NCBI GenBank assembly: GCA_963817955.1 | Contig: CAWFQK010000004.1 | Coordinates: forward strand, 1,120,001 to 1,184,000 | Direction: 5' to 3' | DNA: 64,000 nt | Source: an uncultured Gemmatimonadaceae bacterium | GTDB taxonomy: Bacteria > Gemmatimonadota > Gemmatimonadetes > Gemmatimonadales > Gemmatimonadaceae | Shown here: piece after piece, positions 1-64,000 of the stretch | Numbering within the stretch: the first letter of the stretch is position 1 | Layout: each line of letters opens with the position of its first letter | Translations under genes and position numbers: made by a program | The notes under the pieces: model-generated | Databases searched by the model: none | What the model was told of the DNA's origin: nothing | What the model saw: only the letters and a program-made list of their open reading frames with translations

Positions 1-108
1 CCCGAACCTCGCCGACCGGCGATGGTGGCCTGCAAGCCAGGCACCCTGGTGCGCATGACCAGTATACTGACAACTCACAACTCACAACTGATCACTGATC
101 ACTGATCA
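1..108 (+). repeat. Left arm of ~110 bp imperfect inverted repeat (partner 2053-2162), containing CAACTCA and ATCACTG heptamer runs; may continue left of the window
   Basis: Reverse complement of 1-108 aligns with 2053-2162 with few mismatches (cccgaacctcgccgaccggcga... versus ...tcgccggtcggcgaggttcggg). Confidence 0.9.
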
Positions 109-120
109 TCCGCGAAGCCC

Positions 121-323
121 TGTCATCCTGAGCGAAGCGAAGGATCTCTGTGACCGACAGAACAGCTTTTCAACGGTAGAGGTCGCAGCGAACTGCAGAG
201 AACTGCGGAGAGAAGCACGTATAGGTCGAACGCGAGAGGCGATTCTCCATTCGGGGGTCGAAGCCGGCTGGTCACGAGACCCTACGGTTCGCTCAGATTG
301 ACACGGCGTCGCTCAGGATGACA
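121..323. repeat. REP-like inverted pair TGTCATCCTGAGCGA ... TCGCTCAGGATGACA (CGTC/TGTC-tagged palindromic repeat type)
   Basis: 121-135 is the exact reverse complement of 309-323; a second degenerate right end lies at 289-303; GTCATCCTGAGCGAAGCGAAGGATC is a typical repeat of this class. Confidence 0.75.
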
Positions 324-409
324 GGCGCCTCGTGTCCGCGGCCAACGGGGCGCCGAAATGGACCTGCATACCGACGGGCGCCCGATGCGCCGGGGTCGAA
401 AACTGGGAG

Positions 410-1841
410 CAACCGCCTCGGGCGGTTGCGATGTCGTCTCAGGGAGTTGCGATGTCGTCTCAGGGAGTTGCGAGTCGCCTCGGGGAACTGCGATGTCGCC
501 TCCCTGCGTTGGGATATCGTCTCGGAGCGTTGGGGTGTCGTCTCAGCGAGTTGGAGTAGCGTCTCGCCGAGTTGCAGTGCCGTGTCGACGCGCTACAGTG
601 GCAGCTCGACGCGTTCGGCTGACGGCTCAATGCGTTGGAGTGGCAGCTCTCCGAGTTGAGGTCTCGTCTCGACGGGTTGGGGTACCCGCTCGATGAGTTA
701 GGGTGCCCGGTCGACGAGTTAGGGTGCTGTCTCGATGGGTTAGGATGGGATCTCGAAGGGTTGGGGTGCCGTCTCGACGCGCTCCGATGGCGTCTCGGCG
801 AGTTAGGGTGCCGTCTCGACGTGCTCCGATTGCGTCTGGGCGAGTTTGAGTGCTCTCTCGCCGAGTTGCGATCTCAGCTCGATGCGCTCGGAAAGCAGCT
901 CGGCATCGGGCGCTGCTGTCTCGGCACGCAAGAGAGTCGCCTCGCGGCGATGCGATGCGATCTCGCCGCGGTCGCCTCCCCCCTCGGTCCGTTGCGATGC
1001 CTGCTAGCAAGGCGAGGATCCTGGCTCGCCGCGCTGGGATCCTCGCTCGATCCGTTGCGATCCGATCTGGACACGCGACGATCCTTGCTTGGCGCGTTGG
1101 GGTGCCAACTTGCCGCGTTGCATTGCCATGTCTCCGGGTTGCGATGCTCGGTCGACAGGCTCGCGTTCGATCTCGGCGCGATCGCATTCCATCTCGACGC
1201 GATCGAATTCGATCTCGGCACGATCGATCCCATCTCGGCACGATCGAATTCGATCTCGGCACGATCGATCCCATCTCGACGCGATCGAATTCGATCTCGG
1301 CGTGATCGATCCTATCTCGCCACGATCGAATTCGATCTCGGTGTGATCGATCCCATCTCGCCACGATCGAACTCGATTTCGGCACGATCGATCCCATCTC
1401 GCCACGATCGAATTCGATCTCGGCACGATCGATCCCATCTCGCCACGATCGCATTCCGTCTCGGTGCGATCGCATTCCGTCTCGGCGGAATCGCATTCCA
1501 TCTCGGCACGATCGATCCCATCTCGGCACGATCGCATTCCGTCTCGGCGCGATCGCATTCCGTCTCGGCGCGATCGCATTCCGTCTCGGCGGAATTGCAT
1601 TCGATCTCGGCGCGACCGCATTCCATCTCGCCACGATCGATCCCATCTCGCCACGATCGCATTCCGTCTCGGCGGAATTGCATTCGATCTCGGCGCGACC
1701 GCATTCCATCTCGCCACGATCGATCCCATCTCGCCACGATCGCATTCCGTCTCGGCGGAATTGCATTCGATCTCGGCGCGACCGCATTCCATCTCGCCAC
1801 GATCGACTTCGATCTCGCCACGATCGATCCCGCCTCGCCAC
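410..1841. repeat. ~1.4 kb tandem array of 21-bp units (with interspersed 20-bp units), diverged on the left and homogeneous with higher-order repeats on the right
   Basis: Units parsed by eye, e.g. GATCGAATTCGATCTCGGCAC (21), GATCGATCCCATCTCGCCAC (20), GATCGCATTCCGTCTCGGCGC (21). Confidence 0.92.
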
Positions 1842-2052
1842 TCGAGCGTCGGGCGATGATCGTAGTCCTATATATTAGTTCCGAAATTGGGGGGCAGCGC
1901 AAGGGTCAATATGACTGATTGACCAAAAACCGACATTTTTGAACGTTTCAGCGTTAGTACTAGTAGAGAGGTACGGCAGTCCCGTGTCCCGTGGTTGTTG
2001 TGACCCGGGGATAACAGGGGTTCGCGCGGGACGACAGGCGTCGAGGGGGATC

Positions 2053-2162
2053 AGTGATCAGTGATCAGTGATCAGTTGGCAGTTGTGAGTTGTCAGTATA
2101 CGGGTCATGCGCACCAGGGCGCCTGGTTCGCGGGCCACTATCGCCGGTCGGCGAGGTTCGGG
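2053..2162 (-). repeat. Right arm of the ~110 bp inverted repeat, followed by more GTTGTGA heptamers and a third partial copy at 2231-2247
   Basis: Direct alignment to positions 1-108. Confidence 0.9.
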
Positions 2163-2464
2163 TGTCCAGTTGTGAGTTGTGAGTTGTGCGTGTTTTAAAA
2201 CGCGCAACGCATCACTCGCAACTGGCAACTCGAACCTCGCCGACCGGTGGGCCGACCGCTACGGAGCAGCCAGCGACATCCAGCCGGTCACCACCCGGAG
2301 TCCACTCCCGGGCCGGATCGGCCTGCAGAACATGGGGATCGGCACACGCCGGTCCCCATGTCTACTTTGTACGTACGAAGTTTCAACATCGACTCGGCGC
2401 GAGTCTTCGACGTGAACGACACGATCGACCTCGCGGAGACCCTCGCCCAGCGGAGTAATCGATC

Positions 2465-3592
2465 ATGTCACCCTTTCGCCTGCTTGCCCTGCTCGCGCTC
2501 CCGTTCGCATCGGTCGCGGCGCAAGACGCAACTATCGTCTACCGCCTTGGCCGCGACACGGTGGCCGTGGAGCAATACACGCGAACACCAACGCGATTCT
2601 CTGGCGAGATGGTGTCGCGCGCCGGCACTGCGGTCACGCGAACGCAATACGACATCACCATCGCCGCTGGACGACCAACGGCTGCCGTGGTCCGTCGGCG
2701 TCAGGCCGACGGTTCGCCCATTCCCAACAATCCGCTCGAGGTCCGCTTCGCCTTCCGCGCCGACTCGGCGCGCCGCGAAATCGTCTGGCGCGACAGCACA
2801 CAGGTGCGGGCCTTCGCCGCACCGAACGCCTTCTTCACGATGCCGGTGTTCGCGTACGCGCCGTTCGAGTTGATCTACGCTCGCGGCCCGGGAGCACGCG
2901 ACTCGGTAATGGCCATCGGCACGACCGGCAACGCCGTGAGCGTGATTGGCTTGCAGCCGTACTCGGGTGACACGCTGCGCATGCACGGCGGTCCATACCC
3001 GATGCTCGCGCGCTTCGATCGCAACGGACAGTTGCTCATGACGGACGGCGTATTCACGACGAACAAAGCCGTCGGCAAGCGAACCCCAGGCAAAGTCGAC
3101 ATCGCCGCGCTCGCCACGACCATGAAACCAACCGGCGTATTGTCTCCACGTGCCACCGCCTATGCAGGGTTCAGTCGCGGTCCGATCTTCATCAATTATG
3201 GGCGTCCAGCGGTGCGCGAACGTACCGTATGGGGCGGCGTGCTCGTGCCATTCGACACCATCTGGCGCACGGGCGCAAACGAGGCCACGCACCTGGCGAC
3301 CTCGAAGACGATGTCCCTTGGCGACATGACACTCGCGCCAGGTCTGTACACGCTGTGGACACAGCACACGCGCAACGGCACGTTCCTCATCGTGAACCGC
3401 CAGGTCGGCCAGTGGGGAACGGATTACGATCCGAAGCAGGACATCGGCCGAGTGCGGATGGACATGTCGCATACCCCGGAACACGTTGAGGATTTCACGA
3501 TCACGATCCGCGCAACGGGCCCAAATCGCGGCGCGATCGACTTGGCATGGGGAGATTCCGTCGCCACGGCGAGTTTTGCTGTAAAGCCCTGA
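2465..3592 (+). CDS. Secreted DUF2911 domain-containing protein
   Basis: Signal peptide; C-terminal LSPR..INYGRPAVRERTVWGGVLVPFDTIWRTGANEAT signature. Confidence 0.85.
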   Translation: MSPFRLLALLALPFASVAAQDATIVYRLGRDTVAVEQYTRTPTRFSGEMVSRAGTAVTRTQYDITIAAGRPTAAVVRRRQADGSPIPNNPLEVRFAFRADSARREIVWRDSTQVRAFAAPNAFFTMPVFAYAPFELIYARGPGARDSVMAIGTTGNAVSVIGLQPYSGDTLRMHGGPYPMLARFDRNGQLLMTDGVFTTNKAVGKRTPGKVDIAALATTMKPTGVLSPRATAYAGFSRGPIFINYGRPAVRERTVWGGVLVPFDTIWRTGANEATHLATSKTMSLGDMTLAPGLYTLWTQHTRNGTFLIVNRQVGQWGTDYDPKQDIGRVRMDMSHTPEHVEDFTITIRATGPNRGAIDLAWGDSVATASFAVKP

Positions 3593-3738
3593 TAGGCGAC
3601 AACGGAACGCGGGATGTGAAGCCGGCCAAAGAGGGCCGCCGAGACTGCGGTGGCGGCCCACGTGCGCTTTGGCATCACAACAAACAGTTCGACTGAGAGC
3701 GCGCTGCGGAAAATCAGCTCCTCAGAGGGCTGACACGC

Positions 3739-4422
3739 TCACTTGCGCGCGAGGATTGCCTGGCCCGATGAAAGCGATCCGTCGGCCGCTCGCGTCGCCA
3801 CGACGACAACCTGCTCGCCTGTCGACAACGGCTTCGATGTGGGCGTGAGGACCGTCACCGGCGTGTTAGGTGGCACGGTGACCTTCAGCGAGCCGCCCGG
3901 ATACTGCACGAGAAGCGTTGAATCCTTGATGCCGGCGACGTTGCCGTTCGACATGCGCGAGCCCGACACGGCGCCATTCGTCATGCGGCTGCCGCCGCCC
4001 ATCGGGTGCTGCGTCGTCATCATGCGGCTTCCCTCGCCCATTCCCCGCAGCTCTTCGGGAAAGATGTGAATCTCAGTGGCTTTCTCCGATCCGTCGGGCT
4101 GCTTCACCGTCGTCACGCCGATGAAGGAATTGTCTTTCACATCGGCGAGCTTCGCGGTCTCTCGATCGTATACCTTGAACGGCTGCGTCAGCTTGACCGT
4201 CACGCGTCCCGTGTCCACCCTGACCACCATATTCATTGCCGACATGCTGGCGACCGCTCCGCGAAGCGTGACCGCGGTATCAGCACGTTCGCCCAACGCG
4301 CCATAGGCCGAGTGGGTGCCTGAGCGCGACCCCGCGCTCGGCTCCCGTCCGCAGGCGGCGATAGCTGCCGCAGCGGCGAGCCCGGCGAGACAGCGGGTTG
4401 GACCATAGAAGTTGCGAATCAT
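3739..4422 (-). CDS. Putative lipoprotein, DUF5666-like repeated beta domains
   Basis: Lipobox-like AIAAC; GGGAGG ribosome-binding site; ATEIHIFPEELRG.GEGSR motif. Confidence 0.65.
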   Translation of the reverse strand: MIRNFYGPTRCLAGLAAAAAIAACGREPSAGSRSGTHSAYGALGERADTAVTLRGAVASMSAMNMVVRVDTGRVTVKLTQPFKVYDRETAKLADVKDNSFIGVTTVKQPDGSEKATEIHIFPEELRGMGEGSRMMTTQHPMGGGSRMTNGAVSGSRMSNGNVAGIKDSTLLVQYPGGSLKVTVPPNTPVTVLTPTSKPLSTGEQVVVVATRAADGSLSSGQAILARK

Positions 4423-4528
4423 TGGAACCTCCCTGTGTGCGATAGCAACACCGAGAGGATTCGCACGAGTCGTGCTCGGACGGTCGCGTTACAGTGGCGC
4501 CAGTCCGCTCATGCCGAAAACTCGTCCC

Positions 4529-4915
4529 TTAGCCGATGGTCACATCGACGACGGCGATCGGCAACGCCGGACCCTCATCGCGAGCCTGAATGGCGATCAC
4601 ATTACGGTCGCCGCGATGGACCCGCACGCTGACCTCATCGTCCGCATGGCCGTCGCGCTCGGCACGGACGAACCCGCCTGTCATGAGCGGCCTGAGATGC
4701 AGGCGAAAATTTCCGATGAATTGGTCCTGTCCGCGCACGTTCGGCTTCCAATGCAGCTCGATGTAGGCGGGCTCCTCGTCTAGCCGTAGGACGCCCTCGT
4801 ATTGCTGCCGGTTGTCGTCACGCAATACCCACCGATGCACGCGTGCGCCGGGCGGAACGTCGTCGATCCGTTCAACGACCGCGGTTGCAGATTCAAGTGG
4901 GAATGAGTACGGCAT
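4529..4915 (-). CDS. Hypothetical protein (128 aa, start MPYSFP)
   Basis: Globular-looking composition and GC3-rich codons. Confidence 0.55.
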   Translation of the reverse strand: MPYSFPLESATAVVERIDDVPPGARVHRWVLRDDNRQQYEGVLRLDEEPAYIELHWKPNVRGQDQFIGNFRLHLRPLMTGGFVRAERDGHADDEVSVRVHRGDRNVIAIQARDEGPALPIAVVDVTIG

Positions 4916-5018
4916 CGGAACGTGGTGCGCGATAGTCAGTGAGCACGGACGCCTACAGTGCACACGCCGCACCAGCAGTCGGGAGAATCGAGCCCAGCCG
5001 CGCAGCCCGCGCGCCGGA

Positions 5019-5192
5019 TTATTCCTGAGCTCGCGGCAAGACTGGCTGCCTGCCGAGTGCTTGCTCGATCCGGTCCAATCGCTCGAGCGCTTCGCGCAGA
5101 TCGCGCCTCACGTTGCCGAGGGTGGCGAGGGCCCATATGAATCCGACCACGGCGCCGACAGACAGGGCGAAACTGAGGAGAGCAGCGATCAT
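5019..5192 (-). CDS. Small single-pass membrane protein with coiled-coil tail (57 aa)
   Basis: MIAALLSFALSVGAVVGFIWALATL hydrophobic helix followed by LREALERLDRIEQAL. Confidence 0.5.
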   Translation of the reverse strand: MIAALLSFALSVGAVVGFIWALATLGNVRRDLREALERLDRIEQALGRQPVLPRAQE

Positions 5193-5263
5193 GGGAGTTA
5201 TCAGAAAATTAGTAAACGGCAATGACCTTCGCGAAGGGTCCGTGAGGAGAATCCGCTGACCTG

Positions 5264-6598
5264 TTACAGGCGCATGCCGGCGACCATTCCAGCAACGCCA
5301 ACGATCACGACAATTCCCGCGCCAGCCGCGGCGAACCGCACCCACCGCTGAAAGGGCACGCCCGCCGCAAGCAACACGGCCATCAGTGCGCCATTCGTCG
5401 GCGTGAGCAGCTCACACAGCCCGGCGCCCATCTGATACGCGAGCACCGTGACCGGCCGCCCAACGCCGAGCAGATCAGACAGTGGCACGAACACCGGCAT
5501 CGTGAGCACGGCCTGACCGCTCACGCTGGGCACCACGACGTGAATGAGGCCCTGAGCCGGGATCATGAGCAGCGCAGCCAGCGCCGGCGACGTGTGGCCG
5601 AGGGGCGTGGCCAGCGCCTGCAACATCGTGTCGATGACGTGGCCGTCGCCGAGCACGAGCGAGATGCTCCGCGCCACACCGATCAACAACGCGGCGGGCA
5701 GCAGGCTTTGCATGCCCTCGAGGTACGCGTACGTCGTTCCTTCCACGCCAAGCCCGCCAAGCAATCCGGCGGCGACGGCGGCGACGAAGAACCCCGCCGA
5801 GAGCTCGTTGAACCCCCAGCCGAGCGCGATCGATCCATACACGTACGCCGCCATGGGTGACAATACCAGGGCAAGGATCAAGGCGTCCTTCGCCGACACG
5901 CGGGCCGCGGGCGCATCGTCCGGTTCGGCCACGGCACTCCGTGTACGCGCGGCATGGCGCATCGTCCATCCCACCCAGAGGATGAACGCCACCACGAGCA
6001 GGGCGAAGCGCATGACGAACCCGGAACCCGCGGGGATCTGCGCGAGCTTCATCGCGATCCCGGCCTGGAACGGATTCGTCGGCCCAAAGGCACTGCCGAT
6101 CATTGCCGCACCGGCGCTCATCGCCACCACACTCACCGCATCGATGCCAAGTCCGCGGCCGAGGATGAGCAGCACGGGCACGAGTGGAATGATCTCCTCC
6201 TGCATGTTCTCCAGCGCGCCCATCGTGGTGAAGAACAGGGAGATGACGGGTATCGCGATGAGTCCCCGGCGACGAAACATGAACACGAGGGCCGCTACGA
6301 TTCGTCCGAGCGTACCGAGGCGGTCGACGACGACCCAGGCACCACCCACGAACAGGACGACAGCAATGACATCGGCAGCCTCGATGAATCCACGCGGAAC
6401 GGCGACCGCGGCGGCGAACGGACCGACCGGCGCGGGAGGCACGCCGTGATAGGTGCCAGCAACGACCACGCTCTTGTGCGTGACCGGATCGTCGCGACGG
6501 TCGTACTGCCCGGCGGGCAATATCCACGTGAGCATCGCCGCGACGACCACGCCGGCGAGCAAGAGGATGATCGGATGCGGAAGTCGGAAGCGCTGCAC
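5264..6598 (-). CDS. YfcC/DcuC-like transporter (C4-dicarboxylate anaerobic carrier family)
   Basis: LPHP N-terminus, TWILPAGQYDR, NPFQAGIA, VPSVSGQA, TPTNGALMA motifs; many TM helices. Confidence 0.85.
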   Translation of the reverse strand: MQRFRLPHPIILLLAGVVVAAMLTWILPAGQYDRRDDPVTHKSVVVAGTYHGVPPAPVGPFAAAVAVPRGFIEAADVIAVVLFVGGAWVVVDRLGTLGRIVAALVFMFRRRGLIAIPVISLFFTTMGALENMQEEIIPLVPVLLILGRGLGIDAVSVVAMSAGAAMIGSAFGPTNPFQAGIAMKLAQIPAGSGFVMRFALLVVAFILWVGWTMRHAARTRSAVAEPDDAPAARVSAKDALILALVLSPMAAYVYGSIALGWGFNELSAGFFVAAVAAGLLGGLGVEGTTYAYLEGMQSLLPAALLIGVARSISLVLGDGHVIDTMLQALATPLGHTSPALAALLMIPAQGLIHVVVPSVSGQAVLTMPVFVPLSDLLGVGRPVTVLAYQMGAGLCELLTPTNGALMAVLLAAGVPFQRWVRFAAAGAGIVVIVGVAGMVAGMRL

Positions 6599-6684
6599 GA
6601 GGGGAGCTTACGCTCCAACTCGCCATCCCGCCACTGGGCACGGCGACACAGTCGGCATCGAGTTGGCCGTATCCGCCTGCACCA

Positions 6685-6918
6685 CTATCGCCGGTCGATC
6701 TTCACACGCCAGACGTCCGGGCCCTCGGCCTCATACGTCCAGTGAAACTGATCCGGATGCTCGGCCGCAAGCTGGTAGCGGAGTGGTTTCGGATCGTGGT
6801 CGTTGATGAGCACCATCGATTCGCCGGCGGCGAGGCTGTCAAAGGTGCGGAAGATGGTCGGGTGCTTGTCGCGCGGCGGAATCGTGCGGACATCGAGCTC
6901 GATGGGATTGATTGGCAT
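6685..6918 (-). CDS. DUF2249 domain protein (77 aa)
   Basis: LDVRTIPPRDKHPTIF..LINDHDPKPL..YEAEGPDVWRV. Confidence 0.88.
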   Translation of the reverse strand: MPINPIELDVRTIPPRDKHPTIFRTFDSLAAGESMVLINDHDPKPLRYQLAAEHPDQFHWTYEAEGPDVWRVKIDRR

Positions 6919-6958
6919 GGTGAGGTTCCGTTGAGAGAATGTGAATGTTCCAAGCGGC

Positions 6959-7528
6959 CTAGCAGGCGCGCCAGATGCGAACGAGCACGCGGTCGTCCTG
7001 CGATTCGTCGACGTCGCACGCAAAGCCACCGTCGGCGAGCAAGGGAAAGAGCAGTTGCGGCACCCGATCGTTCACCTGCACGAGCACATGTCCGGCCGGA
7101 AGTGTCTCGAGGGCGGCCAGTGTTCGCATCATCGGCTCCGGCGGCTCGAGCCCGCGTACGTCCAGCCATGTCGTCGCTGCATCGACGTCGCCGACCATTG
7201 ACCCCGCCGTCGCGACCGGAGCGTCCTTGCCCTCGTGTTCGTTCGGACGCCAGAACCATGACGACCAGTCGTCCGCGGCGTGCGCCCGTGACTCATGCGA
7301 GAATCCACGCTTCGCAAGAATGGCAACGAGCGGCGCAGGCTCGAAGATCGTACGAAGGTGCAACAGCTCGCCCGCGTTGAGCTTGCTCACGGCGTCCATG
7401 ATCGTCGAAAATGGCTCCTTGCCCGATCGTAGCGCGTCGCGGACGTCCAGGTCGACTACGTGTGTCGAGACAGGATGGATCAGGTGCGCGGTTGGTTCAA
7501 CTGGTGTCGAGATCCGTGCGTCGCTCAT
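6959..7528 (-). CDS. Tandem DUF2249 domain protein
   Basis: LDVRDALRSGKEPFSTIM and LDVRGLEPPEPMMRTL domains; start overlaps upstream stop (ATGA). Confidence 0.85.
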   Translation of the reverse strand: MSDARISTPVEPTAHLIHPVSTHVVDLDVRDALRSGKEPFSTIMDAVSKLNAGELLHLRTIFEPAPLVAILAKRGFSHESRAHAADDWSSWFWRPNEHEGKDAPVATAGSMVGDVDAATTWLDVRGLEPPEPMMRTLAALETLPAGHVLVQVNDRVPQLLFPLLADGGFACDVDESQDDRVLVRIWRAC

Positions 7529-8844
7529 GTCGTACCTCCCATGCGGCCGCCAAGCGCGACCCGTATGATCTGGCTTGCGAACAACAGAACTCCAATGAGA
7601 AAGAGAGCTGCGCCGGTGTATGCACCGAGCGTTGAGCCGAGCAGGATCGCGATGGCAATGGCGAGCACCCCGGCCGACATCGCGGCGAGTTGCGCAAGCG
7701 CGGCCCGCGCCGAGTACATGTCCGCGATCCTTGGCACGCCAGGCATGCTCATCTGGCCGCGGTATCGCACCGTCCATGCGAGCAACGGGACGATCTTGTA
7801 GAAGAAGCCGACGACGTACATCGCGATGCCGCCCAACAAACCAACGAGCACGTATGTGGTAGCGACGCGCGTTGCGGATGGCCCCAACGACAGCACGATC
7901 GGTCCGAGCAGGGCGGCGCTGGCAAGAAAGGCAACGGCTGCCGCGGCGAATCGCATCCCGATGTCGATCCGTTTTCGCACTCGCGCGTGGTAGAAGGCGT
8001 ACGCCTGACGCAGGAAGCAGGCGACACCGAATTCGAGCAATGCAGCCGACAGCCAGACGACGGCGCGGACGGGCGTATTGAGTCCGAGCGCGAGCAGTAC
8101 GATGCCCGCGGCGAGCGACGCCAGCGCGCGCTTTGTCCATCGCGTATCCGCGCCATGGGCCAGCAAAAACATCGGGAGCAACCGGTGCGAGACGCCGACG
8201 ATCATGATCAGCGCCCAGCCCACGATCGCCACGTGGAGATGCGTCGCGAGTACGCGCACGCGCGCGGCGGCAATGAACCCGGTGTCGATGTTGTGCAGGA
8301 GTACGACGCCCAGCACGAGCGTCGACGACAGAAACGTCAACGCGAGTGCGATCGCCGCCCATGTCACGTCGCGTGCGCGCGCCCGCGGCAGCGTTGCGGC
8401 CACGTTGGCCACGGCGAGCATGACTCCGGCGGCCACGAGTGCGACGCCCACATCGTGCAGCACCAACGAGCCGTCCGCGACCCCACACGCAAACAGTCCC
8501 GCGCCGGGCGCGAAGGTCCAGAAGCTCGCATGTCCCACGCGAGGCCACCGAATTGGCGCACCGAGTGCGACCGGTAGGAGTTGGTACAGCGCACCGAAGA
8601 TTGCGGTGGTCAGCCAGCCGAGCGTGAACAGGTGCGTGATGCCGGCAACGTGTGGCGAGAGGTAATCGCCAGCGGCGAGGTCCGGCGCGATCCAAACGAG
8701 GCCGATCGAGCCGGCAATCAGGTAGAGCGTCGCGGCCGCAAAGTGTTCGCCGGCGAGGCGCATGGATCCAGTGGCAGGCGTCACGAGTCTGCCGGTTGCG
8801 CTCGGCGGCACCGAAGTCGGTCGATGTGTTCCTGGTTGCGTCAT
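7525..8844 (-). CDS. Polytopic membrane protein with conserved His motifs (heme-copper oxidase subunit I-like/NnrS-like fold)
   Basis: About 12 TM helices; THLFTLGW, GALYQLLPV, THLHVAIVGW, SHRLLPMF, YKIVP motifs. Confidence 0.7.
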   Translation of the reverse strand: MTQPGTHRPTSVPPSATGRLVTPATGSMRLAGEHFAAATLYLIAGSIGLVWIAPDLAAGDYLSPHVAGITHLFTLGWLTTAIFGALYQLLPVALGAPIRWPRVGHASFWTFAPGAGLFACGVADGSLVLHDVGVALVAAGVMLAVANVAATLPRARARDVTWAAIALALTFLSSTLVLGVVLLHNIDTGFIAAARVRVLATHLHVAIVGWALIMIVGVSHRLLPMFLLAHGADTRWTKRALASLAAGIVLLALGLNTPVRAVVWLSAALLEFGVACFLRQAYAFYHARVRKRIDIGMRFAAAAVAFLASAALLGPIVLSLGPSATRVATTYVLVGLLGGIAMYVVGFFYKIVPLLAWTVRYRGQMSMPGVPRIADMYSARAALAQLAAMSAGVLAIAIAILLGSTLGAYTGAALFLIGVLLFASQIIRVALGGRMGGTT

Positions 8845-8917
8845 CGGCCAGGTCGCGTCTCGATCACCGCGAAGGGAGGTCTCATTCCGAATGCTCGCGC
8901 ATCGCGACGTTCGGAGG

Positions 8918-8933
8918 TGTGACGGATGTCTCA
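8918..8933. promoter_or_regulatory. CRP/FNR-family box TGTGA-N6-TCTCA
   Basis: TGTGACGGATGTCTCA, one mismatch to TGTGA-N6-TCACA, about 75 bp upstream of the 8844 start. Confidence 0.6.
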
Positions 8934-8955
8934 GCGATGGGGCGTGCGCCTGTAG

Positions 8956-9744
8956 CTACCGCTCGTCGCCACCTCGACTGGGCAGAAGGGCCCGGAGGCG
9001 CGAAACGTCCGGAATGAGCAGACGGTCGAGTCCGAGCGGCTCAATCAGTCCCTTGCTGCGCAGTTGCTTCATTGCGCGCGAGACCGATTCGCGCGCGGCA
9101 CCGATCTCGCGCGCGATCTCCTCGTGCGTGCGGTCGAGCTCGATTTCCACACCCGAGACGCCTGGTGCGCCCGCACGTTCCGCATAGCCGACAAGGAGCA
9201 GCGCGAGACGTGCGGCAACATCTCGGAACGCAAGCGTTTCTGTGAGATGCACCATGTGTCGCAGGCGGCGGCCCAGCGCGCGGATGACTGCCTGTGCGAT
9301 ATCGGGTTGAGTCCTGTAGAGATATTCAAAATCGGACCGCGGCAGGAATACGAGGCGCGACGCCTCGATCGTGATCGCCGACGCCGGGTAAGGCCCGCCA
9401 TCGAACAGAGGCAACTCCGCCACGGGACACCCCGGCCCTTCGATGCGTAGGACTTGCTCGCGACCGGCCGGATCCGTCCGATAGATGCGCACGCGCCCTG
9501 ACTCGATCATGTAGAGCCCGCGGCACTCTTCACCGGTCGTGAACAGCACGTGCCCCGTGGGTACCGAACGGGGCACGCATCGATGCGCAAGTTGGATCAG
9601 CCCGTCGTCGCCAAGTCCAACGAACAGCGGAATCTGCCGGAGCAGATCGAAGACGGGCGCGTCGGAAGCGTGCGTGCTTGGCATAATAAGAGAAGTAGAT
9701 GAAGGCAGCCCGTCGAACCCTCCGTCCGACGTTTGATGTGACAT
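8956..9744 (-). CDS. Crp/Fnr family transcriptional regulator (true start may be 9684)
   Basis: cNMP-binding fold (LRQIPLF, GRVRIYR, AELPLFDGGPYPASA) and HTH THEEIAREIGAARESVSR. Confidence 0.92.
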   Translation of the reverse strand: MSHQTSDGGFDGLPSSTSLIMPSTHASDAPVFDLLRQIPLFVGLGDDGLIQLAHRCVPRSVPTGHVLFTTGEECRGLYMIESGRVRIYRTDPAGREQVLRIEGPGCPVAELPLFDGGPYPASAITIEASRLVFLPRSDFEYLYRTQPDIAQAVIRALGRRLRHMVHLTETLAFRDVAARLALLLVGYAERAGAPGVSGVEIELDRTHEEIAREIGAARESVSRAMKQLRSKGLIEPLGLDRLLIPDVSRLRALLPSRGGDER

Positions 9745-9752
9745 CAGTCACG
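9737..9752. promoter_or_regulatory. CRP/FNR-family box TGTGA-N6-TCACG in the divergent promoter
   Basis: TGTGACATCAGTCACG between the regulator and the DUF59 gene. Confidence 0.65.
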
Positions 9753-9796
9753 CGGCGCAACGCGTTCGTCCACCAGCTTTCGAGGCATCACACTCA

Positions 9797-10123
9797 ATGC
9801 CAGGACTGGAGCGCCTCGCCGCCATGCCACACAACGATCTCGACGTCAACGCGATTTGGTTGGCTCTCACTACCGTGATCGACCCCGAGCTCGGTCTCGA
9901 CGTAGTAACATTGGGGCTTATCTACGAGGTCGTGGTCGACGACGGCATGGCCAACATCCAACATACGCTGACAACCCCCGGCTGCCCCATGGAGCGGATC
10001 ATCACCGAGGGCATTCGAGACGCCGTCCTGCGGTTGGATGGCATCACGGGCGTCGACACGCACGTCGTCTGGGAGCCAGCCTGGCATCCGGGGATGATCG
10101 CGCCAAACGCGTTTCCGATGTGA
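9797..10123 (+). CDS. Metal-sulfur cluster assembly factor (DUF59/SufT/PaaD-like)
   Basis: VIDPELGLDVVTLGLIY, TLTTPGCPM, VWEPAW. Confidence 0.9.
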   Translation: MPGLERLAAMPHNDLDVNAIWLALTTVIDPELGLDVVTLGLIYEVVVDDGMANIQHTLTTPGCPMERIITEGIRDAVLRLDGITGVDTHVVWEPAWHPGMIAPNAFPM

Positions 10124-10127
10124 GCCG

Positions 10128-10160
10128 GTGTCTCGTGTCTCGTGTCTCGTGTCTCGTGTC
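10128..10160 (+). repeat. GTGTCTC heptamer tract
   Basis: About 4.5 tandem copies immediately after the stop codon. Confidence 0.9.
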
Positions 10161-10248
10161 GTCCTTGCCAATCTTGGCTCACCTCCCCAGTGTAAAGAGC
10201 GCTCGAGGCTATGCCCGGCGATCACGAAACGTTGCCTGTGAGGCCGCT

Positions 10249-10989
10249 ATGCGCAGTCGTGCTCTCGTTCTCATCGCGTTACTCATACTGCCATCTGGAT
10301 TGAGCGCGCAGCGAATTCGACTGCCGCGCATTGGCCGACGTACTCCGCCGCAAGCCGCTCATCTTCCGCCAGAAGCACCGCCGGTGGCGCGGGCACTCGC
10401 GTACAGGCGATCGAGGTGGTCAGCAGAGGCCTATCCCTTGGTGAGCTCCGTCCGAGTTCCGGCTGTCGCTGGCACCGCCACGAGCTACACGACCCTCGGA
10501 GCAGGAACGCACGGGGACTACCGCTACGCGGAGCGTTTTTCGGCAACCATTGACCTGACGGCATCGATGCTTGGCTCTCCTGCCACGACTGAAACGGTGG
10601 AGATCGGCACCCGGTTCCGGCCAATGCCGTGGAACGGAGAGATCCGTCCATTCTTCGACGTTCGCGCGGCGTACATGCACATGTATGACACGTTCGCGGC
10701 ACCAATTCAGACGTTCGCCGCCGGCGAGAGTTTCGTTTCTGGAGAGCGGTACAGTCGCGGCTTTGGCGGCGTCGCGGGCGCTGGCCTGGAGTTTTCCCTT
10801 ACACGTTCGCTGGCCCTCACCACTGAAGTATCAGCCCTTCGGAATCGGATGACCATCTACCGCGTGATCGGTCCGGCGAGCATTCCAGGTGACGGCCGCG
10901 ACTACTGGATGACATCGTACCGGTTCATGCTGGGCCTCAAGTACAACCCCGTACGCGTACTGAACCTGGTGCAGAATCCAAGGTCGTAA
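10249..10989 (+). CDS. Putative outer-membrane beta-barrel protein (start MRSRALV)
   Basis: Signal peptide; alternating beta-strands such as RPFFDVRAAY, GVAGAGLEF, YRFMLGLKYN. Confidence 0.65.
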   Translation: MRSRALVLIALLILPSGLSAQRIRLPRIGRRTPPQAAHLPPEAPPVARALAYRRSRWSAEAYPLVSSVRVPAVAGTATSYTTLGAGTHGDYRYAERFSATIDLTASMLGSPATTETVEIGTRFRPMPWNGEIRPFFDVRAAYMHMYDTFAAPIQTFAAGESFVSGERYSRGFGGVAGAGLEFSLTRSLALTTEVSALRNRMTIYRVIGPASIPGDGRDYWMTSYRFMLGLKYNPVRVLNLVQNPRS

Positions 10990-11128
10990 GCAGCCACGTC
11001 CAAGACCGGGCATTCAGGTCTGGTGATCGTGACGGGCCCAGCGGCGCGCTGGGGGGAAGATCCCTCACTAGTGATCGCGGACGCCCTGTGCTACATTCTG
11101 TGCCTTCCTCGGCGGTCTTGGAGCGTCC

Positions 11129-13678
11129 GTGTCCAACCCTTCCTCCACGTTGTTCACGTCCCCCGCCATCAGGGTGCTCGCGGTGCTTGGTCCCGCGGCG
11201 CTCATGCTCATGGTTGGCGCCATGGGTGCCACGACGTACGGTACGCTCCAAGCGCATAGCAGGCAGGTCGCGCAAACGCGCGACGTCATCGACCGAGGGA
11301 GGAGCGTTCTCGTCGATCTCCTCGACGCGGAGACGGGCGAGCGGGGATTCCTCATCACAGACGACACGCAATACCTCGAGCCGTATCAGCGCGGCACGGT
11401 GGCCTTGCGCGCCGACACGGCGGCGTTGCGTGCGCTGACGCGCGACGATGCTACCCAGCAGCGGCTGCTCGACAGGCTCACGGAGGTCGCCGCGGAGCGC
11501 GTCGCGCTGCTCGACACCGTCAAGACACGACGGCAGACGGACGGGCCAGCGGTCGCGCTGAAAGTGTTCCGCCAGAGTCGAGGCAAGGCACTGATGGACA
11601 GTGCACGCGTCATTATCGCGCGCATTCAGGACGAGGAGGGACGTCTGCTCGCCGCGCGTGAGGCAGCGGAGAGCCGCGCCGCGAATCGTCTCATCTTCGC
11701 GCTCGTGGCCGGCGCGGTGTTGGCGGCCCTATTCGCGTTTCTCATGAACGCGCTGCTCCACCGCAAGGCCGAGCGGATCGCCGCAAGCGAGCGCCTGACT
11801 TCGGAGCAGAACGAGCTGCTGCAGGAACAGACGCTCGAGCTGGAGTTGACCAACGAACAGCTTCATGATCAGCAGGCCGAGCTCGAGATGCAGACCGAGG
11901 AGTTGCAGGCCACCGCTGCGTACCTGGAGGAACGGACCGAGGCGCTCACGGAGAGCGAGGCGCGTTTCCGCGCCGTGTTCGAGCGATCGCGCGTCGGCAT
12001 GGCGCGCGTCTCATTCTCCGGAGCGCGGTGGCTCGAGGTGAACGACGCCTTCCGAGAGATGCTCGGATACACCCAGGACGAGTTCCTCGCTACTCCATGG
12101 CCCGAGATCACCCACCCGGACGACGTGGACTCGGATCTCATACCGTTCGGTCGTATGGCGGTGGGCGACCTCGAGTGGTATGCAGTCGAAAAACGCTTCA
12201 TCCATAAGTTCGGCCACCATGTGTGGGCGCGGCTCACTCTCTCGCTGGTGCGCGACTCGGCCGGGCGTCCGGACTATGAGATTGCCGTCATCGAGGATGT
12301 CAGCCGACAGCACGCGGCCGCGGCAGAGCGGGAGAGGTTGCTCGCCGCCGAGGAGCTGGCCCGCAGCCGAGCCGAGACGCTGCAGCACATCTCAGCCTCG
12401 CTATCCGCGGCGCGCACACCTGCTGACGTAGCCGCAGCGACCATCAGCGCCGGCATAGTCGCCGCGGACGCTTCGCGTGCGGCGGTCGGACTTCTCGACG
12501 ACGACAACGGGCGCACCGTTGAGCTCCTGGCGCACAGTGGATACACCGAGGCGCAAGTCGCGCGGTTGCTCGACATGCCCATGGGGGGGCTGCTCCCGTT
12601 GGCGGACCTCGTACGAACCCGTGCGGCCGTCCTGATCGGCCGGCATGATGAAACCGTCGTACGCTACCCCGCATTCGCCAAATGGATTGACGCTGCCGGC
12701 TTCCACGGATCCGCGATGTTCCCGCTCTTCGTCGGTCAGGGAGCAGAGGAACGCGTGCTGGGCTACCTCGGCTTCGGTTTTGAACGAGACCGCGAGTTCA
12801 CCGAGAGCGAGGTCGCGTTTCTCGAGACGGTAGCGCGTCTCTGCTCTCAGGCGCTCGACCGCGCGCGTGCGTACAACGCGGCGGAAGCGGCCCGCCACGA
12901 GGCCGAGGCGGCAAATCGGGCAAAATCGCAGTTCCTGGCAACGATGAGCCATGAGTTGCGCACACCGCTCAACGCCATCGCGGGCTACGCTGACCTAATG
13001 GAATTGGAGCTCCGGGGCCCGCTCACCGAATTGCAGCGCGCCGACCTCGCGCGTATCAAAGTCAGCGGGCAGCACTTGTTGAGCCTGATCAACGACGTCC
13101 TGAACTTTGCGAAGATCGAGGCCGGGCGGCTCGAGCTACAGTTCTCGCCCGCATCGGTGAGCGCCCTCGTTGCGGGGATCGATCCGCTCATCGCGCCGCA
13201 GTACGGTGCCCGCGGGCTCGCCTACGCCTTCGAGTGCGCCGACGACGCTGTCGTCTGGGCCGACGCCGAGAAAGTGCAACAGATCCTGCTCAACCTGCTC
13301 ACGAACGCGGGGAAGTTCACGGCCCCGGGAAACACGGTGACGGTCCAGTCCGAGCAGGATGACCATGTCGTGCGAATCCACGTCCGCGACCGCGGCCGCG
13401 GGATTCCCGCGGACAAGCTGGACCGCATCTTTGAGCCGTTCGTGCAAATCGATCGACACCTGACGCAGGCGAGCCAGCAAGGAGTGGGGCTTGGGCTCTC
13501 GATCAGCCGCGAGCTCGCACGGGCAATGGGAGGCGACCTCACTGCCGAGAGCACGCTCGGGGAGGGCTCGACGTTCACCCTGGTGCTCGTACGACACGAC
13601 CCAACGGCCGTCCGCTCTATCGGGAACCCGCTCACCGACGGCGCACAAGCAGCGTCGGTACGCCCGCTCACAGACTGA
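11129..13678 (+). CDS. Sensor histidine kinase CHASE3-PAS-GAF-HisKA-HATPase
   Basis: DAETGERGFLIT..YLEPY (CHASE3), ITHPDD (PAS), MSHELRTPLN, NLLTNAGKFT, GVGLGLSIS. Confidence 0.93.
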   Translation: MSNPSSTLFTSPAIRVLAVLGPAALMLMVGAMGATTYGTLQAHSRQVAQTRDVIDRGRSVLVDLLDAETGERGFLITDDTQYLEPYQRGTVALRADTAALRALTRDDATQQRLLDRLTEVAAERVALLDTVKTRRQTDGPAVALKVFRQSRGKALMDSARVIIARIQDEEGRLLAAREAAESRAANRLIFALVAGAVLAALFAFLMNALLHRKAERIAASERLTSEQNELLQEQTLELELTNEQLHDQQAELEMQTEELQATAAYLEERTEALTESEARFRAVFERSRVGMARVSFSGARWLEVNDAFREMLGYTQDEFLATPWPEITHPDDVDSDLIPFGRMAVGDLEWYAVEKRFIHKFGHHVWARLTLSLVRDSAGRPDYEIAVIEDVSRQHAAAAERERLLAAEELARSRAETLQHISASLSAARTPADVAAATISAGIVAADASRAAVGLLDDDNGRTVELLAHSGYTEAQVARLLDMPMGGLLPLADLVRTRAAVLIGRHDETVVRYPAFAKWIDAAGFHGSAMFPLFVGQGAEERVLGYLGFGFERDREFTESEVAFLETVARLCSQALDRARAYNAAEAARHEAEAANRAKSQFLATMSHELRTPLNAIAGYADLMELELRGPLTELQRADLARIKVSGQHLLSLINDVLNFAKIEAGRLELQFSPASVSALVAGIDPLIAPQYGARGLAYAFECADDAVVWADAEKVQQILLNLLTNAGKFTAPGNTVTVQSEQDDHVVRIHVRDRGRGIPADKLDRIFEPFVQIDRHLTQASQQGVGLGLSISRELARAMGGDLTAESTLGEGSTFTLVLVRHDPTAVRSIGNPLTDGAQAASVRPLTD

Positions 13679-13839
13679 CGGCGCGAACTGCTTACGGCGC
13701 CAACTCCCTGACTGCGCCAACTCCCTGACTGCGCCAACTCCCTGACTGCGCCAACTCCCTAAATACGCGAACTCCCTGACGGCGGCGTACGGCGCGGACT
13801 CCCTAAATACGCGAACTCCCTGACGGCGGCTTACGGCGC
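13677..13839 (+). repeat. 17-bp ACTCCCT array, copy A
   Basis: Head GACGGCGCGAACTGCT, then GACTGCGCCAACTCCCT-type units, tail GACGGCGGCTTACGGCG. Confidence 0.92.
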
Positions 13840-14307
13840 TGCCGGACGCGGGGCGTCAGAGTTGTAGATATCGCGCGAGACCCGCCAATTGCCCGCGGAT
13901 TGACGCTGCCAGATTTCCAAATACTTGCCCGAGTCGGGCTTCGACCGGCCGCCCCACGACCAATACCGGCCGCGCACGTAGGCCAGATCATGATTGCCCT
14001 CGATCTCGACCTGCTGCCACCGGTACATATACGCCGTGGAATCTGTGGACTCATACGCCGCGATCGCCGCCTGGCCGACGAGCGCAGGCGAATGTTCGGG
14101 CATTGATACGGCATCCGCCGTGTAGTACGAGCGGGCGTAGCCAGCGAAGTCTTTTGGCGGCCGGGCGTTGATGATCGCGAGAGTAGAGTCGGCCGTGCTA
14201 CGGATGGCGCGCCGGTCGGCGTCCGACAACGCCGCGGGTTGCGAGCGGGCGCACCCGATGCCGGCCGCGAGGACAAGCACCGCAAACGATTCGCGCGGGC
14301 GAGTCAT
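13831..14307 (-). CDS. SnoaL/NTF2-like (DUF4440/YybH) protein with lipoprotein-like signal
   Basis: YYTADAVSMP..LVGQAAI, GKYLEIWQRQSAGNWRVSRDIYNSD; CAGGAGG RBS. Confidence 0.85.
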   Translation of the reverse strand: MTRPRESFAVLVLAAGIGCARSQPAALSDADRRAIRSTADSTLAIINARPPKDFAGYARSYYTADAVSMPEHSPALVGQAAIAAYESTDSTAYMYRWQQVEIEGNHDLAYVRGRYWSWGGRSKPDSGKYLEIWQRQSAGNWRVSRDIYNSDAPRPAAP

Positions 14308-14521
14308 ATCAGCCTCCTGATTGAACGAGCGAACTGGGAGCACGCCATAAGAAGCCGTCTGGCCCGGAATCATATAATGGCGCGCCGAGCGCACGATTGC
14401 CAACGCAGGATCTGCTCGCCCGAATGCCCGACGGTAGAATCCACAGCGCCCTCTGTCACAGCCCCCCCGCTGATGACGGCGTCCGCAGGATGCCCGAGGC
14501 CATTCGAATCAGCCCCCCGAA

Positions 14522-14797
14522 ATGCGGTCCATTGAGAAGCGCTCCTCCGGGATCGCGACACTTGTTGTCATCACCGTCCTGACCTCGATCGCGACCCTCG
14601 CGAATGGCTTTGCGTTCGGCGACGTTCCGATTGTCGCGAACAATCCGGGCGTCCACAGTCTGGCGCGGCTGTGAGATCTGTTTGGCCAGAGCTATTGGCC
14701 GCCGGAAGTGACGATGGCGCTCTATCGGCCCGTCCCCATGTGCGGCGAGTATGTTTTGAAGGAGACACTCGCTGCGAAGCACCCGCTGAAACAGTAG
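14522..14797 (+). pseudogene. N-terminal remnant of a TMTC-like GT-C glycosyltransferase, paralogous to 22956-24716
   Basis: Manual translation NGFAFGDVPIVANNPGVHSLARL*DLFGQSYWPP..LYRP aligns with NDFASDDVTLIGNDQRIHSLGNWSLFFTKTYWPP..LYRP; in-frame TGA at 14672. Confidence 0.75.
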
Positions 14798-14815
14798 TTG
14801 GCGATTAGGGGGATC

Positions 14816-16258
14816 ATGCCGGACGCACCCGCTGAAGAACCAGGACCAGGACCAGAACCAGCCGACACCGTGCAGGCGCGCGACCTGGCGGAATCGTCGC
14901 GTAGCCCCCTCGGGCCATACGAGACTCTGCTGAGTCACACGCTGGCGCTGGTGGCCAATGGGGCAGAATTGCCTCGCGTGCTCGATTCCATTGTACGGGG
15001 CCTGGAGTCGGCGTATCCCGCGGCAGTGTGCAGCATCTCGTTGCTGGCTCGCGGACCGAAGCAGCTCGACAGTGCGCCAGTCCCAGGCCCATCAGATTTC
15101 TATAACGAAGCCCTCGCCCGCACCGAAACCTGCATAGGGTCATGCTGGTCTCAGCCAATCCGCGCCGCATCAGGCCAGACGTCGGGCACGCTCACCGTCA
15201 GGCATCGTGACGAGCGCACGCCCGGCGACGCCGACCTCGCCATCCTCGAACGATCCGCCCACCTCGCCGCCATTGCCGTCGAGCGGAGCATCGACACCGA
15301 TCGACTGCGTGAGAGTGACAGCTTGTTTCGCTTGCTGACCGAGGATACCCGATTCGTGGTCTGGAAGGTGGACCGCGATCTCCGTTTCACCTATATCAGC
15401 CCGGCGGATGAACGGTTGCGCGGCTACACGGCCGGCGAGATGATCGGTCGCTCCGTTCTCGAGATGTTCACCGAAGAAGGCATTGCCGCCCTCACCGAGA
15501 TCATGCACGCGAGGCGGGTGGCCGAACAGCACGGCACTCGGACGGGCAGCTTGACGTTCGAGTGCCAGCATCGCTGCAAGGATGGCAGGCTCCTGTGGGG
15601 AGAGATCTTCTCCACCCCCGTGCGTGACGCACACGGCGCGATCGTCGGCTTCCACGGCATCACTCGGGAAAACACGGAGCGCCGGCACATGGAGGAGCAG
15701 GTACGACAACTGGCCTTCTACGACACGCTCACCAACCTCCCCAATCGTCGTATGCTCGACGATCGCTTGAGCCAGACCATGGCGGCCAGCAAGCGCACTG
15801 GTCGCTGGGGAGCGCTGATGTTTCTCGACCTGGATAATTTCAAATCACTCAATGACACCCAGGGCCATGAGATCGGTGACCTGCTGCTGATCGAAGCAGC
15901 GAATCGACTGCGACGATGCGTGCGCGAGACGGACACCGTCGCACGTATTGGCGGCGATGAGTTCGTCGTGATGCTGAGCGGATTGGATGTGGATCCCGTC
16001 GTATCGAAATCCCAAGCGAAGACTGTGGCGGACAAGATCCGCACCACGCTCTTGGAACCGTACCGGCTGACGACGCAGCGCGAGGCGAACGCCGGCACCG
16101 TCGTTGAACATCACTGCACCGTGAGCATCGGCGTGGCGTTGTTCGCGGGTCATGGAGCCAGCGCGGAGAACATTCTCAAATGGGCTGATATGGCGATGTA
16201 TGGAGCGAAGGAGGAGGGGCGGAATCGGATACGAATTCATGACGGCGCGAACGGCTAA
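14816..16258 (+). CDS. GAF-PAS diguanylate cyclase
   Basis: YDTLTNLPNRR, FLDLDNFKSLND, ARIGGDEF, ADMAMYGAK. Confidence 0.93.
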   Translation: MPDAPAEEPGPGPEPADTVQARDLAESSRSPLGPYETLLSHTLALVANGAELPRVLDSIVRGLESAYPAAVCSISLLARGPKQLDSAPVPGPSDFYNEALARTETCIGSCWSQPIRAASGQTSGTLTVRHRDERTPGDADLAILERSAHLAAIAVERSIDTDRLRESDSLFRLLTEDTRFVVWKVDRDLRFTYISPADERLRGYTAGEMIGRSVLEMFTEEGIAALTEIMHARRVAEQHGTRTGSLTFECQHRCKDGRLLWGEIFSTPVRDAHGAIVGFHGITRENTERRHMEEQVRQLAFYDTLTNLPNRRMLDDRLSQTMAASKRTGRWGALMFLDLDNFKSLNDTQGHEIGDLLLIEAANRLRRCVRETDTVARIGGDEFVVMLSGLDVDPVVSKSQAKTVADKIRTTLLEPYRLTTQREANAGTVVEHHCTVSIGVALFAGHGASAENILKWADMAMYGAKEEGRNRIRIHDGANG

Positions 16259-16415
16259 CGGCGCGGACTCCCTAACGGCGCGGACTCCCTGACGGCGCTG
16301 ACTCCCTAACTACGCTAACTCCCTGACGGCGCTGACTCCCTAACTACGCTAACTCCCTGACGGCGCGGACTCCCTGACGGCGGACTTACGGCGGACTTAC
16401 GGCGGCTTACGGCGC
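16241..16415 (+). repeat. 17-bp ACTCCCT array, copy B
   Basis: Same head, body and tail units as copy A; overlaps last codons of the cyclase. Confidence 0.92.
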
Positions 16416-16712
16416 AGACACAGTCGCATCCCTTTGGAGTAGGCGCGCCGTAGCGTCTGGTGAGCTGATCGAGGGAAATCACAATAGGCTTCCGAGGCGA
16501 GGAATCCACAATGTCGCCGGCGCTGACGACCCGACCAAAGATGCGGTTGCTCATCCATTCCGGCAACGACCCGATGAGGATCTGTGGATCGTCGCCGGAT
16601 TAGATGGTTCTAATCTTGCCAGAATGCCCACTGCGCCGTCGCGCCGCAGGGAACATGAGCACGATCCCTGACCGGCCTCCCTGGCGATCACGGCCGTTGA
16701 GCGAACGATCGG

Positions 16713-18650
16713 GTGACGACGCCCCGTCGGCCAGGCGACCGACCCAGTGCACAACCGCGATGCGGCAATCGGGATCAGGTGACACAGACAAAGACGATTT
16801 CATCCGTTTCGGCGACGCCGCCGCTCTCACCCAACGAACGGCGCGCGCTCCGGCGGAAGCATGGCACGCGATTGCCGCTCGTGCTCGTTCTCCTGTCTCT
16901 CGCGCTCGCCGTGCTGCTGCCGCGGCTGATGCAGCGACGGATCGCACATCTCCGCGACGTCGCCTACTTGGCCGAGCCGGCCCGTCTGCGTATCGCCCGA
17001 CTCCAGCTCGATCTCGTTGTCGAGTCAGCCGCGCGGCGCGGGTACCTGCTCCCCGGTTACCCCGATCTGGCAAATCAACTCGGCACCGCACAGATGGAGC
17101 GGCGGAGCGTCGAGCGGCAGCTCCTCGCCGACGCTCGCCGACTGGATGTTCCGCCATCCGTCGCGCTCACGCGGGCCGTTGAGAATTTACAGGATCTGGG
17201 CAATCGCCTCGACTCGCTCGGCTCCGCTTCGGGCATTCGTCCGCAGGCGTCGGCGGCCCTGGCGGAGCAAGAGCAGTGCGCCAACGAGATTCACGCACTC
17301 TCGGACAGTCTTGAGAGCAGGGTCGCGCGCGCAACCGAGAGCCGCCGTGCATCGATGGGCCAGACGGAGGATGTGGTCGGGCTGCTCACTGCAGGCCTCG
17401 TCCTTATTGGTTTGGGAGCGGCATTTCTCGTGGCTCGGCTCGGAAGTCACTACCGCAAGCTGGCGCTTCGCCTCGACGAGACCGAAGCGCGGTTTCGTCA
17501 GATCGCCGACAACCTGTGTGCCGTTGTCTGGTTGAGTGAGCCGGATATGCGGCGCCAGCTCTATGTGAGCGTCGCCTACGAACGTATCTGGGGACGCTCA
17601 CGAGAGAGCCTCGAGACCGACCCCAACTCCTTCATGGAAGGCGTCCACCCTGATGACCGAGAGCGGGTGCGCGCCTCGCTGGCTGACCTGGCTCATCGCG
17701 CCGCGGATGTCGAGTTCAGGGTGGTTCGGCCGGATGGCACCGTGCGTTGGGTCTGGAGCCGCGGGTTTCCAGTCCGAGACAACAGCGGGCGGATCTTCCG
17801 TGTAGCGGGAATCATGGAAGACGTCACCGAACGCCATGAGTATGTGCTCGAACGCGACACGCTGCTCGCGAGAGAGCAGGACGCACGCGCGGTAGCGGAA
17901 CGCCGCCAGTCGGCCCTCGAACGCGTGACCGACAGCCGCGGGCGGCTCATCCGCGGCTTCACCCATGACGTCAAGAACCCGCTCGGCGCGGCCGACGGGT
18001 ACTTAGCGCTGCTCGAAGAAGGGACGTTCGGAACTCTCGTCGAAACGCAGCGCGAAACGCTCGCCAGAGCTCGACGGTCCATTCATCACGCGCTGGAGCT
18101 CATTGGGCAGTTGCTCGAGGTCGCGCGTGCCGAGGCCGGGCAGGTGGAGATCCACCAACAAAAGACTGATGTCGTCGAGGTGGTGCGAGACGTCGCGGAC
18201 TCGTTCCGGAAAACGGCGGAGGCGAAGGGTCTCGCGCTTGCCGTGGAGCTCCCGGAACGACCTCCGACTGTCATGACCGACGCCTCGCGCCTGCGGCAGG
18301 TCGTCGACAACCTGGTGTCGAACGCCGTGAAATACACTCCGGCGGGCGGCCACGTCTCGGTGAATTGCTGCGAATCGTCCAAGGGCGTTGAGCAAGCCGC
18401 TCCCCAAGTCGTCATCACGGTTTCAGACGACGGCGGGGGTATCCCGAAGGACAAGCTCCCGATGTTGTTCATGGAGTACAAACGGTTCAGCCCCGAGGCG
18501 GCAGCCGGCGAGGGAATCGGGTTGGCCATCAGCCAGAAAATCGCGGAGGCATTGGGCGGTGAGATAACGGTCGACAGCAAAGTAGGTCTGGGGAGCACTT
18601 TCGCACTCCGGCTCCCAGTCGCACCAAGCCGTCATCCCACGCAACCGTAA
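16713..18650 (+). CDS. Membrane sensor histidine kinase with PAS domain (start uncertain)
   Basis: Two TM helices, VHPDDRERV PAS, FTHDVKNPL H-box, NLVSNAVKYT, GIGLAIS. Confidence 0.9.
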   Translation: MTTPRRPGDRPSAQPRCGNRDQVTQTKTISSVSATPPLSPNERRALRRKHGTRLPLVLVLLSLALAVLLPRLMQRRIAHLRDVAYLAEPARLRIARLQLDLVVESAARRGYLLPGYPDLANQLGTAQMERRSVERQLLADARRLDVPPSVALTRAVENLQDLGNRLDSLGSASGIRPQASAALAEQEQCANEIHALSDSLESRVARATESRRASMGQTEDVVGLLTAGLVLIGLGAAFLVARLGSHYRKLALRLDETEARFRQIADNLCAVVWLSEPDMRRQLYVSVAYERIWGRSRESLETDPNSFMEGVHPDDRERVRASLADLAHRAADVEFRVVRPDGTVRWVWSRGFPVRDNSGRIFRVAGIMEDVTERHEYVLERDTLLAREQDARAVAERRQSALERVTDSRGRLIRGFTHDVKNPLGAADGYLALLEEGTFGTLVETQRETLARARRSIHHALELIGQLLEVARAEAGQVEIHQQKTDVVEVVRDVADSFRKTAEAKGLALAVELPERPPTVMTDASRLRQVVDNLVSNAVKYTPAGGHVSVNCCESSKGVEQAAPQVVITVSDDGGGIPKDKLPMLFMEYKRFSPEAAAGEGIGLAISQKIAEALGGEITVDSKVGLGSTFALRLPVAPSRHPTQP

Positions 18651-18733
18651 GCCAGGCGGCTGGTGGCTCGCGGCTCGTTGCCGCCGCCCGTGACGGGGAC
18701 TCCCCTTCGCGCACCCGCCCTTTATCTTCGCGT

Positions 18734-19870
18734 ATGCATTCTCTCGTTCGCCTCACCTGGATCGCCGTCCTGGGAAGCGCAGGGTTGGGAGCGTGCGGCG
18801 GTAGCGCCGACTCCACGACACCCGTCACGCCCGTTACGCCGGTCGTGCCGGCCGCCGGCATGCACGGTCTCACCGTCCTCTTTCCCCCCACCAAGCCCAA
18901 CCAGGCCTACTACTCGGACGTGCTCACGTACCTCGTGAACAACCCGAGCGCACCGGTGGACGGGGCGAATTTCTCTGTCAGTTGGAGTTCGGTGGACAAG
19001 GGACCGGGCGCGAATCCGCAATACGATTTCTCGTCCGTGGACAGCCTGCTCCAGCCGTGGATCCACGCCGGCAAGAAAGTGAACCTCACGGTATCGGGCG
19101 TCACGTATGGAACAGGAACGACGTCGCTGGTCGCGACGCCTGCCTACGTGCAATTGCAGGCGAGCATTCTCAACTGCACCAGCTCATCCCCGGCCTTCTG
19201 GCAGCAAGGCTACTTCAAGAACTATCAAGCATTGATGGCGGCGGTCGTCCAGCACTACGGCAGCAACCCCTCTGTGGGATACATCCGATTCGGACTGGGC
19301 ATTGGTGGTGAAACCACGATCGTCATGGGCTTCAGCTCCGCGGACTGCCAGGCGCAGCTCACCGCGGCCGGGTTCAGCACTCCGGTGTGGCTCGCCTATC
19401 TCGGCCAGATGCTCGATTATGAGAAGTCATTGAATTCTCCAGTGCAGTTGATGGTGGGGATCAACATCCTGAATTTCAACAATCCGGACTACAGCATACC
19501 GGATTCGACCGCGGCCATGGCCGTGCGCAACGGCATCGGGTTCGGAAGCCAGGGACTTCAGGCCGGCGACATCACGGACTATGCCGCCGGCCGGCCCTGC
19601 ACCGTAGACTGGTGCAAGATGTTCGTGAAGTACGACGGTACAGTTCCCCTCGAGCTGCAAACGGTCGCGCTCAGCGATCCGAGTGGCGCCGGCATGACCG
19701 GTTCACTGGTGCCGCTGCTGCAACTCGGCGTGCAGCTCCACGCGCGGAATTTCGAAATCTACTACGAAGATTGGCTGACGGCGTTCGACCCGGCCTACCC
19801 GGCATATGCGCAGTATCACACCGCGTATCAGCAGGCCATTCTGACTACGTCGGCGGCGGTCGCCAAGTAG
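18734..19870 (+). CDS. Lipoprotein with putative glycoside hydrolase TIM-barrel (GH42/agarase-like)
   Basis: LGAC lipobox; VSWSSVD..YDFSSVD, HYGSNPSVGYIRFGLGIGGE. Confidence 0.6.
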   Translation: MHSLVRLTWIAVLGSAGLGACGGSADSTTPVTPVTPVVPAAGMHGLTVLFPPTKPNQAYYSDVLTYLVNNPSAPVDGANFSVSWSSVDKGPGANPQYDFSSVDSLLQPWIHAGKKVNLTVSGVTYGTGTTSLVATPAYVQLQASILNCTSSSPAFWQQGYFKNYQALMAAVVQHYGSNPSVGYIRFGLGIGGETTIVMGFSSADCQAQLTAAGFSTPVWLAYLGQMLDYEKSLNSPVQLMVGINILNFNNPDYSIPDSTAAMAVRNGIGFGSQGLQAGDITDYAAGRPCTVDWCKMFVKYDGTVPLELQTVALSDPSGAGMTGSLVPLLQLGVQLHARNFEIYYEDWLTAFDPAYPAYAQYHTAYQQAILTTSAAVAK

Positions 19871-19889
19871 ACAGATACCAGGCACTCAC

Positions 19890-20368
19890 ATGCAACATCT
19901 TTTCGCCCTCCCGATCATTGCATTCGCCGCGCAGGCGGCGGGCGCCCAGACACCGGCCCCTTCCTGTTACGCCACGCCAGCGTCGCTGACGCCGGCCGCG
20001 TGGCATACGCCCACCCACATGGCTTCGTCCTGGACGAGCCGGGCCGCTTGCTCTTCATGTCGTCCGAAGGCAATGCCACGCTCCAGGTGATCGATCTCCG
20101 CACCATGCGAGTCCTTGGACATCACTCGGTTGGCGCAACGTCCGACGTGCTGGCCTGGGATGCGGGGTGGCGACGTCTATACGTGGCGTCGGAGGGTGGG
20201 GTCCTGTCCGCATTCTTTCTCGATGGAACCACACTCAAGCCGGTTGGAGAGGTACGCGCGCGCCATGCGCATACCGTGTCCGTCGACCCCCGTACTCACC
20301 GCGTCGATCTGCCGCTCGAGAACATCGACGGGCACCCGGTGCTGCGCATCTATACGCCGGCACCGTAG
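19890..20368 (+). pseudogene. Disrupted YncE-like beta-propeller gene (signal peptide and C-terminal blades in different frames)
   Basis: 19890 frame gives a signal peptide; 20000-20368 frame gives HPHG, DVLAWD..RRLYVASE, AHTVSVDPRTHRV. Confidence 0.65.
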
Positions 20369-20439
20369 CTCGACTGCGCGCGACGCAGCCGGTTCAATCT
20401 GAGCGACGCATGATCGGCGCGAAACGCGTGCGCCGCATC

Positions 20440-21729
20440 CTATCCCAGTACGCGCTCGCAGGCCATCGCGACGCCGAGTAGCGCTTCGGTCTCGTTTCGC
20501 CGGCCGACAAGTTGCAGCCCCACCGGAAGCCCATCGACGGGAATGGGGATGGAGATCGCCGGATGTCCCGTGATGTTGAAGAGCTGCGTGAGCCGTAACA
20601 TTGCCGCGCGTATGCTGAGCGTCTCTCCGGACGCTGCGTCGATAACCACATCCACCGCGCCAAGCTTGGGCGCGACGATGGGCAACGTCGGGAGCACAAG
20701 TGCGCTGCATCCGTCGAGCGCAGCGTCCACCGCGTGCCGCAGCGCCTCACGCGCGTCCCGCGCCTGGAGATAACTCACCGCCGAAATGGTGCGCCCTCGC
20801 TCGAGACGTTCGCGCACCGCGGGATGATAGTCGGCCGCGCGCGTGGCGAGCGTGGCCGTATGCCAATGGGCGGCCTCGGGCAGCGAGATGTTCACGTACG
20901 TGTCGCTGATACTCGCGCTGCCCTCGATCGTTCGCGACAGCATCGTCACCCCCGACGTGCAGAGCCGCGAGACCGCGTCGTCGAAGGCCGTGCGCACCTC
21001 ATCGCTCAACACGTCTGTGAAGTAGCCGCCCAGCGCTCCGAGCGTGAGGGCACTCGGCGGCGGCGACTCCGCGTGTGGAACAGCGCGGCCGGCGAGCACC
21101 GCCCAGAGGCTAGCGGCATCCCCAACAGAGCGCGTGATGGGGCCGACGGCATCGAACGTCGCACTCAGCGGCACGACGCCGTCGAGCGGCACCTCGCCGA
21201 GCGACGGCTTGAGGCCGACGACACCGCATGCCGCGGCGGGAATCCTGATCGATCCGCCAGTGTCCGAGCCAATGGACGCGACCCCCATTCCGAGCGCCAC
21301 CGCCGCCGCGGAGCCGCCGCTCGATCCGCCCGCCGAGCGCGTGACATCATGCGGGTTGTGGACTGCACCATACGCCGATTCTTCGCTCGTAGTACCGAGC
21401 GCGAACTCATGAAGGTTCGTCTTTCCGATCAACACTGCGCCGGCCCGACGCAACCGCTGCACGACCGTGGCATCGTGCGTCGCGACGTGATCCGCGCGCA
21501 CTCGCGACGCGGCGGTGGTCGGCTGGCCGGCGACGTCGATGAGATCCTTGACCGAGATCGGCATTCCGTGCAGCGGGCCACTATCGATGCCCTGGCGCTC
21601 GTCGTCGTCAACCGCGCGTGCGGCAGCCCGCGCGCCCTCGGCGTCAACGAGAATGAACGCATTGGTGCGCGCGCCATGATCCGCAATGGCGGCGAGACTG
21701 GTCTCGAGCAGGTCGACAGCGGTGGGCAC
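20440..21729 (-). CDS. Amidase signature family protein (probable GTG start 21729)
   Basis: GPLHGMPISVKD, GKTNLHEFA, GGSSGGSAAAVA, GSDTGGSIRIPA. Confidence 0.93.
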   Translation of the reverse strand: MPTAVDLLETSLAAIADHGARTNAFILVDAEGARAAARAVDDDERQGIDSGPLHGMPISVKDLIDVAGQPTTAASRVRADHVATHDATVVQRLRRAGAVLIGKTNLHEFALGTTSEESAYGAVHNPHDVTRSAGGSSGGSAAAVALGMGVASIGSDTGGSIRIPAAACGVVGLKPSLGEVPLDGVVPLSATFDAVGPITRSVGDAASLWAVLAGRAVPHAESPPPSALTLGALGGYFTDVLSDEVRTAFDDAVSRLCTSGVTMLSRTIEGSASISDTYVNISLPEAAHWHTATLATRAADYHPAVRERLERGRTISAVSYLQARDAREALRHAVDAALDGCSALVLPTLPIVAPKLGAVDVVIDAASGETLSIRAAMLRLTQLFNITGHPAISIPIPVDGLPVGLQLVGRRNETEALLGVAMACERVLG

Positions 21730-21781
21730 GGGAGTATGCTGGGGGGTACGCGGGCGGAGCGAGGTCTCAATCCAAGCAATC

Positions 21782-22783
21782 CTACAGTAATGCATCGCTG
21801 ATGCGTGCAATCTCTTCTGCTTCTCTCCAGCGGCTCTCGAGCTCGGCCAACTCGCCGTGAAGCGCGTGGCGCTCTTCCTGCTCATGGGCAGTCATCTCGA
21901 GGGCGAGCCGTTGTGAGACACGAAGTCTGCCAATCCGAAACCACGGATCTGACAATATCGAGCCGCCATCGAGGTCTCCGGCCCAAAAGGCTCGCCGCGG
22001 TCGGTCGGCCGTCGCAATGGTCATGAACGCATCGTCCGCGTCCTTGAAGCCTTCGAGCAGATCGAGTGCTTCATGCCTTGTCCGCTCTCCCGCACCGTGG
22101 GAATTGATACTCGGCAATAACACTATAGCGGCCGAGCGTGCGTCTCGACCTCGCACCGTGATGTACTTGTGACCACCGGGCGCACCTTGACTGGCGACTG
22201 GTATTCGCAGTTCATATCCGGCATCGGCGTTCGGACGCAGTTCGATGTGCGCCAACATTCGAGCGCTCAATCCAACCAGCGTGTCGCCAATACGCGTGCG
22301 CACCCGAATTCGCTTGCGCGAGGCCTGATTCGCGAGACTAAACCCGAAATTCGCGGCAACCAGTCCCATTCCTCCAATGGCAATGCCGGCTCCGTATAGC
22401 GCCGCGGCAGCAGCGGCAACGGTTCCGACGGCGATAGCGTGCTTCCGCCGACGCCGGCCAAACTGGTCCCCGTACCTCCAGGCCGCCATCTCCGGGCGTA
22501 GCGGGTGCCCGACGCGAATCAGATCCGTTCCATCTCGCATCCGCGCCATTCCAATCTGATCAGTCGAGAACCGCAGGGTGGTCGAACGAAAGCCGATTTC
22601 ACACTCTTCGAGCGCTTCCCACCGCTCTTCAATGGGACTGAGGTTCCATCGCTCGCACTTGTGGCAGACGGCCCAGAGGCGCCCGGTGGCGCCGTCGAAA
22701 GCGAGGCGCCGGCCGATTGGAAAGTGCTCGATCGAGTCGTTTGCGCCGAGGGGCGCATGACAAAAGATGCATGTCGAATACAT
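21782..22783 (-). CDS. Conserved hypothetical protein with N-terminal CxxC/CxxC zinc site and one TM segment
   Basis: MYSTCIFC..VCHKCERWNL; C-terminal RLALEM..WREAEEIARISD. Confidence 0.75.
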   Translation of the reverse strand: MYSTCIFCHAPLGANDSIEHFPIGRRLAFDGATGRLWAVCHKCERWNLSPIEERWEALEECEIGFRSTTLRFSTDQIGMARMRDGTDLIRVGHPLRPEMAAWRYGDQFGRRRRKHAIAVGTVAAAAAALYGAGIAIGGMGLVAANFGFSLANQASRKRIRVRTRIGDTLVGLSARMLAHIELRPNADAGYELRIPVASQGAPGGHKYITVRGRDARSAAIVLLPSINSHGAGERTRHEALDLLEGFKDADDAFMTIATADRPRRAFWAGDLDGGSILSDPWFRIGRLRVSQRLALEMTAHEQEERHALHGELAELESRWREAEEIARISDALL

Positions 22784-22955
22784 CGCGCTGTCTACGGAGT
22801 AAGGGTCGTGACGGCAGCGGAGGTGTCGCAGACCCGTCGGCCACCGGCGCCCAGCCTAAGATTACCCGTCAACCAACACGTCGTGAGATATTCGGTCAAA
22901 ATGCGGCCAACGTGTTTCCCGACTCCGATGAATCAGCGCCCCTCGACAGAGCAGA

Positions 22956-24716
22956 TCAGGGTCCGAACGTTGCTTGAACCGGCGCCGTCCGCACGTGGAG
23001 ACGCACGCTGCCGGCCGGTGCGTGCGCCTGCTCGGCGCTGTCGGCGACAGCGTAGAGCCCTTGTGCGACCGGGACTGCCATGCCTCGGCGAGCAGCGTCA
23101 ACGGCCTCGCGCTTGGCGTCGCCATAGCGCCCAAGCGCGATCAGGTCGGCGATCAAGCCACTCTTCGCGACGGACTGGCCTGGATCTTCGACAAGACTCC
23201 TCTCCAATTGCGGAAGCGCCAGGCTGTCGTTCCCCCGATCGCGAAGCTGATCGGCCAACTCGTTCCGAATATACTGTGGCTTGGGAGAATACGAGATCGC
23301 GCGTTCATAAGCCGCGATTGCGAGGTCCGTTTGACCGATCTGGAACAGCACCGAACCGAACGCGTGTTGTGCCCGATAGCTGAGCGGTGCGTCCATGGCG
23401 GTGCGATACCACAAGACCCAATTGTTGCGCCAATCGCGCTCGCGGACCGCGCTTCTGATTGTGCCGGCGATGACCAAAGCCGCGCACCCGGCAGCTACCG
23501 CACGGCGTGCCTGCCACCCGACGGATTCGGTCTGAAGGACGTTGGTCAGCAACGCACACACACAGAGCAGGAAACCCACGCTCGGCAGCAGGAGCGTCCG
23601 CTCGGCGAGTACAATTCCCGTCGGCACGAGCACATTTGACACCGGAAAGAGCGCGATGCCGCACCAGGCGATTCCGAACGACGCGAGCGGGATGCGCCGG
23701 CGCAGAGCGATCGCGGCGAACGCGGCGCACAGCAGCAGGGTGAACCCGAGCAACTGTGAGAGGCCAACGGACGTCGCCGCAACGATCTCATGCGGCGAGT
23801 AGTCGATCTGTAGGTGCGCGGGCCACCCGAGCAGGCGAAACCACTGGCCAACCACGCCCAGCATGGTGAGGGCGCGATGATACGCGTCGAGGCCGACGAG
23901 CGCCTCGGCGGTAAACGTGCCAACGACGCCACTGGGAATGATGCGCGACCGAAGCCAGAGCACCAACAACCCGAGCAGGCCGAGGGCGACGTAGCCGGGG
24001 ATGAGCGTGTTGCGTTTCCCGTCCCCTCGCTCGGTTGCAAGAACCGTAAACTCCGCGGCGAGTAGAATGCCCGGGATGATCAACCCCGTTTCCTTGAAGA
24101 GCGACGCGGCGAGGTAGGCGCTGCAGAGCACGGCCCAGTCACGCAGATCCAACGTTCCACGACGCCGGACGTCGACATAGCGCATGACCATCAGCAGGCA
24201 AATTCCCGTCACGATCAATTCGCTCTGATTCACTCCAAGCGCCACGGCCTCGACGTGAACCGGATGCGCCGCGAACAAGACCGCCACCGCCCAAGCGGGA
24301 AAGGACGGCAGGAAGCGCCGAGCCAGGAGCAGCACGCCAACCGCGGTTGCGGCATACAAGACATAACTCCCAACTCGAAATGCGATCGGCGATCCGCCGC
24401 CGAAGAACCACTCGATGGCGTACCACGTCGTGGACAGTGGCCGATACAACTCCGGCGACCACGGGGGAGGCCAATACGTCTTCGTGAAGAACAGCGACCA
24501 GTTTCCCAGACTGTGGATTCGTTGATCGTTGCCGATCAGAGTCACGTCATCGGAAGCGAAGTCGTTCCACAGACCGGTGAGGGACGAGAGGAGTGCCACG
24601 ATCACACACGACGCGATGCTCAAGCGCAACGCATTGGTCAGATGCCTACCCCGCGCGATGCTCGACAGCAGCGACGAGGGTACTGGCTTCCGGTACTTGC
24701 CGGTCTGGGTGCTCAA
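22956..24716 (-). CDS. TMTC-like GT-C glycosyltransferase with C-terminal TPRs
   Basis: FASDD, YRPL, FAAHPVHVEAV, KETG, AERTLLLPS motifs; TPR-like helices. Confidence 0.78.
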   Translation of the reverse strand: MSTQTGKYRKPVPSSLLSSIARGRHLTNALRLSIASCVIVALLSSLTGLWNDFASDDVTLIGNDQRIHSLGNWSLFFTKTYWPPPWSPELYRPLSTTWYAIEWFFGGGSPIAFRVGSYVLYAATAVGVLLLARRFLPSFPAWAVAVLFAAHPVHVEAVALGVNQSELIVTGICLLMVMRYVDVRRRGTLDLRDWAVLCSAYLAASLFKETGLIIPGILLAAEFTVLATERGDGKRNTLIPGYVALGLLGLLVLWLRSRIIPSGVVGTFTAEALVGLDAYHRALTMLGVVGQWFRLLGWPAHLQIDYSPHEIVAATSVGLSQLLGFTLLLCAAFAAIALRRRIPLASFGIAWCGIALFPVSNVLVPTGIVLAERTLLLPSVGFLLCVCALLTNVLQTESVGWQARRAVAAGCAALVIAGTIRSAVRERDWRNNWVLWYRTAMDAPLSYRAQHAFGSVLFQIGQTDLAIAAYERAISYSPKPQYIRNELADQLRDRGNDSLALPQLERSLVEDPGQSVAKSGLIADLIALGRYGDAKREAVDAARRGMAVPVAQGLYAVADSAEQAHAPAGSVRLHVRTAPVQATFGP

Positions 24717-24879
24717 TCTATGTGCCTACAAACAGAATTATTTGCCGAAGTACAGCCCTCTCCGGGGCTCCTCAGGGGATACGCAAGAGGTCTCGGAAAC
24801 GTCATGGTCGAAGTAGGAAATTTTTCGGAATCTCGCGATCTGGCCCTATTTTGACGGCCGCTGGGAAACGCCGCCCCCG

Positions 24880-26016
24880 TCAACGGTCCACGACGAGAAG
24901 GCCAATGGCGCCCTTCTGTCCGTGACCGAATCCATGGTTCACGAATGGAAACTCGCCCGGAACGTCGCAAACGAGCTCGTACACCGTCCCACCACCGGGT
25001 GGCACACTGAATGTCTGCACACCGCTGATCGTGTTCCCCGGCAGGGCTCCCATGTACACCTTGTCGAACTGCTCGCCCACGACATGGAAGTTGCACGGAT
25101 GGGAAGGACCCGCGCTCACCACCCAGAAGCGCACTCGGTCGCCGACCTTCACGTGAATCGGCTCCTTGATGTACTGGTTGGGCCGGCCATTGAAGCAGAC
25201 GATGTCCGGGAGAAGGTTGAGCATCTTCTGGTAGTCCGATGCCTGCACGCCGTTCGCCGCGGCGGCCAGGTAGAACTCATTCTGGATGAGCACGAAGTCC
25301 TTGGCCGCGGGAAGCGGCTCGCGCGGACTGACGATGATGCACCCGAACATGCCGCTGCCGATGTGCATGAGCACCGGCGACGTGCCGCAATGATACAAGA
25401 ACGCACCTGCATACTTCGGCTTGAACGCGTATGTCACCGACTGGCCCTTCGGCACGGACTTGAACGCCTGCTTGGGATCGATCTGCGCGGCATGGAAGTC
25501 CATCGAATGCGGAATGTCGGCGTCGTTGGTCAGCGTGAATTCCACGGTATCGCCCACCCGACAGTGAATGATCGGACCAGGGATGTCGCCCTCGAACGTC
25601 CAGCCGGCGACCACAGTGTCGTCCGAGATTCGCACTGGCGCCTCGCGCGAATGCCAGTGCCTTTGGACCGTTCCGGTTGTGGCAGCAGGCGGCAGCGTCG
25701 GATCCCACCGGTGGTACGCAGTGCTCTGTGCTCCCTGCGTCGCGGTACCGGTCGCGGAGGTTCCTCCGTGGTGCTGACCCTTGAGCAGCGAAGAATCGAG
25801 GCGGCTGTCGGAATTATGCGGGCGAACGCCAGTCGTCGCGCCGGCGCCCTCGCGCGCAGCAGCCTTCGCCGTGTCCGTCCGCGACTGCTGCCCGGGAGAA
25901 CACGACACGAGGGCCACACCCGGGATCGTCAACGACAGCGCTGCGGCGCGCGTGAGGAACGTCCGTCGATCAGTCACAGCGAGGCAATCGGGGGTAGGGA
26001 TGGATGGTTCGGTCAT
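24880..26016 (-). CDS. nirK: Copper-containing nitrite reductase-like two-domain cupredoxin, Tat-exported (probable start MTEPS)
   Basis: TDRRTFL Tat motif; HSMDFH, YHC..H..GM, NFHVVG and FVNH carry type-1/type-2 Cu ligands and catalytic Asp/His. Confidence 0.75.
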   Translation of the reverse strand: MTEPSIPTPDCLAVTDRRTFLTRAAALSLTIPGVALVSCSPGQQSRTDTAKAAAREGAGATTGVRPHNSDSRLDSSLLKGQHHGGTSATGTATQGAQSTAYHRWDPTLPPAATTGTVQRHWHSREAPVRISDDTVVAGWTFEGDIPGPIIHCRVGDTVEFTLTNDADIPHSMDFHAAQIDPKQAFKSVPKGQSVTYAFKPKYAGAFLYHCGTSPVLMHIGSGMFGCIIVSPREPLPAAKDFVLIQNEFYLAAAANGVQASDYQKMLNLLPDIVCFNGRPNQYIKEPIHVKVGDRVRFWVVSAGPSHPCNFHVVGEQFDKVYMGALPGNTISGVQTFSVPPGGGTVYELVCDVPGEFPFVNHGFGHGQKGAIGLLVVDR

Positions 26017-26221
26017 TGGGCGCTCGGAGTAGGAGTCAGCGGACACGACGAGGGCTCGTCGCATTCACTCGTCGCGAGTGGACCAGCGAGCGTGCGTCGG
26101 GAAATTCCGGGCACATGCGCTCGCAACAGCCGTACCGCAATGCGCCGGTCCGCCGAACCGTGTCAGGCTATGGCCAGCGGTGCCAACCCATCTCGACGCG
26201 AAGAGAGCTCACCATGTCGGC

Positions 26222-26411
26222 TCAGTGGGACCGATCCAACATCGGGAGATACGCTCGCCACGGGCCGACCGCTTCGCGGTACTGCTTCGCCATCACTCGC
26301 GCCGTCTGAGCCACGTGCCCCAAGTCGTGCGCCACCCACGTCGCCAGCAAGTGGCGCAGCGAGACCGCTCCGAATTCGGGGTGCTCACCCGCGAGAGCCA
26401 ATTGGGCATTT
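26222..26411 (-). pseudogene. C-terminal remnant of a DinB family protein
   Basis: Manual translation LALAGEHPEFGAVSLRHLLATWVAHDLGHVAQTARVMAKQYREAVGPWRAYLPML; N-terminus absent. Confidence 0.8.
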
Positions 26412-26412
26412 G

Positions 26413-26580
26413 ACCGCCGTCAGCCGCCGTAAACCGCCGTCAGCCGCCGTCAGCCGCCGTCAGGGAGTCAGCGCTGTTAGGGAGTCAGCGCAGTTAGGGA
26501 GTCAGCGCAGTTAGGGAGTCAGCGCAGTTAGGGAGTTGGCGCTGTGAGGGAGTCCGCGCCGTCAGCAGTTCGCGCCGTAA
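26413..26580 (-). repeat. 17-bp ACTCCCT array, copy C (reverse orientation)
   Basis: AGGGAGTCAGCGCAGTT units, head AGCAGTTCGCGCCGT, tail of GCCGCCGTCA decamers. Confidence 0.92.
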
Positions 26581-27059
26581 ACCATCTCATACCACTCCTT
26601 CACCACCCCCCGGTACTCCGCCCACGCCCGAAACCCCTCGCAAGCCCACTCGCGCGCGGCCTCCTCGATCCGATCCCCCTGTCCAATCACGTCTGCAATC
26701 GTTCGAACTCCCACGAAACTCGGCGGCGTCATCCACCGAAACCGCCCCTTCATTTGAACGGCCCGTTGCAACAACGCGGGAGCAGCCTCGGTGGCGAGCC
26801 CCAGCTCGAGCTGTGCGTAGAGACTGATGAGATGCACGGCCACCGACTGAATTGTCTGCGGACCGGGACTCCCGGGATGCTGAACGGCGTAGGCATCGAC
26901 GCAGAGTTGGCGATACTTCACGGCTGCCGAATCGCTCATGAATCTGACGTTCAGCTCACCATTCATCGCCCAGCAACCAGGCGAGGCCGTCATGTAACGA
27001 TGGATGGGGCCTTCGATGCGCGGGACAACCGCGCCGCAGCCGACGCAACGCTCAGTCAG
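26562..27059 (-). CDS. DUF5946 family protein (possible CTG start at 27059; first ATG 26993)
   Basis: CVGCG..GPIHRYMTASPGCW, VDAYAVQHPG, SVAVHLISL. Confidence 0.78.
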   Translation of the reverse strand: MTERCVGCGAVVPRIEGPIHRYMTASPGCWAMNGELNVRFMSDSAAVKYRQLCVDAYAVQHPGSPGPQTIQSVAVHLISLYAQLELGLATEAAPALLQRAVQMKGRFRWMTPPSFVGVRTIADVIGQGDRIEEAAREWACEGFRAWAEYRGVVKEWYEMVYGANC

Positions 27060-27213
27060 GTGGCTCTCCGAATGAAGTAATCGATACGCGCCACAACTTG
27101 TTCAAGTAGGCGCGGTCGCGGGCGGAGCGCTAGCCCGGAAGCGCCGGAGGACTATCCTTAAGATTGTCGCCGCACCTCCCGAAACCGGCCGACACATCAG
27201 CAACCGTCGCCAC

Positions 27214-28314
27214 ATGTCTCGTCCACTCATCCCACCTGTCATGCGCCTATCCACCCTCGCCCTCGTTGCCGGGCTCCTCGCGTCGTCACCCGCCGGTGGC
27301 CAGAGACCCAGCGCCGTACCGGCCTCGCCGTGCACCACGCCAACGACGGTCTGCGAGCGCTGGATAACATTCGGCAGCGGACCGGCGCGATCGATGGTGT
27401 ACTCCACCTATCCGCTCGACGTGCCGAACGCCAGGATCACACGGGCCCTCGTCATGGTCCACGGTGCCGGGCGCAACGCCGACCATTATTTCGAAACGTC
27501 GGCCGCAGCGGGGTTTCTCGCCGGCGCGCTCAACAACACGATCATCATCGCCCCACGCTACATCGCGGGCACCGACAAACCGTCGGCAAATGAAGTCATG
27601 TGGCCCGAGGGCGGCAACTCCTGGCGCGCCGGCGGCATGTCGCCGACCAATCCGTCGATCTCCGCGTTCGACTTCATGGACGAGATCGTGCGGAAGCTCG
27701 CCGACAAGAAGACGTTCCCGAATCTCACGAAGATCGTCGTCGCCGGGCATTCGGCAGGCGGCCAATTCGCCACGCGCTATGAGATGACGAACAAGGTCCA
27801 CGGGACGCCGGGTGTGAGCCTCAGCTACGTCGTCGCCAATCCATCGAGCTACGCCTGGCCCGCCGCCGTCAGACCGCTCCCCACCGGTGACGCCGATCCG
27901 GCGACCGCCGACAAGGAAGCGCTGGGACCGACTGGAGAAAAGGTGCACACGCAGTTCACCTACGGCCCCTTCGACACCACCAAAGCCCGCAACTACAATC
28001 GCTGGCCCGCAGGGCTGGAGAATCGATCCGGGTACACCGCGGGCATGAGCGACGATCAATTGAAGCGGCAGCTCGTCGAACGTCCGACGACGTACCTCCT
28101 CGGTCAGGTGGACGTGCTGCCGCTCGGCGGATTCGATTCGTCACCGACGGCCATGGCCCAGGGCCCGACACGCCGGGCCCGCGGGGAAGCGTTCGTCAAA
28201 TACGTCGATGAGACGCTTGGCGCGAAGCATATTGCAATCATCGTTCCGGAATGTGGGCATAATGATAGGTGTATATTTACTACTAATATTGTATTTCCGA
28301 GTATTTTTCCGTGA
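27214..28314 (+). CDS. Secreted alpha/beta hydrolase
   Basis: Signal peptide, VHGAGRNAD, GHSAGGQ nucleophile elbow, ANPSSY, CGHN. Confidence 0.88.
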   Translation: MSRPLIPPVMRLSTLALVAGLLASSPAGGQRPSAVPASPCTTPTTVCERWITFGSGPARSMVYSTYPLDVPNARITRALVMVHGAGRNADHYFETSAAAGFLAGALNNTIIIAPRYIAGTDKPSANEVMWPEGGNSWRAGGMSPTNPSISAFDFMDEIVRKLADKKTFPNLTKIVVAGHSAGGQFATRYEMTNKVHGTPGVSLSYVVANPSSYAWPAAVRPLPTGDADPATADKEALGPTGEKVHTQFTYGPFDTTKARNYNRWPAGLENRSGYTAGMSDDQLKRQLVERPTTYLLGQVDVLPLGGFDSSPTAMAQGPTRRARGEAFVKYVDETLGAKHIAIIVPECGHNDRCIFTTNIVFPSIFP

Positions 28315-28508
28315 ACGGCGCGAACTGCTGACGGCGCTGACTCCCTGACTGCGCCAACTCCCTGAACGGCGCTGACTCCCTGAACGGCGCCAACTCCCTG
28401 ACGGCGCTAACTCCCTGACGGCGGCTAACGGCGCCAACTCCCTGAACTGCGCGGACTCCCTGACGGCGGCTTACGGCGGCACACGGCGGTTTACGGCGGT
28501 TTACGGCG
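28314..28508 (+). repeat. 17-bp ACTCCCT array, copy D
   Basis: Head ACGGCGCGAACTGCT directly at the stop codon, body units, ACGGCGGTTT tail. Confidence 0.92.
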
Positions 28509-28592
28509 TGCGTCGATGCAGATGACACAGGTGCTCCCTGTAATTGGCCACGTCCGGCGCGAGGCAACTGAGTCAGTATGACCTCGATGTTT

Positions 28593-28824
28593 GCCGTCGT
28601 AAACCGTAAACCGCCGTCAGGGAGTCAGCGCCGTCAGGGAGTCAGCGTCGTAAGCCGCCGTCAGGGAGTAAGCGCCGTCAGGGAGTCAGCGTAGTTAGGG
28701 AGTTGGCGCCGTAAGCCGCCGTCAGGGAGTAAGCGCCGTCAGGGAGTCAGCGTAGTTAGGGAGTTGGCGCCCTCAGGGAGTTAGCGCCGTTCGGGTGTCA
28801 GCGCCCTCAGCAGTTCGCGCCGTC
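28593..28824 (-). repeat. 17-bp ACTCCCT array, copy E, inverted relative to D
   Basis: AGGGAGT units ending in AGCAGTTCGCGCCGTC. Confidence 0.92.
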
Positions 28825-28887
28825 CCCTCCCCTCAAACGGAATTTGCTACTATCTCTCCCCCACCCCCTTTCCCCCATCGGACTCCT

Positions 28888-30984
28888 ATGTCCCGCAAAC
28901 TCCTACTCCTGCTCGCTCTCGCTGCTGCTCTTCCCGGCCCTGCCGCATCGCAGGCCACCCCGAAACTCCCCGACCGAGCGGTCCGTCGCGACATCCCTCT
29001 CACCAACATGATCCGGCGTGCCTTCGCTGCCGGCACCCGCGACTCGACCGGACGTCCAGGCCGCAACTACTGGCAGCTCTGGACGGACTACACCATCAAT
29101 GCCCGTTTCGAACCCACGACGTCCACCGTCACGGGCCATGAAACGACTGTCATCCACAACCAGAGCGATTCCGCGATGCGCACGATCGTCATGCGCCTCG
29201 ACCAGAACATCTTCTCGCCGAACGTCCCGCGCGCCGAGCAAGTCACGGAGATCACCGACGGGATGAAGCTCACGAAACTCACCGTCAACGGGGAAGCCGT
29301 CGATCTCAATCCCCCGCCGGCTGGGCGCGGTGGCCGCGGCGCTGCTCCGCCGGCCGTGCGACTGGCGGCCTCGGGCATCAACACGACGTCCGCTCGCATC
29401 ACGCTCCCGAATCCCATTGCGGCCAAGGGCACGGCGACGATCGAGGCCGAATGGAGCTTCCGCGTGCCGCGCGCCGACAACGTCCGCGGCATTCGCATGG
29501 GGCGGTGGGCCGACACGCTGTATGAGGTTGCGCAATGGTATCCGCGCGTCGCGGTGTTCGACGATTTGCGACAGGGTGGGTGGGACACCGATCCGTACCT
29601 GGGCCCATCCGAGTTCTATAACAATTTCGGGCACTTCGATGTGAAGATCGACGTGCCGGCAGGCTGGATCGTCGGCGCCACGGGCGTTCTCCAGAATCCC
29701 CAGGAAGTGCTCTCGGCCACCGCCCGCGAGCGCCTCTCGCACGTACTGGAATCCGATTCCACTCGCACCATCGTCGGGGCGAACGAGCGTGGGCCTGGCG
29801 TCGCCACCGCGGCGGGCGACCGACTCGTCTGGCACTTCGTCGCCGACACCGCCGGCGACGTCGCGTGGGCAACGTCCAACCAATACGTTTGGGATGCTAC
29901 CCGCGCCACGATTCCGGGCAAGGGACCGATCCCGGTGAACATGTTGTACCTCCCGGGACATGCGACGGCATACGCCAACGGCGGGCCCGTCGCGCGACAC
30001 GCCCTCGAGTTCTACTCGAAACTCTGGATGCCGTATGCCTTCCCCGTGCTCACCATGGTTGACGGGCCAGAAGGCGGAATGGAATACCCCATGTTCATCA
30101 TGTCGAGCGTGGGTGCAGCAGACCACGAGACCGGACACGAGTGGTGGCCAATGATGGTCGGCACCAACGAGACCTGGTACGGCTTCATGGATGAGGGATT
30201 CAACCAGTACATGAACAGCCTGTCGCGATTCGACTCGCAGCACCAGCCGGCGAACCTGGATGGCCCGGGTCAGTCGTACGGACGCATGAGCGGCAACGAA
30301 ACGGAAGCGCCGCTCATGTGGGACGCGAACTACGGCGGCCCCAATTACTCGTTCCAGGCGTACTCCAAGGCGCCGATGATGCTCTCCATGCTCGGCGGCG
30401 TGGTGGGTGACAGCGCCGTGTGGCATGCGATGAGCGACTACGCAAAGGCGTGGCGGTTCAAGCATCCGTCGCCGTGGGACTATGCCTTCTTCATGAGCAA
30501 CGCGCTCAAGGACAAGCAGAAGGAACTTGGCTGGTTCTGGTACTACTGGCTCTTCACCACCGAGTCCGTGGACGGTTCGATCACCGGTATGAAGACTGCC
30601 GGCAACACAACCACCGTCACCGTTCGGCAAGACGGCCAGATGCCCTCGCCTGTGGTGCTCAAGGTGCAGTTCGCCCCGAAAGGTCCGGCGATCAAGCCAA
30701 TGCGCAACAGCAAAATGATCGACAGCGCGACGGCGATCGTCACATGGCCCGTGGACGTCTGGTTCGGCGGGAGCAAGACGTTCAAGGCCGACCTCACCTT
30801 CGGCGCGCGGAAGATCGTGCGCGTGAAGCTCGACCCGGGCTGTCGCTTTCCCGACCGTGACACGGCCGACAACGCATGGCCTCGCGATACCGCAACAGTG
30901 ACTCTCGCGGGCGGCCGCGGCGCTGGTGGCGGCGGTGGCGGCGGTGGCGGCGGCGGTCGTGGTGGACCGGCGTGCACGCCTTGA
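28888..30984 (+). CDS. Secreted M1 family metallo-aminopeptidase
   Basis: GGMEYP, HETGHEW, FMDEG; signal peptide MSRKLLLL. Confidence 0.92.
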   Translation: MSRKLLLLLALAAALPGPAASQATPKLPDRAVRRDIPLTNMIRRAFAAGTRDSTGRPGRNYWQLWTDYTINARFEPTTSTVTGHETTVIHNQSDSAMRTIVMRLDQNIFSPNVPRAEQVTEITDGMKLTKLTVNGEAVDLNPPPAGRGGRGAAPPAVRLAASGINTTSARITLPNPIAAKGTATIEAEWSFRVPRADNVRGIRMGRWADTLYEVAQWYPRVAVFDDLRQGGWDTDPYLGPSEFYNNFGHFDVKIDVPAGWIVGATGVLQNPQEVLSATARERLSHVLESDSTRTIVGANERGPGVATAAGDRLVWHFVADTAGDVAWATSNQYVWDATRATIPGKGPIPVNMLYLPGHATAYANGGPVARHALEFYSKLWMPYAFPVLTMVDGPEGGMEYPMFIMSSVGAADHETGHEWWPMMVGTNETWYGFMDEGFNQYMNSLSRFDSQHQPANLDGPGQSYGRMSGNETEAPLMWDANYGGPNYSFQAYSKAPMMLSMLGGVVGDSAVWHAMSDYAKAWRFKHPSPWDYAFFMSNALKDKQKELGWFWYYWLFTTESVDGSITGMKTAGNTTTVTVRQDGQMPSPVVLKVQFAPKGPAIKPMRNSKMIDSATAIVTWPVDVWFGGSKTFKADLTFGARKIVRVKLDPGCRFPDRDTADNAWPRDTATVTLAGGRGAGGGGGGGGGGGRGGPACTP

Positions 30985-30991
30985 TGTGACG

Positions 30992-31042
30992 CACTGCTTC
31001 AGTGGGGTGGCGAATCGGATTCGCCACCCCACTGAAGCAGTG
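30992..31042. terminator. Perfect 25-bp-arm palindrome between convergent genes
   Basis: CACTGCTTCAGTGGGGTGGCGAATC-G-GATTCGCCACCCCACTGAAGCAGTG. Confidence 0.7.
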
Positions 31043-32401
31043 TTACTTGTTGTACTCGTCGTGCTGGCGCACGCCCGTGTGCAGCGCCGCCGCGCCGCCG
31101 TCGAGTCGGTACAGGACACCGACTTCCGCGTCGCTCATCGCGCGATCGTACAGGCTCAGGTCATCCCAGAGCCCGACGAAGTTCACGCCCAACCGGATGG
31201 TCGCTTTCGACACATCCCATGTAAACGGCTCGCGAATTCCCGTTGCTGTGCCCATCAACTGCCCGTTCAGGTAGAGCTTCGCCGTGCCGCCCGCCTGGCC
31301 GTTCAACCCCGCGAACGTGATGGCGACGTGCGTCCACTGGCCGTGCGTGAACGGCGGCCGTGACACGACCACCGTGCGTTCGTTGAAGAATGCATTCTTC
31401 TCCGGCGAAAGATTACCCGGATTCCATGTCGCGAGGTCACCGAATACGCCAAGTCCGAGCTGGCGATAGGACGGAGCCGAGTAGATGGACCGATTGCCGC
31501 GGGCGAAGTCGGCATCGGGACCATGGTCGAACGACGCGTGACAGGTGAGCGCCGTGCTGAGCGCTTTGACCGCATCAGGCGCTTCGGTCGCTGCCGGCGG
31601 GGTCGGTGCCCAATGAGGCGCCGTACTCCATGTCGCGGCGTCGAACAGCGCTGGCGACAGATCCACATTCGCGCGCCAATTCTGATATTCCTCGAGCTGC
31701 GTCAGCTTTCCGTTGACAAAGAACTCGCATCGTGTGGCGAGCCATCCGCCGGCCACCGACACGAGACTGTCGAGCCGAATGTCCATCAGGGGAGCCGAGG
31801 GCACGGGCTTGAAGATCGCGCGCACAACTGCTTTCGTGGCGGTGTCAGTCCAGATTTGCGGTGACGTAGTGTCAGCCACCGACGAGGCGCCGGCGATCCA
31901 CACTGGGCGATCATGCCAGCGTCCGTTCAGCACGGCACGCGACAAGTCCACGCCGGTAGGTTTGAGCTCGGCGACGGTGCGCGCAACCGGCTGCACGTAC
32001 ACCCCCTCGATGAGTGGGAGCAATGCGTTGCCTCCGCTGCGCGCCGCGACCTGCTTGCCGGCACGGAAGCTCCAGAGCGAGTCACCGGTGTAGAGTACGC
32101 CATTGCCGGCCGACGGCTCGCCGGTGTCGATGCGGAGCTGCGTGCCTCGGCCATCGGTGTAGCGAAGACTCTCATACCAGGTTGCCACGGATTCCTTCCC
32201 GTCCGCGGCGCGCGTGGTAGTCTGTTGGGTGAACGTGAGCGACGTGAACCAGCGGCCTGCGTACGCGGCGTGCATCGCCTCGAGCAGCTCGCGCCCGGTC
32301 AACGGCGTCGTCTGAGCGCGTACCGCGGACGCCGTGAGTGTAAGGAGCGCCACAGCGGCTCGTAGCAGGCGTCGCGGGATACGGATCCAGTGAGGCGTCA
32401 T
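31043..32401 (-). CDS. Secreted protein: LolA-like N-terminal domain fused to LamG/concanavalin-like C-terminal domain
   Basis: AMHAAYAGRWFTSLTFTQ..WYESL..LRID; WTHVAITF..KLYLNG..DDLSLYDRAMSDAEV. Confidence 0.68.
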   Translation of the reverse strand: MTPHWIRIPRRLLRAAVALLTLTASAVRAQTTPLTGRELLEAMHAAYAGRWFTSLTFTQQTTTRAADGKESVATWYESLRYTDGRGTQLRIDTGEPSAGNGVLYTGDSLWSFRAGKQVAARSGGNALLPLIEGVYVQPVARTVAELKPTGVDLSRAVLNGRWHDRPVWIAGASSVADTTSPQIWTDTATKAVVRAIFKPVPSAPLMDIRLDSLVSVAGGWLATRCEFFVNGKLTQLEEYQNWRANVDLSPALFDAATWSTAPHWAPTPPAATEAPDAVKALSTALTCHASFDHGPDADFARGNRSIYSAPSYRQLGLGVFGDLATWNPGNLSPEKNAFFNERTVVVSRPPFTHGQWTHVAITFAGLNGQAGGTAKLYLNGQLMGTATGIREPFTWDVSKATIRLGVNFVGLWDDLSLYDRAMSDAEVGVLYRLDGGAAALHTGVRQHDEYNK

Positions 32402-32790
32402 CAGATGATCTTGGTGAGAAGTTTTGCTTGTACTCGTCTGCCGCGTCCTGCGCGACGATCCAGCCAGGCTCGCAGATGTCGCTGCCGCCAACACAACCGC
32501 GAACACCGCCTCGGTTGGTTCTCAGGGCGGCAGGACAGCGCCTCTGGCTGCCGATTCGGCCGATACCGGAGTCGATCAGGCGGGCCACGGACACGTGTTT
32601 CCGGGCACTTTCTCCGTTTCGGCGTCTTACTGCGACGTTCAGCGACGTAGCAGGCCCGATCAGTCGAGGCACAGGCACATCCACATCGCCCACAGGCGTG
32701 AACAGCGAGCCCACGGGCGCCGCAGGCACCACCATCACTGCCAAATCGGCGGCTACCGCCGGAATCAGCCCCCGCCTCTGTCCCCCGCCA

Positions 32791-33375
32791 TCAATAGATA
32801 AAGGGAATCAACCGCTTCCGCGTGCTCATGAACTGTCGGTATGGCTCGCCTATCACCGCCAGGAGCGTACGCTCCTCGACGGCAATCCGATACAAGTAGA
32901 CTGCCGTGGATGCGGCCAGGAGCACCAGAGCCGACGCCCAATTCCCCAACGCAATCCCGACGCCTGCAGTGAGTATGATGCCGGCGGTGTACGACGGATG
33001 GCGCACGATCCGATAAGCGCCACGATTGACAACCTGCTGGTCTGCATGGGCCCGGACGTCCCCGGTGAAGGACGAACCGAGCATCCTCCAGCAGTGCCGG
33101 CGAAGTAGGCTCCCCGCCACGAGGGTGGCGACGCCGGCAAAGAACGCGACTGTCCGAAGCGCCGGTGCGAATTGCAGAGCTCTAATCCCCGCGATCGAAA
33201 ACGCAGCAAAGAACGCGGCGCCTTGGCCGAGCATGATGACCTGAAGCGACTTGGAGTCAGACGCGCCTTGGGTGCGCCGTGCGCGCTGCGCGATGGCGAA
33301 TTCAGGCCGGTATGCCCAGAGAAAAGCGGCCCAGAACAGCAATGCGTAAGGCCAAACGAAAGGCAGCGGCTTCAT
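32791..33375 (-). CDS. Isoprenylcysteine carboxyl methyltransferase family protein
   Basis: GAYRIVRHPSYTA, RIAVEERTL, KRLIPFIY; GGAGG RBS. Confidence 0.9.
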   Translation of the reverse strand: MKPLPFVWPYALLFWAAFLWAYRPEFAIAQRARRTQGASDSKSLQVIMLGQGAAFFAAFSIAGIRALQFAPALRTVAFFAGVATLVAGSLLRRHCWRMLGSSFTGDVRAHADQQVVNRGAYRIVRHPSYTAGIILTAGVGIALGNWASALVLLAASTAVYLYRIAVEERTLLAVIGEPYRQFMSTRKRLIPFIY

Positions 33376-33483
33376 GAACTCCTCCATCACAGGGCCGTTC
33401 CCCAATATGAGTGCAGCAACGGCGGCGAGCAATGCCGCGAGTCATGCATGACCGCTAGGTCTCTCGTAGCTGCGCGACTCCGA

Positions 33484-33553
33484 GGGTCACGACGGCGTCA
33501 GCCAGGAGATCCGCAGGATGACAGGCATCGTGTGTCCCGTGTCTCGTGTCTCG
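33484..33553 (+). repeat. Degenerate REP end (CAGGATGACAGGC) plus GTGTCTC heptamers
   Basis: Shares GGTCACGA, ACGGCGTC and CAGGATGACAGGC with 270-335. Confidence 0.55.
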
Positions 33554-33636
33554 CATCGCGTGGCAGCTTACCGCCAACTGTTCCCCGTCATACCTTCCCA
33601 CTATCCCGTTCGGGTCCGCGATAGCCGGAAGACACC

Positions 33637-33888
33637 ATGAAAAAAGAAGAAGCGGTGGAAGCAGTCGAACGTGCCGGTCACACGATCAACGACTTGAATG
33701 CCCGGGCCTGGGCGACGGCGTTCAATCCGACGGAGTACGGCTGGGGATCGAGCCTCCTGAGCATCGTCGCCATTCCGGTCATGAATGCCGCCACGATCGG
33801 CCATCTCGTGACGTCGGTTGTCGTCAAACAGGTGTCGCCGAACGTGTTCGACAGCTTGTCGAATCTCGGGGGAAAGAAAGAGCCGTAG
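33637..33888 (+). CDS. Small hypothetical protein (83 aa)
   Basis: ATG with purine-rich leader, GC3-rich codons. Confidence 0.5.
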   Translation: MKKEEAVEAVERAGHTINDLNARAWATAFNPTEYGWGSSLLSIVAIPVMNAATIGHLVTSVVVKQVSPNVFDSLSNLGGKKEP

Positions 33889-34134
33889 GACGCGCGGCGC
33901 TCCTCGGCGTGCCTTCCCAGGTGACGAGGCCCCGCTCGCCGTCGTCCATCCCCCGCACCTGAGCCTGTGATTCGCTGACGCGTGTGTCGCGCCAATCCCC
34001 ACACGCTCTCATCCGCGTCAGGCGATCGCCAGCCCGTCGTGTCGGGCAATACCGGCTCATGTTGTCACGATCACCCGACGCGAGAGTAGGCGCTGCGACG
34101 TTGTATTGCAGCGTCCCGTTGTGGTGGGTTCATC

Positions 34135-34686
34135 GTGACGCAGCCAGTCGGAGGCGCTCGATCCCTCGTGAAACGTACGACGCACTTCGTCCGGTTGTTC
34201 GGCCTCATGGCAATCGTGGCAGGCGGCTTTCTACGCGTGCGAGCCATGGCTGTGCCAAAGGACTTCGGCACCCTCGGCCACTTCAGGGCCAGCGCCATAC
34301 CAGAAGCTGCCGCCCGCGAGCCGCGGCACCTCGGCAGCCAGGATTGCGCCGATTGCCACGACAAGGTCTACGCGGCCTGGTCCGCGGGTAAACATTCCCG
34401 GTCGCCCTGTGAAAACTGTCACGGGCCTGGACTGCTGCATGTCAAGACGGTGAGCGAGGACTCGACCGCCGCGTATACGGATCCGATCAAACGGAACCCG
34501 TTGGCGCTGCGTCCCACGACTGGCATTCAAGAATGCAAATGGTGCCATCTCGCCACCTTTGAACGTCCGACCACGCTCAAATCCATCGCTTCGGTGCAAG
34601 AGCACATCACGCAGACGGGAGGCACCTTCACGCCCGCCTCCAAGTGCACCGACTGCCATGATCCTCACACGACGGTGGTGAAGTGA
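34135..34686 (+). CDS. Membrane-anchored tetraheme c-type cytochrome
   Basis: Four CxxCH motifs (CADCH, CENCH, CKWCH, CTDCH); N-terminal TM helix. Confidence 0.88.
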   Translation: MTQPVGGARSLVKRTTHFVRLFGLMAIVAGGFLRVRAMAVPKDFGTLGHFRASAIPEAAAREPRHLGSQDCADCHDKVYAAWSAGKHSRSPCENCHGPGLLHVKTVSEDSTAAYTDPIKRNPLALRPTTGIQECKWCHLATFERPTTLKSIASVQEHITQTGGTFTPASKCTDCHDPHTTVVK

Positions 34687-35510
34687 ACGCTGCGTCCAAT
34701 CCGTGGGGCAAGTCGGCAATCAGCCGCCGAGAGTTCTTCGAGAAATGCGCCGAGGCGGGGGCGCGCACATTCGTGTTCGGCGCGATCGTGTGCACCACGG
34801 CTAATCTGTTGTTGCCGTCAGATGCCGAAGCCCGCCCCTCCGGCGGCCAGGAGCCCGACGGCAAGGACGTCATCTACGGATTCCTGATCGACACCACCAA
34901 GTGCATTGGCTGCGGGTCGTGTGTCAGGGCGTGCAAGGCGGAAAACAACGTTCCCGACGGCTACTTCAGAACCTGGGTGGAGCAGTACGCGTTCTACGAG
35001 AACGGAGAGGTCACCGTGAACTCCGCCGACGGCGGCATGAACGGGTTCGCGGAGGCATTCAAGCAGGACCGGCCGGAACACTCGGACAAGCCGCCCGTGC
35101 GCGGTTTCTTCGTTCCAAAGCTCTGCAACCACTGCATCAACACGCCCTGCATCCAGGTGTGTCCCGTTGGGGCATCGTACCGGACGAAAGAAGGCGTGGT
35201 GCTCATCGATCCGCAAACGTGCGTCGGCTGCGGCTACTGCGTCCAGGCATGCCCTTTCGGCTCGCGCTTCCTGAACCCGGTGACGCACGTCGCCGACAAG
35301 TGTACGTGGTGCTACCACCGCATCACGAAAGGTCTGAAGCCCGCGTGCGTCGAGTCGTGCCCCGCCAAAGCCAGGATCTTCGGGAACGTCAGCGATCCGG
35401 CCAGCGAGATCAGTCAGCTGCTGGCAACGAACCGCGTGCAGGTGCTGAAGTCGTATCTCGGCACCAACCCGCGAACGCGCTACATCGGACTGGATTCCGA
35501 GGTGATCTAG
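34683..35510 (+). CDS. NrfC/PsrB-like 4Fe-4S ferredoxin subunit with Tat signal
   Basis: SRREFF; CIGCGSCVRAC, CNHCINTPCIQVCP, CVGCGYCVQACP, CTWC..CVESCP. Confidence 0.92.
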   Translation: MNAASNPWGKSAISRREFFEKCAEAGARTFVFGAIVCTTANLLLPSDAEARPSGGQEPDGKDVIYGFLIDTTKCIGCGSCVRACKAENNVPDGYFRTWVEQYAFYENGEVTVNSADGGMNGFAEAFKQDRPEHSDKPPVRGFFVPKLCNHCINTPCIQVCPVGASYRTKEGVVLIDPQTCVGCGYCVQACPFGSRFLNPVTHVADKCTWCYHRITKGLKPACVESCPAKARIFGNVSDPASEISQLLATNRVQVLKSYLGTNPRTRYIGLDSEVI

Positions 35511-35512
35511 CC

Positions 35513-36751
35513 GTGCATCACTACATCATCGAAGGCTACGTCCTTCCGAATCAGACGCACATCTACTGGACGATCATGATCGTCCTCTATCCCTACATCA
35601 CGGGTATCGTCGCCGGCGCATTCATCATCTCCTCCCTCTACCATGTGTTCCACAAGGAGGTGCTGAAGCCGGTCGCCCGGTTCGCCATGCTGATGGCGTT
35701 GGCGTTCCTGTTGTTCGCGCCCATGCCGTTACTGAACCACCTCGGGCACCCGGAACGCGCCTTCAACATCATGTTCACGCCGAACGTCACGTCGGCGATG
35801 GCCGGCTTCGGCTTCATCTATACGACGTATCTGATCATTCTCGTCGTCGAGATCTGGCTCCTCTATCGCTCCGACATCGTGTTGCTCGCCGCGAATGCGC
35901 GATCGCCATGGATGCGGCGGCTCTACTGGGTCCTTGCCCTTGGCGTGCTGGAAATCTCTGACGAGGCCAAGGCGCTCGACCGCAAAGTCATGCTGTTCCT
36001 CGCGGCGATCGGCATTCCGGCCGCGTGCTGCCTGCACGGCTACGTCGGCTTTCTCTTTGGGGCGATCAAAGCCAATCCCTGGTGGGCCAGCCCGCTCATG
36101 CCGGTCGTCTTCCTGATGAGCGCGATCGTCTCCGGTATCGCGATGGTCTTGCTCTGCTACCTGATCGTGCAGTGGGTGATGAAGCGGCCGGTCGACTCGG
36201 CGTGCACCCAGGCGCTCATGCAGTACGCGTGGGGGTTCCTGATGGTCGACGTCGCACTCGAGCTCCTCGAGTTGGTCAACCATGCGTACATGGCCAACGA
36301 CGACTGGAACATTCTGCACGCCCTGCTCAGTGAGAAACTGTTCGTGAGCATGTTCATCATCCAGTTCCTGATCGGCTCCGGGCTTCCGCTCGTGATCCTG
36401 GGACTGGCGGTCGTCTACAAGGACGCGATCGGCGATCGGATGCGCAACGCGATGGGATTCGCCGCGGGCATCCTCCTGCTGGTCCAGGTGCTCGCCATGC
36501 GATGGAACGTCGTCATTGGCGGGCAGATGTTCTCGAAGAGCCTTCGAGGATTCCTCAACTTCGACGTCGATCTCTATGGACGCGAAGGGCTGTTCGCCGC
36601 CGTCGTCCTGTTCTCACTCCCGTTCCTCGCGATGCTGCTGTTCTCGAGGATCCTGCCACTCTGGGGCCCGGTGTCGAGCGCGCCCGCGCGGTGGCTGAAA
36701 GAGATGCCGACGGAGCATCTCTCGTTGCGACATCATTCGGGATTCAAGTGA
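35513..36751 (+). CDS. NrfD/PsrC family membrane quinol-interacting subunit (GTG start)
   Basis: WTIMIVLYPYITG, HLGHPERA, HGYVGFLF, RWNVVIGGQ. Confidence 0.9.
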   Translation: MHHYIIEGYVLPNQTHIYWTIMIVLYPYITGIVAGAFIISSLYHVFHKEVLKPVARFAMLMALAFLLFAPMPLLNHLGHPERAFNIMFTPNVTSAMAGFGFIYTTYLIILVVEIWLLYRSDIVLLAANARSPWMRRLYWVLALGVLEISDEAKALDRKVMLFLAAIGIPAACCLHGYVGFLFGAIKANPWWASPLMPVVFLMSAIVSGIAMVLLCYLIVQWVMKRPVDSACTQALMQYAWGFLMVDVALELLELVNHAYMANDDWNILHALLSEKLFVSMFIIQFLIGSGLPLVILGLAVVYKDAIGDRMRNAMGFAAGILLLVQVLAMRWNVVIGGQMFSKSLRGFLNFDVDLYGREGLFAAVVLFSLPFLAMLLFSRILPLWGPVSSAPARWLKEMPTEHLSLRHHSGFK

Positions 36752-36783
36752 TGTTGCGTGTCTTGCGCTGAGGAGGCGTTCGT

Positions 36784-37596
36784 ATGAGTAACCAATCCAT
36801 GACGTGGTTCGCCGCCGCGATCGTTGCGGCGATACTGATCAAGCTGGCGTGGCGGCTGGTGCAGCAGTACCAGGGAGGCGTGGTCCTGCGCCTGGGGCGG
36901 CTGAAGAGCGTTCGGCCCCCGGGCTTGAACCTGATCGTTCCCCTCATCGATCGCATGTATCTGATCGATACGCGGACGGTCACGCTCACGGTCGAGCCGC
37001 AGGAGGTCATCACCCGTGACAATGTCACCATCAAGGTCGACGCCGTCGTGTACTTCGCGGTCATCGATCCAGCGAAGGCGCTGCTGCAGGTGGTCGATTA
37101 CATGAAGGCAACGTCGCAGATCGCCCTCACGACGCTGCGCAGCGTGCTCGGCCAGTCGGAACTCGACGAGCTACTGGCGCATCGAGAGAAGATCAATGAC
37201 ACGTTGCGTCAGATCATCGACGGACACACCGAGCCGTGGGGAGTGAAAGTATCGGTGGTCGAGGTGAAGGACGTGCTGCTCCCGGAAGGGATGCAACGGT
37301 CGATGGCCGCGCAGGCCGAGGCCGAGCGCGAGAAACGGGCGAAGATCATTCGTGCAGACGGCGAGTTCATGGCCGCGGCAACGTTGGGCAAGGCCGCCCG
37401 CATCATGCGCGAAGAGCCGCCCGCACTCCAACTCCGCTATCTCCAGACGCTGGTGGAAATCGCCGGCGAAGGGAACAGCACGATCATTCCGCTCTCCATG
37501 GACATGTTCCAAGGGTTGAATGGCGTGCGGGCGAAGCTGATGCACGAGCACGAACACGAAGAAGACGAGTTGGCTTTTCCAGCCGGCATTCGGTAA
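36784..37596 (+). CDS. SPFH/band 7 (slipin) family protein
   Basis: QEVITRDNV, TTLRSVLG, AEAEREKRAK, LQLRYLQTL. Confidence 0.93.
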   Translation: MSNQSMTWFAAAIVAAILIKLAWRLVQQYQGGVVLRLGRLKSVRPPGLNLIVPLIDRMYLIDTRTVTLTVEPQEVITRDNVTIKVDAVVYFAVIDPAKALLQVVDYMKATSQIALTTLRSVLGQSELDELLAHREKINDTLRQIIDGHTEPWGVKVSVVEVKDVLLPEGMQRSMAAQAEAEREKRAKIIRADGEFMAAATLGKAARIMREEPPALQLRYLQTLVEIAGEGNSTIIPLSMDMFQGLNGVRAKLMHEHEHEEDELAFPAGIR

Positions 37597-37641
37597 GGCG
37601 CCACATCACGACATCACGCGATCTCGACAAGGACACCCATC

Positions 37642-37956
37642 ATGAAGACAACGACCCTGCTACTGGCAACCCCGATCCTGCTCGCATTCACCCAAACGCC
37701 GTCCGGCCAGGCTTCGTACGAAGCCAACTGCCGCAAGTGCCACGGAGCGCGTGGGGTAGCGCCCAAGGTGATGGTGACGAAGTTTCCGAAGATCACCACG
37801 TTCGACGCGGTCTTCTTCGCCAAGCGCACGGATGATTCCGTGATAGCAATTATGACGAAGGGGGGAGCGACCGCGGACATGAAGTCCTTCAAGGACAAGA
37901 TGTCGCGCGACCAGATGAAGGAAGTGGCGACCTACATCAGATCGTTCGCCAAGTAG
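37642..37956 (+). CDS. Monoheme class I cytochrome c
   Basis: Signal peptide, CRKCH, distal Met in DMKSF. Confidence 0.88.
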   Translation: MKTTTLLLATPILLAFTQTPSGQASYEANCRKCHGARGVAPKVMVTKFPKITTFDAVFFAKRTDDSVIAIMTKGGATADMKSFKDKMSRDQMKEVATYIRSFAK

Positions 37957-38023
37957 CGTCCCGGTCGAAACCCGGATGTCCAACGCGCGGGCCGGGATGA
38001 CGGCACCGGTCGGCGCACTACGG

Positions 38024-38060
38024 AAAATGACGGCACGTGGGATCTACGTGCCGTCATTTT
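38024..38060. terminator. Bidirectional intrinsic terminator
   Basis: AAAATGACGGCACGTGG-GAT-CTACGTGCCGTCATTTT between convergent genes. Confidence 0.8.
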
Positions 38061-38067
38061 GCAATCC

Positions 38068-38817
38068 CTACTTCTTCAAGACCTTCCCGTCCTCGACCAG
38101 GACCGCATACGCGTAGCCCGAGCCGAAATCTTTGTTCGTGCGAACGATGCCCTTGGCGGTGATGATGTCGCCCTTCGTCGCGCCATCCATCGAGGTCACG
38201 AGGATATCGTTGGTCCCGTCCTTGGCGTCGCCGCTGCCGTCCTGTAGATGGATCCAGTTCTTGCCCATGACGGCTTCGTTGAACTTCACGACCGTACCGC
38301 GGATGGTGACAGACTTTCCAGCGAGGCTCGCCTTCTGGGCCCAAACCTCGCCTACCGTGCGGGCGTCAGCGCCAGTGGCCTTTTCCACCTTGCCCACGAC
38401 GACCGGCGCGGAGGACCCACCCGCGGCAGCATGCGCACCGGCGGCGCCGGTCGCGGCAGTATCCACCGGGGTCAACGTTCCAAAGTAGATCTCGGGGAAC
38501 GTGCGCTTCAGCGACTTGGATTCGAAGTTGGCCATCATCAAGGGGTCGTGAACCGTCACGGTGGTCCCATTCTCGACCTTGGCGGCAGACACCGCGGCCC
38601 AGACTTCGCCCGCGCTCGTCTTGATACGCATGTACGTGTAGCCGGCGGCATCCATGTGCTCCAGAACCGAACCGGTGAGCGGAGTTCCCGTCGCCGCGGC
38701 CGCAGCGGCTGGAGCAGCCGACGCCTGGCCGAGCGGGGTCTTGGCCGCGTCAGAGGACTTGGTCTGGCAGCCAACGACCGCCGTCGCGAGGAAGAGGGAG
38801 GAAAGGGCGCGACGCAT
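38068..38817 (-). CDS. NrfJ-like lipoprotein with OB-fold domains
   Basis: VVGC lipobox; VLEHMDAAGYTYM, MANFESKSLKRTF..IYFG, MGKNWIHLQDGSG, KDFGSGY. Confidence 0.72.
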   Translation of the reverse strand: MRRALSSLFLATAVVGCQTKSSDAAKTPLGQASAAPAAAAAATGTPLTGSVLEHMDAAGYTYMRIKTSAGEVWAAVSAAKVENGTTVTVHDPLMMANFESKSLKRTFPEIYFGTLTPVDTAATGAAGAHAAAGGSSAPVVVGKVEKATGADARTVGEVWAQKASLAGKSVTIRGTVVKFNEAVMGKNWIHLQDGSGDAKDGTNDILVTSMDGATKGDIITAKGIVRTNKDFGSGYAYAVLVEDGKVLKK

Positions 38818-38877
38818 AAAGGGGAGGCTCCTGGAAGGGACTGGGGGAAGGGACTCGAGAAATATATATGAGGGTTT

Positions 38878-39080
38878 GACGGCGCGAACTGCTAACGGCG
38901 CGAACTGCTAACAGCGCTGACTCCCTGACAGCGCTGACTCCCTGACAGCGCTGACTCCCTAACTACGCGGACTCCCTAACAGCGCTGACTCCCTAACTAC
39001 GCGACTCCCTGACTACGCGGACTCCCTGACTACGCGGACTCCCTGACGGCGGCTTTACGGCGGGACTCCCTGACTACGCC
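38878..39080 (+). repeat. 17-bp ACTCCCT array, copy F
   Basis: Two head units GGCGCGAACTGCT, then GACAGCGCTGACTCCCT / GACTACGCGGACTCCCT units. Confidence 0.92.
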
Positions 39081-39273
39081 AAGCGCGTCGGGGTATGTAC
39101 TATGGCCATAGTTTACACGAGTGCATCGATGACTCAAGTTCGGTGCTGGCTCGCAAACGGATTGAGGTCGCGGACGCTCCCGCCGCGAGTATCGCGGCTC
39201 ATCGTTCCAACCGGATTCACTGAAACGGTATGGCCAGGATTCAAGCGTGAGATGAAGATTCCAGCACACGACG

Positions 39274-39840
39274 ATGTGGTCGCCAAGTGGCGCAGGATGC
39301 CAGGTGCGGCTGGGAAGTAGCGGCGCTCGGCGCGCGATCCCGCGACCACGCTATGGGGAGCATCGCGGGCGAGCTTTGGCGCTCGGCGCCGCGGCGATTC
39401 TCGTGTGTTTCGCATGCCATCGGACCAGGGCAAGCGCGACGCCAGCACCGGCCGTGCAATGGCCTCCGGAGAAACATTGCTGGTGGGCTGCGTACAGGAC
39501 GACGATGCCACCGGACTCGGTCGCGGGTCGATTCGAGGGGGCTCTCGCATCCATCGGGCTCTCGAGCGGGCGCACTGGCTCACTCGGTGATACAACATGG
39601 GCGCAGGCGGGACCGACGATGCTCGGAGACGAGCAAGGCAGCACTTTCGCAGCTCGGGTCGTCGCGATTCGGATGGGCGATAGCACGCGCTTTCGTGCGT
39701 TCGTGGCCGCTGACACGATTGTTGGTGGGCGGTTGATTGCCATGTGTGGTGAGATCATGAGTCGTGCGGCGCTTCGCGCGATTGCTCCACGGGCGCAGGA
39801 GCCCGACGACTCTACTCCGCGTTGGCGACGACGGCTATAG
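39274..39840 (+). CDS. Hypothetical exported protein (start uncertain, probably later)
   Basis: Hydrophobic segment ending CFAC followed by a plausible globular domain. Confidence 0.4.
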   Translation: MWSPSGAGCQVRLGSSGARRAIPRPRYGEHRGRALALGAAAILVCFACHRTRASATPAPAVQWPPEKHCWWAAYRTTMPPDSVAGRFEGALASIGLSSGRTGSLGDTTWAQAGPTMLGDEQGSTFAARVVAIRMGDSTRFRAFVAADTIVGGRLIAMCGEIMSRAALRAIAPRAQEPDDSTPRWRRRL

Positions 39841-39963
39841 GCTTGCCGTGCTGCAGCCATGTGGTATCAGATGGCAAGTGCGGTCGCAAGAGCTCGTTCA
39901 CAGACTACCGCGACACGCCCGTCCACTGCGGCGTTGGGTAGAAGGCGGTTATGAGCACTGAAC

Positions 39964-39989
39964 AAACCTCGGCTGTAAGCCGAGGGGTT
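39964..39989. terminator. Hairpin, terminator or REP-like
   Basis: AAACCTCGGCT-GTA-AGCCGAGGGGTTT. Confidence 0.5.
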
Positions 39990-40456
39990 TGGGTCGGCTA
40001 GAGCCAACCTATAGGGAGCTTACGGCCCGTGCGATTAGAGACGTTACACGCCACGGGCGCTGCGGCGGCTCACGACGCGAGTGGATCCAAACCCCGAGCG
40101 TATCCGCCGCGCACTGAAGAGGAGCGCGCCGGGTGGCGCGTCTGGCGAGGTACTCTGCGGTGGCGTCAAGACGATTGGGTCTTGCGCGAGGAGATGCGGA
40201 CGCGACCGGCGGCCACCGAACCCGCGTCACTACGCTTCGCCGCTTTGGATCGTCACTATTTGACAAGCATGCCATCGGGTTCTATGGTCAAGAAACGAGA
40301 TTCGGTTTTTGGAGGCGGCATGGTCTATCGCACCACGGAGCGAGGCGGGTGGATGCTCCGTGCACGTGGGACCCGGTCGCCGCAGGTCGAGCGCATCGTA
40401 CGCATGGCGTGGCGACTCGCTGTGAAACGCGGGCGCGAGCTCGAGGACCAGCCGCG

Positions 40457-41695
40457 ATGACCGTCTCCGACCTGTCCGTCGTGCGCTGGTTCGCGTCGCC
40501 CGTGTTGGCGACGCCTGGCGCCACTCGTCGTGCGCGAGTGCTGTGGAGAATGTCCTGGTCGCTCTGGAGCCTGCTCGCCGCGGTGCTCATCGCGTCGGGC
40601 CTGCTCGCACCCGCGATGCTGGCACGCCGGCTCGTCTCGCTCGCGCTCGTCGCTGCGCTCGTCATCTGCCTTCACATGGTGAACCGCCGCGGGCGCACCA
40701 CGTTCGCGAGTTGGCTGCTCGTGCTCGGACTGATCGCCATCGTAACCCAGCGCGCTTGGCAAACGGGAGGAGTGCATGCTCCGGTCGCGCTCTTCTACAT
40801 GATGATCGTCTTCATGGCTGCTGGATTGCTCGGCATCCGCGGCAGTCTCGCGGTCGCCCTCGCCTGTGTCGCCAGCAGCACTCTCCTTGCCGGCGCCGAG
40901 CTCGGGGGCCTGCTCGTGGTACCGGAAACGACTACTTCGACGCCGACCCAGGGCTTCGTGACGACGATGGCGGCCATCGCGATTGCCGTGCTGTGGCCCA
41001 TGCTCTTGTTTCGCCAGGCTGAGGAGAGGGCGACCGAGGAGATCGTCAACATGTTCGTGCACGACATGCGCTCGCCGCTTACGATCCTGTTCGCGCGACT
41101 TTCCATGCTCAGGGCAGACATTCCAGACCGCGCGGACGTGGCGGAGCATATCGACGCAATGATGGCGGAGGCAATGCGCCTGAACCTGATGGCGAACAAC
41201 CTCCTCGAGGTAAGCCGACTCGAAAGCACGAGCCTCCCGCTTCATCGGGTGCCGTTGAATGTCTCGGCGCTCGCGCCCGACGTCGCCCGAACACTCGCGC
41301 CGCTCGACCCCTCGCGTCACATCGAGGTGCGAGCCTCCGTCCCCGTGATCTGCACGTGCGATGCTGGGCTATTGCGACGCATCATCGAGAATCTCCTGAG
41401 CAATGCGATCAAGCACGCTCCGGAGGGTGGCCATGTTGTCGTCGAGGTCACTCACACGGGAGCCAACGTCCGCATTATCGTGGAGGACGATGGTCCGGGC
41501 GTGCCGCCAAAGGACCGGCATCGGATCTTCGAGCGGTACTCGGCGAAGAGCTCTCGCGCACTGAGTGGACATCATTCCGTTGGCCTGGGACTCGCCTTCT
41601 GCCGCCTCGCCACGGCAGCCCACGGGGGTCGGATATGGGTCGAGGAGGCGCATCCGCACGGCAGTCGCTTCGTCGTTGAGTTGCCGGCCGGCTGA
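40457..41695 (+). CDS. Membrane sensor histidine kinase (about 6 TM, HisKA-HATPase)
   Basis: FVHDMRSPL, NLLSNAIKH, DDGPG, GLGLAFC. Confidence 0.9.
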   Translation: MTVSDLSVVRWFASPVLATPGATRRARVLWRMSWSLWSLLAAVLIASGLLAPAMLARRLVSLALVAALVICLHMVNRRGRTTFASWLLVLGLIAIVTQRAWQTGGVHAPVALFYMMIVFMAAGLLGIRGSLAVALACVASSTLLAGAELGGLLVVPETTTSTPTQGFVTTMAAIAIAVLWPMLLFRQAEERATEEIVNMFVHDMRSPLTILFARLSMLRADIPDRADVAEHIDAMMAEAMRLNLMANNLLEVSRLESTSLPLHRVPLNVSALAPDVARTLAPLDPSRHIEVRASVPVICTCDAGLLRRIIENLLSNAIKHAPEGGHVVVEVTHTGANVRIIVEDDGPGVPPKDRHRIFERYSAKSSRALSGHHSVGLGLAFCRLATAAHGGRIWVEEAHPHGSRFVVELPAG

Positions 41696-41709
41696 ACTGG
41701 GGCATTCCA

Positions 41710-43536
41710 ATGACTTCGGTGCAGCCAGCCACAAGCACGCATGTCGGACACATAGCCGGACGCGCGCCCCGACTGATCTTTGACTTTCCGTCTCCGAACG
41801 GTGGGACGGAACGACTCTCGTTCACAAACCCGATCGCCACGCTGATCGCGGAACAGCATGGTGACGTGCTGCGCGCCCTCGCGGATGCCGAATGGCACGC
41901 CAAGCAGGGCCGGTTCGTCGCCGGGTTCGTGTCCTATGACGCAGCGCCGGCGTTCGAACCCGCTATGCGGATCGCCGGGCGCGCACCGACCCCGCTCGTC
42001 TGGTTCGGAGTGTTCGACCGACCACGCGATCTCGGGACGGTCGGCGCACTGCCCGATTCGTCCGCACGCGAACCGCTGCACTGGACTCCGAACACGTCTC
42101 GGACCGACTACGACAACGCCATCGAATGCATTCGCGCAGCGATCGGCGCTGGCGAAGTCTATCAAGTGAATCACACGATCCGCTTGCGGGCGCCATGGGC
42201 GGGCGATGCGTTGGCGCTGTATGAGCGATTGCGCACCGCACAGGAGACGCGGTACGGCGCCTTCGTGGACATCGGCCGTTTTCAGGTGGTCTCTGCCGCC
42301 CCAGAATTGTTCTTCGCCCGGGTGGGCGACCGCATCGAGACTCGGCCAATGAAAGGCACGGCTCGCCGGGGCCGATGGCCGGACGAAGATCGTCGGATGC
42401 CCGACGCGCTGGCGCGTTCCGAAAAGGACCGCGCCGAGAACCTCATGATTGTCGATCTTCTCCGGAACGACATCGGCCGGCTCGCGGAGATCGGCTCGGT
42501 GCATGTTCCCGCGTTGCTGACAGTAGAGCGCTATCCCACCGTGTGGCAGTTGACGTCGACCGTGGCTGGCACGGCGCGGTCCGGAGTCTCGCTCACCGAC
42601 ATCTTTGCCGCTCTCTTTCCTTGTGGTTCGGTCACCGGAGCACCGAAGATCGCGGCCACCCACCAGATCGCGCGCCTTGAGCCCGACGCGCGGGGCGTGT
42701 ACTGCGGCGCGGTCGGCATCATCCGGCCTGGTGGCGACTGCTGTTTCAACGTCGCGATTCGGACCGCGATCGTAGACGCTGAACGCGCGGTGGTGGAGTA
42801 TGGCGTTGGCGGCGGAATCACCTTCGACTCGACGGCCGCCGGCGAATACGACGAGGCGCTCGCCAAGAGCGCCATTCTCACCGCACCGGTTCGAGAGTTC
42901 GCGCTCATCGAGACGATGCGGCTCGTTGATGGCGTGTACGTGCGCCGCGACCGCCATCTCGCTCGCCTGTCAGCGTCGGCGGCGTATTTCGGATTCGCCG
43001 ATCCAACCGAGCACGCACGGGCCGCGCTCGACGCGCATGCCGCCGGGAAGCCACGGGGCTGCTTTCGCGCTCGACTCCTTGCCAGTCGCAACGGCGCGGT
43101 CGACGTCGACTCCGTGCCGTTCGACGAAGGCCACATCAACACGCACCACACGATCCTCGTCTCCCTCGCACACGGAGTCGTCGACTCAGCCGATGTATTC
43201 CTCTTTCACAAGACCACGGACCGCACGGCGTATGATCGGGCACGGGCCGACGATCCCGCCGCGGACGACGTCATTCTGATGAACGAGCGCGGCGAGCTGA
43301 CTGAGCTCACCACCGGCAACCTTGTCATTGAGGTCGGCGGACGCCGCTATACGCCGCCGCTCGACTGCGGATTGCTCGCCGGGGTGTTTTGCCGGGAACT
43401 GCTGGAGAGCGCGATGATCGAGGAGCGTGTGCTACGCCTCGACGATCTTCACCGTGCCAGCGCCATCTGGCGCGTCAGCTCGCTACGCGAATGGACGCCC
43501 GCGCGACTCAGCCAGGCGGGCGACTCCGGCGCATAG
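41710..43536 (+). CDS. pabB: Aminodeoxychorismate synthase component I fused to ADC lyase/class IV aminotransferase
   Basis: GEVYQVN, TRPMKGT, AENLMIVDLLRND, FPCGSVTGAPK; then LIETMR, FHKTTDR, GLLAGV. Confidence 0.92.
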   Translation: MTSVQPATSTHVGHIAGRAPRLIFDFPSPNGGTERLSFTNPIATLIAEQHGDVLRALADAEWHAKQGRFVAGFVSYDAAPAFEPAMRIAGRAPTPLVWFGVFDRPRDLGTVGALPDSSAREPLHWTPNTSRTDYDNAIECIRAAIGAGEVYQVNHTIRLRAPWAGDALALYERLRTAQETRYGAFVDIGRFQVVSAAPELFFARVGDRIETRPMKGTARRGRWPDEDRRMPDALARSEKDRAENLMIVDLLRNDIGRLAEIGSVHVPALLTVERYPTVWQLTSTVAGTARSGVSLTDIFAALFPCGSVTGAPKIAATHQIARLEPDARGVYCGAVGIIRPGGDCCFNVAIRTAIVDAERAVVEYGVGGGITFDSTAAGEYDEALAKSAILTAPVREFALIETMRLVDGVYVRRDRHLARLSASAAYFGFADPTEHARAALDAHAAGKPRGCFRARLLASRNGAVDVDSVPFDEGHINTHHTILVSLAHGVVDSADVFLFHKTTDRTAYDRARADDPAADDVILMNERGELTELTTGNLVIEVGGRRYTPPLDCGLLAGVFCRELLESAMIEERVLRLDDLHRASAIWRVSSLREWTPARLSQAGDSGA

Positions 43537-43594
43537 CCTGGCGCCACGGACCTCGCCCGAGTGATCGCGAGCCGACATCATACAACCTCAAACG

Positions 43595-43634
43595 AGAAAC
43601 CGCCGTGACCCAATCGAGGATCACGGCGGTTTCT
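43595..43634. terminator. Intrinsic terminator hairpin between convergent genes
   Basis: AGAAACCGCCGTGA ... TCACGGCGGTTTCT. Confidence 0.75.
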
Positions 43635-43657
43635 GCCACATCGGTCACGCCAGCACG

Positions 43658-46600
43658 CTACTTGGAATCGATCTTTCTCCCGGCATTCAGATTATCAAAG
43701 TTCATAATCGTATTGAACACCAGCGGGTACGTCCCAATCGTCTCCCCTCTATAAACGGGATTGATCGAGAACAGCACCACGTGCCCCTTCTCCAACGGCG
43801 AATCGACCACCGCCGCCCGCTGCGCGATGTCTCCGCCGCCGTTGAGCAATCCGGAAACCAACAGATCGCTCTGGGTCGAATACCGCAGCGCCACACGCGG
43901 ACGCTGATCCGGCGGAATGATGTTGAGCGGCGACCGCAGCATCTCGTCCGTCACCGGGGCGTACTGCCACGGCTGGACGGTCTGACGCGGCGGCGCCTTG
44001 AAGCGATCCTCGAGCGCCGGCCTGCCCTGCACTTCATCCACGTCGTCCGGGGTGCCACGGCCGGTCTCGCGCGAGCCACCGGCGCCGCCGCGACCACCAC
44101 CACCGCCGCCACCACCCCGCCCACCCTTCGTGGCGCTCACGCTGAAGCTCTCGCCGCCGTCGGTGTACGCGGCAATGCCGTCCGCAACGCCATACACGAT
44201 CGGCGATGCATCATCCACCAGGTGGGTTCTCAGGAATGAACCGGTCACCGTGCCCCGGGCGGCAACGTTGTAGCTCACGCCGTTCGTTAGACCGTATTCG
44301 ATCGCGAACTGGCTCGAGCCCACGGCGCCGATGTACACACCGCCGTTCTTCACGAAACGCTCGATGTTCTCCAAACCCTGCCAGCCGAGTCCGGGACGCA
44401 TGTCGTCGGTCTGAGCCCATGTGCCGATGTTCGGCGTCTCCGGGGTGTTCTTCCACGGAATGGGGTTGCGCCACATCGGCATGCCCTGAATCACCTGCGC
44501 CGGGCTGCCGCCGCCTGGGCCAAAGATGATGACGTCGTACTTGGCGTTCAGATCAGGGACCTTCGCGACGTCTGCCGTGCTCAGGTAGTCGTACGGAATG
44601 CCGTTCGCGTCGAACGCGTAGCGCCACCAGCCTTCGGTCTGGGTGTTCTGCCAGGTGTGCATGATCACAATGCGCGCCGCACGCACGGGATGGGTCTTCA
44701 CGCTCGGCGCCGCCGCTACCGCGGCCACCTTGAGGCCCAGGTCCTTGGCCGCCGCGTCGAGGTCGGACTGCGATATCCCGCGAATAATGAAGGAACCGCG
44801 GTTGTACTTGGTGCCGCCCGCATCGAATGCCTCTTCAGCCGCCTGGATGTCGGCGCCCTTGAGCTTGTAGCGGAGCGTTGCCAGCGCGTTGTCGCCGTTC
44901 GCGTTCACGACGAATGTGCTGCCGCTACCCGTCACGCCGCCGGCCACTTTGACTGGGCCCTTCACCAGCTCCATCGCCGCGGTCAGCACCTTGGGATCGG
45001 TGACGCGCACGGCCTGCACCGCGAACCCTTCGGGGAAGGTCCAGCCAGTGTCGTCGTATGGGCTCTTCTGCGGATCGTTCGGCGCCCAGTACTGGTAGTC
45101 GAGTAACGCGTCCGCGATGCGGCTGAACGGCTGGTCCATTCGTACGATGTAGGTCCCAGCCGGAAACTCCTTGGTGGCGGGACTCGCCGCACGGGGCTCG
45201 GCCGGCGCACCGGCTTGTTCGGCTGGGGCTGCACCTCGCCCGCCACGACCGCCACGGCCGCCGGCGGCCACGACCTTCACCGGCATGTTCACCGTGAATG
45301 GCGCGGTGGCGCGGCTGATCTCGACGCGCTGCTTCTGGAGAATGCGCAGCAGTTCGGCCTGAGAGCCGGGGCGGGGATCGTTGGCCGTGAGGATGTACGC
45401 AGCAGGGCCTTCGGTCTTCGCCTTGGCGATGGAGCGCTTGCTCTTCTCGTAGAAGTTCTCGAGAATGAGTCTCCGGTTGTTGGCGATGTAGTTGAGCGAC
45501 ACGAGCAAGCCGGTCTGCTCGTAATTGTTGTTGTTGCGCAGCGACCAGTTCACGCGCGGTAGCGGCGGGTCCTGCTTGAACCAGCTCCGCTGGGTGTCGT
45601 TGGGGCCGAGGATGCGCTCCTGCGTGTCGGCCGATCCCCCGTTGCCAAATGTCTCGTAGAGACGGCTGATGCCGTTGTGCGTAGCCGCGATGAACATGAG
45701 GTAGCCCGGCGACCAGGTGTCGAAGGTGCCGTGGGCGAACACGCCGGGCATGCCGTAGCGTGTCATCTCCTGCACGTTGTTCCAGCCGATCATCTGCCAC
45801 TCGTTCGTCAGCAGCGGATCGAGCCAGGAGTTGTACGGGCCGTCGCCAATGGTGTTGTCGTACAGATACGCCACCGACTCGTGGAGGTCGTGCAGGAGCT
45901 GCGCGTGCCAGTCCACGAAGGTGTTGAGCACGTTCTCTGTGAGCTTGAGCGTCATGCCCATGGCGTCACGGTTGTTGTCGTGCCGCACGTAGTGGCCCCA
46001 GTAGACCGCGTCCGGCACGGTCAGGCCGGGATGCGCCAGCTTCCACTTGTAGACGTCCACCACGCGATCGCGTCCGTCCACTTCGACGATCGGCGTGATG
46101 AGCGTGATCACATGATCGCGGATGTTCTTGACGTACGGGCTCTCGTCCACCGCCAGGCGATAGGCAAGCTCCATCAACGCCGTAGGCGCGCCGGCTTCGG
46201 TGGAGTGAATGGTGCCCGTGATGTAATAGACGGGCGCCGCGGTGTTCGCGATTTCGCCAGCCAGCTTGTCGTTGAAGCCGATGGTGCGCGGGTCGGCCAG
46301 TTTCCCCAAGGCCGCCTTGTTCGCGTCGAGCTTGGACATGAGCGCTTCGGAGGCGACAGCCACCGCAATGTGCTCGCGACCCTCCTCCGTGGTGCCGATC
46401 GAATACACCCGCACGCGACCGGGGAGCGCTTTGGCGAGCATGCGCATGTACTCGTAGACCTCCTTTGAGTACGGCAGCTTGCCCGGCGCGCCGGCGATAT
46501 CGCCGAGTACGGCAGTGGGCGTCGGCACGCCGGCGCGGGCCGGCATGTAGTCGACGAGCGGTGAGAGGAAGAAGGATTCGGTGGTGTACTCCTTGATCTT

Positions 46601-46741
46601 CTTCGTGTACTCAACGTCGATCGGCTGGCTGGGATTGCGGCCCGGCGTGGAGGCGGCCGGATCACCCTGCGCGTGGAGCTTGGCGGCGGGAGTGACGGCC
46701 AGGAGGGCCAGGATACTGCAAATAGCGGATGAACGCCGCAT
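43658..46741 (-). CDS. Secreted M14 family zinc carboxypeptidase
   Basis: IHSTE, DNNRD, HDLHE zinc/substrate motifs; signal peptide. Confidence 0.88.
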   Translation of the reverse strand: MRRSSAICSILALLAVTPAAKLHAQGDPAASTPGRNPSQPIDVEYTKKIKEYTTESFFLSPLVDYMPARAGVPTPTAVLGDIAGAPGKLPYSKEVYEYMRMLAKALPGRVRVYSIGTTEEGREHIAVAVASEALMSKLDANKAALGKLADPRTIGFNDKLAGEIANTAAPVYYITGTIHSTEAGAPTALMELAYRLAVDESPYVKNIRDHVITLITPIVEVDGRDRVVDVYKWKLAHPGLTVPDAVYWGHYVRHDNNRDAMGMTLKLTENVLNTFVDWHAQLLHDLHESVAYLYDNTIGDGPYNSWLDPLLTNEWQMIGWNNVQEMTRYGMPGVFAHGTFDTWSPGYLMFIAATHNGISRLYETFGNGGSADTQERILGPNDTQRSWFKQDPPLPRVNWSLRNNNNYEQTGLLVSLNYIANNRRLILENFYEKSKRSIAKAKTEGPAAYILTANDPRPGSQAELLRILQKQRVEISRATAPFTVNMPVKVVAAGGRGGRGGRGAAPAEQAGAPAEPRAASPATKEFPAGTYIVRMDQPFSRIADALLDYQYWAPNDPQKSPYDDTGWTFPEGFAVQAVRVTDPKVLTAAMELVKGPVKVAGGVTGSGSTFVVNANGDNALATLRYKLKGADIQAAEEAFDAGGTKYNRGSFIIRGISQSDLDAAAKDLGLKVAAVAAAPSVKTHPVRAARIVIMHTWQNTQTEGWWRYAFDANGIPYDYLSTADVAKVPDLNAKYDVIIFGPGGGSPAQVIQGMPMWRNPIPWKNTPETPNIGTWAQTDDMRPGLGWQGLENIERFVKNGGVYIGAVGSSQFAIEYGLTNGVSYNVAARGTVTGSFLRTHLVDDASPIVYGVADGIAAYTDGGESFSVSATKGGRGGGGGGGGRGGAGGSRETGRGTPDDVDEVQGRPALEDRFKAPPRQTVQPWQYAPVTDEMLRSPLNIIPPDQRPRVALRYSTQSDLLVSGLLNGGGDIAQRAAVVDSPLEKGHVVLFSINPVYRGETIGTYPLVFNTIMNFDNLNAGRKIDSK

Positions 46742-46943
46742 GACGGGACCTCGCTAGGGAACTTGGCAGGAGGAAGTGCGCTGGAAAGGTGCTTGGCGTT
46801 GGCGGAAGGCGCTAGTCGTTCGTACGCACCGGAAGGAGGGGGCGCTGGGAGTAGTGGCCGGCCCTCCCTGTTCCCCGATAGGCAGACCGGCCAAACCGCC
46901 GCAGGTTGGGGGCGCAGAACCCACTCTAGCGGAGCTCCTCTCG

Positions 46944-47402
46944 ATGTGGAAAGACTTCAAGGCGTTCATCATGCGCGGCAACGTCATGGACCTCGCGGTG
47001 GCGGTAGTCATTGGCGGCGCCTTCGGCACGATCGTGAAATCCCTGGTCGATGACATCATCATGCCGCCCATCGGCCTGATCACCGGAAAGCTGGACTTCT
47101 CCAGTCGTTTAGTGGTGCTCAAGGCAAGCGAAACGGTGCCGCCGCCCTATTCGACGCCCGCCCAGGCAAAGGCGGCAGGGGCCGTGACGCTCAACTACGG
47201 AACGTTCGTCAACAATGTCATCGCCTTCCTGATCGTCGCGGCGGCGGTGTTCCTGGTGGTGCGCATCGTGAGCCGCTTGTACGCCAAGCCGGCGCCACAG
47301 ACGGCCAACACGAAGGCATGCCCCCGATGCACGATGCCAATTCCGAAGGCTGCGACACGGTGCCCGCAGTGCACGTCAGATATCGTGGGGGCAGGCGTCT
47401 GA
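46944..47402 (+). CDS. mscL: Large-conductance mechanosensitive channel with C-terminal zinc ribbon
   Basis: FKAFIMRGNVMDLAVAVVIGGAF, NYGTF; CPRC..CPQC tail. Confidence 0.95.
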   Translation: MWKDFKAFIMRGNVMDLAVAVVIGGAFGTIVKSLVDDIIMPPIGLITGKLDFSSRLVVLKASETVPPPYSTPAQAKAAGAVTLNYGTFVNNVIAFLIVAAAVFLVVRIVSRLYAKPAPQTANTKACPRCTMPIPKAATRCPQCTSDIVGAGV

Positions 47403-47404
47403 GG

Positions 47405-47502
47405 GGACACGAGACACGAGACACGAGACACCGAGACACGAGACACCGAGACACCGAGACACGAGACACCGAGACACCGAGACACCGAGACACCGAGACA
47501 CG
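47405..47502 (+). repeat. GAGACAC / GAGACACC 7-8-mer tract between convergent genes
   Basis: About 13 tandem units; reverse complement of the GTGTCTC family. Confidence 0.92.
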
Positions 47503-47509
47503 CGCGATT

Positions 47510-48250
47510 CTATTGACGTGACACCATGATCGAATCGAGCGCCATCGATGCCCCGCGTTGCGGCACCCGGTATATGAGCCGTCGAACGCTCGCCGAGTCT
47601 ACTCGGGCGGTATCGACACCGTGGGCGAGCAACGCGTCGTACACGGCGGCACGTAACGAGCGGCGGGACAGGCCGTAGATGTCGCGGTAGACCAGCACGC
47701 GTCCGGCGCGTATCTCCACGAGGTCGTATCGGATCTCGATCGGGATCGGGTCGTCCAATGCCAGCTCTCGCGTCGTCACGGAGTCGGCGGCCAGGCGATC
47801 GACCTCGGCTTCGCTGAGCAGCGGAGTACCGTAGCGGTGGACCAGGCGGGCCAGATCGATCGCGTCGGCGGGCCGCATGCGGATGCAGCCGTGCGACGCG
47901 GCGGTGCCGATGGAGCTCACGGCCGGTGTTCCGTGCAGAAAGTACATGGGCCGGAAATTGAGCTTCACCCGGCCCATGGGGTTGGTGGGACCCGGTGGCG
48001 TTGGCCGTTCCTTGGCCGCCCAGGGGCTATTCGGCGGAATCCACCATGGGTTCCATTCGATGCTGTTGATGGCGAAACTGCCGCGCGGCGTCGGATATCG
48101 TGGCATTCCCGGCGCAATCGAGGCAGTGCGGACGAGCGAGTCGGCGACGAACGCCTCCAGCCGGTACGCCGGAAGGTTCACGACGACACGCATCGGCTGT
48201 TGGAACCAGCCGAAGAGGGCTGCGAACGTCAGAATCCAACCCGATCCCAT
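47510..48250 (-). CDS. L,D-transpeptidase (YkuD family)
   Basis: VVNLPAYRL, NPWWIPP, PPGPTNPMG, HGT..SHGCIRM. Confidence 0.92.
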   Translation of the reverse strand: MGSGWILTFAALFGWFQQPMRVVVNLPAYRLEAFVADSLVRTASIAPGMPRYPTPRGSFAINSIEWNPWWIPPNSPWAAKERPTPPGPTNPMGRVKLNFRPMYFLHGTPAVSSIGTAASHGCIRMRPADAIDLARLVHRYGTPLLSEAEVDRLAADSVTTRELALDDPIPIEIRYDLVEIRAGRVLVYRDIYGLSRRSLRAAVYDALLAHGVDTARVDSASVRRLIYRVPQRGASMALDSIMVSRQ

Positions 48251-48433
48251 CTGAGATTCCTGGTGTGAGCGCGCGCCGGAACGATGGCGACAATTTGTGC
48301 GATGCCGCGCCCGCACGGAGTCGGCGATTGATCGGCGCGTCGTAGGGAAAGAAGACCGCCGCGAAGCGGTCGCAGCGGCAAGGTTTGTGCATCGCCGTTG
48401 AGATTTTGTGTTCGGGCGACACCGGGGGGCTGA

Positions 48434-49135
48434 ATGCCTGCGGCACTTCATGCAACGAGCGGGACGCACATCATCGAGATCGCCAACGGGGTAACGCTCA
48501 CCGGAGATCTCATAATTCCCGCCAATGCCAAGGGCTTGGTGATCTTTGCGCACGGGAGCGGGAGCAGCCGGCTGAGCCGGCGCAACCAGCGCGTGGCGGC
48601 CCGGCTGCACGACGGCGCGCTCGCCACATTGCTGTTCGATCTGCTCACGATCGCCGAAGACGTGATCGACGAACGGAGCGCCGAGCTGCGGTTCGACATT
48701 CCGCTGCTCGCCGAACGACTGGTGCAGGTCACGGCGTGGGCTCAGGCCCAGCCCGCGACGGCTCCGCTTCCCGTCGGATACTTCGGCTCGAACACCGGCG
48801 CCGCCGCCGCACTGGTTGCCGCGGCTATCCGGCCGGAGCGCGTTCACGCCGTGGTTTCGCGGGGCGGACGGCCCGATCTGGCGGGGCCATACCTCCCTCA
48901 CGTGAAGGCGCCGACGCTGCTCATCGTGGGCGGCAACGACGCGCCGGTGATCGGCATGAACCAGACGGCTCTGGAGCGGCTCTCCGCTACGCCCAAGGAG
49001 CTCGTGATTGTCCCCGGTGCGTCACATCTGTTCGAGGAGCCTGGCGCGCTGCACCGCGTGGCCGCGCTCGCTCTACGCTGGTTCGAGCGGTACCTGGGAG
49101 ACGCGCCATCGCTGAGTGCAGCGGCGTCATCCTGA
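48434..49135 (+). CDS. Dienelactone hydrolase-like alpha/beta protein (PRTase-associated type)
   Basis: FAHGSGSSR, VSRGGRPDLA, PTLLIVGGND, GASHLFEEPG. Confidence 0.88.
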   Translation: MPAALHATSGTHIIEIANGVTLTGDLIIPANAKGLVIFAHGSGSSRLSRRNQRVAARLHDGALATLLFDLLTIAEDVIDERSAELRFDIPLLAERLVQVTAWAQAQPATAPLPVGYFGSNTGAAAALVAAAIRPERVHAVVSRGGRPDLAGPYLPHVKAPTLLIVGGNDAPVIGMNQTALERLSATPKELVIVPGASHLFEEPGALHRVAALALRWFERYLGDAPSLSAAASS

Positions 49136-49184
49136 AGATCCTTTGGTCGGTTCGCTTCCTCAGCACCATTCAACGGAGGCTCAA

Positions 49185-49883
49185 ATGAAGACCAGGATTG
49201 CAGCACCCGCCTTCGTGGCGGCGCTCATGGCCGGAAGCATGCTGGGATGCAACCAATCGTCGGAGCAACAAAAACGTGCCGCGGACAGCGCCGTGGCCGC
49301 GGCAAAGACGCAGGCCTCGACGGTGGCGGGAGAAGTGATCAGCGCCCGCCGCGAGGCGCAGGGATTCTTCGACAGCGCGCACACCAGCTTCGTGGCGAAG
49401 AAGTACAAGGAGGCAGCAGCGAGCCTGCATGAGGCTGCAATCTTCGCGCGCCAGCAATCCGACAGCGCGACTGGCGCGGCGAAAACGGCGCTCGCCAAGT
49501 CAGCCGACGAAATCGAAAACCTCTCGACGCGCGTGGCGCGAGGCCGCGTGACGTCGGTCCAGACCGTGGACCGCGCATTCGCGCGCATGCAGCTCGCCGA
49601 GGCGCAGCATCACTACGGGCGCGCGATGGCGGATTGGGTCAACACCAACGCCGGTGCGGCGAGCGCCGAGTTGACGATGAGCATCGATCACTTCGAGCGC
49701 GCCGTTGCCGACGCCGGCCTCAAGCTCACATCCGAATCGAACGCGACCGTCATGGACATGAGAAACCTGGCCGCCGATCTCGCGAAAGGGGTCAAGGTGG
49801 ACAGCTCGGCGTTCGAGAAAGAACTCGATGCGTTCGACCGGGAGATTCAGCACGTTTCCACCAAGGTGTCCGCGTCGAAATGA
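49185..49883 (+). CDS. All-helical lipoprotein of unknown function
   Basis: GGAGG RBS; MLGC lipobox; Ala-rich helices. Confidence 0.65.
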   Translation: MKTRIAAPAFVAALMAGSMLGCNQSSEQQKRAADSAVAAAKTQASTVAGEVISARREAQGFFDSAHTSFVAKKYKEAAASLHEAAIFARQQSDSATGAAKTALAKSADEIENLSTRVARGRVTSVQTVDRAFARMQLAEAQHHYGRAMADWVNTNAGAASAELTMSIDHFERAVADAGLKLTSESNATVMDMRNLAADLAKGVKVDSSAFEKELDAFDREIQHVSTKVSASK

Positions 49884-49897
49884 CCCCGCGGAAGGCG

Positions 49898-50842
49898 TCA
49901 GGCGAGCTCGCGTAGTGAGCCGCCCCTGATGAGGTGGCCGATCGCCGTGGCCACGAGTGGCGCGATCGACACGACCTCGGCGTCGAGTCGCGAGGTCGTG
50001 TCGCCGCGCGGCTCTATGCTATCGGTCACCAGCAATGTGCCGACACCGGCGCGGGACATCTTCTCCAACGCGCCCGGCGCAAACACGGCATGCGTTGCCG
50101 CGACCACGATGTCGGGTAGCACTCCCGCCTCGCGCAGCACCCGCACGCTCTCGGCAATCGTTCCGCCGGTACTGATCATGTCGTCGATGATGATCGCGCG
50201 GCGCCCGGCCACGTCTCCCGTAATCCGGCTGACGCTCACCTCGCTGCCGCCCGTCCGCCGCTTGTGACAAACCGCGACGGGCAGCACCAGGCTCGCTGAG
50301 TAGCGGTTGGCCAGTCGAAGGGCACCCAGATCAGGCGCGACGATCACCCCATCCGCGCCCACGCGCGAGCGTAGCGCCTCCGCGAGTGCCGGGATCGCGG
50401 TGAGGTTGTCGACCGGAACCCGAAAGAAGCCCTCGAGCGCCGGGGTGTGGGCGTCCACTACGACTACGTGGTCGATGCCGGCGCGCTCGAGCAAATTGCT
50501 CACGAGGCTGGCCATGATCGGCGTGCGGCGTCCGTCGCGCCGGTCGGAGCGAGCGTAGCCAAAGTACGGAACGATGGCGACGATACGGGCGGCGTCGGCA
50601 CGCCGGCACGCGTCGGCAATGGCCAGCAATTCCACGAGATGATCGTTCACCGGCGGGGACGTGGCGGCAACGAGGATGACGTCGCGCCCGCGCACCGTAT
50701 CGTCGAGCTGCACCGACACCTCACCATCGGGAAAACGCTCGACGGTACAGCCGGCAAAGGGCAGCGCCAGCTGGCGCTCCACCAACGCCGCCAGTGCGCG
50801 GCTGGCCGATCCGGCGACGAGTGTTGGCGTGGTCTCGTGCAT
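49898..50842 (-). CDS. prs: Ribose-phosphate pyrophosphokinase
   Basis: FPDGEV, PYFGYARSDR, VAPDLG, IIDDMISTGGT, ATHAVF. Confidence 0.93.
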   Translation of the reverse strand: MHETTPTLVAGSASRALAALVERQLALPFAGCTVERFPDGEVSVQLDDTVRGRDVILVAATSPPVNDHLVELLAIADACRRADAARIVAIVPYFGYARSDRRDGRRTPIMASLVSNLLERAGIDHVVVVDAHTPALEGFFRVPVDNLTAIPALAEALRSRVGADGVIVAPDLGALRLANRYSASLVLPVAVCHKRRTGGSEVSVSRITGDVAGRRAIIIDDMISTGGTIAESVRVLREAGVLPDIVVAATHAVFAPGALEKMSRAGVGTLLVTDSIEPRGDTTSRLDAEVVSIAPLVATAIGHLIRGGSLRELA

Positions 50843-51021
50843 GACACTCTCCCTGTGGCGTGGAGTCCACACCATACAGTTGCACATGCGGCACAGGAGG
50901 GGAGTCCGTGGACGCACGCGGTCACGTCAGGAATATATCGTTGAAGAATCCTGACACCCCGACTCATGGCCACCGACAGCGACGGACGCATTCTTGCGAT
51001 ATCGTGCGTCGGGAGGAATAC

Positions 51022-52002
51022 ATGGCCGCGACCACGAGAGCCTTGTTGAGCATCGCATCATTATCCAACGCCGAAATCGCCGCGCAATTGGACGGAGTCG
51101 CCAACCTGCTCGAGGAGCAGCACGCGAGCCCATATCGCGTGCAGGCGTGGCGCGGCGGCGCGGTGAGTGTCCGGCGTCTGTCGCGGCCCGTGCGCGATCT
51201 GTTACGCAACGAGGGACTGGAAGGCCTGGACCGTCTTCCCGGCATTGGACCGGCGCTGGCGCGTGCCGTCCGTGAGCTCGCGGACACGGGTCGCCTCTCG
51301 ACGCTCGAGCGGTTGCGCGGCGAGAGTGATCCCGTGGCGGTGCTCGCCGCGGTGCCCGGCATTGGGCCAACCCGGGCCCAGCGCATTCACGATTGGCTGG
51401 GCGTGGACACGCTCGAGCAGCTCGAGGCGGCGGCACATGACGGGCGGCTGGCGCGCGTCAGTGGGCTCGGCGATAAGCGGTTACGCAGTGTTCGCTCCTG
51501 GCTGGCGGCGCGGCTGCAGGCGCGCCGGCGGCCCGGAGATGACGTATCGCTCCCCACGATCGAGGAATTGCTCGACGTCGATCGCGAATACCGCGAACGG
51601 GGCGGCGTGGACGATTTGCCGAAGATCGCTCCACTCCGCCACAATCCCCAGGGCGAACGCTGGCTCCCCATTCTGCACACGATGCGCGGCACACGGCACT
51701 ACACCGCGCTGTTCTCAAACACGGCTACCGCACACCGGCTGGGCCGCGCACACGATTGGGTCGTGATCTACTTCGATGGTGGCGACGGCGAGCGGCAGTG
51801 CACAGTGGTCACGTCGCTCAAAGGTCCGATCGCCCGCCGACGGGTCGTTCGCGGCCGCGAAGATGAATGCGTTACACACTATCATCGGGCCGCGAACGAG
51901 GCGTTGCTGGGCCGGATGGCTACGCGACGCCGCTGGTCTGTGTGCCCACGCGATCAGCCCCCTTCGCCGACATCGCATTCCGAGGTTCTTCAGTCACGGT
52001 GA
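51022..52002 (+). CDS. Helix-hairpin-helix protein with PolX-like N-terminal domain and uncharacterised C-terminal domain
   Basis: SNAEIA..L..YRVQAWR, LPGIGP, VPGIGP, VSGLGDK; C-terminal YTALFSNT..DWVV..RVVRGRE. Confidence 0.8.
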   Translation: MAATTRALLSIASLSNAEIAAQLDGVANLLEEQHASPYRVQAWRGGAVSVRRLSRPVRDLLRNEGLEGLDRLPGIGPALARAVRELADTGRLSTLERLRGESDPVAVLAAVPGIGPTRAQRIHDWLGVDTLEQLEAAAHDGRLARVSGLGDKRLRSVRSWLAARLQARRRPGDDVSLPTIEELLDVDREYRERGGVDDLPKIAPLRHNPQGERWLPILHTMRGTRHYTALFSNTATAHRLGRAHDWVVIYFDGGDGERQCTVVTSLKGPIARRRVVRGREDECVTHYHRAANEALLGRMATRRRWSVCPRDQPPSPTSHSEVLQSR

Positions 52003-52909
52003 CCGGGCGGCGGAGCAGCACCGGCAGTCCGCTCGCCCGAATGACCTTGTCGGCGACGCTCCCCATGACGAGGCGCGACATACCACGGCCGTGGGTGGAC
52101 ATGGCAATCGCATCCACCTCGTGGGCGTGCGCCGCATCGATGATCGCCTGTGCGATCCGGGGATCCACGACGACCTCGCTCTTCACGTCGGTGACGCCGC
52201 GCTCGGCAAGCGAGCTGACGGCAGCGGCCATTTCCTTCTTCGCCTCCGCCACGAGGGGCCGCGTCGCGGCGTCATCGGGGATGAACGGCGTCGCTGCGTA
52301 CGGCATGCCTACGTCCGTGATGATGAGCGGCACCGGCTGCACCACCCGCAGGAGGAACAGCCGCGCGTCGTTGCAGCGTGCGAGATCGCACGCCGGCCCG
52401 AGCGCACTCGCGGCAAGCGCAGATCCGTCGAGCGGCACCAATACCCGCTTGAACAGCTTGCGCGGCGCGCGGCGCGCACCCTTGGTCTTCGCCGCACGGA
52501 GCATCAGGACGGGAACGGCGGAGCGCCGTATAACCCCGTCCGCCACGCTGCCGATCCAGGCGCGGCTGATGCCCGTTCGACCGTGCGACGTCATCACGAT
52601 GAGGTCCGCGCGCACGTCGTGCGCGCGCGCACAGATCATCTCGACGCACTCGCCACTGACCACCGCGTGCGTGGTCGGGACCGCTGCCCCGGTCTCGATC
52701 TCGACCGCGGTGGATGCGAGGTACTTCTCTTCGTCCTTCCACTGCTCGGCATTCCATGGGCCGTCGTTGAAACCGGCGAACGGGAAGGGCTGATGCACCA
52801 GCGTGACATCAATCGCCGCAGCCGACGCGCGTGCGATGGCCGCCGAAATGCCAATAGCCTCCTCGGCGAGGGCCGAGCCGTCGAGTGGAACGAGTATGCT
52901 CTTGAACAT
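51920..52909 (-). CDS. Tandem-domain universal stress protein
   Basis: ILVPLDGS twice; MTSHGRTG..GSVAD and MSTHGRG..GSVAD. Confidence 0.93.
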   Translation of the reverse strand: MFKSILVPLDGSALAEEAIGISAAIARASAAAIDVTLVHQPFPFAGFNDGPWNAEQWKDEEKYLASTAVEIETGAAVPTTHAVVSGECVEMICARAHDVRADLIVMTSHGRTGISRAWIGSVADGVIRRSAVPVLMLRAAKTKGARRAPRKLFKRVLVPLDGSALAASALGPACDLARCNDARLFLLRVVQPVPLIITDVGMPYAATPFIPDDAATRPLVAEAKKEMAAAVSSLAERGVTDVKSEVVVDPRIAQAIIDAAHAHEVDAIAMSTHGRGMSRLVMGSVADKVIRASGLPVLLRRPVTVTEEPRNAMSAKGADRVGTQTSGVA

Positions 52910-53065
52910 TGACGTCTCCAGGTGGGAGCTGAACGCTCCGACGATACCTGCCCCCCGCAACCGCCGCAGTCGGCGTTCGCGGCCATTGAGTGCGCATTCG
53001 CCTGTGGTGATCGTGGGCGAAGCGCTGACCTTCTCCGCACCATTCACGATGAGGATCACGCAATC

Positions 53066-53488
53066 ATGATCAGCAACCACCCCTCCGGAGGTCTGGGAAA
53101 CGGCGCCGCCACGCCCGCCGAGGAACAGCGCGTCATTGCCGAGGAGGAACGAACGTCAGGCGAACGGGAGCGCCGCCACGAGGAGGATTCTCGGCGGATG
53201 GCAGAGGAGCACCGCGCCGAAATCGAAGCACGGCGCGTCGAAGCGGAGAAGATCCGGAAAACGGCGGAATCGGCACGCGCGGTCGCCGAGGAAGCACGCC
53301 AGACCGCGGAGGAAGCACGGGACATCGCGGAGAACTCGCGAAAGCAGGCCGAGGCGGCGCGCAAGGAGTTACAGGCGCTCGAACGCGATCAGCATGAACA
53401 GCGGGAAGTCGTGCGCGAGATGCAGCAGACGCTGCAAACGCTGGAGGATAGCCAGGCGGAGCGCGGCGGGAAGAAGCCACGGGGCTAG
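53066..53488 (+). CDS. Coiled-coil hypothetical protein
   Basis: Heptad AEEAR repeats; E/R/A-rich. Confidence 0.6.
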   Translation: MISNHPSGGLGNGAATPAEEQRVIAEEERTSGERERRHEEDSRRMAEEHRAEIEARRVEAEKIRKTAESARAVAEEARQTAEEARDIAENSRKQAEAARKELQALERDQHEQREVVREMQQTLQTLEDSQAERGGKKPRG

Positions 53489-53507
53489 CTGGAAGGCAGA
53501 CGGGCGT

Positions 53508-56351
53508 TTACGTCGGATCGCGCAGTCGCGACACAGCCGCCGCCTCCAAACGCGGCTCGCCGCAATGCTCGGCGATGGCGGCCGTCGCCCGATTCCGCAG
53601 ATCGACCGCTCCCTTCCAGCCTGATTCCGTGGCGCGAAGCGGCTCGCCGATCCAGACGTGCACGATCCCCGGATGCGGAATGTGCGTGTCGGCCGGCAAC
53701 ACTTGTCGCGAGCCGCTCAGCGCGATCGGGATGACGCTCGCGCCCACGGAGACGGCGGTCTCGAAAGCGCCGAGCCGGAACGGCCGCAATCCACGCACGC
53801 CGGAGAATCCGCCTTCCGCAAAGAACGAGCTGCGCCTCCCCGCCGCGGAGTCGCTGCTCGATCGACTGCGCGTCAGCGACGCTCTGCTCAACGTGCCAAC
53901 GATCGACGGTAATGTGCCGGCCACGCCTCGCGATCGCGCCGATCACGCGCCAGGAGAGAATCTCGGTCATCGCCACGAACACGAAGTCCATGGGCAGCGT
54001 GGTGAGGAGGACCGGCGTGTCCGCATACGACGTGTGGTTCGTCACCAGCACCACCGGGCCGCGCGGCGGCAGGTGCTCCGCGCCCTCGCGCTCCACGCGA
54101 CAGCCGCTGATCGCTAGCGCAATACGCGCCATGAGCCGGCACAACCAACGCACGGGCTGCCCCTCCGGCACGGCGTATATGAGCACGAGAAACAGCGGCC
54201 CGAGCAGCAGCGAGCGCCAGGCTCCAGACGGCAATGAGATAGGTCGCCTGCAGCACGCGCCCCACCCGCCGTGCCACCCGGCGCGCCGTCTGCGCGACCG
54301 CTCCCAGCGCTAGGCCGAGGCGGAGTTTGAACGGTACGAGGCGTCGGCCGCTGATGCGTCCCGCCTCATACGCTTCGCGCGCCGCCGCGCGCCGGATCTT
54401 ACCGCTCGGCGTCTTGGGCACCACGCCCGGCGGCACGATGCATACGACGTCGGGCGGCAGCCCGACCTGGCTCGCGACACGCGCGATCGCCTCGTGCTCC
54501 AGCCGGTCGCGCTCGTCGCTCGACGTGGTGTGCGACTCGGCGAGCACGATCAGACGCTCGGTTCCGCTCGTTTCGTCGGCGATGCCGAACGCTGCCACGC
54601 ATCCCTTGCGAATGCCGTCGATTCCGCCGACCACGTCCTCGATCTCCTGCGGCACCAGGTTGCGGCCGCCCTTGATGATGAGATCCTTCACACGCCCGGT
54701 GATGTAGAGCTCGCCCTCTCCGTCAGATCGCACATCGATACGCCAGGTCGCCGCTGTCGATCCAGCCATCAGGCGACATGACGCGCGCAGTGGCCGCCGG
54801 ATTCCGATAGTAGCCGGCCATGCACGACGGGCCGCGGAACAGCAGCCGGCCGACCACGCGTTCGGCCACGTCGTGTCCGCCGTCATCGATCAACCGCACC
54901 TCATGCTCGGGGAGTGGACGTCCGACGGAAACGAAATGCAGGGGGGCGATGCTGTCGTTCGTCGCCGGCAGCGCGCGCCCGTCGAGAGCGAACGGCTCAC
55001 GCTCGACCGAATCGATGCGCGGCGCGCGTCCCACCGGCGGGAGCGAAAGTGCCACCGCGCACTCGGCGAGTCCGTAGACTGGAAACATCGCTTCGCGGCG
55101 AAAACCGTAGCGCTCGAACCGACGAGTGAACCGATCGATCGTTGCCGCACTCACCGGTTCCGATCCGTTCGACGCCAATCGCCACGACGAAAGATCCAGC
55201 CCCGTCAGCGACTCGTCGCGGATCTTCCGCACGCACAACTCGTAGGCGAAGTTCGGCGCGGGGGAGAGCGTGGCGCGCTGTTGATGGATGGCCCACAGCC
55301 AGCGCTCCGGCCGGGCGAGAAAAGTGAGCGGCGACATGAGCGTGAGCGGAAGGCCGTGCACCATGACGTTGAGCCAGGTGCCAATAAGCCCCATGTCATG
55401 ATAGAGCGGCAACCAACTCACGGCGGCGTCGGTGGGGACCATCTCCACGCCCGCCGCAATCGCGCGAATGTTGGCTAGCAGATTGTCATTCGATAACAGC
55501 ACCCCTTTCGGGTCGCCCGTGCTGCCGGACGTGTACTGGATGAGCACAGGGTCCGCGCCCTGGCCTACGGACGGCGAAATCGGATCGGCGCTGGTCCGCA
55601 GCGCGTCGGCCGTGACCACGGTGTGGAGCGCTGGTGCCTCGTGCCGGAGCAATCGTGCCACGCCCGTTGCCTCGGGCATGGCGATGAGCACGCCAGACTC
55701 GGCGTTGGCGAGAATGCCCGCCTGACGCTGGAGGTATTCGCCGATGCGATCGAGACGGGCCGGCGGATACAGCGGCACGGCAATGCCGCCCGCGGCGAGC
55801 ACACCCATGAAGGACTGAAGGAAGTCGAGCCCCGTGGGCAGCATGATCGCGACCGTTTCGCCGCGCTTGACGCCGCGTGCCGACAGCGCCGCGCCAATTC
55901 TCATGGCACCATCCCAGAGCTCGGCGTAGGTCACTCGCTGAGCGCCGGCCTCGCCATACAGGAATACGTGGACGCGCGCCGGCTCGGCCGTCGCGCGGGT
56001 ACGGAGTGCCTCGACGAGTGTTGGGAGGTCGCCCGTCTGAAGCGCGGCAGCGGGAGCGGGAGTCGGCGCCGCAACGCCGGGGCCGGCCCCGCGCAGCGGC
56101 GGAGCGTGTGGAAGCGCGCGCGCGATGTCGCGCGCCGTCTCGAGCAGGAGAAAGCTGTCGGCGAGCTCGCGCTGCAACGCCGCCTCCAGGCGCATCAGGA
56201 GCTCGACACGTTCCAGGCTACCCAGTCCGATGTCCCGTTCGAGCGACGCGGTAGGCGTCACGGCGTTCGCGGCGCGATCGCCGCCGAGTTCGCGCGCCAG
56301 ATCGCGAACGACGGCGACGACCTGCTCCTCGACCGTACCGTCAGACATCAA
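53508..56351 (-). pseudogene. ACP - fatty acyl-AMP ligase - PlsC acyltransferase fusion broken by three frameshifts (real or sequencing error)
   Basis: GLGSLERVEL (ACP), QYTSGSTGDPKG, WLPLYHDMGLIG, SGDL / GRVKDLII / NHTSYAD / FAEG in successive frames. Confidence 0.85.
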
Positions 56352-56390
56352 TCATGACCTCGTCGTCGTCAGCGGAGGGGTCTGAACGAG

Positions 56391-57005
56391 CTAGTCGCCC
56401 CGGCCGAAGTCCTTGTCGTGGTTGAAGACGTACGTCCGCACGGCGAGCTTATGGTCTGCCGCGGCCCTGGCAATGTCCAGGGCGCTGACGAGCCCAACGA
56501 GACTGTCGCCATCGGTGACGAGCACGCGATGGATGCCTTTGCGGTTCATCAACTCGGCGGCGGCGGCGGTATCGGCGTTGGCCGATAGGGTGCTCAACGG
56601 TGCGCGCGTCATGACCTCGCTCACGTCGTGCTCCTCGAGGGCGTTCCACTCGGGGCCATCCACGCTCGTCATGCGCTCCGCGACATCCGCACCGACATCG
56701 TCCCACATGTCCGAGAAGTACGCGCTCGCCGGCTCGCGTTCATCTTCCACATCCTCTTCGACCGATGCATCACCCCAGACGTCCGAGTCATCGCGGTAGG
56801 GATCTCGCTGCGTCGGCACGCCAGACAGCGCGCTGGCGAATGTCATGAGGTCATTGCCCGTGACGACGCCAATCAGCCGTCCACCGCTCACAACGGGGGC
56901 GCCACTCACGTGGTTTCGACCCAACAGTTCCATCGCTTCACGCACCGATGTTTCCGGAGAGACGGTGAGGACATCGGTCGACATGATCTCGCGCAGCCGC
57001 AACAT
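56391..57005 (-). CDS. CBS domain pair protein with acidic insert
   Basis: REIMSTDV..VSGAPVV; VSEVMTR..IHRVLV. Confidence 0.9.
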   Translation of the reverse strand: MLRLREIMSTDVLTVSPETSVREAMELLGRNHVSGAPVVSGGRLIGVVTGNDLMTFASALSGVPTQRDPYRDDSDVWGDASVEEDVEDEREPASAYFSDMWDDVGADVAERMTSVDGPEWNALEEHDVSEVMTRAPLSTLSANADTAAAAELMNRKGIHRVLVTDGDSLVGLVSALDIARAAADHKLAVRTYVFNHDKDFGRGD

Positions 57006-57077
57006 GATCCACCTCCTGGTGACTGGAAGGTGTGTGGCAGCCGATCTTCCGAGCGTCGGTATATGCCCCCGGCGCGA

Positions 57078-58172
57078 TCAGGCTTTGCCCGCCCCCAGTG
57101 CGCCTTCGATCATGACAAACTCGGCGACGTTGTCAGACGTGACCACGCCCGCCAAGTGTCCATCCGCGAGCACCGGCAACGTGTGACAGTGACATTCGCG
57201 CAAGCGTGCCAACGCCCGCGCCACGGGTTCGTGCGGCGTCGCGGTACTAAAGGACTCATCCATGGCGTCGGCGACGCGCGAATCTCGTCCCAGTCGCGCC
57301 AGGCCGGCGAGCAGGGCTCCGCGCGTCAACACGCCAATCACGTGGCCCTCGACGACCACGGGGAAGTCGTGCTGGAATCCGGCGAGCACGTGATGCAGCG
57401 CCACGTCAAGCGTGTCGGTGGGCTCGAGCGTTTCCACATCTCGAATCATTACGCGATCCACCGTCACGCCGGACAGAAAGGAGCGTTCCTGCAGGCCGGT
57501 GGACTCCGCGGCTGCGCCCAGCCACACGAACAATGCGATCACGACGAGAAATGGGTTGTAGAACAACCCGACGATCCCGAACAGCAGCGCAAAGGCGCGT
57601 CCGACGCGAGCCGCCGCCTCGGTGGCGCGCAGATACGTAGTGCGCAACGCGAGCGCGGCGCGCAATACTCGGCCGCCATCCATGGGGAATGCGGGCAGCA
57701 GATTGAACACGAGCAGCGAGATGTTCACCCACATGAGCTGGGCGGGCAGCGCGCGGCCCCCGCCATGTTGGAGCGTCTCGTTGGTGAGCGTCGCCGGCAA
57801 GCCGAGCAGACCTACCACGATGTAGAGGATCAGGATGATGCCGAGCGTGACGGCCGGCCCCGCTAGCGCGATGGCCAGTTCCTGCTTCGGCTTTTCCGGA
57901 ATGAACTCCAGTCGTGCGACGCCACCAATGGGGAGGAGTGTGATGTCGCGTGTCGGTACGCCAAACCGCCGGGCCGTGAGCGCGTGCCCGAACTCGTGCA
58001 GCACGACGGACGCGAACAACGCGATCGTGAAGATCAGCCCCTGTGCCGCGCCCGCGACGGTGCCGGTCTGACGATAGGACACGAGTGCCAGCCACGCGAG
58101 CAGGATGACGAACGTCGCGTGAATTCGCAGATCGATGCCGCCGATCTTGGCCACCTTCCACGACCACTTCAT
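57078..58172 (-). CDS. Site-2 protease (M50) with CBS domains, Rip3-like
   Basis: HEFGH, LLPIGGVA, FNLLPAFPMDGGR, C-terminal CBS pair. Confidence 0.93.
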   Translation of the reverse strand: MKWSWKVAKIGGIDLRIHATFVILLAWLALVSYRQTGTVAGAAQGLIFTIALFASVVLHEFGHALTARRFGVPTRDITLLPIGGVARLEFIPEKPKQELAIALAGPAVTLGIILILYIVVGLLGLPATLTNETLQHGGGRALPAQLMWVNISLLVFNLLPAFPMDGGRVLRAALALRTTYLRATEAAARVGRAFALLFGIVGLFYNPFLVVIALFVWLGAAAESTGLQERSFLSGVTVDRVMIRDVETLEPTDTLDVALHHVLAGFQHDFPVVVEGHVIGVLTRGALLAGLARLGRDSRVADAMDESFSTATPHEPVARALARLRECHCHTLPVLADGHLAGVVTSDNVAEFVMIEGALGAGKA

Positions 58173-58202
58173 CGATCCTCCCCGAGATGGATGGATGAAC
58201 GT

Positions 58203-58910
58203 TCAGCTGACGGGAACCGCCTCTTCCCCGTCCCCCTCGACCAACTGTGCTGATGCAGACGCCGAGAGTCCAACCGTCGCCCGCGCGAGTATCCTCTGCA
58301 CTTCTGAGTCCAGCACCTGCGGAAAGCTGTCGTACCAGATTCCGATCGCGTAGAGGTCGCCCGGGGTAACGACGCAGACGAGCTCGTCCCCTTCGCGACG
58401 GAGCTCGGCGACCACTGACAGTTGCGCGACTGGAACAGCGAGCACCAGCCTCGCCGGCTGCTGGGCGCGGACGACGGCAATGGCGGCCCGCACGGTGGCG
58501 CCGGTCGCGATCCCATCGTCAACCAACACGACCGTTCGCCCGTGGAGCACCGGAGCAGGGCGGGTGTTGCGATAGAGACGCTCGCGGCGGTCGAGCTCCA
58601 GCCGCTGGAGCGCGGTCGCCTCCTCGAGCAAATCGCTCGTGACACCGCTTGCCATGATGATGTCGTTGTTCAGGACGCGCACCTTCCCCGCGCCAATCGC
58701 ACCCATCGCAAGCTCCTCGTGCCAGGGAACCCCGAGCTTGCGCACGTTGAGGACGTCGAGCGGTGCGCCAAGCGCGTGCGCCACCTCATACGCCACCGGC
58801 AGCCCACCGCGCGGAAGGCCGAGCACGATGACATTCTCATCTTTCAAATGGCCGAGCAACGCGGCCAGCTTGCGGCCTGCGTCTGCTCGGTCGATGAACC
58901 GCTTGGGCAT
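58203..58910 (-). CDS. Phosphoribosyltransferase family protein
   Basis: DRADAGRKLA, LGLPRGG, RKLGVP..ELAMGA, LVDDGIATGAT. Confidence 0.92.
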   Translation of the reverse strand: MPKRFIDRADAGRKLAALLGHLKDENVIVLGLPRGGLPVAYEVAHALGAPLDVLNVRKLGVPWHEELAMGAIGAGKVRVLNNDIIMASGVTSDLLEEATALQRLELDRRERLYRNTRPAPVLHGRTVVLVDDGIATGATVRAAIAVVRAQQPARLVLAVPVAQLSVVAELRREGDELVCVVTPGDLYAIGIWYDSFPQVLDSEVQRILARATVGLSASASAQLVEGDGEEAVPVS

Positions 58911-59067
58911 GGTCCCCCCCTTGCCTGTGTGGTCAGGTACACCATGCGGCCCGTGCCTGCGTGCGCGCGTCGGGAGAAGCCTGAACTCGCAACGCCGGAC
59001 CCCGACGCCAGAATAATGACAGGCGCGTATCGTGGGTCGCTGGCAAACCACAACCACGAGGCACCAC

Positions 59068-59523
59068 ATGAAAGCGCGAGACATCATGACCTCCAATCCA
59101 CTCGCCGTCACGCCCGGCGAACCGATCTCCCGGGCGGCCGAGCTCATGCGCGACGTCGACGTCGGGCTCATTCCCGTCGTGGACGATACCAAATCGATGC
59201 GTCTGGTCGGCGTCATCACCGACCGCGACATCTCCGTACGCTGCGTGGCAAAGCAGCACAGCCCGTCCTGTGTGATCCGCGACCACATGACGAAGGGGCC
59301 AATCGACACGGTGCGGCCGGATGACGACGTCGAGACCGCCCTCTCGCTCATGAAACGCGATCAGGTGCGGCGGATCCCCGTCGTGTCAGAGGACAACCAT
59401 CTCGTGGGGATCATCGCACAGGCGGACCTGGCGACCACGCTCGGGCCGACGCAGCCACAGCAGGTTCAGCAGGTGCTGGAGCAGGTCTCGCAGCCACGCG
59501 AAACGATCACGCCAATACCATGA
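59068..59523 (+). CDS. CBS domain protein, Hrp1-like
   Basis: ARDIMT, GVITDRDI, QVRRIPVV, GIIAQADL. Confidence 0.92.
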   Translation: MKARDIMTSNPLAVTPGEPISRAAELMRDVDVGLIPVVDDTKSMRLVGVITDRDISVRCVAKQHSPSCVIRDHMTKGPIDTVRPDDDVETALSLMKRDQVRRIPVVSEDNHLVGIIAQADLATTLGPTQPQQVQQVLEQVSQPRETITPIP

Positions 59524-59554
59524 CGCGCCGCATGCGGGACACCCCGGCGACTGC

Positions 59555-60262
59555 TTGCTGAACAGGAACGCGCTCGAAGTCGAGCATCTGTTCGTTCGGC
59601 TCGGCGGCACCGACATCATTCGCGATCTGTCATTCGCGGTGCCGGCGGGCACGTCCCTGGCCGTGATCGGGCCAAACGGCTCGGGCAAGACCGTGCTCGT
59701 TCGTGCGCTCATTGGCTCGCTGCCCTCGTCGGGGATCATCCGATGGGCGCCGGGGACGCGTCTTGGCTACGTCCCGCAGAAGCTCGATCTCGAGCGCGAT
59801 CTTCCGGTCACTGGGCGGGACCTGTTGGAGGCCCGCGCGCGCCTGGCGTCGGCGTCACTGTCGTGCGTCGCGCCGGCGCTGGCGCGCGTGGGACTGCTGC
59901 CCGTAGTGCTCGAGAAGCCGCTGGGGACGTTGTCGGGCGGACAATTTCAACGTTTACTCATGGCGTTCGCGCTGCTGGCGGATCCCACGGTCTTGCTGCT
60001 CGACGAGCCGACGACCGGCGTCGACGAGCCGGGACAGGAGCGTCTGAACGATACGATCCGGCGGTTGCAGGCCGATGGGGTCACCGCGCTCATGATCTCG
60101 CACGATCTGAGCGTGGTGTTTCGATTCGCGACCAACGTCCTCTGCCTGGCACGCGAGCACACTTGTTTCGGCATCCCACGTCAGATCCTCACGCCGGAGG
60201 TGCTCGCCGAGGTGTACGGCGATCCCGTAGGAGTGTTCGTGCATGACGGCCCTTCCCGCTAG
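59555..60262 (+). CDS. Zn/Mn ABC transporter ATP-binding protein
   Basis: GPNGSGKT, GYVPQ, LSGGQ, LLLDEP, SHDL. Confidence 0.9.
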   Translation: MLNRNALEVEHLFVRLGGTDIIRDLSFAVPAGTSLAVIGPNGSGKTVLVRALIGSLPSSGIIRWAPGTRLGYVPQKLDLERDLPVTGRDLLEARARLASASLSCVAPALARVGLLPVVLEKPLGTLSGGQFQRLLMAFALLADPTVLLLDEPTTGVDEPGQERLNDTIRRLQADGVTALMISHDLSVVFRFATNVLCLAREHTCFGIPRQILTPEVLAEVYGDPVGVFVHDGPSR

Positions 60263-61016
60263 TGCGGTCGCGCTCTCGGCATCGATGGCCGTGGCCGCCG
60301 GTCTCATCGGGGCGTTCGGGTTGATGCGGCGTATGACGCTCGCGGCGGACGCGCTGTCGCACGTGGCCCTGCCGGGCATCGGGGTCGCCCTGCTGCTCCG
60401 TCTGGATCCGCTCGTTGGCGCGCTCGTCGCACTCGTCGCCGGTGCGCTGCTCATCTGGACCCTCGAGCGCCGAACGCGCCTCGCCACCGAAACGGTCATC
60501 GGTGTCGTGTTTTCAACCGCCCTGGCGCTCGGCGCGATGCTCTCCACGGGCGAGGAATTGATGGACGCCCTGTTCGGCGCACCGGGCACGTTATCGAGCG
60601 CCGAACTGTTCGCCGGCCTGGGCGGCGCGGCCATGGTCGTCCTCTTCGTGCTGCTCGCCCGCGACCGGTTGATCGTGCTCTTTCTCTCGTCGGACATCGC
60701 GCGGACCACCGGCATAAAGGTCAATCGCCTCAACCTGCTCTACCTGTTGGCGTTCGCGCTGACGGTGGCACTTGGGCTGCGCTTCCTGGGCGCGCTGCTC
60801 ATGGGATCGTTGATGATCATTCCGCCAGCCACTGCTCGGCGGCTGGCGCGCAACCTCACGGGTATGCTGGCTTGGTCGGTCGCCGTCGCCGTCCTCTCCA
60901 CCATTACTGGTGCGTGGCTGGCAGCGCGAGGCGGTCGGCAGCCGGGGCCGATGATCGTCTCCGTCGCGGCAGTGTGCTTCTTCTTGAGCCTGGCGGGTGG
61001 GCGAAGGGCTGCGTGA
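60243..61016 (+). CDS. Zn/Mn ABC transporter permease
   Basis: RRMTLAADALSHVALPG, GALLMGSLMIIP. Confidence 0.9.
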   Translation: MTALPASAVALSASMAVAAGLIGAFGLMRRMTLAADALSHVALPGIGVALLLRLDPLVGALVALVAGALLIWTLERRTRLATETVIGVVFSTALALGAMLSTGEELMDALFGAPGTLSSAELFAGLGGAAMVVLFVLLARDRLIVLFLSSDIARTTGIKVNRLNLLYLLAFALTVALGLRFLGALLMGSLMIIPPATARRLARNLTGMLAWSVAVAVLSTITGAWLAARGGRQPGPMIVSVAAVCFFLSLAGGRRAA

Positions 61017-61017
61017 T

Positions 61018-63097
61018 TCAGTCCGCCACGCCGGCCGGTGCGAGCAGCCGTGTCCCGCGTCTCGTGTCTCGTGTCCCGTGTCTCGTGTCCCGACGGGATG
61101 ACACAGACCGTATTGATGAGTATCGGCCGGATGCATCCACAGTTGAAGTGGGAGCACCGTCGGCGCGCAATTGGAAGGCTCCAATGAGGTTGTGCATGGT
61201 TGCGGCCTGGTCGGACAACGCATGCGCGGCGCTCGCCGATTGGTCGGCATTCGCGGCGACGTTCTGCGTGACGATGTTGACCTGATCGACCGCGGCGTTC
61301 ACCTGGCGAATGCCATCCGCTTGCTGCGCGGTGGCCGCGGCGATTTCGGCGACGACCTCGCCGACTTTGTGTGTCTGCTGGTTGATCGATTCAAGGTGTG
61401 CCAGTACTTCGCTATTTCGGGCGACACCGAACTCGACGCGGGCAGCGGACTCCTCCATCAGCTCCGTCGTGTGCTTGGCCGCGTCGGCGGCGCGCCTCGC
61501 CAACGCGCGGACTTCTTCCGCGACTACGGCAAAGCCCCTTCCGGCCTCGCCGGCGCGCGCTGCTTCGACCGCGGCGTTCAGCGCCAACAGATTCGTCTGG
61601 AACGCGATCTCGTCGATCGTCTTCACGACGGTGGCCGTTCGGTCGGCCGACTGCTGGATCGACAGCATCGCGGCGGTCAGGTCGTTCATGCTCGCCACAC
61701 CGGCCGACGCGCTCTCCCCCGCCTGTTGGGCCATCGTCCGCGCATCCTGCGCGTGCGAGGCCGTTCTGTCGCGTCATGGCCGAGATCTCCTGGAGCGTGG
61801 CGGCAACCTCTTCCAGCGAACTCGCCTGCTGCGTGGCGCCCTCGGAGAGCGAGTGTCCACCGGTGGCAATCTGATCGCTCGCCGCTGAGACCTGTTGCAC
61901 CGACGTGGTGACCTGGATCAAGGTGGTGCCGAGCGCGTCGGCAGTGGCGTTCATCGCGGTCTTGATGTGGGCGTGGTCGCCGCGGTAGTCGCCCTCGATG
62001 CGCGCGCGGAGGTCGCAGGCAGCCCATTTGTCTAGCACGGCGGCTGCTTCGGCCATCGGCGAGACAACCGCATCGAGCGTGTCGTTCATGCCCTGCATCA
62101 GTTCCAGGTAGGCGCCGCTGAAACCCGCCGTCTGACCTCGGGCGGACAACCGTCCCTCGCGTCCGGCCGTGGCCAATGCACGCGCCCTCTCGACGAGCGT
62201 GAAGATCGTGGTGCGCAACTTCTCAAACGCCTGTCCGAGCGAGTCCTGCGATGAGCGCACGACGACGGCCTGTGACAGATCGCCAACGCTGATTCGCGCG
62301 GCCGCCGCGGCAAGCTCGCGCTGCGACGCGATCATGGAATTGAACGACGCGCCGAGGACTGCAACCTCGTCGCGACCGGTGATCACGATAGTCTGATCGA
62401 GGTCGCCCGTCGCCAACGCGTTCGCCGCCTGAGTGAGCCGTCCCAACGGTCGGGAGATCAGTCCGGACACCCAGAAGCCAAGCGCCACCGCGATCCCGAC
62501 GGCCAGAAGACTCGTGACAATCATCATCCAACTGGCTTGTCGGGCGACCGCGGCGTTCAATTCGGCGCTGCTCTTGGCTCGCCGCAAATTGAGAACGACG
62601 AGCTGCTGGAGTGCACTGTCGGCCAGCGCGGCAGGGTTCGCCGGATCCGTGAGCGACCGCATTGCATCGTCGCGGCGTCCGGCGCGCGCCGCTTCCGCCG
62701 CCGCAATGCGATAAGGCTCGGCGCGAGCCTCCATCGCTTGGAACGCCCCGAAGGCTGTGCTGTCTTCGGCGTCGGCCAGGTTCGCACCGTACAAGCCGCT
62801 CACCGAGTCGAACCTCACCTTATACGCTGTAGACTTGGTCAATGCCGCATCGCGTTCGGCTGGCGCATCGGCGAGCACCGCGTCGCGTAACGAGACGCGC
62901 ATGGCTCTGAACGATGATTGCAGGTCGCCGGCCCACGCGACTGGCACGGTGACATGAGAGTACAGCTGGGCACCAGCCTGTTGTACGCGACGAATCTGTG
63001 TGGTCCCGATCGCGCCGACGAGGGCGGCGAGTAGTGCAAGCCCGGTATAACTGCTCCCAAGCTTTGTGCGGATCGGCAAGTTGGCGAACCACTGCAT
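61018..63097 (-). CDS. Methyl-accepting chemotaxis protein (4HB sensor, HAMP, MA) with one frameshift near 61761
   Basis: Two [45 protein letters not shown] in the downstream frame. Confidence 0.88.
61049..61092 (+). repeat. GTGTC(T/C)C heptamer tract inside the MCP C-terminal tail
   Basis: About 6 units; translated as [16 protein letters not shown]. Confidence 0.85.
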
Positions 63098-63306
63098 GGT
63101 CTAGCCCCGAATGAATGAGAGCAGTATTCAGTACATTGCCTCGCGGGCGAAGGCTCGAGAGATGTCAGAGCACGCTACCGCGATCGGACACGCAACCGGC
63201 GCGTCCGTGCATGAGAATCGGCCGATCTTTTGTGCAGCAGCTTACAGCGAGCTAAAATCCTGCTCACAGTTTTGTGAGACTCGGCCCCACTTTCTCGCAC
63301 TGGTTC

Positions 63307-63993
63307 ATGAGAATTCTGGTCATCGACGACGACGAGACAGTATCGCGCTGGGTCGCGAAGGTGCTGACCGAAGCCGATCACGCGGTCGACATCGCATTGA
63401 CTGCGGAGGCAGGGCGTACGCTCGCGCTGTCGATGGACTACGATCTCGCTCTGGTCGATCTCGAGCTGCCAGACGGGAGCGGGCTGAGCGTCATTCACGA
63501 GATCCGTCGTGGCGGCAAATCCATGCCTATCATCATCATCAGTGCTCGCGCGGATGACGAAGGCACCATCGCCGGGCTCGATGCCGGCGCCGACGACTAC
63601 CTTATAAAGCCAGTCGCGAACGGGGTGCTGCGGGCACGAGTTCGTGCCGCGCTTCGACGCGGTGGGGCGACGACCATGGACGCGCTGATCGTTGGCGAGC
63701 TGGAGATGGACCGCCTCCACCACGTGGTCCGCGCCCGCGGCAATCCACTCACCGTCAGTCCCACGGAGTACCGCTTGCTCGAACATTTCATGCTGCGCCC
63801 GGAGCAGATGGTCACACGGTCCGATCTGCTCGAGCGTGTGTGGCACATTCAATTCGACACGCAGACGAACGTGGTGGACACCACCGTGAGCCGACTGCGG
63901 CAAAAGCTGAGCGCAGCCGTAACGACGCCGCACCTCCGCACGGAGCGCCGTGTCGGCTATGTACTCACGAGCGTGCTGGCAACCGGATGCTGA
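63307..63993 (+). CDS. OmpR family response regulator
   Basis: MRILVIDDD, VDLELPDGSG, GADDYLIKP, winged helix TNVVD..SRLRQKL. Confidence 0.93.
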   Translation: MRILVIDDDETVSRWVAKVLTEADHAVDIALTAEAGRTLALSMDYDLALVDLELPDGSGLSVIHEIRRGGKSMPIIIISARADDEGTIAGLDAGADDYLIKPVANGVLRARVRAALRRGGATTMDALIVGELEMDRLHHVVRARGNPLTVSPTEYRLLEHFMLRPEQMVTRSDLLERVWHIQFDTQTNVVDTTVSRLRQKLSAAVTTPHLRTERRVGYVLTSVLATGC

Positions 63994-64000
63994 TTCCCTT

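Follow-up and report, generated by a model that had tools for sequence, protein, structure and literature searches.

Among described systems, those closest in build to the arrays treated here are 23S rRNA intervening sequences that contain an ORF. That of Coxiella burnetii is reported to be 428 nt long and to contain the S23p ORF, beside which the motif GACAGAT stands in tandem, in two to three copies depending on the strain (PMC4990558). A second point of comparison is provided by the BOX elements of Streptococcus pneumoniae, which are described as consisting of boxA, boxB in n copies and boxC, as being co-transcribed with their neighbours and forming stem-loops, and as varying more in length the longer the array (PMC3049150).

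We analyzed a stretch of 64,000 nt, here called the window, for which an earlier note had described six dispersed arrays of 17-bp ACTCCCT units in either orientation. All six were recovered where it had placed them (Table 1). ACTCCCT occurs 47 times in the window, whereas 100 shuffles gave 3.68 copies on average and never more than 9. Of the 47 copies, 45 fall inside the six arrays. Genome-wide, there are 20 clusters of at least three ACTCCCT motifs, 19 of which belong to the array family, the remaining one (C4:767 kb) being a 21-mer family. The 13 arrays found by this unit search outside the window occupy three other neighbourhoods and keep their polarity, which bears out the expectation that polarity is conserved beyond the region. 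Moreover, Rfam gave no match for the array family and a two-unit pattern found arrays in 0 of 185,579 species genomes, in line with the proposal that no catalogued repeat family is involved.

Table 1. Arms and loop in the window, and the gene-bearing copy on contig C4 (window positions unless a contig is given).
Feature	Position	Strand	Score
Solo arm: head, 17-mer body into which two tail units are interleaved, tail	13677..13831	+	
Solo arm: head, 7 body 17-mers, 3 tail 10-11-mers	16241..16407	+	
Solo arm: head, 6 body 17-mers, 4-5 tail 10-mers	26414..26579	-	
Left arm of gene-less hairpin element: head, body with a single tail unit interleaved, 4 tails	28314..28501	+	
Loop of gene-less hairpin element, no gene	28502..28610	.	
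Right arm of the same gene-less hairpin element	28611..28824	-	
Solo arm: two heads, 8 body units, tail, one further body unit	38878..39071	+	
Arm left of PF05635 gene	G000:C4:1616567-1616675	+	
PF05635 gene, intact 121-aa frame	G000:C4:1616850-1617152		58.4-58.7 bits
Arm right of PF05635 gene	G000:C4:1617229-1617387	-	

From outside to inside, an arm consists of a head, a body of 17-mers ending in ACTCCCT and a tail of 10-11-mers beside the loop; the bodies have a period of 17 and the tails a period of 10-11 (TRF). The head unit is a 16-mer, N-ACGGCGCGAAC(T/G)GCT, with the terminus T(G/A)ACGGCGC(G/A)AAC. Judged by eye it lies at the outer end in 18 of the 19 arrays, being absent from arm C4:306419, and an automatic parse labelled 16 of the 19 as head-first. 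The head-body-tail grammar, put forward earlier as fixed, is not strict: heads recur within the body in three arrays, and tail and body units are interleaved in about six.

The arrays also contain higher-order periods of 34, 44, 61 and 67 nt (TRF), among which the 44- and 61-nt repeats are duplications of multi-unit blocks. Such duplications point to slippage or unequal exchange rather than templated copying. The fixed polarity, and a conserved core with few variable positions per unit, would suit a stepwise synthesis of the arrays, one unit at a time, in which a reverse transcriptase or a telomerase-like enzyme copies a short template; templated copying is one of the routes that the earlier note had favoured. 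We nevertheless regard this as very improbable, since the duplicated blocks comprise two to four units including tail units, the modules are interleaved, and addition in one direction leaves the inverted units of paired arms unexplained. Furthermore, the sole reverse transcriptase of the genome is of the retron type (best PADLOC match RT_II-A, 2e-43; NCBIfam retron St85 family, below cut-off), and no array motif or unit-like sequence is found within 3.5 kb of it.

The 19 arrays comprise 14 arms in seven inverted pairs and five solo arms. All seven pairs fold as long hairpins, which the single arms tested do not. In the window, the noted arrays at 28314 and 28593 are not independent but belong together as left and right arm: positions 28305-28830 fold as a single long hairpin (-379.8 kcal/mol, z -25.4). 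Arm 13677..13831 is unstructured as RNA (fold z 0.02), and arm 16241..16407 is less structured than its shuffles (z +2.66). We consider the inverted pair with its loop, in place of the single array, to be the unit, solo arms being putative derivatives. However, the two arms of a pair are no more alike (0.51-0.84) than arms of different pairs (0.69 ± 0.09), so that unit order holds little history and the solo arms could be the original form instead of a derivative.

Counted in this way, the genome contains 12 elements in four neighbourhoods; one group of five falls within 38 kb and another group of five within 26 kb. One cassette is complete and a second keeps a gene remnant; hairpins without a gene number five, of which the window has one, and solo arms also five, of which it has four. 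All 19 arrays sit between protein genes and none in the 23S rRNA gene. Two composites, C1:214909-215258 and C1:221651-222047, are nearly identical, including loops of 95% identity, and have unrelated flanks. The units are contiguous and free of the spacers of a CRISPR array; a true CRISPR array, with a 60-nt period, is present on contig C9.

The complete cassette (C4:1616567-1617387) lies 457 kb from the window. Its inverted arms enclose an intact gene of PF05635 (23S_rRNA_IVP; cut-off 33.8 bits), the family of 23S rRNA intervening-sequence or Avd-like four-helix-bundle proteins. PF05635 is a very large family, related to the Avd protein of diversity-generating retroelements, and is not known to have a role beyond these. 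The earlier note had surmised a non-autonomous element with a partner gene elsewhere and had listed the four-helix bundle among its candidates; the partner has thus been found, and the non-autonomous character holds for most copies. In pair C1:251915-252404 the loop matches 160 bp of the gene at 88% identity and represents a remnant, so that gene and remnant each occupy one of the seven pairs. The loops of the other five, including that of the window, have no similarity to the gene. Specifically, the window loop shows no detectable remnant of a four-helix-bundle gene (local alignment to the interior of the gene-bearing copy 18, shuffle mean 17.7) and has no second copy anywhere in the genome. 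The presumed descent of the gene-less copies from a gene-bearing parent, and their membership in the cassette, are read solely from their arms.

The same layout is found across the genus. Of the 30 other genus genomes, 19 have homologues of the C4 protein, flanked by inverted tandem arrays, mostly of 16-17-nt units sharing an ACGGCGC core. Among the 30 homologue loci that were fetched, a tandem array is present upstream in all and downstream in 29, the exception being at a contig end (TRF). The upstream arm has a period of 16 or 17 in 19 of the 30, and the downstream arm is of the reverse complement type in 26 of 29. A looser pattern recovers related 17-mer arrays in three of the 30 other genomes, in one of them (G008) directly beside the homologue. 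This shows that the 16-17-nt unit type, in place of 7 nt, is a property of one protein clade across the genus. The three largest array families of the genome are GACACGR heptamers (78 arrays), AGAGAACTGCA units (76) and 20-mers (39). None of them has matching arms at any of the five PF05635 genes found in the genome, and a cognate gene is therefore not required for arrays to be numerous.

The arrays are likely to be arms, in pairs or alone, of a small hairpin cassette that is built like an ORF-bearing 23S rRNA intervening sequence and whose complete form carries a PF05635 gene in the loop. This reading draws on the observed architecture, the gene between the arms, the layout found again in 19 other genus genomes, the filled, gutted and short states at one conserved locus, the composites at unrelated flanks, the clustering and the outer ends at stop codons. 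Arms and loop would be copied as one unit, mostly to nearby sites, through a mechanism that requires neither a DDE nor a Y1 transposase and creates no target duplication. The number of units would subsequently drift through slippage and block duplication, the loss of one arm would produce solo arms, and on read-through a pair would form a long RNA hairpin.

Thirteen of the 19 heads overlap the stop codon of the gene reading into them or lie -18 to +9 nt from it. Gene limits were taken from a purpose-made codon-usage caller, with a Pfam check on part of the genes. Arm 13677..13831 occupies the entire spacer of two convergent genes: its head begins 2 nt inside the TGA of a histidine kinase gene (11129-13678), and the end of its tail is the stop of a DUF4440 gene (13831-14403; Pfam). 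A GGDEF gene (14798-16258) terminates within the head of arm 16241..16407 (...HDGANG*), and so does a DUF5946 gene (26562-26993, minus strand), for which no homologue was found in the 30 other genus genomes, within that of arm 26414..26579 (...YGANC*). The head of arm 28314..28501 lies directly 3' of the TGA of an alpha/beta-hydrolase gene (27214-28314). Apart from the distal arm of this hairpin, whose head precedes the start of the next gene (28888) by 63 nt, arm 38878..39071 is the only one in the window with a head that does not abut a stop; it is 60 nt from the start of a divergent gene (38068-38817), and past its tail follow 1385 nt without a called gene. An insert right after a stop codon would be tolerated because every unit contains TGA or TAA and, since 17 is not a multiple of 3, consecutive units would supply stops in all three frames.

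Arrays as a class share this preference. Of 317 intergenic arrays in the genome, 67 are no more than 15 nt away from a stop (28 expected, maximum 42 in 500 placements), and there is no enrichment at starts (19, 22.5 expected). This would also be expected if the arrays were regulatory or structural 3'-untranslated elements in their own right, selected at stops either as binding sites for a protein or RNA or as substitutes for intrinsic terminators. A pair would then amount to two such elements that share a spacer, and the four-helix-bundle gene would be an occasional guest. Terminator-like sites between 13000 and 30000 of the window are indeed no commoner than in shuffles (9, compared to 10.3), and the five solo arms as well as the unstructured RNA of single arms would fit. 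We consider this explanation unlikely, however, because the distal arm of five pairs abuts no stop and is instead 63-206 nt upstream of a start, entire composites including their loops recur at unrelated sites, a gene of one protein clade stands between two inverted arrays in 29 of 30 loci, and the family is restricted to four neighbourhoods, unlike a general gene-end signal. For pairs between tandem genes, stop abutment can also reflect compact spacers that tolerate inserts only between the stop and the next promoter.

REP and BIME are intergenic mosaic repeats at gene 3' ends, often between convergent genes, and are short palindromes with a Y1 transposase. The arrays resemble them in their intergenic 3'-end position, and long terminal inverted repeats, gene-less copies and copies with unrelated flanks are what a conventional miniature inverted-repeat or REP-type element, mobilized in trans by a DDE or Y1 (RAYT) transposase from elsewhere, would show. 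A possible 6-bp direct repeat, GACGTT, is moreover seen by eye around the copy between rng and rplU. Nevertheless, such an origin is quite improbable. No target duplication was found, the longest direct repeats at the seven pairs being 2-5 nt, as in mismatched controls (2-5 nt). Y1_Tnp (PF01797) has no match in the genome (94% complete), and no transposase domain was found in 60 flanking proteins scanned. Thus, neither the target duplication and transposase-bearing parent that define a miniature inverted-repeat element nor the palindromic unit and Y1 transposase of REP/RAYT were found; the units are non-palindromic and single arms do not fold.

The hairpin cassette as we read it can be followed at one conserved site, the spacer between rng and rplU, for which 25 genus loci were compared. 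Nine are short (83-149 bp), three hold gene-less hairpins (269-318 bp), eleven carry a PF05635 gene or its remnant between heptamer arms (eight intact), and one has other arrays; in the genome studied here the site is taken by a gene-less 17-mer pair of 462 bp. This shows that filled, gutted and short states coexist at a conserved site. For the window's own arms no empty site was found, because relatives either are too far removed or do not have the adjoining gene.

RNase III (TIGR02191) was detected in none of 31 genus genomes and none of 46 sampled genomes of the class, the own genome included, but in 14 of 15 genomes of other classes of the phylum; the profiles PF14622 and PF00636 also have no match in the own genome. 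With RNase III apparently absent from the class, the accepted route of hairpin processing cannot apply here, which makes the host a natural test of the other dependencies of such elements. A more far-reaching and rather doubtful proposal is that protein and arms form a self-contained, transposase-free propagation system. An Avd-like multimer would recognize the units, an arm being a row of binding sites whose unit length (7 or 16-17 nt) is set by the protein clade. The head would be the copying terminus that places the hairpin just after a stop codon, probably via an intermediate that involves a DNA hairpin or a strand switch. A single gene copy would serve gene-less hairpins in trans, and the apparent loss of RNase III from the class would let long hairpins escape cleavage, explaining the spread of the arrays.

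When short tandem arrays are met between bacterial genes, they are usually dismissed as slippage. Here, a complex polar family of 17-nt arrays is tied to the PF05635 gene family, and its gene-less and single-arm derivatives spread locally without a recognizable transposase.

Foldback-type transposons have terminal inverted repeats that are long and contain internal repetition, with variable arm lengths and a variable or absent middle; they are eukaryotic, encode a transposase in autonomous copies and produce target duplications. Their likeness to the hairpin cassettes, as in the eukaryotic Foldback-type transposon Galileo (PMC3573991), is one of build and implies no homology. BOX is likewise an intergenic repeat of modular build, in which the end modules are fixed and the middle one varies in tandem number, for which terminal inverted repeats, target duplications and a single short stem-loop are described (PMC3049150). 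Unlike in BOX, each arm here is itself an array, a hairpin has two arms, no duplication is seen and the loop can hold a protein gene; the absence of an Rfam match indicates no sequence relation. The system is not wholly undescribed, its build being related to that of ORF-bearing rRNA intervening sequences. These are reported to share a stable stem formed by terminal inverted repeats, a loop with a PF05635 / S23p gene, short tandem repeats, ORF decay and an old proposal of mobility (PMC4990558). They differ in lying in helix 25 or 45 of the rRNA instead of between protein genes, in having a 28-bp stem (PMC4990558) in place of 110-215-bp arms with 16-17-nt units and three modules, and in that the copies here are mostly gene-less or single arms. 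RNase III excises them, and was not found in the class sampled here. Four-helix-bundle genes between inverted heptamer arrays were not found in print in our literature searches. These heptamer-armed cassettes likewise stand between genes and enclose their gene, as a loop, between inverted tandem-repeat arms, but with uniform 7-nt units, whereas the arms here have 16-17-nt units organized into head, body and tail and are often solo. New relative to the known systems are the host class in which RNase III was not found, the way in which gene-less and solo forms have spread locally, and the 17-nt three-module arms.

We searched G000, the genome under study (4.53 Mb in 9 contigs, 64% G+C, 94% complete), for units of the polar ACTCCCT arrays, as an earlier note had proposed. 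The six arrays that it had described in the window (C4:1120001-1184000) are all in place and contain 45 of the 47 window copies of ACTCCCT (3.68 expected, maximum 9 in 100 shuffles). Genome-wide, there are 20 clusters of at least three ACTCCCT; one belongs to a 21-mer family and 19 are arrays of the 17-mer family, which lie in four neighbourhoods and not in the window alone (see table). TRF finds periods of 17 in the bodies and of 10-11 in the tails, and also higher-order periods of 34, 44, 61 and 67 nt. All unit types share the start N-AC-(G/T/A)-(G/A)-CG. A head is found at the outer end of 18 of the 19 arrays by eye, and an automatic parse labelled 16 of them head-first. The polar order of the proposed fixed head-body-tail grammar holds. 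The grammar is not strict, since heads are repeated inside the bodies of three arrays and tail units occur among the body units of about six. Together with the higher-order periods, these recurring and interleaved modules indicate that multi-unit blocks were duplicated.

The earlier note had seen in the conserved polarity and variable unit order a sign that the arrays are copied repeatedly from a short template. This is not supported, because of the block duplications and interleaved modules and because no unit-like sequence was found near the sole reverse transcriptase gene of G000 (C4:732178-732693, locus L046), which is of retron type. This gene adjoins a fragment of an IS256-family transposase. 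A Y1/RAYT transposase was not found in G000, and Pfam detected no transposase domain among 60 proteins flanking the arrays. Two readings of the unit itself were also rejected. For mimicry of the anti-Shine-Dalgarno sequence by ACUCCCU, the 16S 3' end is CACCTCCTT and only 13.5% of the 2021 called starts have GGAG upstream; for a Rho site, the body unit has 41% C and 29% G by hand count and is thus not G-poor.

Fourteen of the 19 arrays form seven inverted pairs whose tails are face to face, and the other five are solo arms. Folding of the window pair 28314-28824 gives a single hairpin (-379.8 kcal/mol, z -25.4), and the folding of single arms is not above that of shuffles (z 0.02 and +2.66). 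The composites C1:214909-215258 and C1:221651-222047, each consisting of arms and loop, are near-identical from head to head, with loops that are 95% identical and flanks that are unrelated, which indicates that, for some pairs at least, the whole unit was copied. Concerted evolution between both arms of one pair is not supported by the arm comparison. The window solo arms 16241-16407 and 26414-26579 are convergent, lie 10 kb apart with seven genes between them and are among the most similar arm pairs (0.85). They were rejected as a single element because it is chiefly their equal unit numbers that make them alike.

It had also been suggested that genes enclosed by inverted array pairs, among them four-helix-bundle genes, should be listed, and such a gene was indeed found. 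PF05635 (23S_rRNA_IVP) is a four-helix-bundle family known from the intervening sequences (IVS) of 23S rRNA, and a search of G000 with it recovered five genes. One of the matches (58.4 bits against a cut-off of 33.8, no stops) lies exactly between the arms of the pair C4:1616567-1617387, in an intact 121-aa frame (C4:1616835-1617197). Compared with solved structures, this protein has a sole, weak match to 2gsc (E 0.0086). The loop of the pair C1:251915-252404 has 160 bp in common with the gene-bearing loop, at 88% identity, and is thus a remnant of the PF05635 gene. In the five remaining pairs, the one in the window included, the loop has no similarity to the gene. We therefore rejected the idea that gene-less loops are gene remnants in general, as it applies to one of six. 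PF05635 is described as resembling the Avd protein of diversity-generating retroelements (PMC10053308), a lead that by analogy may point to nucleic-acid binding. Of the four remaining PF05635 genes, three (C4:1054669, C4:1553199 and C1:472315) are flanked by long inverted repeats with heptamer runs. Two of these three loci have in common an outer repeat, about 100 nt long, which recurs at the start of the window, and C1:472315 has an extra 24-mer array of 7 units.

Of 30 other genus genomes, 19 have homologues of the 121-aa protein. When homologue loci were fetched and analyzed by TRF, an upstream array was present in 30 of 30 and a downstream array in 29 of 30, the one miss being at a contig end. 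In 19 of the 30 loci the period of the upstream arm is 16 or 17, and 26 of the 29 downstream arms are of reverse-complement type. Their units keep the AACGGCGC core, with a second half that varies between species, and the outer head motif GGCGC(A/G)AAC occurs in the upstream flank of 12 and the downstream flank of 11 of the 30 loci. Thus, the three-module arm of 16-17 nt is a trait of the protein clade and not of G000 alone. The exact two-unit pattern was not found in 40 relatives, and 185,579 species genomes gave only four single matches, none within an array. A looser pattern recovered related arrays in three of the 30 other genus genomes, where modules resembling head and tail occur as well, as do convergent pairs, and a metagenome scan found three soil contigs with related 17-mers. 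No Rfam family reached its gathering score anywhere in the window.

Relative to genes, whose limits were set by a codon-usage caller (3974 genes) with a Pfam check on 60 flanking proteins, 13 of the 19 heads overlap, or lie -18 to +9 nt from, the stop of a gene reading into the arm. The remaining six precede a divergent start by 60-206 nt, and five of them belong to distal arms of pairs. At several arms, a T and the GA of the head make up the TGA of the host gene, and two genes terminate inside the head (...HDGANG* and ...YGANC*). Of 317 intergenic arrays, 67 are no more than 15 nt from a stop (28 expected; at most 42 when positions within the same spacers were randomized 500 times), and there is no excess near starts (19 against 22.5). 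Compact spacers, in which an insert is tolerated only between the stop and the promoter that follows, can explain part of this stop excess. Four elements, solo or paired, nonetheless adjoin a stop although their spacers have 200-500 nt free.

One 17-mer pair of G000 lies between the RNase E/G gene (rng) and rplU-rpmA, and we compared 25 loci of the genus in which both genes are syntenic. At all of them the insert is placed after the rng stop and before a conserved promoter-like block of rplU, and PF05635 membership of one enclosed gene was confirmed with 131.9 bits. The block (GTTGACACAAC and, after about 17 nt, TA(A/G)CTTTA(C/T)AGGCT) is genus-wide (loci L051-L079) and forms the right limit of all inserts. 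Between dnaJ and mnmA, three species (L089 of G001, L090 of G007 and L088 of G011) carry a 16-mer cassette directly at the dnaJ stop, beginning within the stop codon, and the enclosed gene of G007 is inverted relative to those of G001 and G011; G000 has a solo heptamer array there. The last 8 nt of dnaJ (TGAAGTAC) recur in inverted form at the distal end of the G001 and G007 cassettes, and the stem thus reaches into the host coding sequence. The ends of the seven pairs have no direct repeats beyond those of mismatched controls, and a possible 6-bp direct repeat at the rng-rplU copy was sighted by eye only. A DNA query over window 12400-14403 for empty sites returned only paralogous kinase domains (64-85% identity), and no homologue of the DUF5946 gene at the window arm 26414-26579 was found in the genus. 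The sequencing runs listed for G000 comprised three low-depth soil DNA runs of one study and no RNA run, and the short contigs from them bridged no array informatively.

Array features of G000 by contig (C) or window (W) position
Feature	Position	Number or length	Details
17-mer neighbourhood	C1 214.9-252.4 kb	9 arrays	
17-mer neighbourhood	C4 306.4-306.8 kb	2 arrays	
17-mer neighbourhood	C4 1133.7-1159.1 kb	6 arrays	in the window
17-mer neighbourhood	C4 1616.6-1617.4 kb	2 arrays	
Head unit		16 nt	common start, then CGAAC(T/G)GCT
Body unit		17 nt	common start, then C-NN-ACTCCCT
Tail unit		10-11 nt	common start, then G(A)CT
PF05635 match	C4:1616850-1617152		
Short spacer	rng to rplU	83-149 bp	9 loci
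Gene-less hairpin	rng to rplU	269-318 bp	3 loci
PF05635 gene or remnant between heptamer arms	rng to rplU	463-754 bp	11 loci (8 intact)
Other arrays	rng to rplU	745 bp	1 locus
17-mer pair of G000	rng to rplU	462 bp	1 locus
Solo heptamer array	C4:952430-952600		dnaJ to mnmA
Outer repeat of PF05635 loci	W 1-30, 2135-2162, 2233-2330		
Inverted repeats	W 30-110, 2045-2130	~90 bp	heptamers ACTCACA, ACTGATC
21-mer composite	W 425-1841	1.4 kb	enclosed by these repeats; sub-arrays in fixed order
Long open frames	W 627-1841 (minus), 635-1918 (plus)		
AT-rich stretch	W 1860-1975		
Solo GTGTCTC / GAGACAC(C) arrays	W 10128-10160, 33532-33553, 47406-47502, 61048-61092		heptamers/octamers
Further large 21-mer composites (TRF)	e.g. 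C2:122.6 kb, C4:245 kb, C4:588 kb, C4:765.7-767.2 kb, C5:101 kb	8 loci	
CRISPR locus	C9:137-147 kb		several arrays of 60-nt period
Main array families			GACACGR heptamers 78; AGAGAACTGCA 10-13-mers 76; TGTCATCCTGAGCGAAG-type 20-mers 39; 17-mers; AGTTGTG heptamers 16

The 17-mers are one of several array families among 530 TRF array loci (54 kb), 380 of them intergenic (39 kb). Different families are often found side by side within one spacer, as at window 60-330. The largest is the GACACGR heptamer family (GTGTCTC/GAGACAC(C)), and none of the five PF05635 genes of G000 has arms of this unit; a TGA, called by sequence with the reading frame left aside, stands a few bases upstream of its window arrays 10128 and 47406. 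Consensus units recur between several of the 21-mer composites, and one sub-unit has CGC-AACTCCCTGA in common with the 17-mers.

We conclude that the arrays are the arms of an IVS-type hairpin cassette, the complete form of which carries a PF05635 gene. Most copies in G000 have no gene or would have lost one arm, unit numbers within arms would shift through slippage and block duplication, and whole composites would be copied, mainly nearby, without target duplication. This supports the other origin that the earlier note had put forward, in which the element is non-autonomous and its partner gene lies elsewhere, the PF05635 gene being of a type it had named.

The rRNA intervening sequences are excised by RNase III (PMC4990558). 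RNase III was not detected in G000 with two Pfam models, and TIGR02191 found it in none of 31 genus genomes and in none of 46 sampled genomes of the class, G000 included. The same model detects it in 14 of 15 genomes from other classes of the phylum (E about 1e-62). Judged from these genomes, rnc has apparently been lost class-wide. For the Coxiella IVS, a stem, an S23p ORF with 2-3 heptameric repeats next to it and cleavage by RNase III are described, and the same paper cites an old idea that such elements are mobile (PMC4990558). Our literature search, which covered sources other than subscription journals, found no description of such cassettes outside rRNA or with tandem-repeat arms. Compared with the known systems, what is new is a host class without detected RNase III, the many solo arms in local clusters and, finally, a three-module arm of 16-17 nt that is linked to a single protein clade.

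Follow-up and report, generated by a model that had tools for sequence, protein, structure and literature searches.

A lineage-derived, cytosine-free zone in host DNA beside hairpin repeat cassettes of a Gemmatimonadaceae bacterium: a possible rut-like insulator

Rho loading (rut) sites are described as unstructured, C-rich, G-poor and at least 70-80 nt long; they are scanned for with a 78-nt window and have a mean C/G of 1.6 in E. coli predictions (PMC6407284). Rho-dependent transcripts have been found to carry their 3' ends at stem-loops that protect them, REP elements for instance, and C>G enrichment follows downstream (PMC6061677). [quoted passage not shown] PF05635 resembles Avd, a nucleic-acid-handling accessory protein of diversity-generating retroelements (DGRs) (PMC10053308). 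In DGR variable regions, a host gene is altered in a nucleotide-specific way over ~100 nt at its 3' end. Finally, cytosine deamination in DNA made single-stranded by replication or transcription leaves a GC skew, an excess of G over C on one strand whose polarity is defined.

The host of these hairpin-forming repeat cassettes is a soil bacterium, an uncultured member of the Gemmatimonadaceae. The window is a stretch of 64,000 nt from one of its contigs (CAWFQK010000004.1, positions 1,120,001 to 1,184,000), and all loci concerned are collected in Table 1. A preliminary description of the window had noted that none of the last 20 sense codons of an alpha/beta-hydrolase gene ends in C. In fact this holds for 23 sense codons (28243-28311), and the TGA stop codon abuts the head of array D. 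The low GC content reported for 28251-28314 is also confirmed (A17 C7 G13 T27, GC 31.2%). A similar skew had been claimed beside other array heads and recounting on the + strand gave 6 G at 26581-26640, exactly as claimed, 6 C in the 51 nt of 16190-16240, 14 G vs 57 C at 28825-28940 and 10 C vs 39 G at 38790-38877. Array A had been named as an exception and it is one, with a normal 24 C at 13617-13676. This copy lies between convergent genes and has three identical units. Beside array E the zone spans the 5' untranslated region and approximately the first 12 codons of the downstream + strand gene (ATG 28888), and the 70 nt upstream of that start hold 7 G, vs 13-26 G in seven same-genus homologues. 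What did not survive is the proposed counter-case, the end of an M14 gene at 43658-43770. It is merely AT-rich (21 C in 113 nt, C3 5/20) and is not comparable.

Table 1. Arrays and adjoining C-exclusion zones in the 64-kb window (window positions).
Feature	Position	Strand	Remarks
C-exclusion zone, GGDEF gene tail	16165..16240	+	5' of array B; gene 14798-16258
C-exclusion zone, DUF5946 gene tail	26579..26651	-	gene 26993-26562, - strand
C-exclusion zone, alpha/beta-hydrolase gene tail	28243..28314	+	last 23 sense codons and stop; gene 27214-28314
C-exclusion zone beside array E	28824..28923	-	G-poor on +
C-exclusion zone 5' of array F	38814..38877	+	upstream region of divergent - strand gene 38817-38068
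Array A, exception	13677..13839	+	upstream 13617-13676 undepleted: 23-24 C, C3 12/25
Array B, single	16241..16414	+	GGDEF gene stop codon inside head
Array C, single	26414..26578	-	head at 26578
Array D, left arm	28315..28508	+	head (ACGGCGCGAACTGCT), then 17-nt units, then 10-nt tail units
D/E hairpin cassette centre (loop)	28509..28604	.	between arms D and E
Array E, right arm, inverted	28605..28823	-	head at 28823
Array F, single, doubled head	38878..39070	+	repeat array

The zones are not confined to the window. The genome has 20 array heads, and in the 60 nt upstream of them C on the array strand averages 9.2, compared with 19.2 +/- 3.4 in all genomic 60-mers. Fifteen of the 20 head flanks have at most 10 C per 60 nt. 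The frequency of such windows is 0.0057 in the genome and 0.0122 in intergenic DNA, giving binomial P values of 3e-30 and 3e-25, respectively. On the tail side (the inner flanks of the arrays) the mean is 18.4 and none of 20 is this poor. Moving away from the head, C recovers from 9.2 to 13.9 and 16.8 in successive 60-nt bins. The footprint is both local and oriented, goes with the heads and weakens as distance grows, all of which had been proposed. G averages 24.0 in the same 60 nt, which makes a local skew of ~0.45 that is confined to ~100 nt, and the C-poor segments next to the heads are 77-121 nt long. A and T are nearly equal (13.6 vs 13.2 per 60 nt), so a T>A excess is absent. The depleted flanks are of various kinds, including sense gene ends, divergent 5' regions and intergenic DNA, and single arrays are as depleted as paired ones (7 C at array B, 5 at C and 6 at F per 60 nt).

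The preliminary description had also suggested plotting third-position C (C3) against distance from the heads. In seven coding flanks, the C3 fraction is 0.30-0.39 at codons -70 to -31, 0.26 at -30 to -21 and only 0.06 at -20 to -1, and 1210 ordinary gene ends used as a control have no skew. In five of the seven flanks the drop is step-like, ~65-75 nt from the head. It is clear from these genome-wide controls that C-poor windows are not a general trait of arrays, gene ends or 5' regions. Of 2875 ORF-end proxies, only seven contain no more than 7 C in the final 60 nt, and three of those adjoin these arrays. The 369 C-poor segments found genome-wide are mostly AT-rich intergenic DNA or other repeats. 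Among 494 tandem arrays, flanks with an inward C count of 8 or less number nine in the head-array family and five in the (GACACGR)n family, and there are none at the 264 other arrays. The (GACACGR)n repeats are a second hairpin family with C-poor flanks. There, four-fold sites have C 0.27 and G 0.54 (C3 to G3 only) and two-fold sites are unchanged. Since the shift is limited to four-fold sites, the two array families may have different causes.

What if the hydrolase gene simply ends in a peptide that needs little C? Asn, Ile, Phe, Cys and Thr abound in its tail, a composition that would permit a low GC content, and the flagged stretch might then be a product of chance or of amino-acid composition at gene ends. 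The orthologues argue decisively against this. The C-terminal peptide is kept in all 160 of them, all with normal C-ending codons and none with an array. Over the last 21-23 codons the orthologues have 5-18 ending in C and the hydrolase has none. In a set of 80 orthologues, the last 63 nt encode the same peptide with 14-26 C, vs 7 here. The seven that are left are all obligate (His, Thr x2, Pro x2). With the binomial P of ~1e-25 across the heads as well, chance or composition is refuted and retains next to no probability. The same comparison indicates that the hydrolase footprint is derived in this lineage, not ancestral. This bears out the C loss in the host gene that the preliminary description had expected from orthologues. 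In coding flanks the onset is a step at ~65-75 nt and not a smooth decay.

Other gene tails tell a similar story. The GGDEF gene has C in one of 22 third positions, compared with 6-11 in five paralogues. This control is an in-genome motif comparison (n=6), used because the orthologue search yielded only paralogues at 46% identity or less. The tail of an FtsX permease gene has 10 C vs 19-27 C in 15 paralogues. In this case conserved Ala positions are now Val or Met, meaning that obligate C has been lost. For the hydrolase, the best orthologue in genome_contigs has 86% identity and that in metagenome_contigs 85%, and neither set contained a closer relative for polarising substitutions. Contigs of DNA run X1 included one of 151 nt identical to 28220-28370 and array-bearing ones with other flanks, with no usable polymorphism.

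Could the skew be older than the arrays? Cassettes that preferred to integrate beside G-rich, C-poor DNA would produce the same picture. In keeping with this, both the arrays and the (GACACGR)n family are restricted to the lineage and are probably mobile. The head pattern has no match in genome_contigs and the 17-mer unit pattern has none in 300 other Gemmatimonadaceae genomes, while (GACACGR)n has 317 matches in the host genome, two in one of nine congeners and none in the other eight. In addition, several flanks are non-coding, so their ancestral state is unreadable. However, the hydrolase tail is normal in all 160 orthologues and the tails of GGDEF and FtsX stand apart from those of their paralogues, which largely refutes the idea for coding flanks. 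Furthermore, gene ends this poor in C are nearly absent elsewhere (the seven of 2875), so the targets would have existed only where arrays now stand. Insertion-site preference is therefore a highly improbable explanation.

The arrays themselves are inverted arms of hairpin cassettes of the IVP type (an Avd-like four-helix bundle), or single such arms. Arms D and E are predicted to pair into a ~200-bp stem that begins exactly at the heads (-408 kcal/mol, z -24.6). Among the arrays there is indeed an IVP gene that lies between inverted arms of this kind. The centre of the pair at C4 1616567-1617386 has an intact gene (PF05635 E 7.8e-16, TIGR02436 E 1.8e-16), and that of the pair at C1 251915-252403 has a frameshifted remnant (tblastn E 3e-14). 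IVP sequence is present in only these two of seven pairs. No remnant was detected in the centres of the other five pairs, D/E among them, or inward of the six single arrays. This sets the cassettes apart from 23S rRNA intervening sequences, as does their location between protein genes rather than in rRNA; most are gene-less. An Rfam scan of 12000-40000 gave no family at gathering score. A promoter and terminator consensus scan of 28100-29000 gave one sigma-70-like site (- strand, at the junction), no intrinsic terminator and no outward promoter in the D/E centre; the single match does not indicate a function. The genome has csrA and the reverse-strand units carry GGA, on which the idea of a CsrA sponge might build.

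One clue to the nature of the zones comes from relatives of the cassettes. In 14 same-genus IVP cassette loci built of other repeat families, the arms have G 0.44 and C 0.24 on the inward strand, and the outer flanks have 14.0 inward C vs 23.4 outward C. The same G-rich, C-poor inward polarity also runs through other IVP cassettes of the host genome. Therefore, polarity appears to be a property of the cassette type. Another possibility was that the flanks extend the stem, but left and right flanks co-fold no better than shuffles (z -1.2 to +2.3). In the absence of specific complementarity, the zones are not a stem extension. A keyword search of the open-access literature found no description of a polar C-free zone in host DNA beside such cassettes.

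The resemblance to DGRs deserves consideration. Here too the change is nucleotide-specific and covers ~100 nt at a host gene's 3' end, the altered stretch adjoins a structured element and the cassette type includes an Avd-related family (PMC10053308). However, the base concerned is C, not A, and the protein sequence is conserved, not diversified. No template repeat was seen, and the genome has no DGR-type reverse transcriptase, its sole RVT_1 match being retron-like. With the peptide kept as in 160 orthologues as well, the DGR reading was rejected. A bolder variant would be that cassettes with Avd-like cargo direct a C-specific rewriting of ~70 nt of adjacent host DNA, which purifying selection then hides at the protein level. 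Such a process would amount to a counterpart of mutagenic homing that is anchored in the cassette and aimed at cytosine, or to some other cis-acting C>N mutator, and the 65-75 nt step, the strict head polarity and the obligate C lost at Ala would be the tract length and signature of its machinery. In both forms this is a long shot.

Which substitutions removed the C? C>T makes up most of the changes deduced for the hydrolase tail, examples being tgc>tgt, cac>cat, aac>aat, atc>att and ttc>ttt. Relative to the orthologue majority, several changes lose G as well (acg>act, gtg>gta and gag>gaa). The pooled spectrum is different. At four-fold sites of seven array-adjacent gene tails the frequencies are G 0.66, T 0.16, A 0.08 and C 0.10. 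If C>T alone is raised, an equilibrium model leads one to expect T 0.35 and G 0.42; a model that disfavours C relative to every other base yields T 0.14 and G 0.58. The second model is better by 6.8 log-likelihood units. Arg codons are AGR in 9 of 19 cases, compared with a 9-12% baseline (P 1.5e-4), and a change from CGN to AGR needs C>A, not C>T, so deamination alone fits poorly here. Two-fold Y sites have T in 25 of 32 (P 3e-8). The share of G among non-C bases at four-fold sites is not clearly raised over the renormalised baseline (chi-square P 0.05), which makes the signal one of "no C" rather than "more G". The C-free zone, its polarity, its length, its derived state and its C-avoidance spectrum are shown by these data.

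The preliminary description had left the choice between a mutational and a selective footprint open, with deamination of exposed single strands as an example of the former. Plain C-to-T deamination is a poor fit as the sole cause, and the selective wording fits better. Nevertheless, a process that converts C into any base may be an alternative cause, and strand-specific mutagenesis in a wider sense is the foremost, if doubtful, alternative to selection. The inward strand would repeatedly become single-stranded and lose C, and purifying selection would leave the obligate C in place. The single strand could be a 3' tail after a break or nick at the palindrome, the displaced strand of an R-loop at a polymerase stalled by the stem or the lagging-strand template at a stalled fork. 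This would account for a polarity exactly as 3' tails to either side of a cassette break would have it (the inward strand on both flanks), the decay of depletion with distance, its occurrence in any context, the predominance of C>T in the hydrolase tail and the conserved Ala lost from FtsX. Perhaps copy A, with its three identical units, is simply too young to show it. Several observations do not fit. The pooled T at four-fold sites is less than half of what a C>T equilibrium would give, AGR codons require C>A and a T>A skew is lacking. The step-like onset at ~65-75 nt in five of seven coding flanks is unlike tracts of resection or R-loops, which are not known to be so short or uniform. The 264 other tandem arrays have no such flanks. 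Single arrays B, C and F, which cannot form a palindrome, are equally depleted, and the direction of known transcription at E and F is outward, so that the opposite strand would be the exposed one.

Comparison with the GC skew left by deamination leads to a similar view. The skew beside the cassettes has a defined polarity and changes sign from one side of the cassette to the other, much as at a replication terminus. However, it is compressed into ~100 nt, is not accompanied by a T>A skew, goes to G and not T at four-fold sites and affects both flanks whatever the direction of replication. In other words, replacement of C by T with T in excess of A is not what the pooled flanks display; the hydrolase tail, taken by itself, is dominated by C>T.

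We favour a selected, rut-like insulator, to which we give a probability of roughly 0.4. Host DNA for ~65-120 nt outside each head would be kept C-free on the strand running 5' to 3' into the cassette or, equivalently, the outgoing strand would be kept G-free beside each head. The zone would then be a selected compositional signal rather than a damage scar. A transcript that crossed the cassette and left it via the head would contain first a very stable stem and then ~70-80 nt of G-poor, mostly C-rich and almost unstructured RNA, much like a rut site. Rho would end such transcripts just past the cassette, the stem would shield the 3' end and the neighbouring gene would be insulated from read-through or antisense transcription. 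At gene ends the signal would arise through synonymous changes (C3 to T or G, CGN to AGR, CTN to TTR), accompanied by a few conservative amino-acid changes. Three parts of this we infer: the exit of RNA from the cassettes, the action of Rho, and upkeep by selection rather than by mutation bias.

The outward strand has the composition that this mechanism would call for. Over its first 78 nt, the median C/G of the 20 heads is 3.13. A ratio of at least 1.6 occurs in 16 of 20 heads, at least 2 in 14 and at least 3 in 11, compared with 4.2%, 0.85% and 0.05% of genomic 78-mers. YC dimers number 8-32 per 78 nt. The outward RNA is also predicted to be nearly unstructured, with a median MFE of -7.0 kcal/mol per 78 nt vs -25.7 +/- 5.9 kcal/mol for 600 random genomic 78-mers, and an MFE of -12 or weaker in 16 of 20 heads vs 0.8% of the random set. 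Inward RNA is much less affected (median -16.8 kcal/mol). A rho gene is present (PF07497, Rho_RNA_bind, at C2:841513, E 2.8e-35, in a 641-aa frame). The likeness to rut sites behind REP stem-loops in E. coli is considerable: 70-120 nt that are G-poor, usually C-rich and predicted to be unstructured follow directly after a stable stem, the size matches 70-80 nt and the host encodes rho. There are also differences. Here, synonymous recoding has placed part of the zone antisense within conserved coding sequence, the two sides of a mobile cassette mirror each other and, at a median of 3.1, the zone's C/G is far more extreme than the mean of 1.6 in those E. coli predictions.

Some observations do not sit easily with a Rho site. 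The stretches of 70-80 nt have C > G overall, but the flagged hydrolase flank is the weakest look-alike. Its outward strand is G-poor but A/U-rich rather than C-rich (16 C and 11 G in 78 nt, C/G only 1.45). The G-removing changes in the hydrolase tail also speak against a Rho site, which would not favour them. Outward RNA would be antisense to coding sequence at B, C and D. At E and F this RNA forms a real gene's 5' leader, and a Rho site there would come at the expense of expression. Read-through is most likely between convergent genes, which is where copy A lies, yet this copy lacks a zone. Moreover, ordinary gene ends have no average C>G region, so Rho-type ends are not visibly the norm in this genome.

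Perhaps, then, the C-free strand itself is what matters. As inward RNA or DNA beside the arm it might be a landing site or spacer for cassette biology that has nothing to do with Rho, with binding of the Avd-like protein, processing of the stem by RNase III, protection of upstream mRNA 3' ends and cassette mobility as possibilities. The inward polarity shared with the arms of IVP cassettes of unrelated repeats, in the genus and in the host genome, is consistent with this, as is the hydrolase zone, which strictly avoids C while its other strand is not rich in C. The intact gene in one of seven pairs, the frameshifted remnant in another and the likeness of PF05635 to DGR Avd (PMC10053308) point in the same direction. 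However, IVP sequence is missing from the other five pairs and no partner or motif was identified. In addition, the predicted structure of inward RNA is only moderately destabilised, whereas outward RNA is nearly structure-free, and the two flanks are not specifically complementary. A function of the C-free strand apart from Rho is unlikely, though worth keeping in mind.

If the zones are selected, as the rut-like insulator supposes, the host tunes the DNA around mobile hairpin cassettes at single-nucleotide resolution, even inside conserved coding sequence. The signal would then consist of composition only, most plausibly a Rho loading pad on the antisense strand, and Rho-type insulation would be readable from sequence in a phylum without experimental transcription data. 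The IVP/Avd-like cassettes, which are widespread but unexplained, would also become accessible through a feature linked to function. Should the zones instead be mutational, they would mark a removal of C that is strand-specific, very local and bound to a mobile element, which would be a new kind of targeted mutagenesis. With 20 natural replicates in one genome and clear controls, the question is directly testable either way.

The window is taken from contig C4 (1120001-1184000) of a 4.53 Mb genome of 64% GC and nine contigs, called G000 here. It holds an alpha/beta hydrolase gene, matches to which came from Gemmatimonadaceae assemblies. The TGA stop of this gene directly adjoins the first unit (the head) of a 17-nt tandem array belonging to an inverted pair, D/E. 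As RNA, the pair is predicted to form a stem of about 200 bp that starts exactly at both heads (-408 kcal/mol, z -24.6). The preliminary description held that the gene end lacks C-ending codons and has about 31% GC, and this is correct. None of the 23 sense codons at 28243-28311 ends in C, and 28251-28314 contains 17 A, 7 C, 13 G and 27 T (GC 31.2%). Seven C are left, each dictated by the amino acid encoded (His, two Thr and two Pro codons). The junction also carries a sigma-70-like promoter match on the minus strand (28288-28315; TTCACG, 16 nt, TACAAT; 0.0 +/- 0.2 expected from shuffles). Its -35 element spans the hydrolase/array boundary, and it would drive outward transcription, running antisense into the end of the hydrolase gene.

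Features of the window discussed in the text
Feature	Position	Strand	Remarks
Alpha/beta hydrolase gene	27214-28314	+	366 aa, Abhydrolase_6 match E 2e-9
Left arm of inverted pair	28315-28508	+	17-nt tandem array
Right arm of inverted pair	28605-28823	-	Tandem array, partner of 28315-28508
Tandem array (example)	425-1826
Tandem array (example)	47406-47502
Tandem array (example)	61048-61092

The 17-nt family comprises 20 arrays in G000, 10 on C1 and 10 on C4, with 6 in the window. On the inward strand, which runs 5' to 3' into the head, the 60 nt upstream of the 20 heads hold a mean of 9.2 C (one head coordinate behind this figure fell inside its own array; later figures rest on the corrected boundary) against a genome mean of 19.2 (sd 3.4). 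Fifteen heads have at most 10 C per 60 nt, a level expected in a fraction of 0.0057 among all 60-mers and 0.0122 among intergenic 60-mers (binomial P 3e-30 and 3e-25). The count rises to 13.9 C in the second 60-nt bin and 16.8 in the third. Tail-side (inner) flanks are normal (mean C 18.4, G 19.1; at most 10 C in 0/20). The other depleted sites described earlier were all reproduced from base counts, as was the one exception, copy A, which has 23-24 C. Array-free gene ends had been proposed as a control, and the skew is absent at 1210 ends that are followed by 120 nt or more without a gene. The M14 gene end, singled out for the same purpose, is merely AT-rich (5 of 20 codons end in C). Among 2875 ORF-end proxies (frames from stop to stop, 200 codons or longer, GC3 0.75 or higher), seven have at most 7 C in the last 60 nt, and three of these adjoin arrays of the 17-nt family. 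At most 8 C is found in 13 proxies. Five adjoin such arrays and a further five have other dispersed repeats within 260 nt, three being directly at a (GACACGR)n array. The C-poor zone is real, and it is here confirmed and extended. Keyword searches of open-access text found no earlier description of such flank zones.

Comparison with relatives indicates that the depleted state is derived wherever it can be read. The C-terminal hydrolase peptide PECGHNDRCIFTTNIVFPSIFP is kept in 80/80 loci of the genome_contigs set and 80/80 of the metagenome_contigs set. The last 21 codons include 5-15 and 5-18 C-ending codons in these sets, respectively, versus 0 in the window, and the last 63 nt contain 14-26 C in the metagenome_contigs loci versus 7. 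None of the 160 loci has an array downstream of the orthologue. Relative to the orthologue majority, which can only be a guess at the ancestral codons because the nearest orthologue is just 86% identical, most of the inferred changes turn C into T at two-fold sites (tgc>tgt twice, cac>cat, aac>aat twice, ttc>ttt, atc>att). Others are cgc/cgg>agg, atc>ata and a Ser codon of the AGY instead of the TCN family, and three remove G (gag>gaa, gtg>gta, acg>act). An array-adjacent GGDEF gene has C in 1/22 third positions versus 6-11 in five other G000 genes (selected by the motif [AS]D.[AS][LM]Y.[AS]K..G..). Likewise, an FtsX-type permease at an array (C1:251841-251907) contains 10 C over 66 nt, with one C-ending codon, versus 19-27 and 3-12 in 15 others (those ending DP...LR.E*). 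It carries PMRRVM in place of the PARRA(A/S) of these paralogues, and therefore the obligate C of conserved Ala codons has been lost. Flank E, the non-coding zone beside array E, contains 7 G over the 70 nt that precede the ATG, versus 13-26 in seven same-genus homologues (8 of 12 loci used; four truncated or weak matches left out). For the coding flanks, both an insertion preference and chance are effectively excluded.

The shape of the zone was read from seven co-oriented genes that end at a head, with copy A kept separate. Their C-ending fraction is 0.30-0.39 at codons -70 to -31, 0.26 at -30 to -21 and 0.06 in the last 20. In 5/7 the last ordinary C-ending codon is at -22 to -25, and the head-touching C-poor segments (at most 7 C per 60 nt) are 77-121 nt long.

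Site classes over the final 25 codons of these array-adjacent genes (seven)
Site class	Array-adjacent tails	Baseline
Four-fold third positions	C 0.10, G 0.66, T 0.16, A 0.08 (n = 79)	C 0.35, G 0.42, T 0.10, A 0.13 (ordinary gene ends)
Two-fold pyrimidine sites	T 25/32	0.30
Arg codons	AGR 9/19	0.09-0.12
Leu codons	TTR 3/7	0.15-0.19

One possible explanation is a C>N mutator acting on an exposed inward strand. This would account for depletion whatever the sequence context and for the Ala>Val/Met changes. A simple HKY-like equilibrium model fitted to C = 0.10 predicts T 0.35 and G 0.42 when C>T alone is raised, and T 0.14 and G 0.58 when C is disfavoured versus all bases. The latter is the better fit for each kappa value tried (a gain of 6.8 log-likelihood units), and base counts reveal no T>A excess in head flanks. 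Therefore, the pooled signal is 'avoid C' and not 'C becomes T'. The hydrolase tail taken alone looks C>T-dominated; its amino acids allow few alternatives at two-fold sites. The zones had been put down to an oriented mutational or selective footprint linked to the arrays, such as deamination of exposed DNA. Half of this stands: the footprint is oriented and array-linked, but it is probably selective rather than deaminative.

What is the zone attached to? The arrays form seven facing pairs with heads outward, and six are single. The pair at C4 1616567-1617386 has at its centre a 121-aa protein matching PF05635 (23S_rRNA_IVP, E 7.8e-16) and TIGR02436 (four-helix-bundle protein, E 1.8e-16). A frameshifted remnant of a PF05635 gene lies at the centre of C1 251915-252403 (tblastn E 3e-14), and tblastn found none in the other five centres. 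One passage likens PF05635 to the DGR accessory protein Avd (PMC10053308). G000 has five PF05635 genes, the others lying between inverted arms of different short repeats. A C-free strand may also serve the biology of such cassettes. The sole G000 reverse transcriptase (C4:731911-733164; L209:1234-2487) is of a retron-like type (NF038233 at E 2e-39, short of the curated cut-off) and adjoins an IS256 transposase fragment.

The 17-mer family has no match in genome_contigs or in 300 other Gemmatimonadaceae genomes (8 same-genus, 3 flagged unpublished), and so is lineage-specific. Contigs of a soil metagenome run, X1 (compared with window 28314-28378 and 28707-28823), join the family to other flanks; one such flank resembles that at C1:214909 with a few differences, so related cassette-carrying strains coexist. 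Co-oriented genes stop at or inside heads at window positions 13677, 16241, 26578 and 28314 and at C1:245862, C1:219760 and C4:1617386. Many of them end on the TGA in the TGACGGCG head, or on a stop lying a few codons further in. Since TGA recurs at 17-nt intervals, a gene that runs into an array is closed within three units whatever its frame. In the outward direction the units read CAGGGAGUCAGCGCCGU (reverse strand, e.g., 28612-28810), with a GGA motif every 17 nt. CsrA is encoded at C7:57485-57637, and a CsrB-like sponge is a possible reading of the putative outward array RNA.

Intergenic tandem arrays are abundant in G000 (782 merged TRF loci in 4.5 Mb), with family periods of 21/42, 7, 13, 20 and 17 nt (e.g., (GACACGR)n, AGAGAACTGCAAA, GCCTGTCATCCTGAGCGAAG) and many inverted pairs. 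Among 494 tandem-repeat loci, flanks with at most 8 inward C are confined to two families, with nine at the 17-mer family and five at (GACACGR)n, and there are none at the 264 arrays outside five named families. Two C-poor repeat families give a few outward flanks this poor in C, where the repeat itself runs on into the flank. The hairpin family (GACACGR)n (e.g., C5:201502, C3:69486, C1:448152) is also lineage-specific: its pattern matches 317 times in G000 and, among 9 congeners, twice in one and never in the rest. In gene ends that abut its arrays, the shift towards G over C is milder. In the flanks of 128 oriented arrays of this family, C drops from 0.32 (position -100) to 0.21 beside the array (at most 10 C in 13/128 flanks). 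In 55 co-oriented gene ends only a four-fold shift from C to G occurs (C 0.27, G 0.54, T 0.07), with no change at two-fold sites. Across the genus, 27 of 30 IVP loci were analysed (three were too near contig ends), and 14 have an inverted repeat scoring at least 60, three of them in G000. The inward strand of their arms has G 0.44 and C 0.24, and their outer flanks 14.0 C inward versus 23.4 outward (at most 10 C in 6/28). The polarity therefore belongs to the IVP cassette type, and it runs on into host DNA.

The largest predicted physical effect of the depletion falls on the outward transcript. In its first 78 nt the median C/G is 3.13, reaching at least 2 in 14/20 versus 0.85% of genomic 78-mers. 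Median predicted folding energy is -7.0 kcal/mol versus -25.7 +/- 5.9 for random genomic 78-mers (-12 kcal/mol or weaker in 16/20 versus 0.8%); for inward RNA it is -16.8. A Rho loading site is described in one source passage as unstructured, rich in C and poor in G, with a length of 70-80 nt or more (PMC6407284), and the outward flank is alike in predicted lack of structure, C-richness, G-poverty and length. Another passage describes, in E. coli, a protective stem-loop and then a C>G sequence (PMC6061677), which is like the cassette stem followed by its outward C>G flank. Rho is encoded in G000. However, several observations speak against a role for Rho. The hydrolase flank is poor in G without being rich in C (C/G 1.45), at flanks E and F a Rho site would lie in a genuine gene's leader, copy A, between convergent genes, has no zone, and the C>G signature is absent from ordinary gene ends (1210 ends). 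Nevertheless, given the resemblance to Rho loading sites and to the stem-loop architecture, and the presence of Rho, the mechanism we infer and favour, though not confidently, is that the zone may be a selected, composition-only insulator. By our arithmetic the odds at two-fold sites shift about nine-fold (C:T from about 2.6:1 to 0.28:1), which needs only weak per-site selection of the order of codon bias. Putative RNA crossing or leaving the cassette, in either direction, would pass to Rho immediately beyond it.
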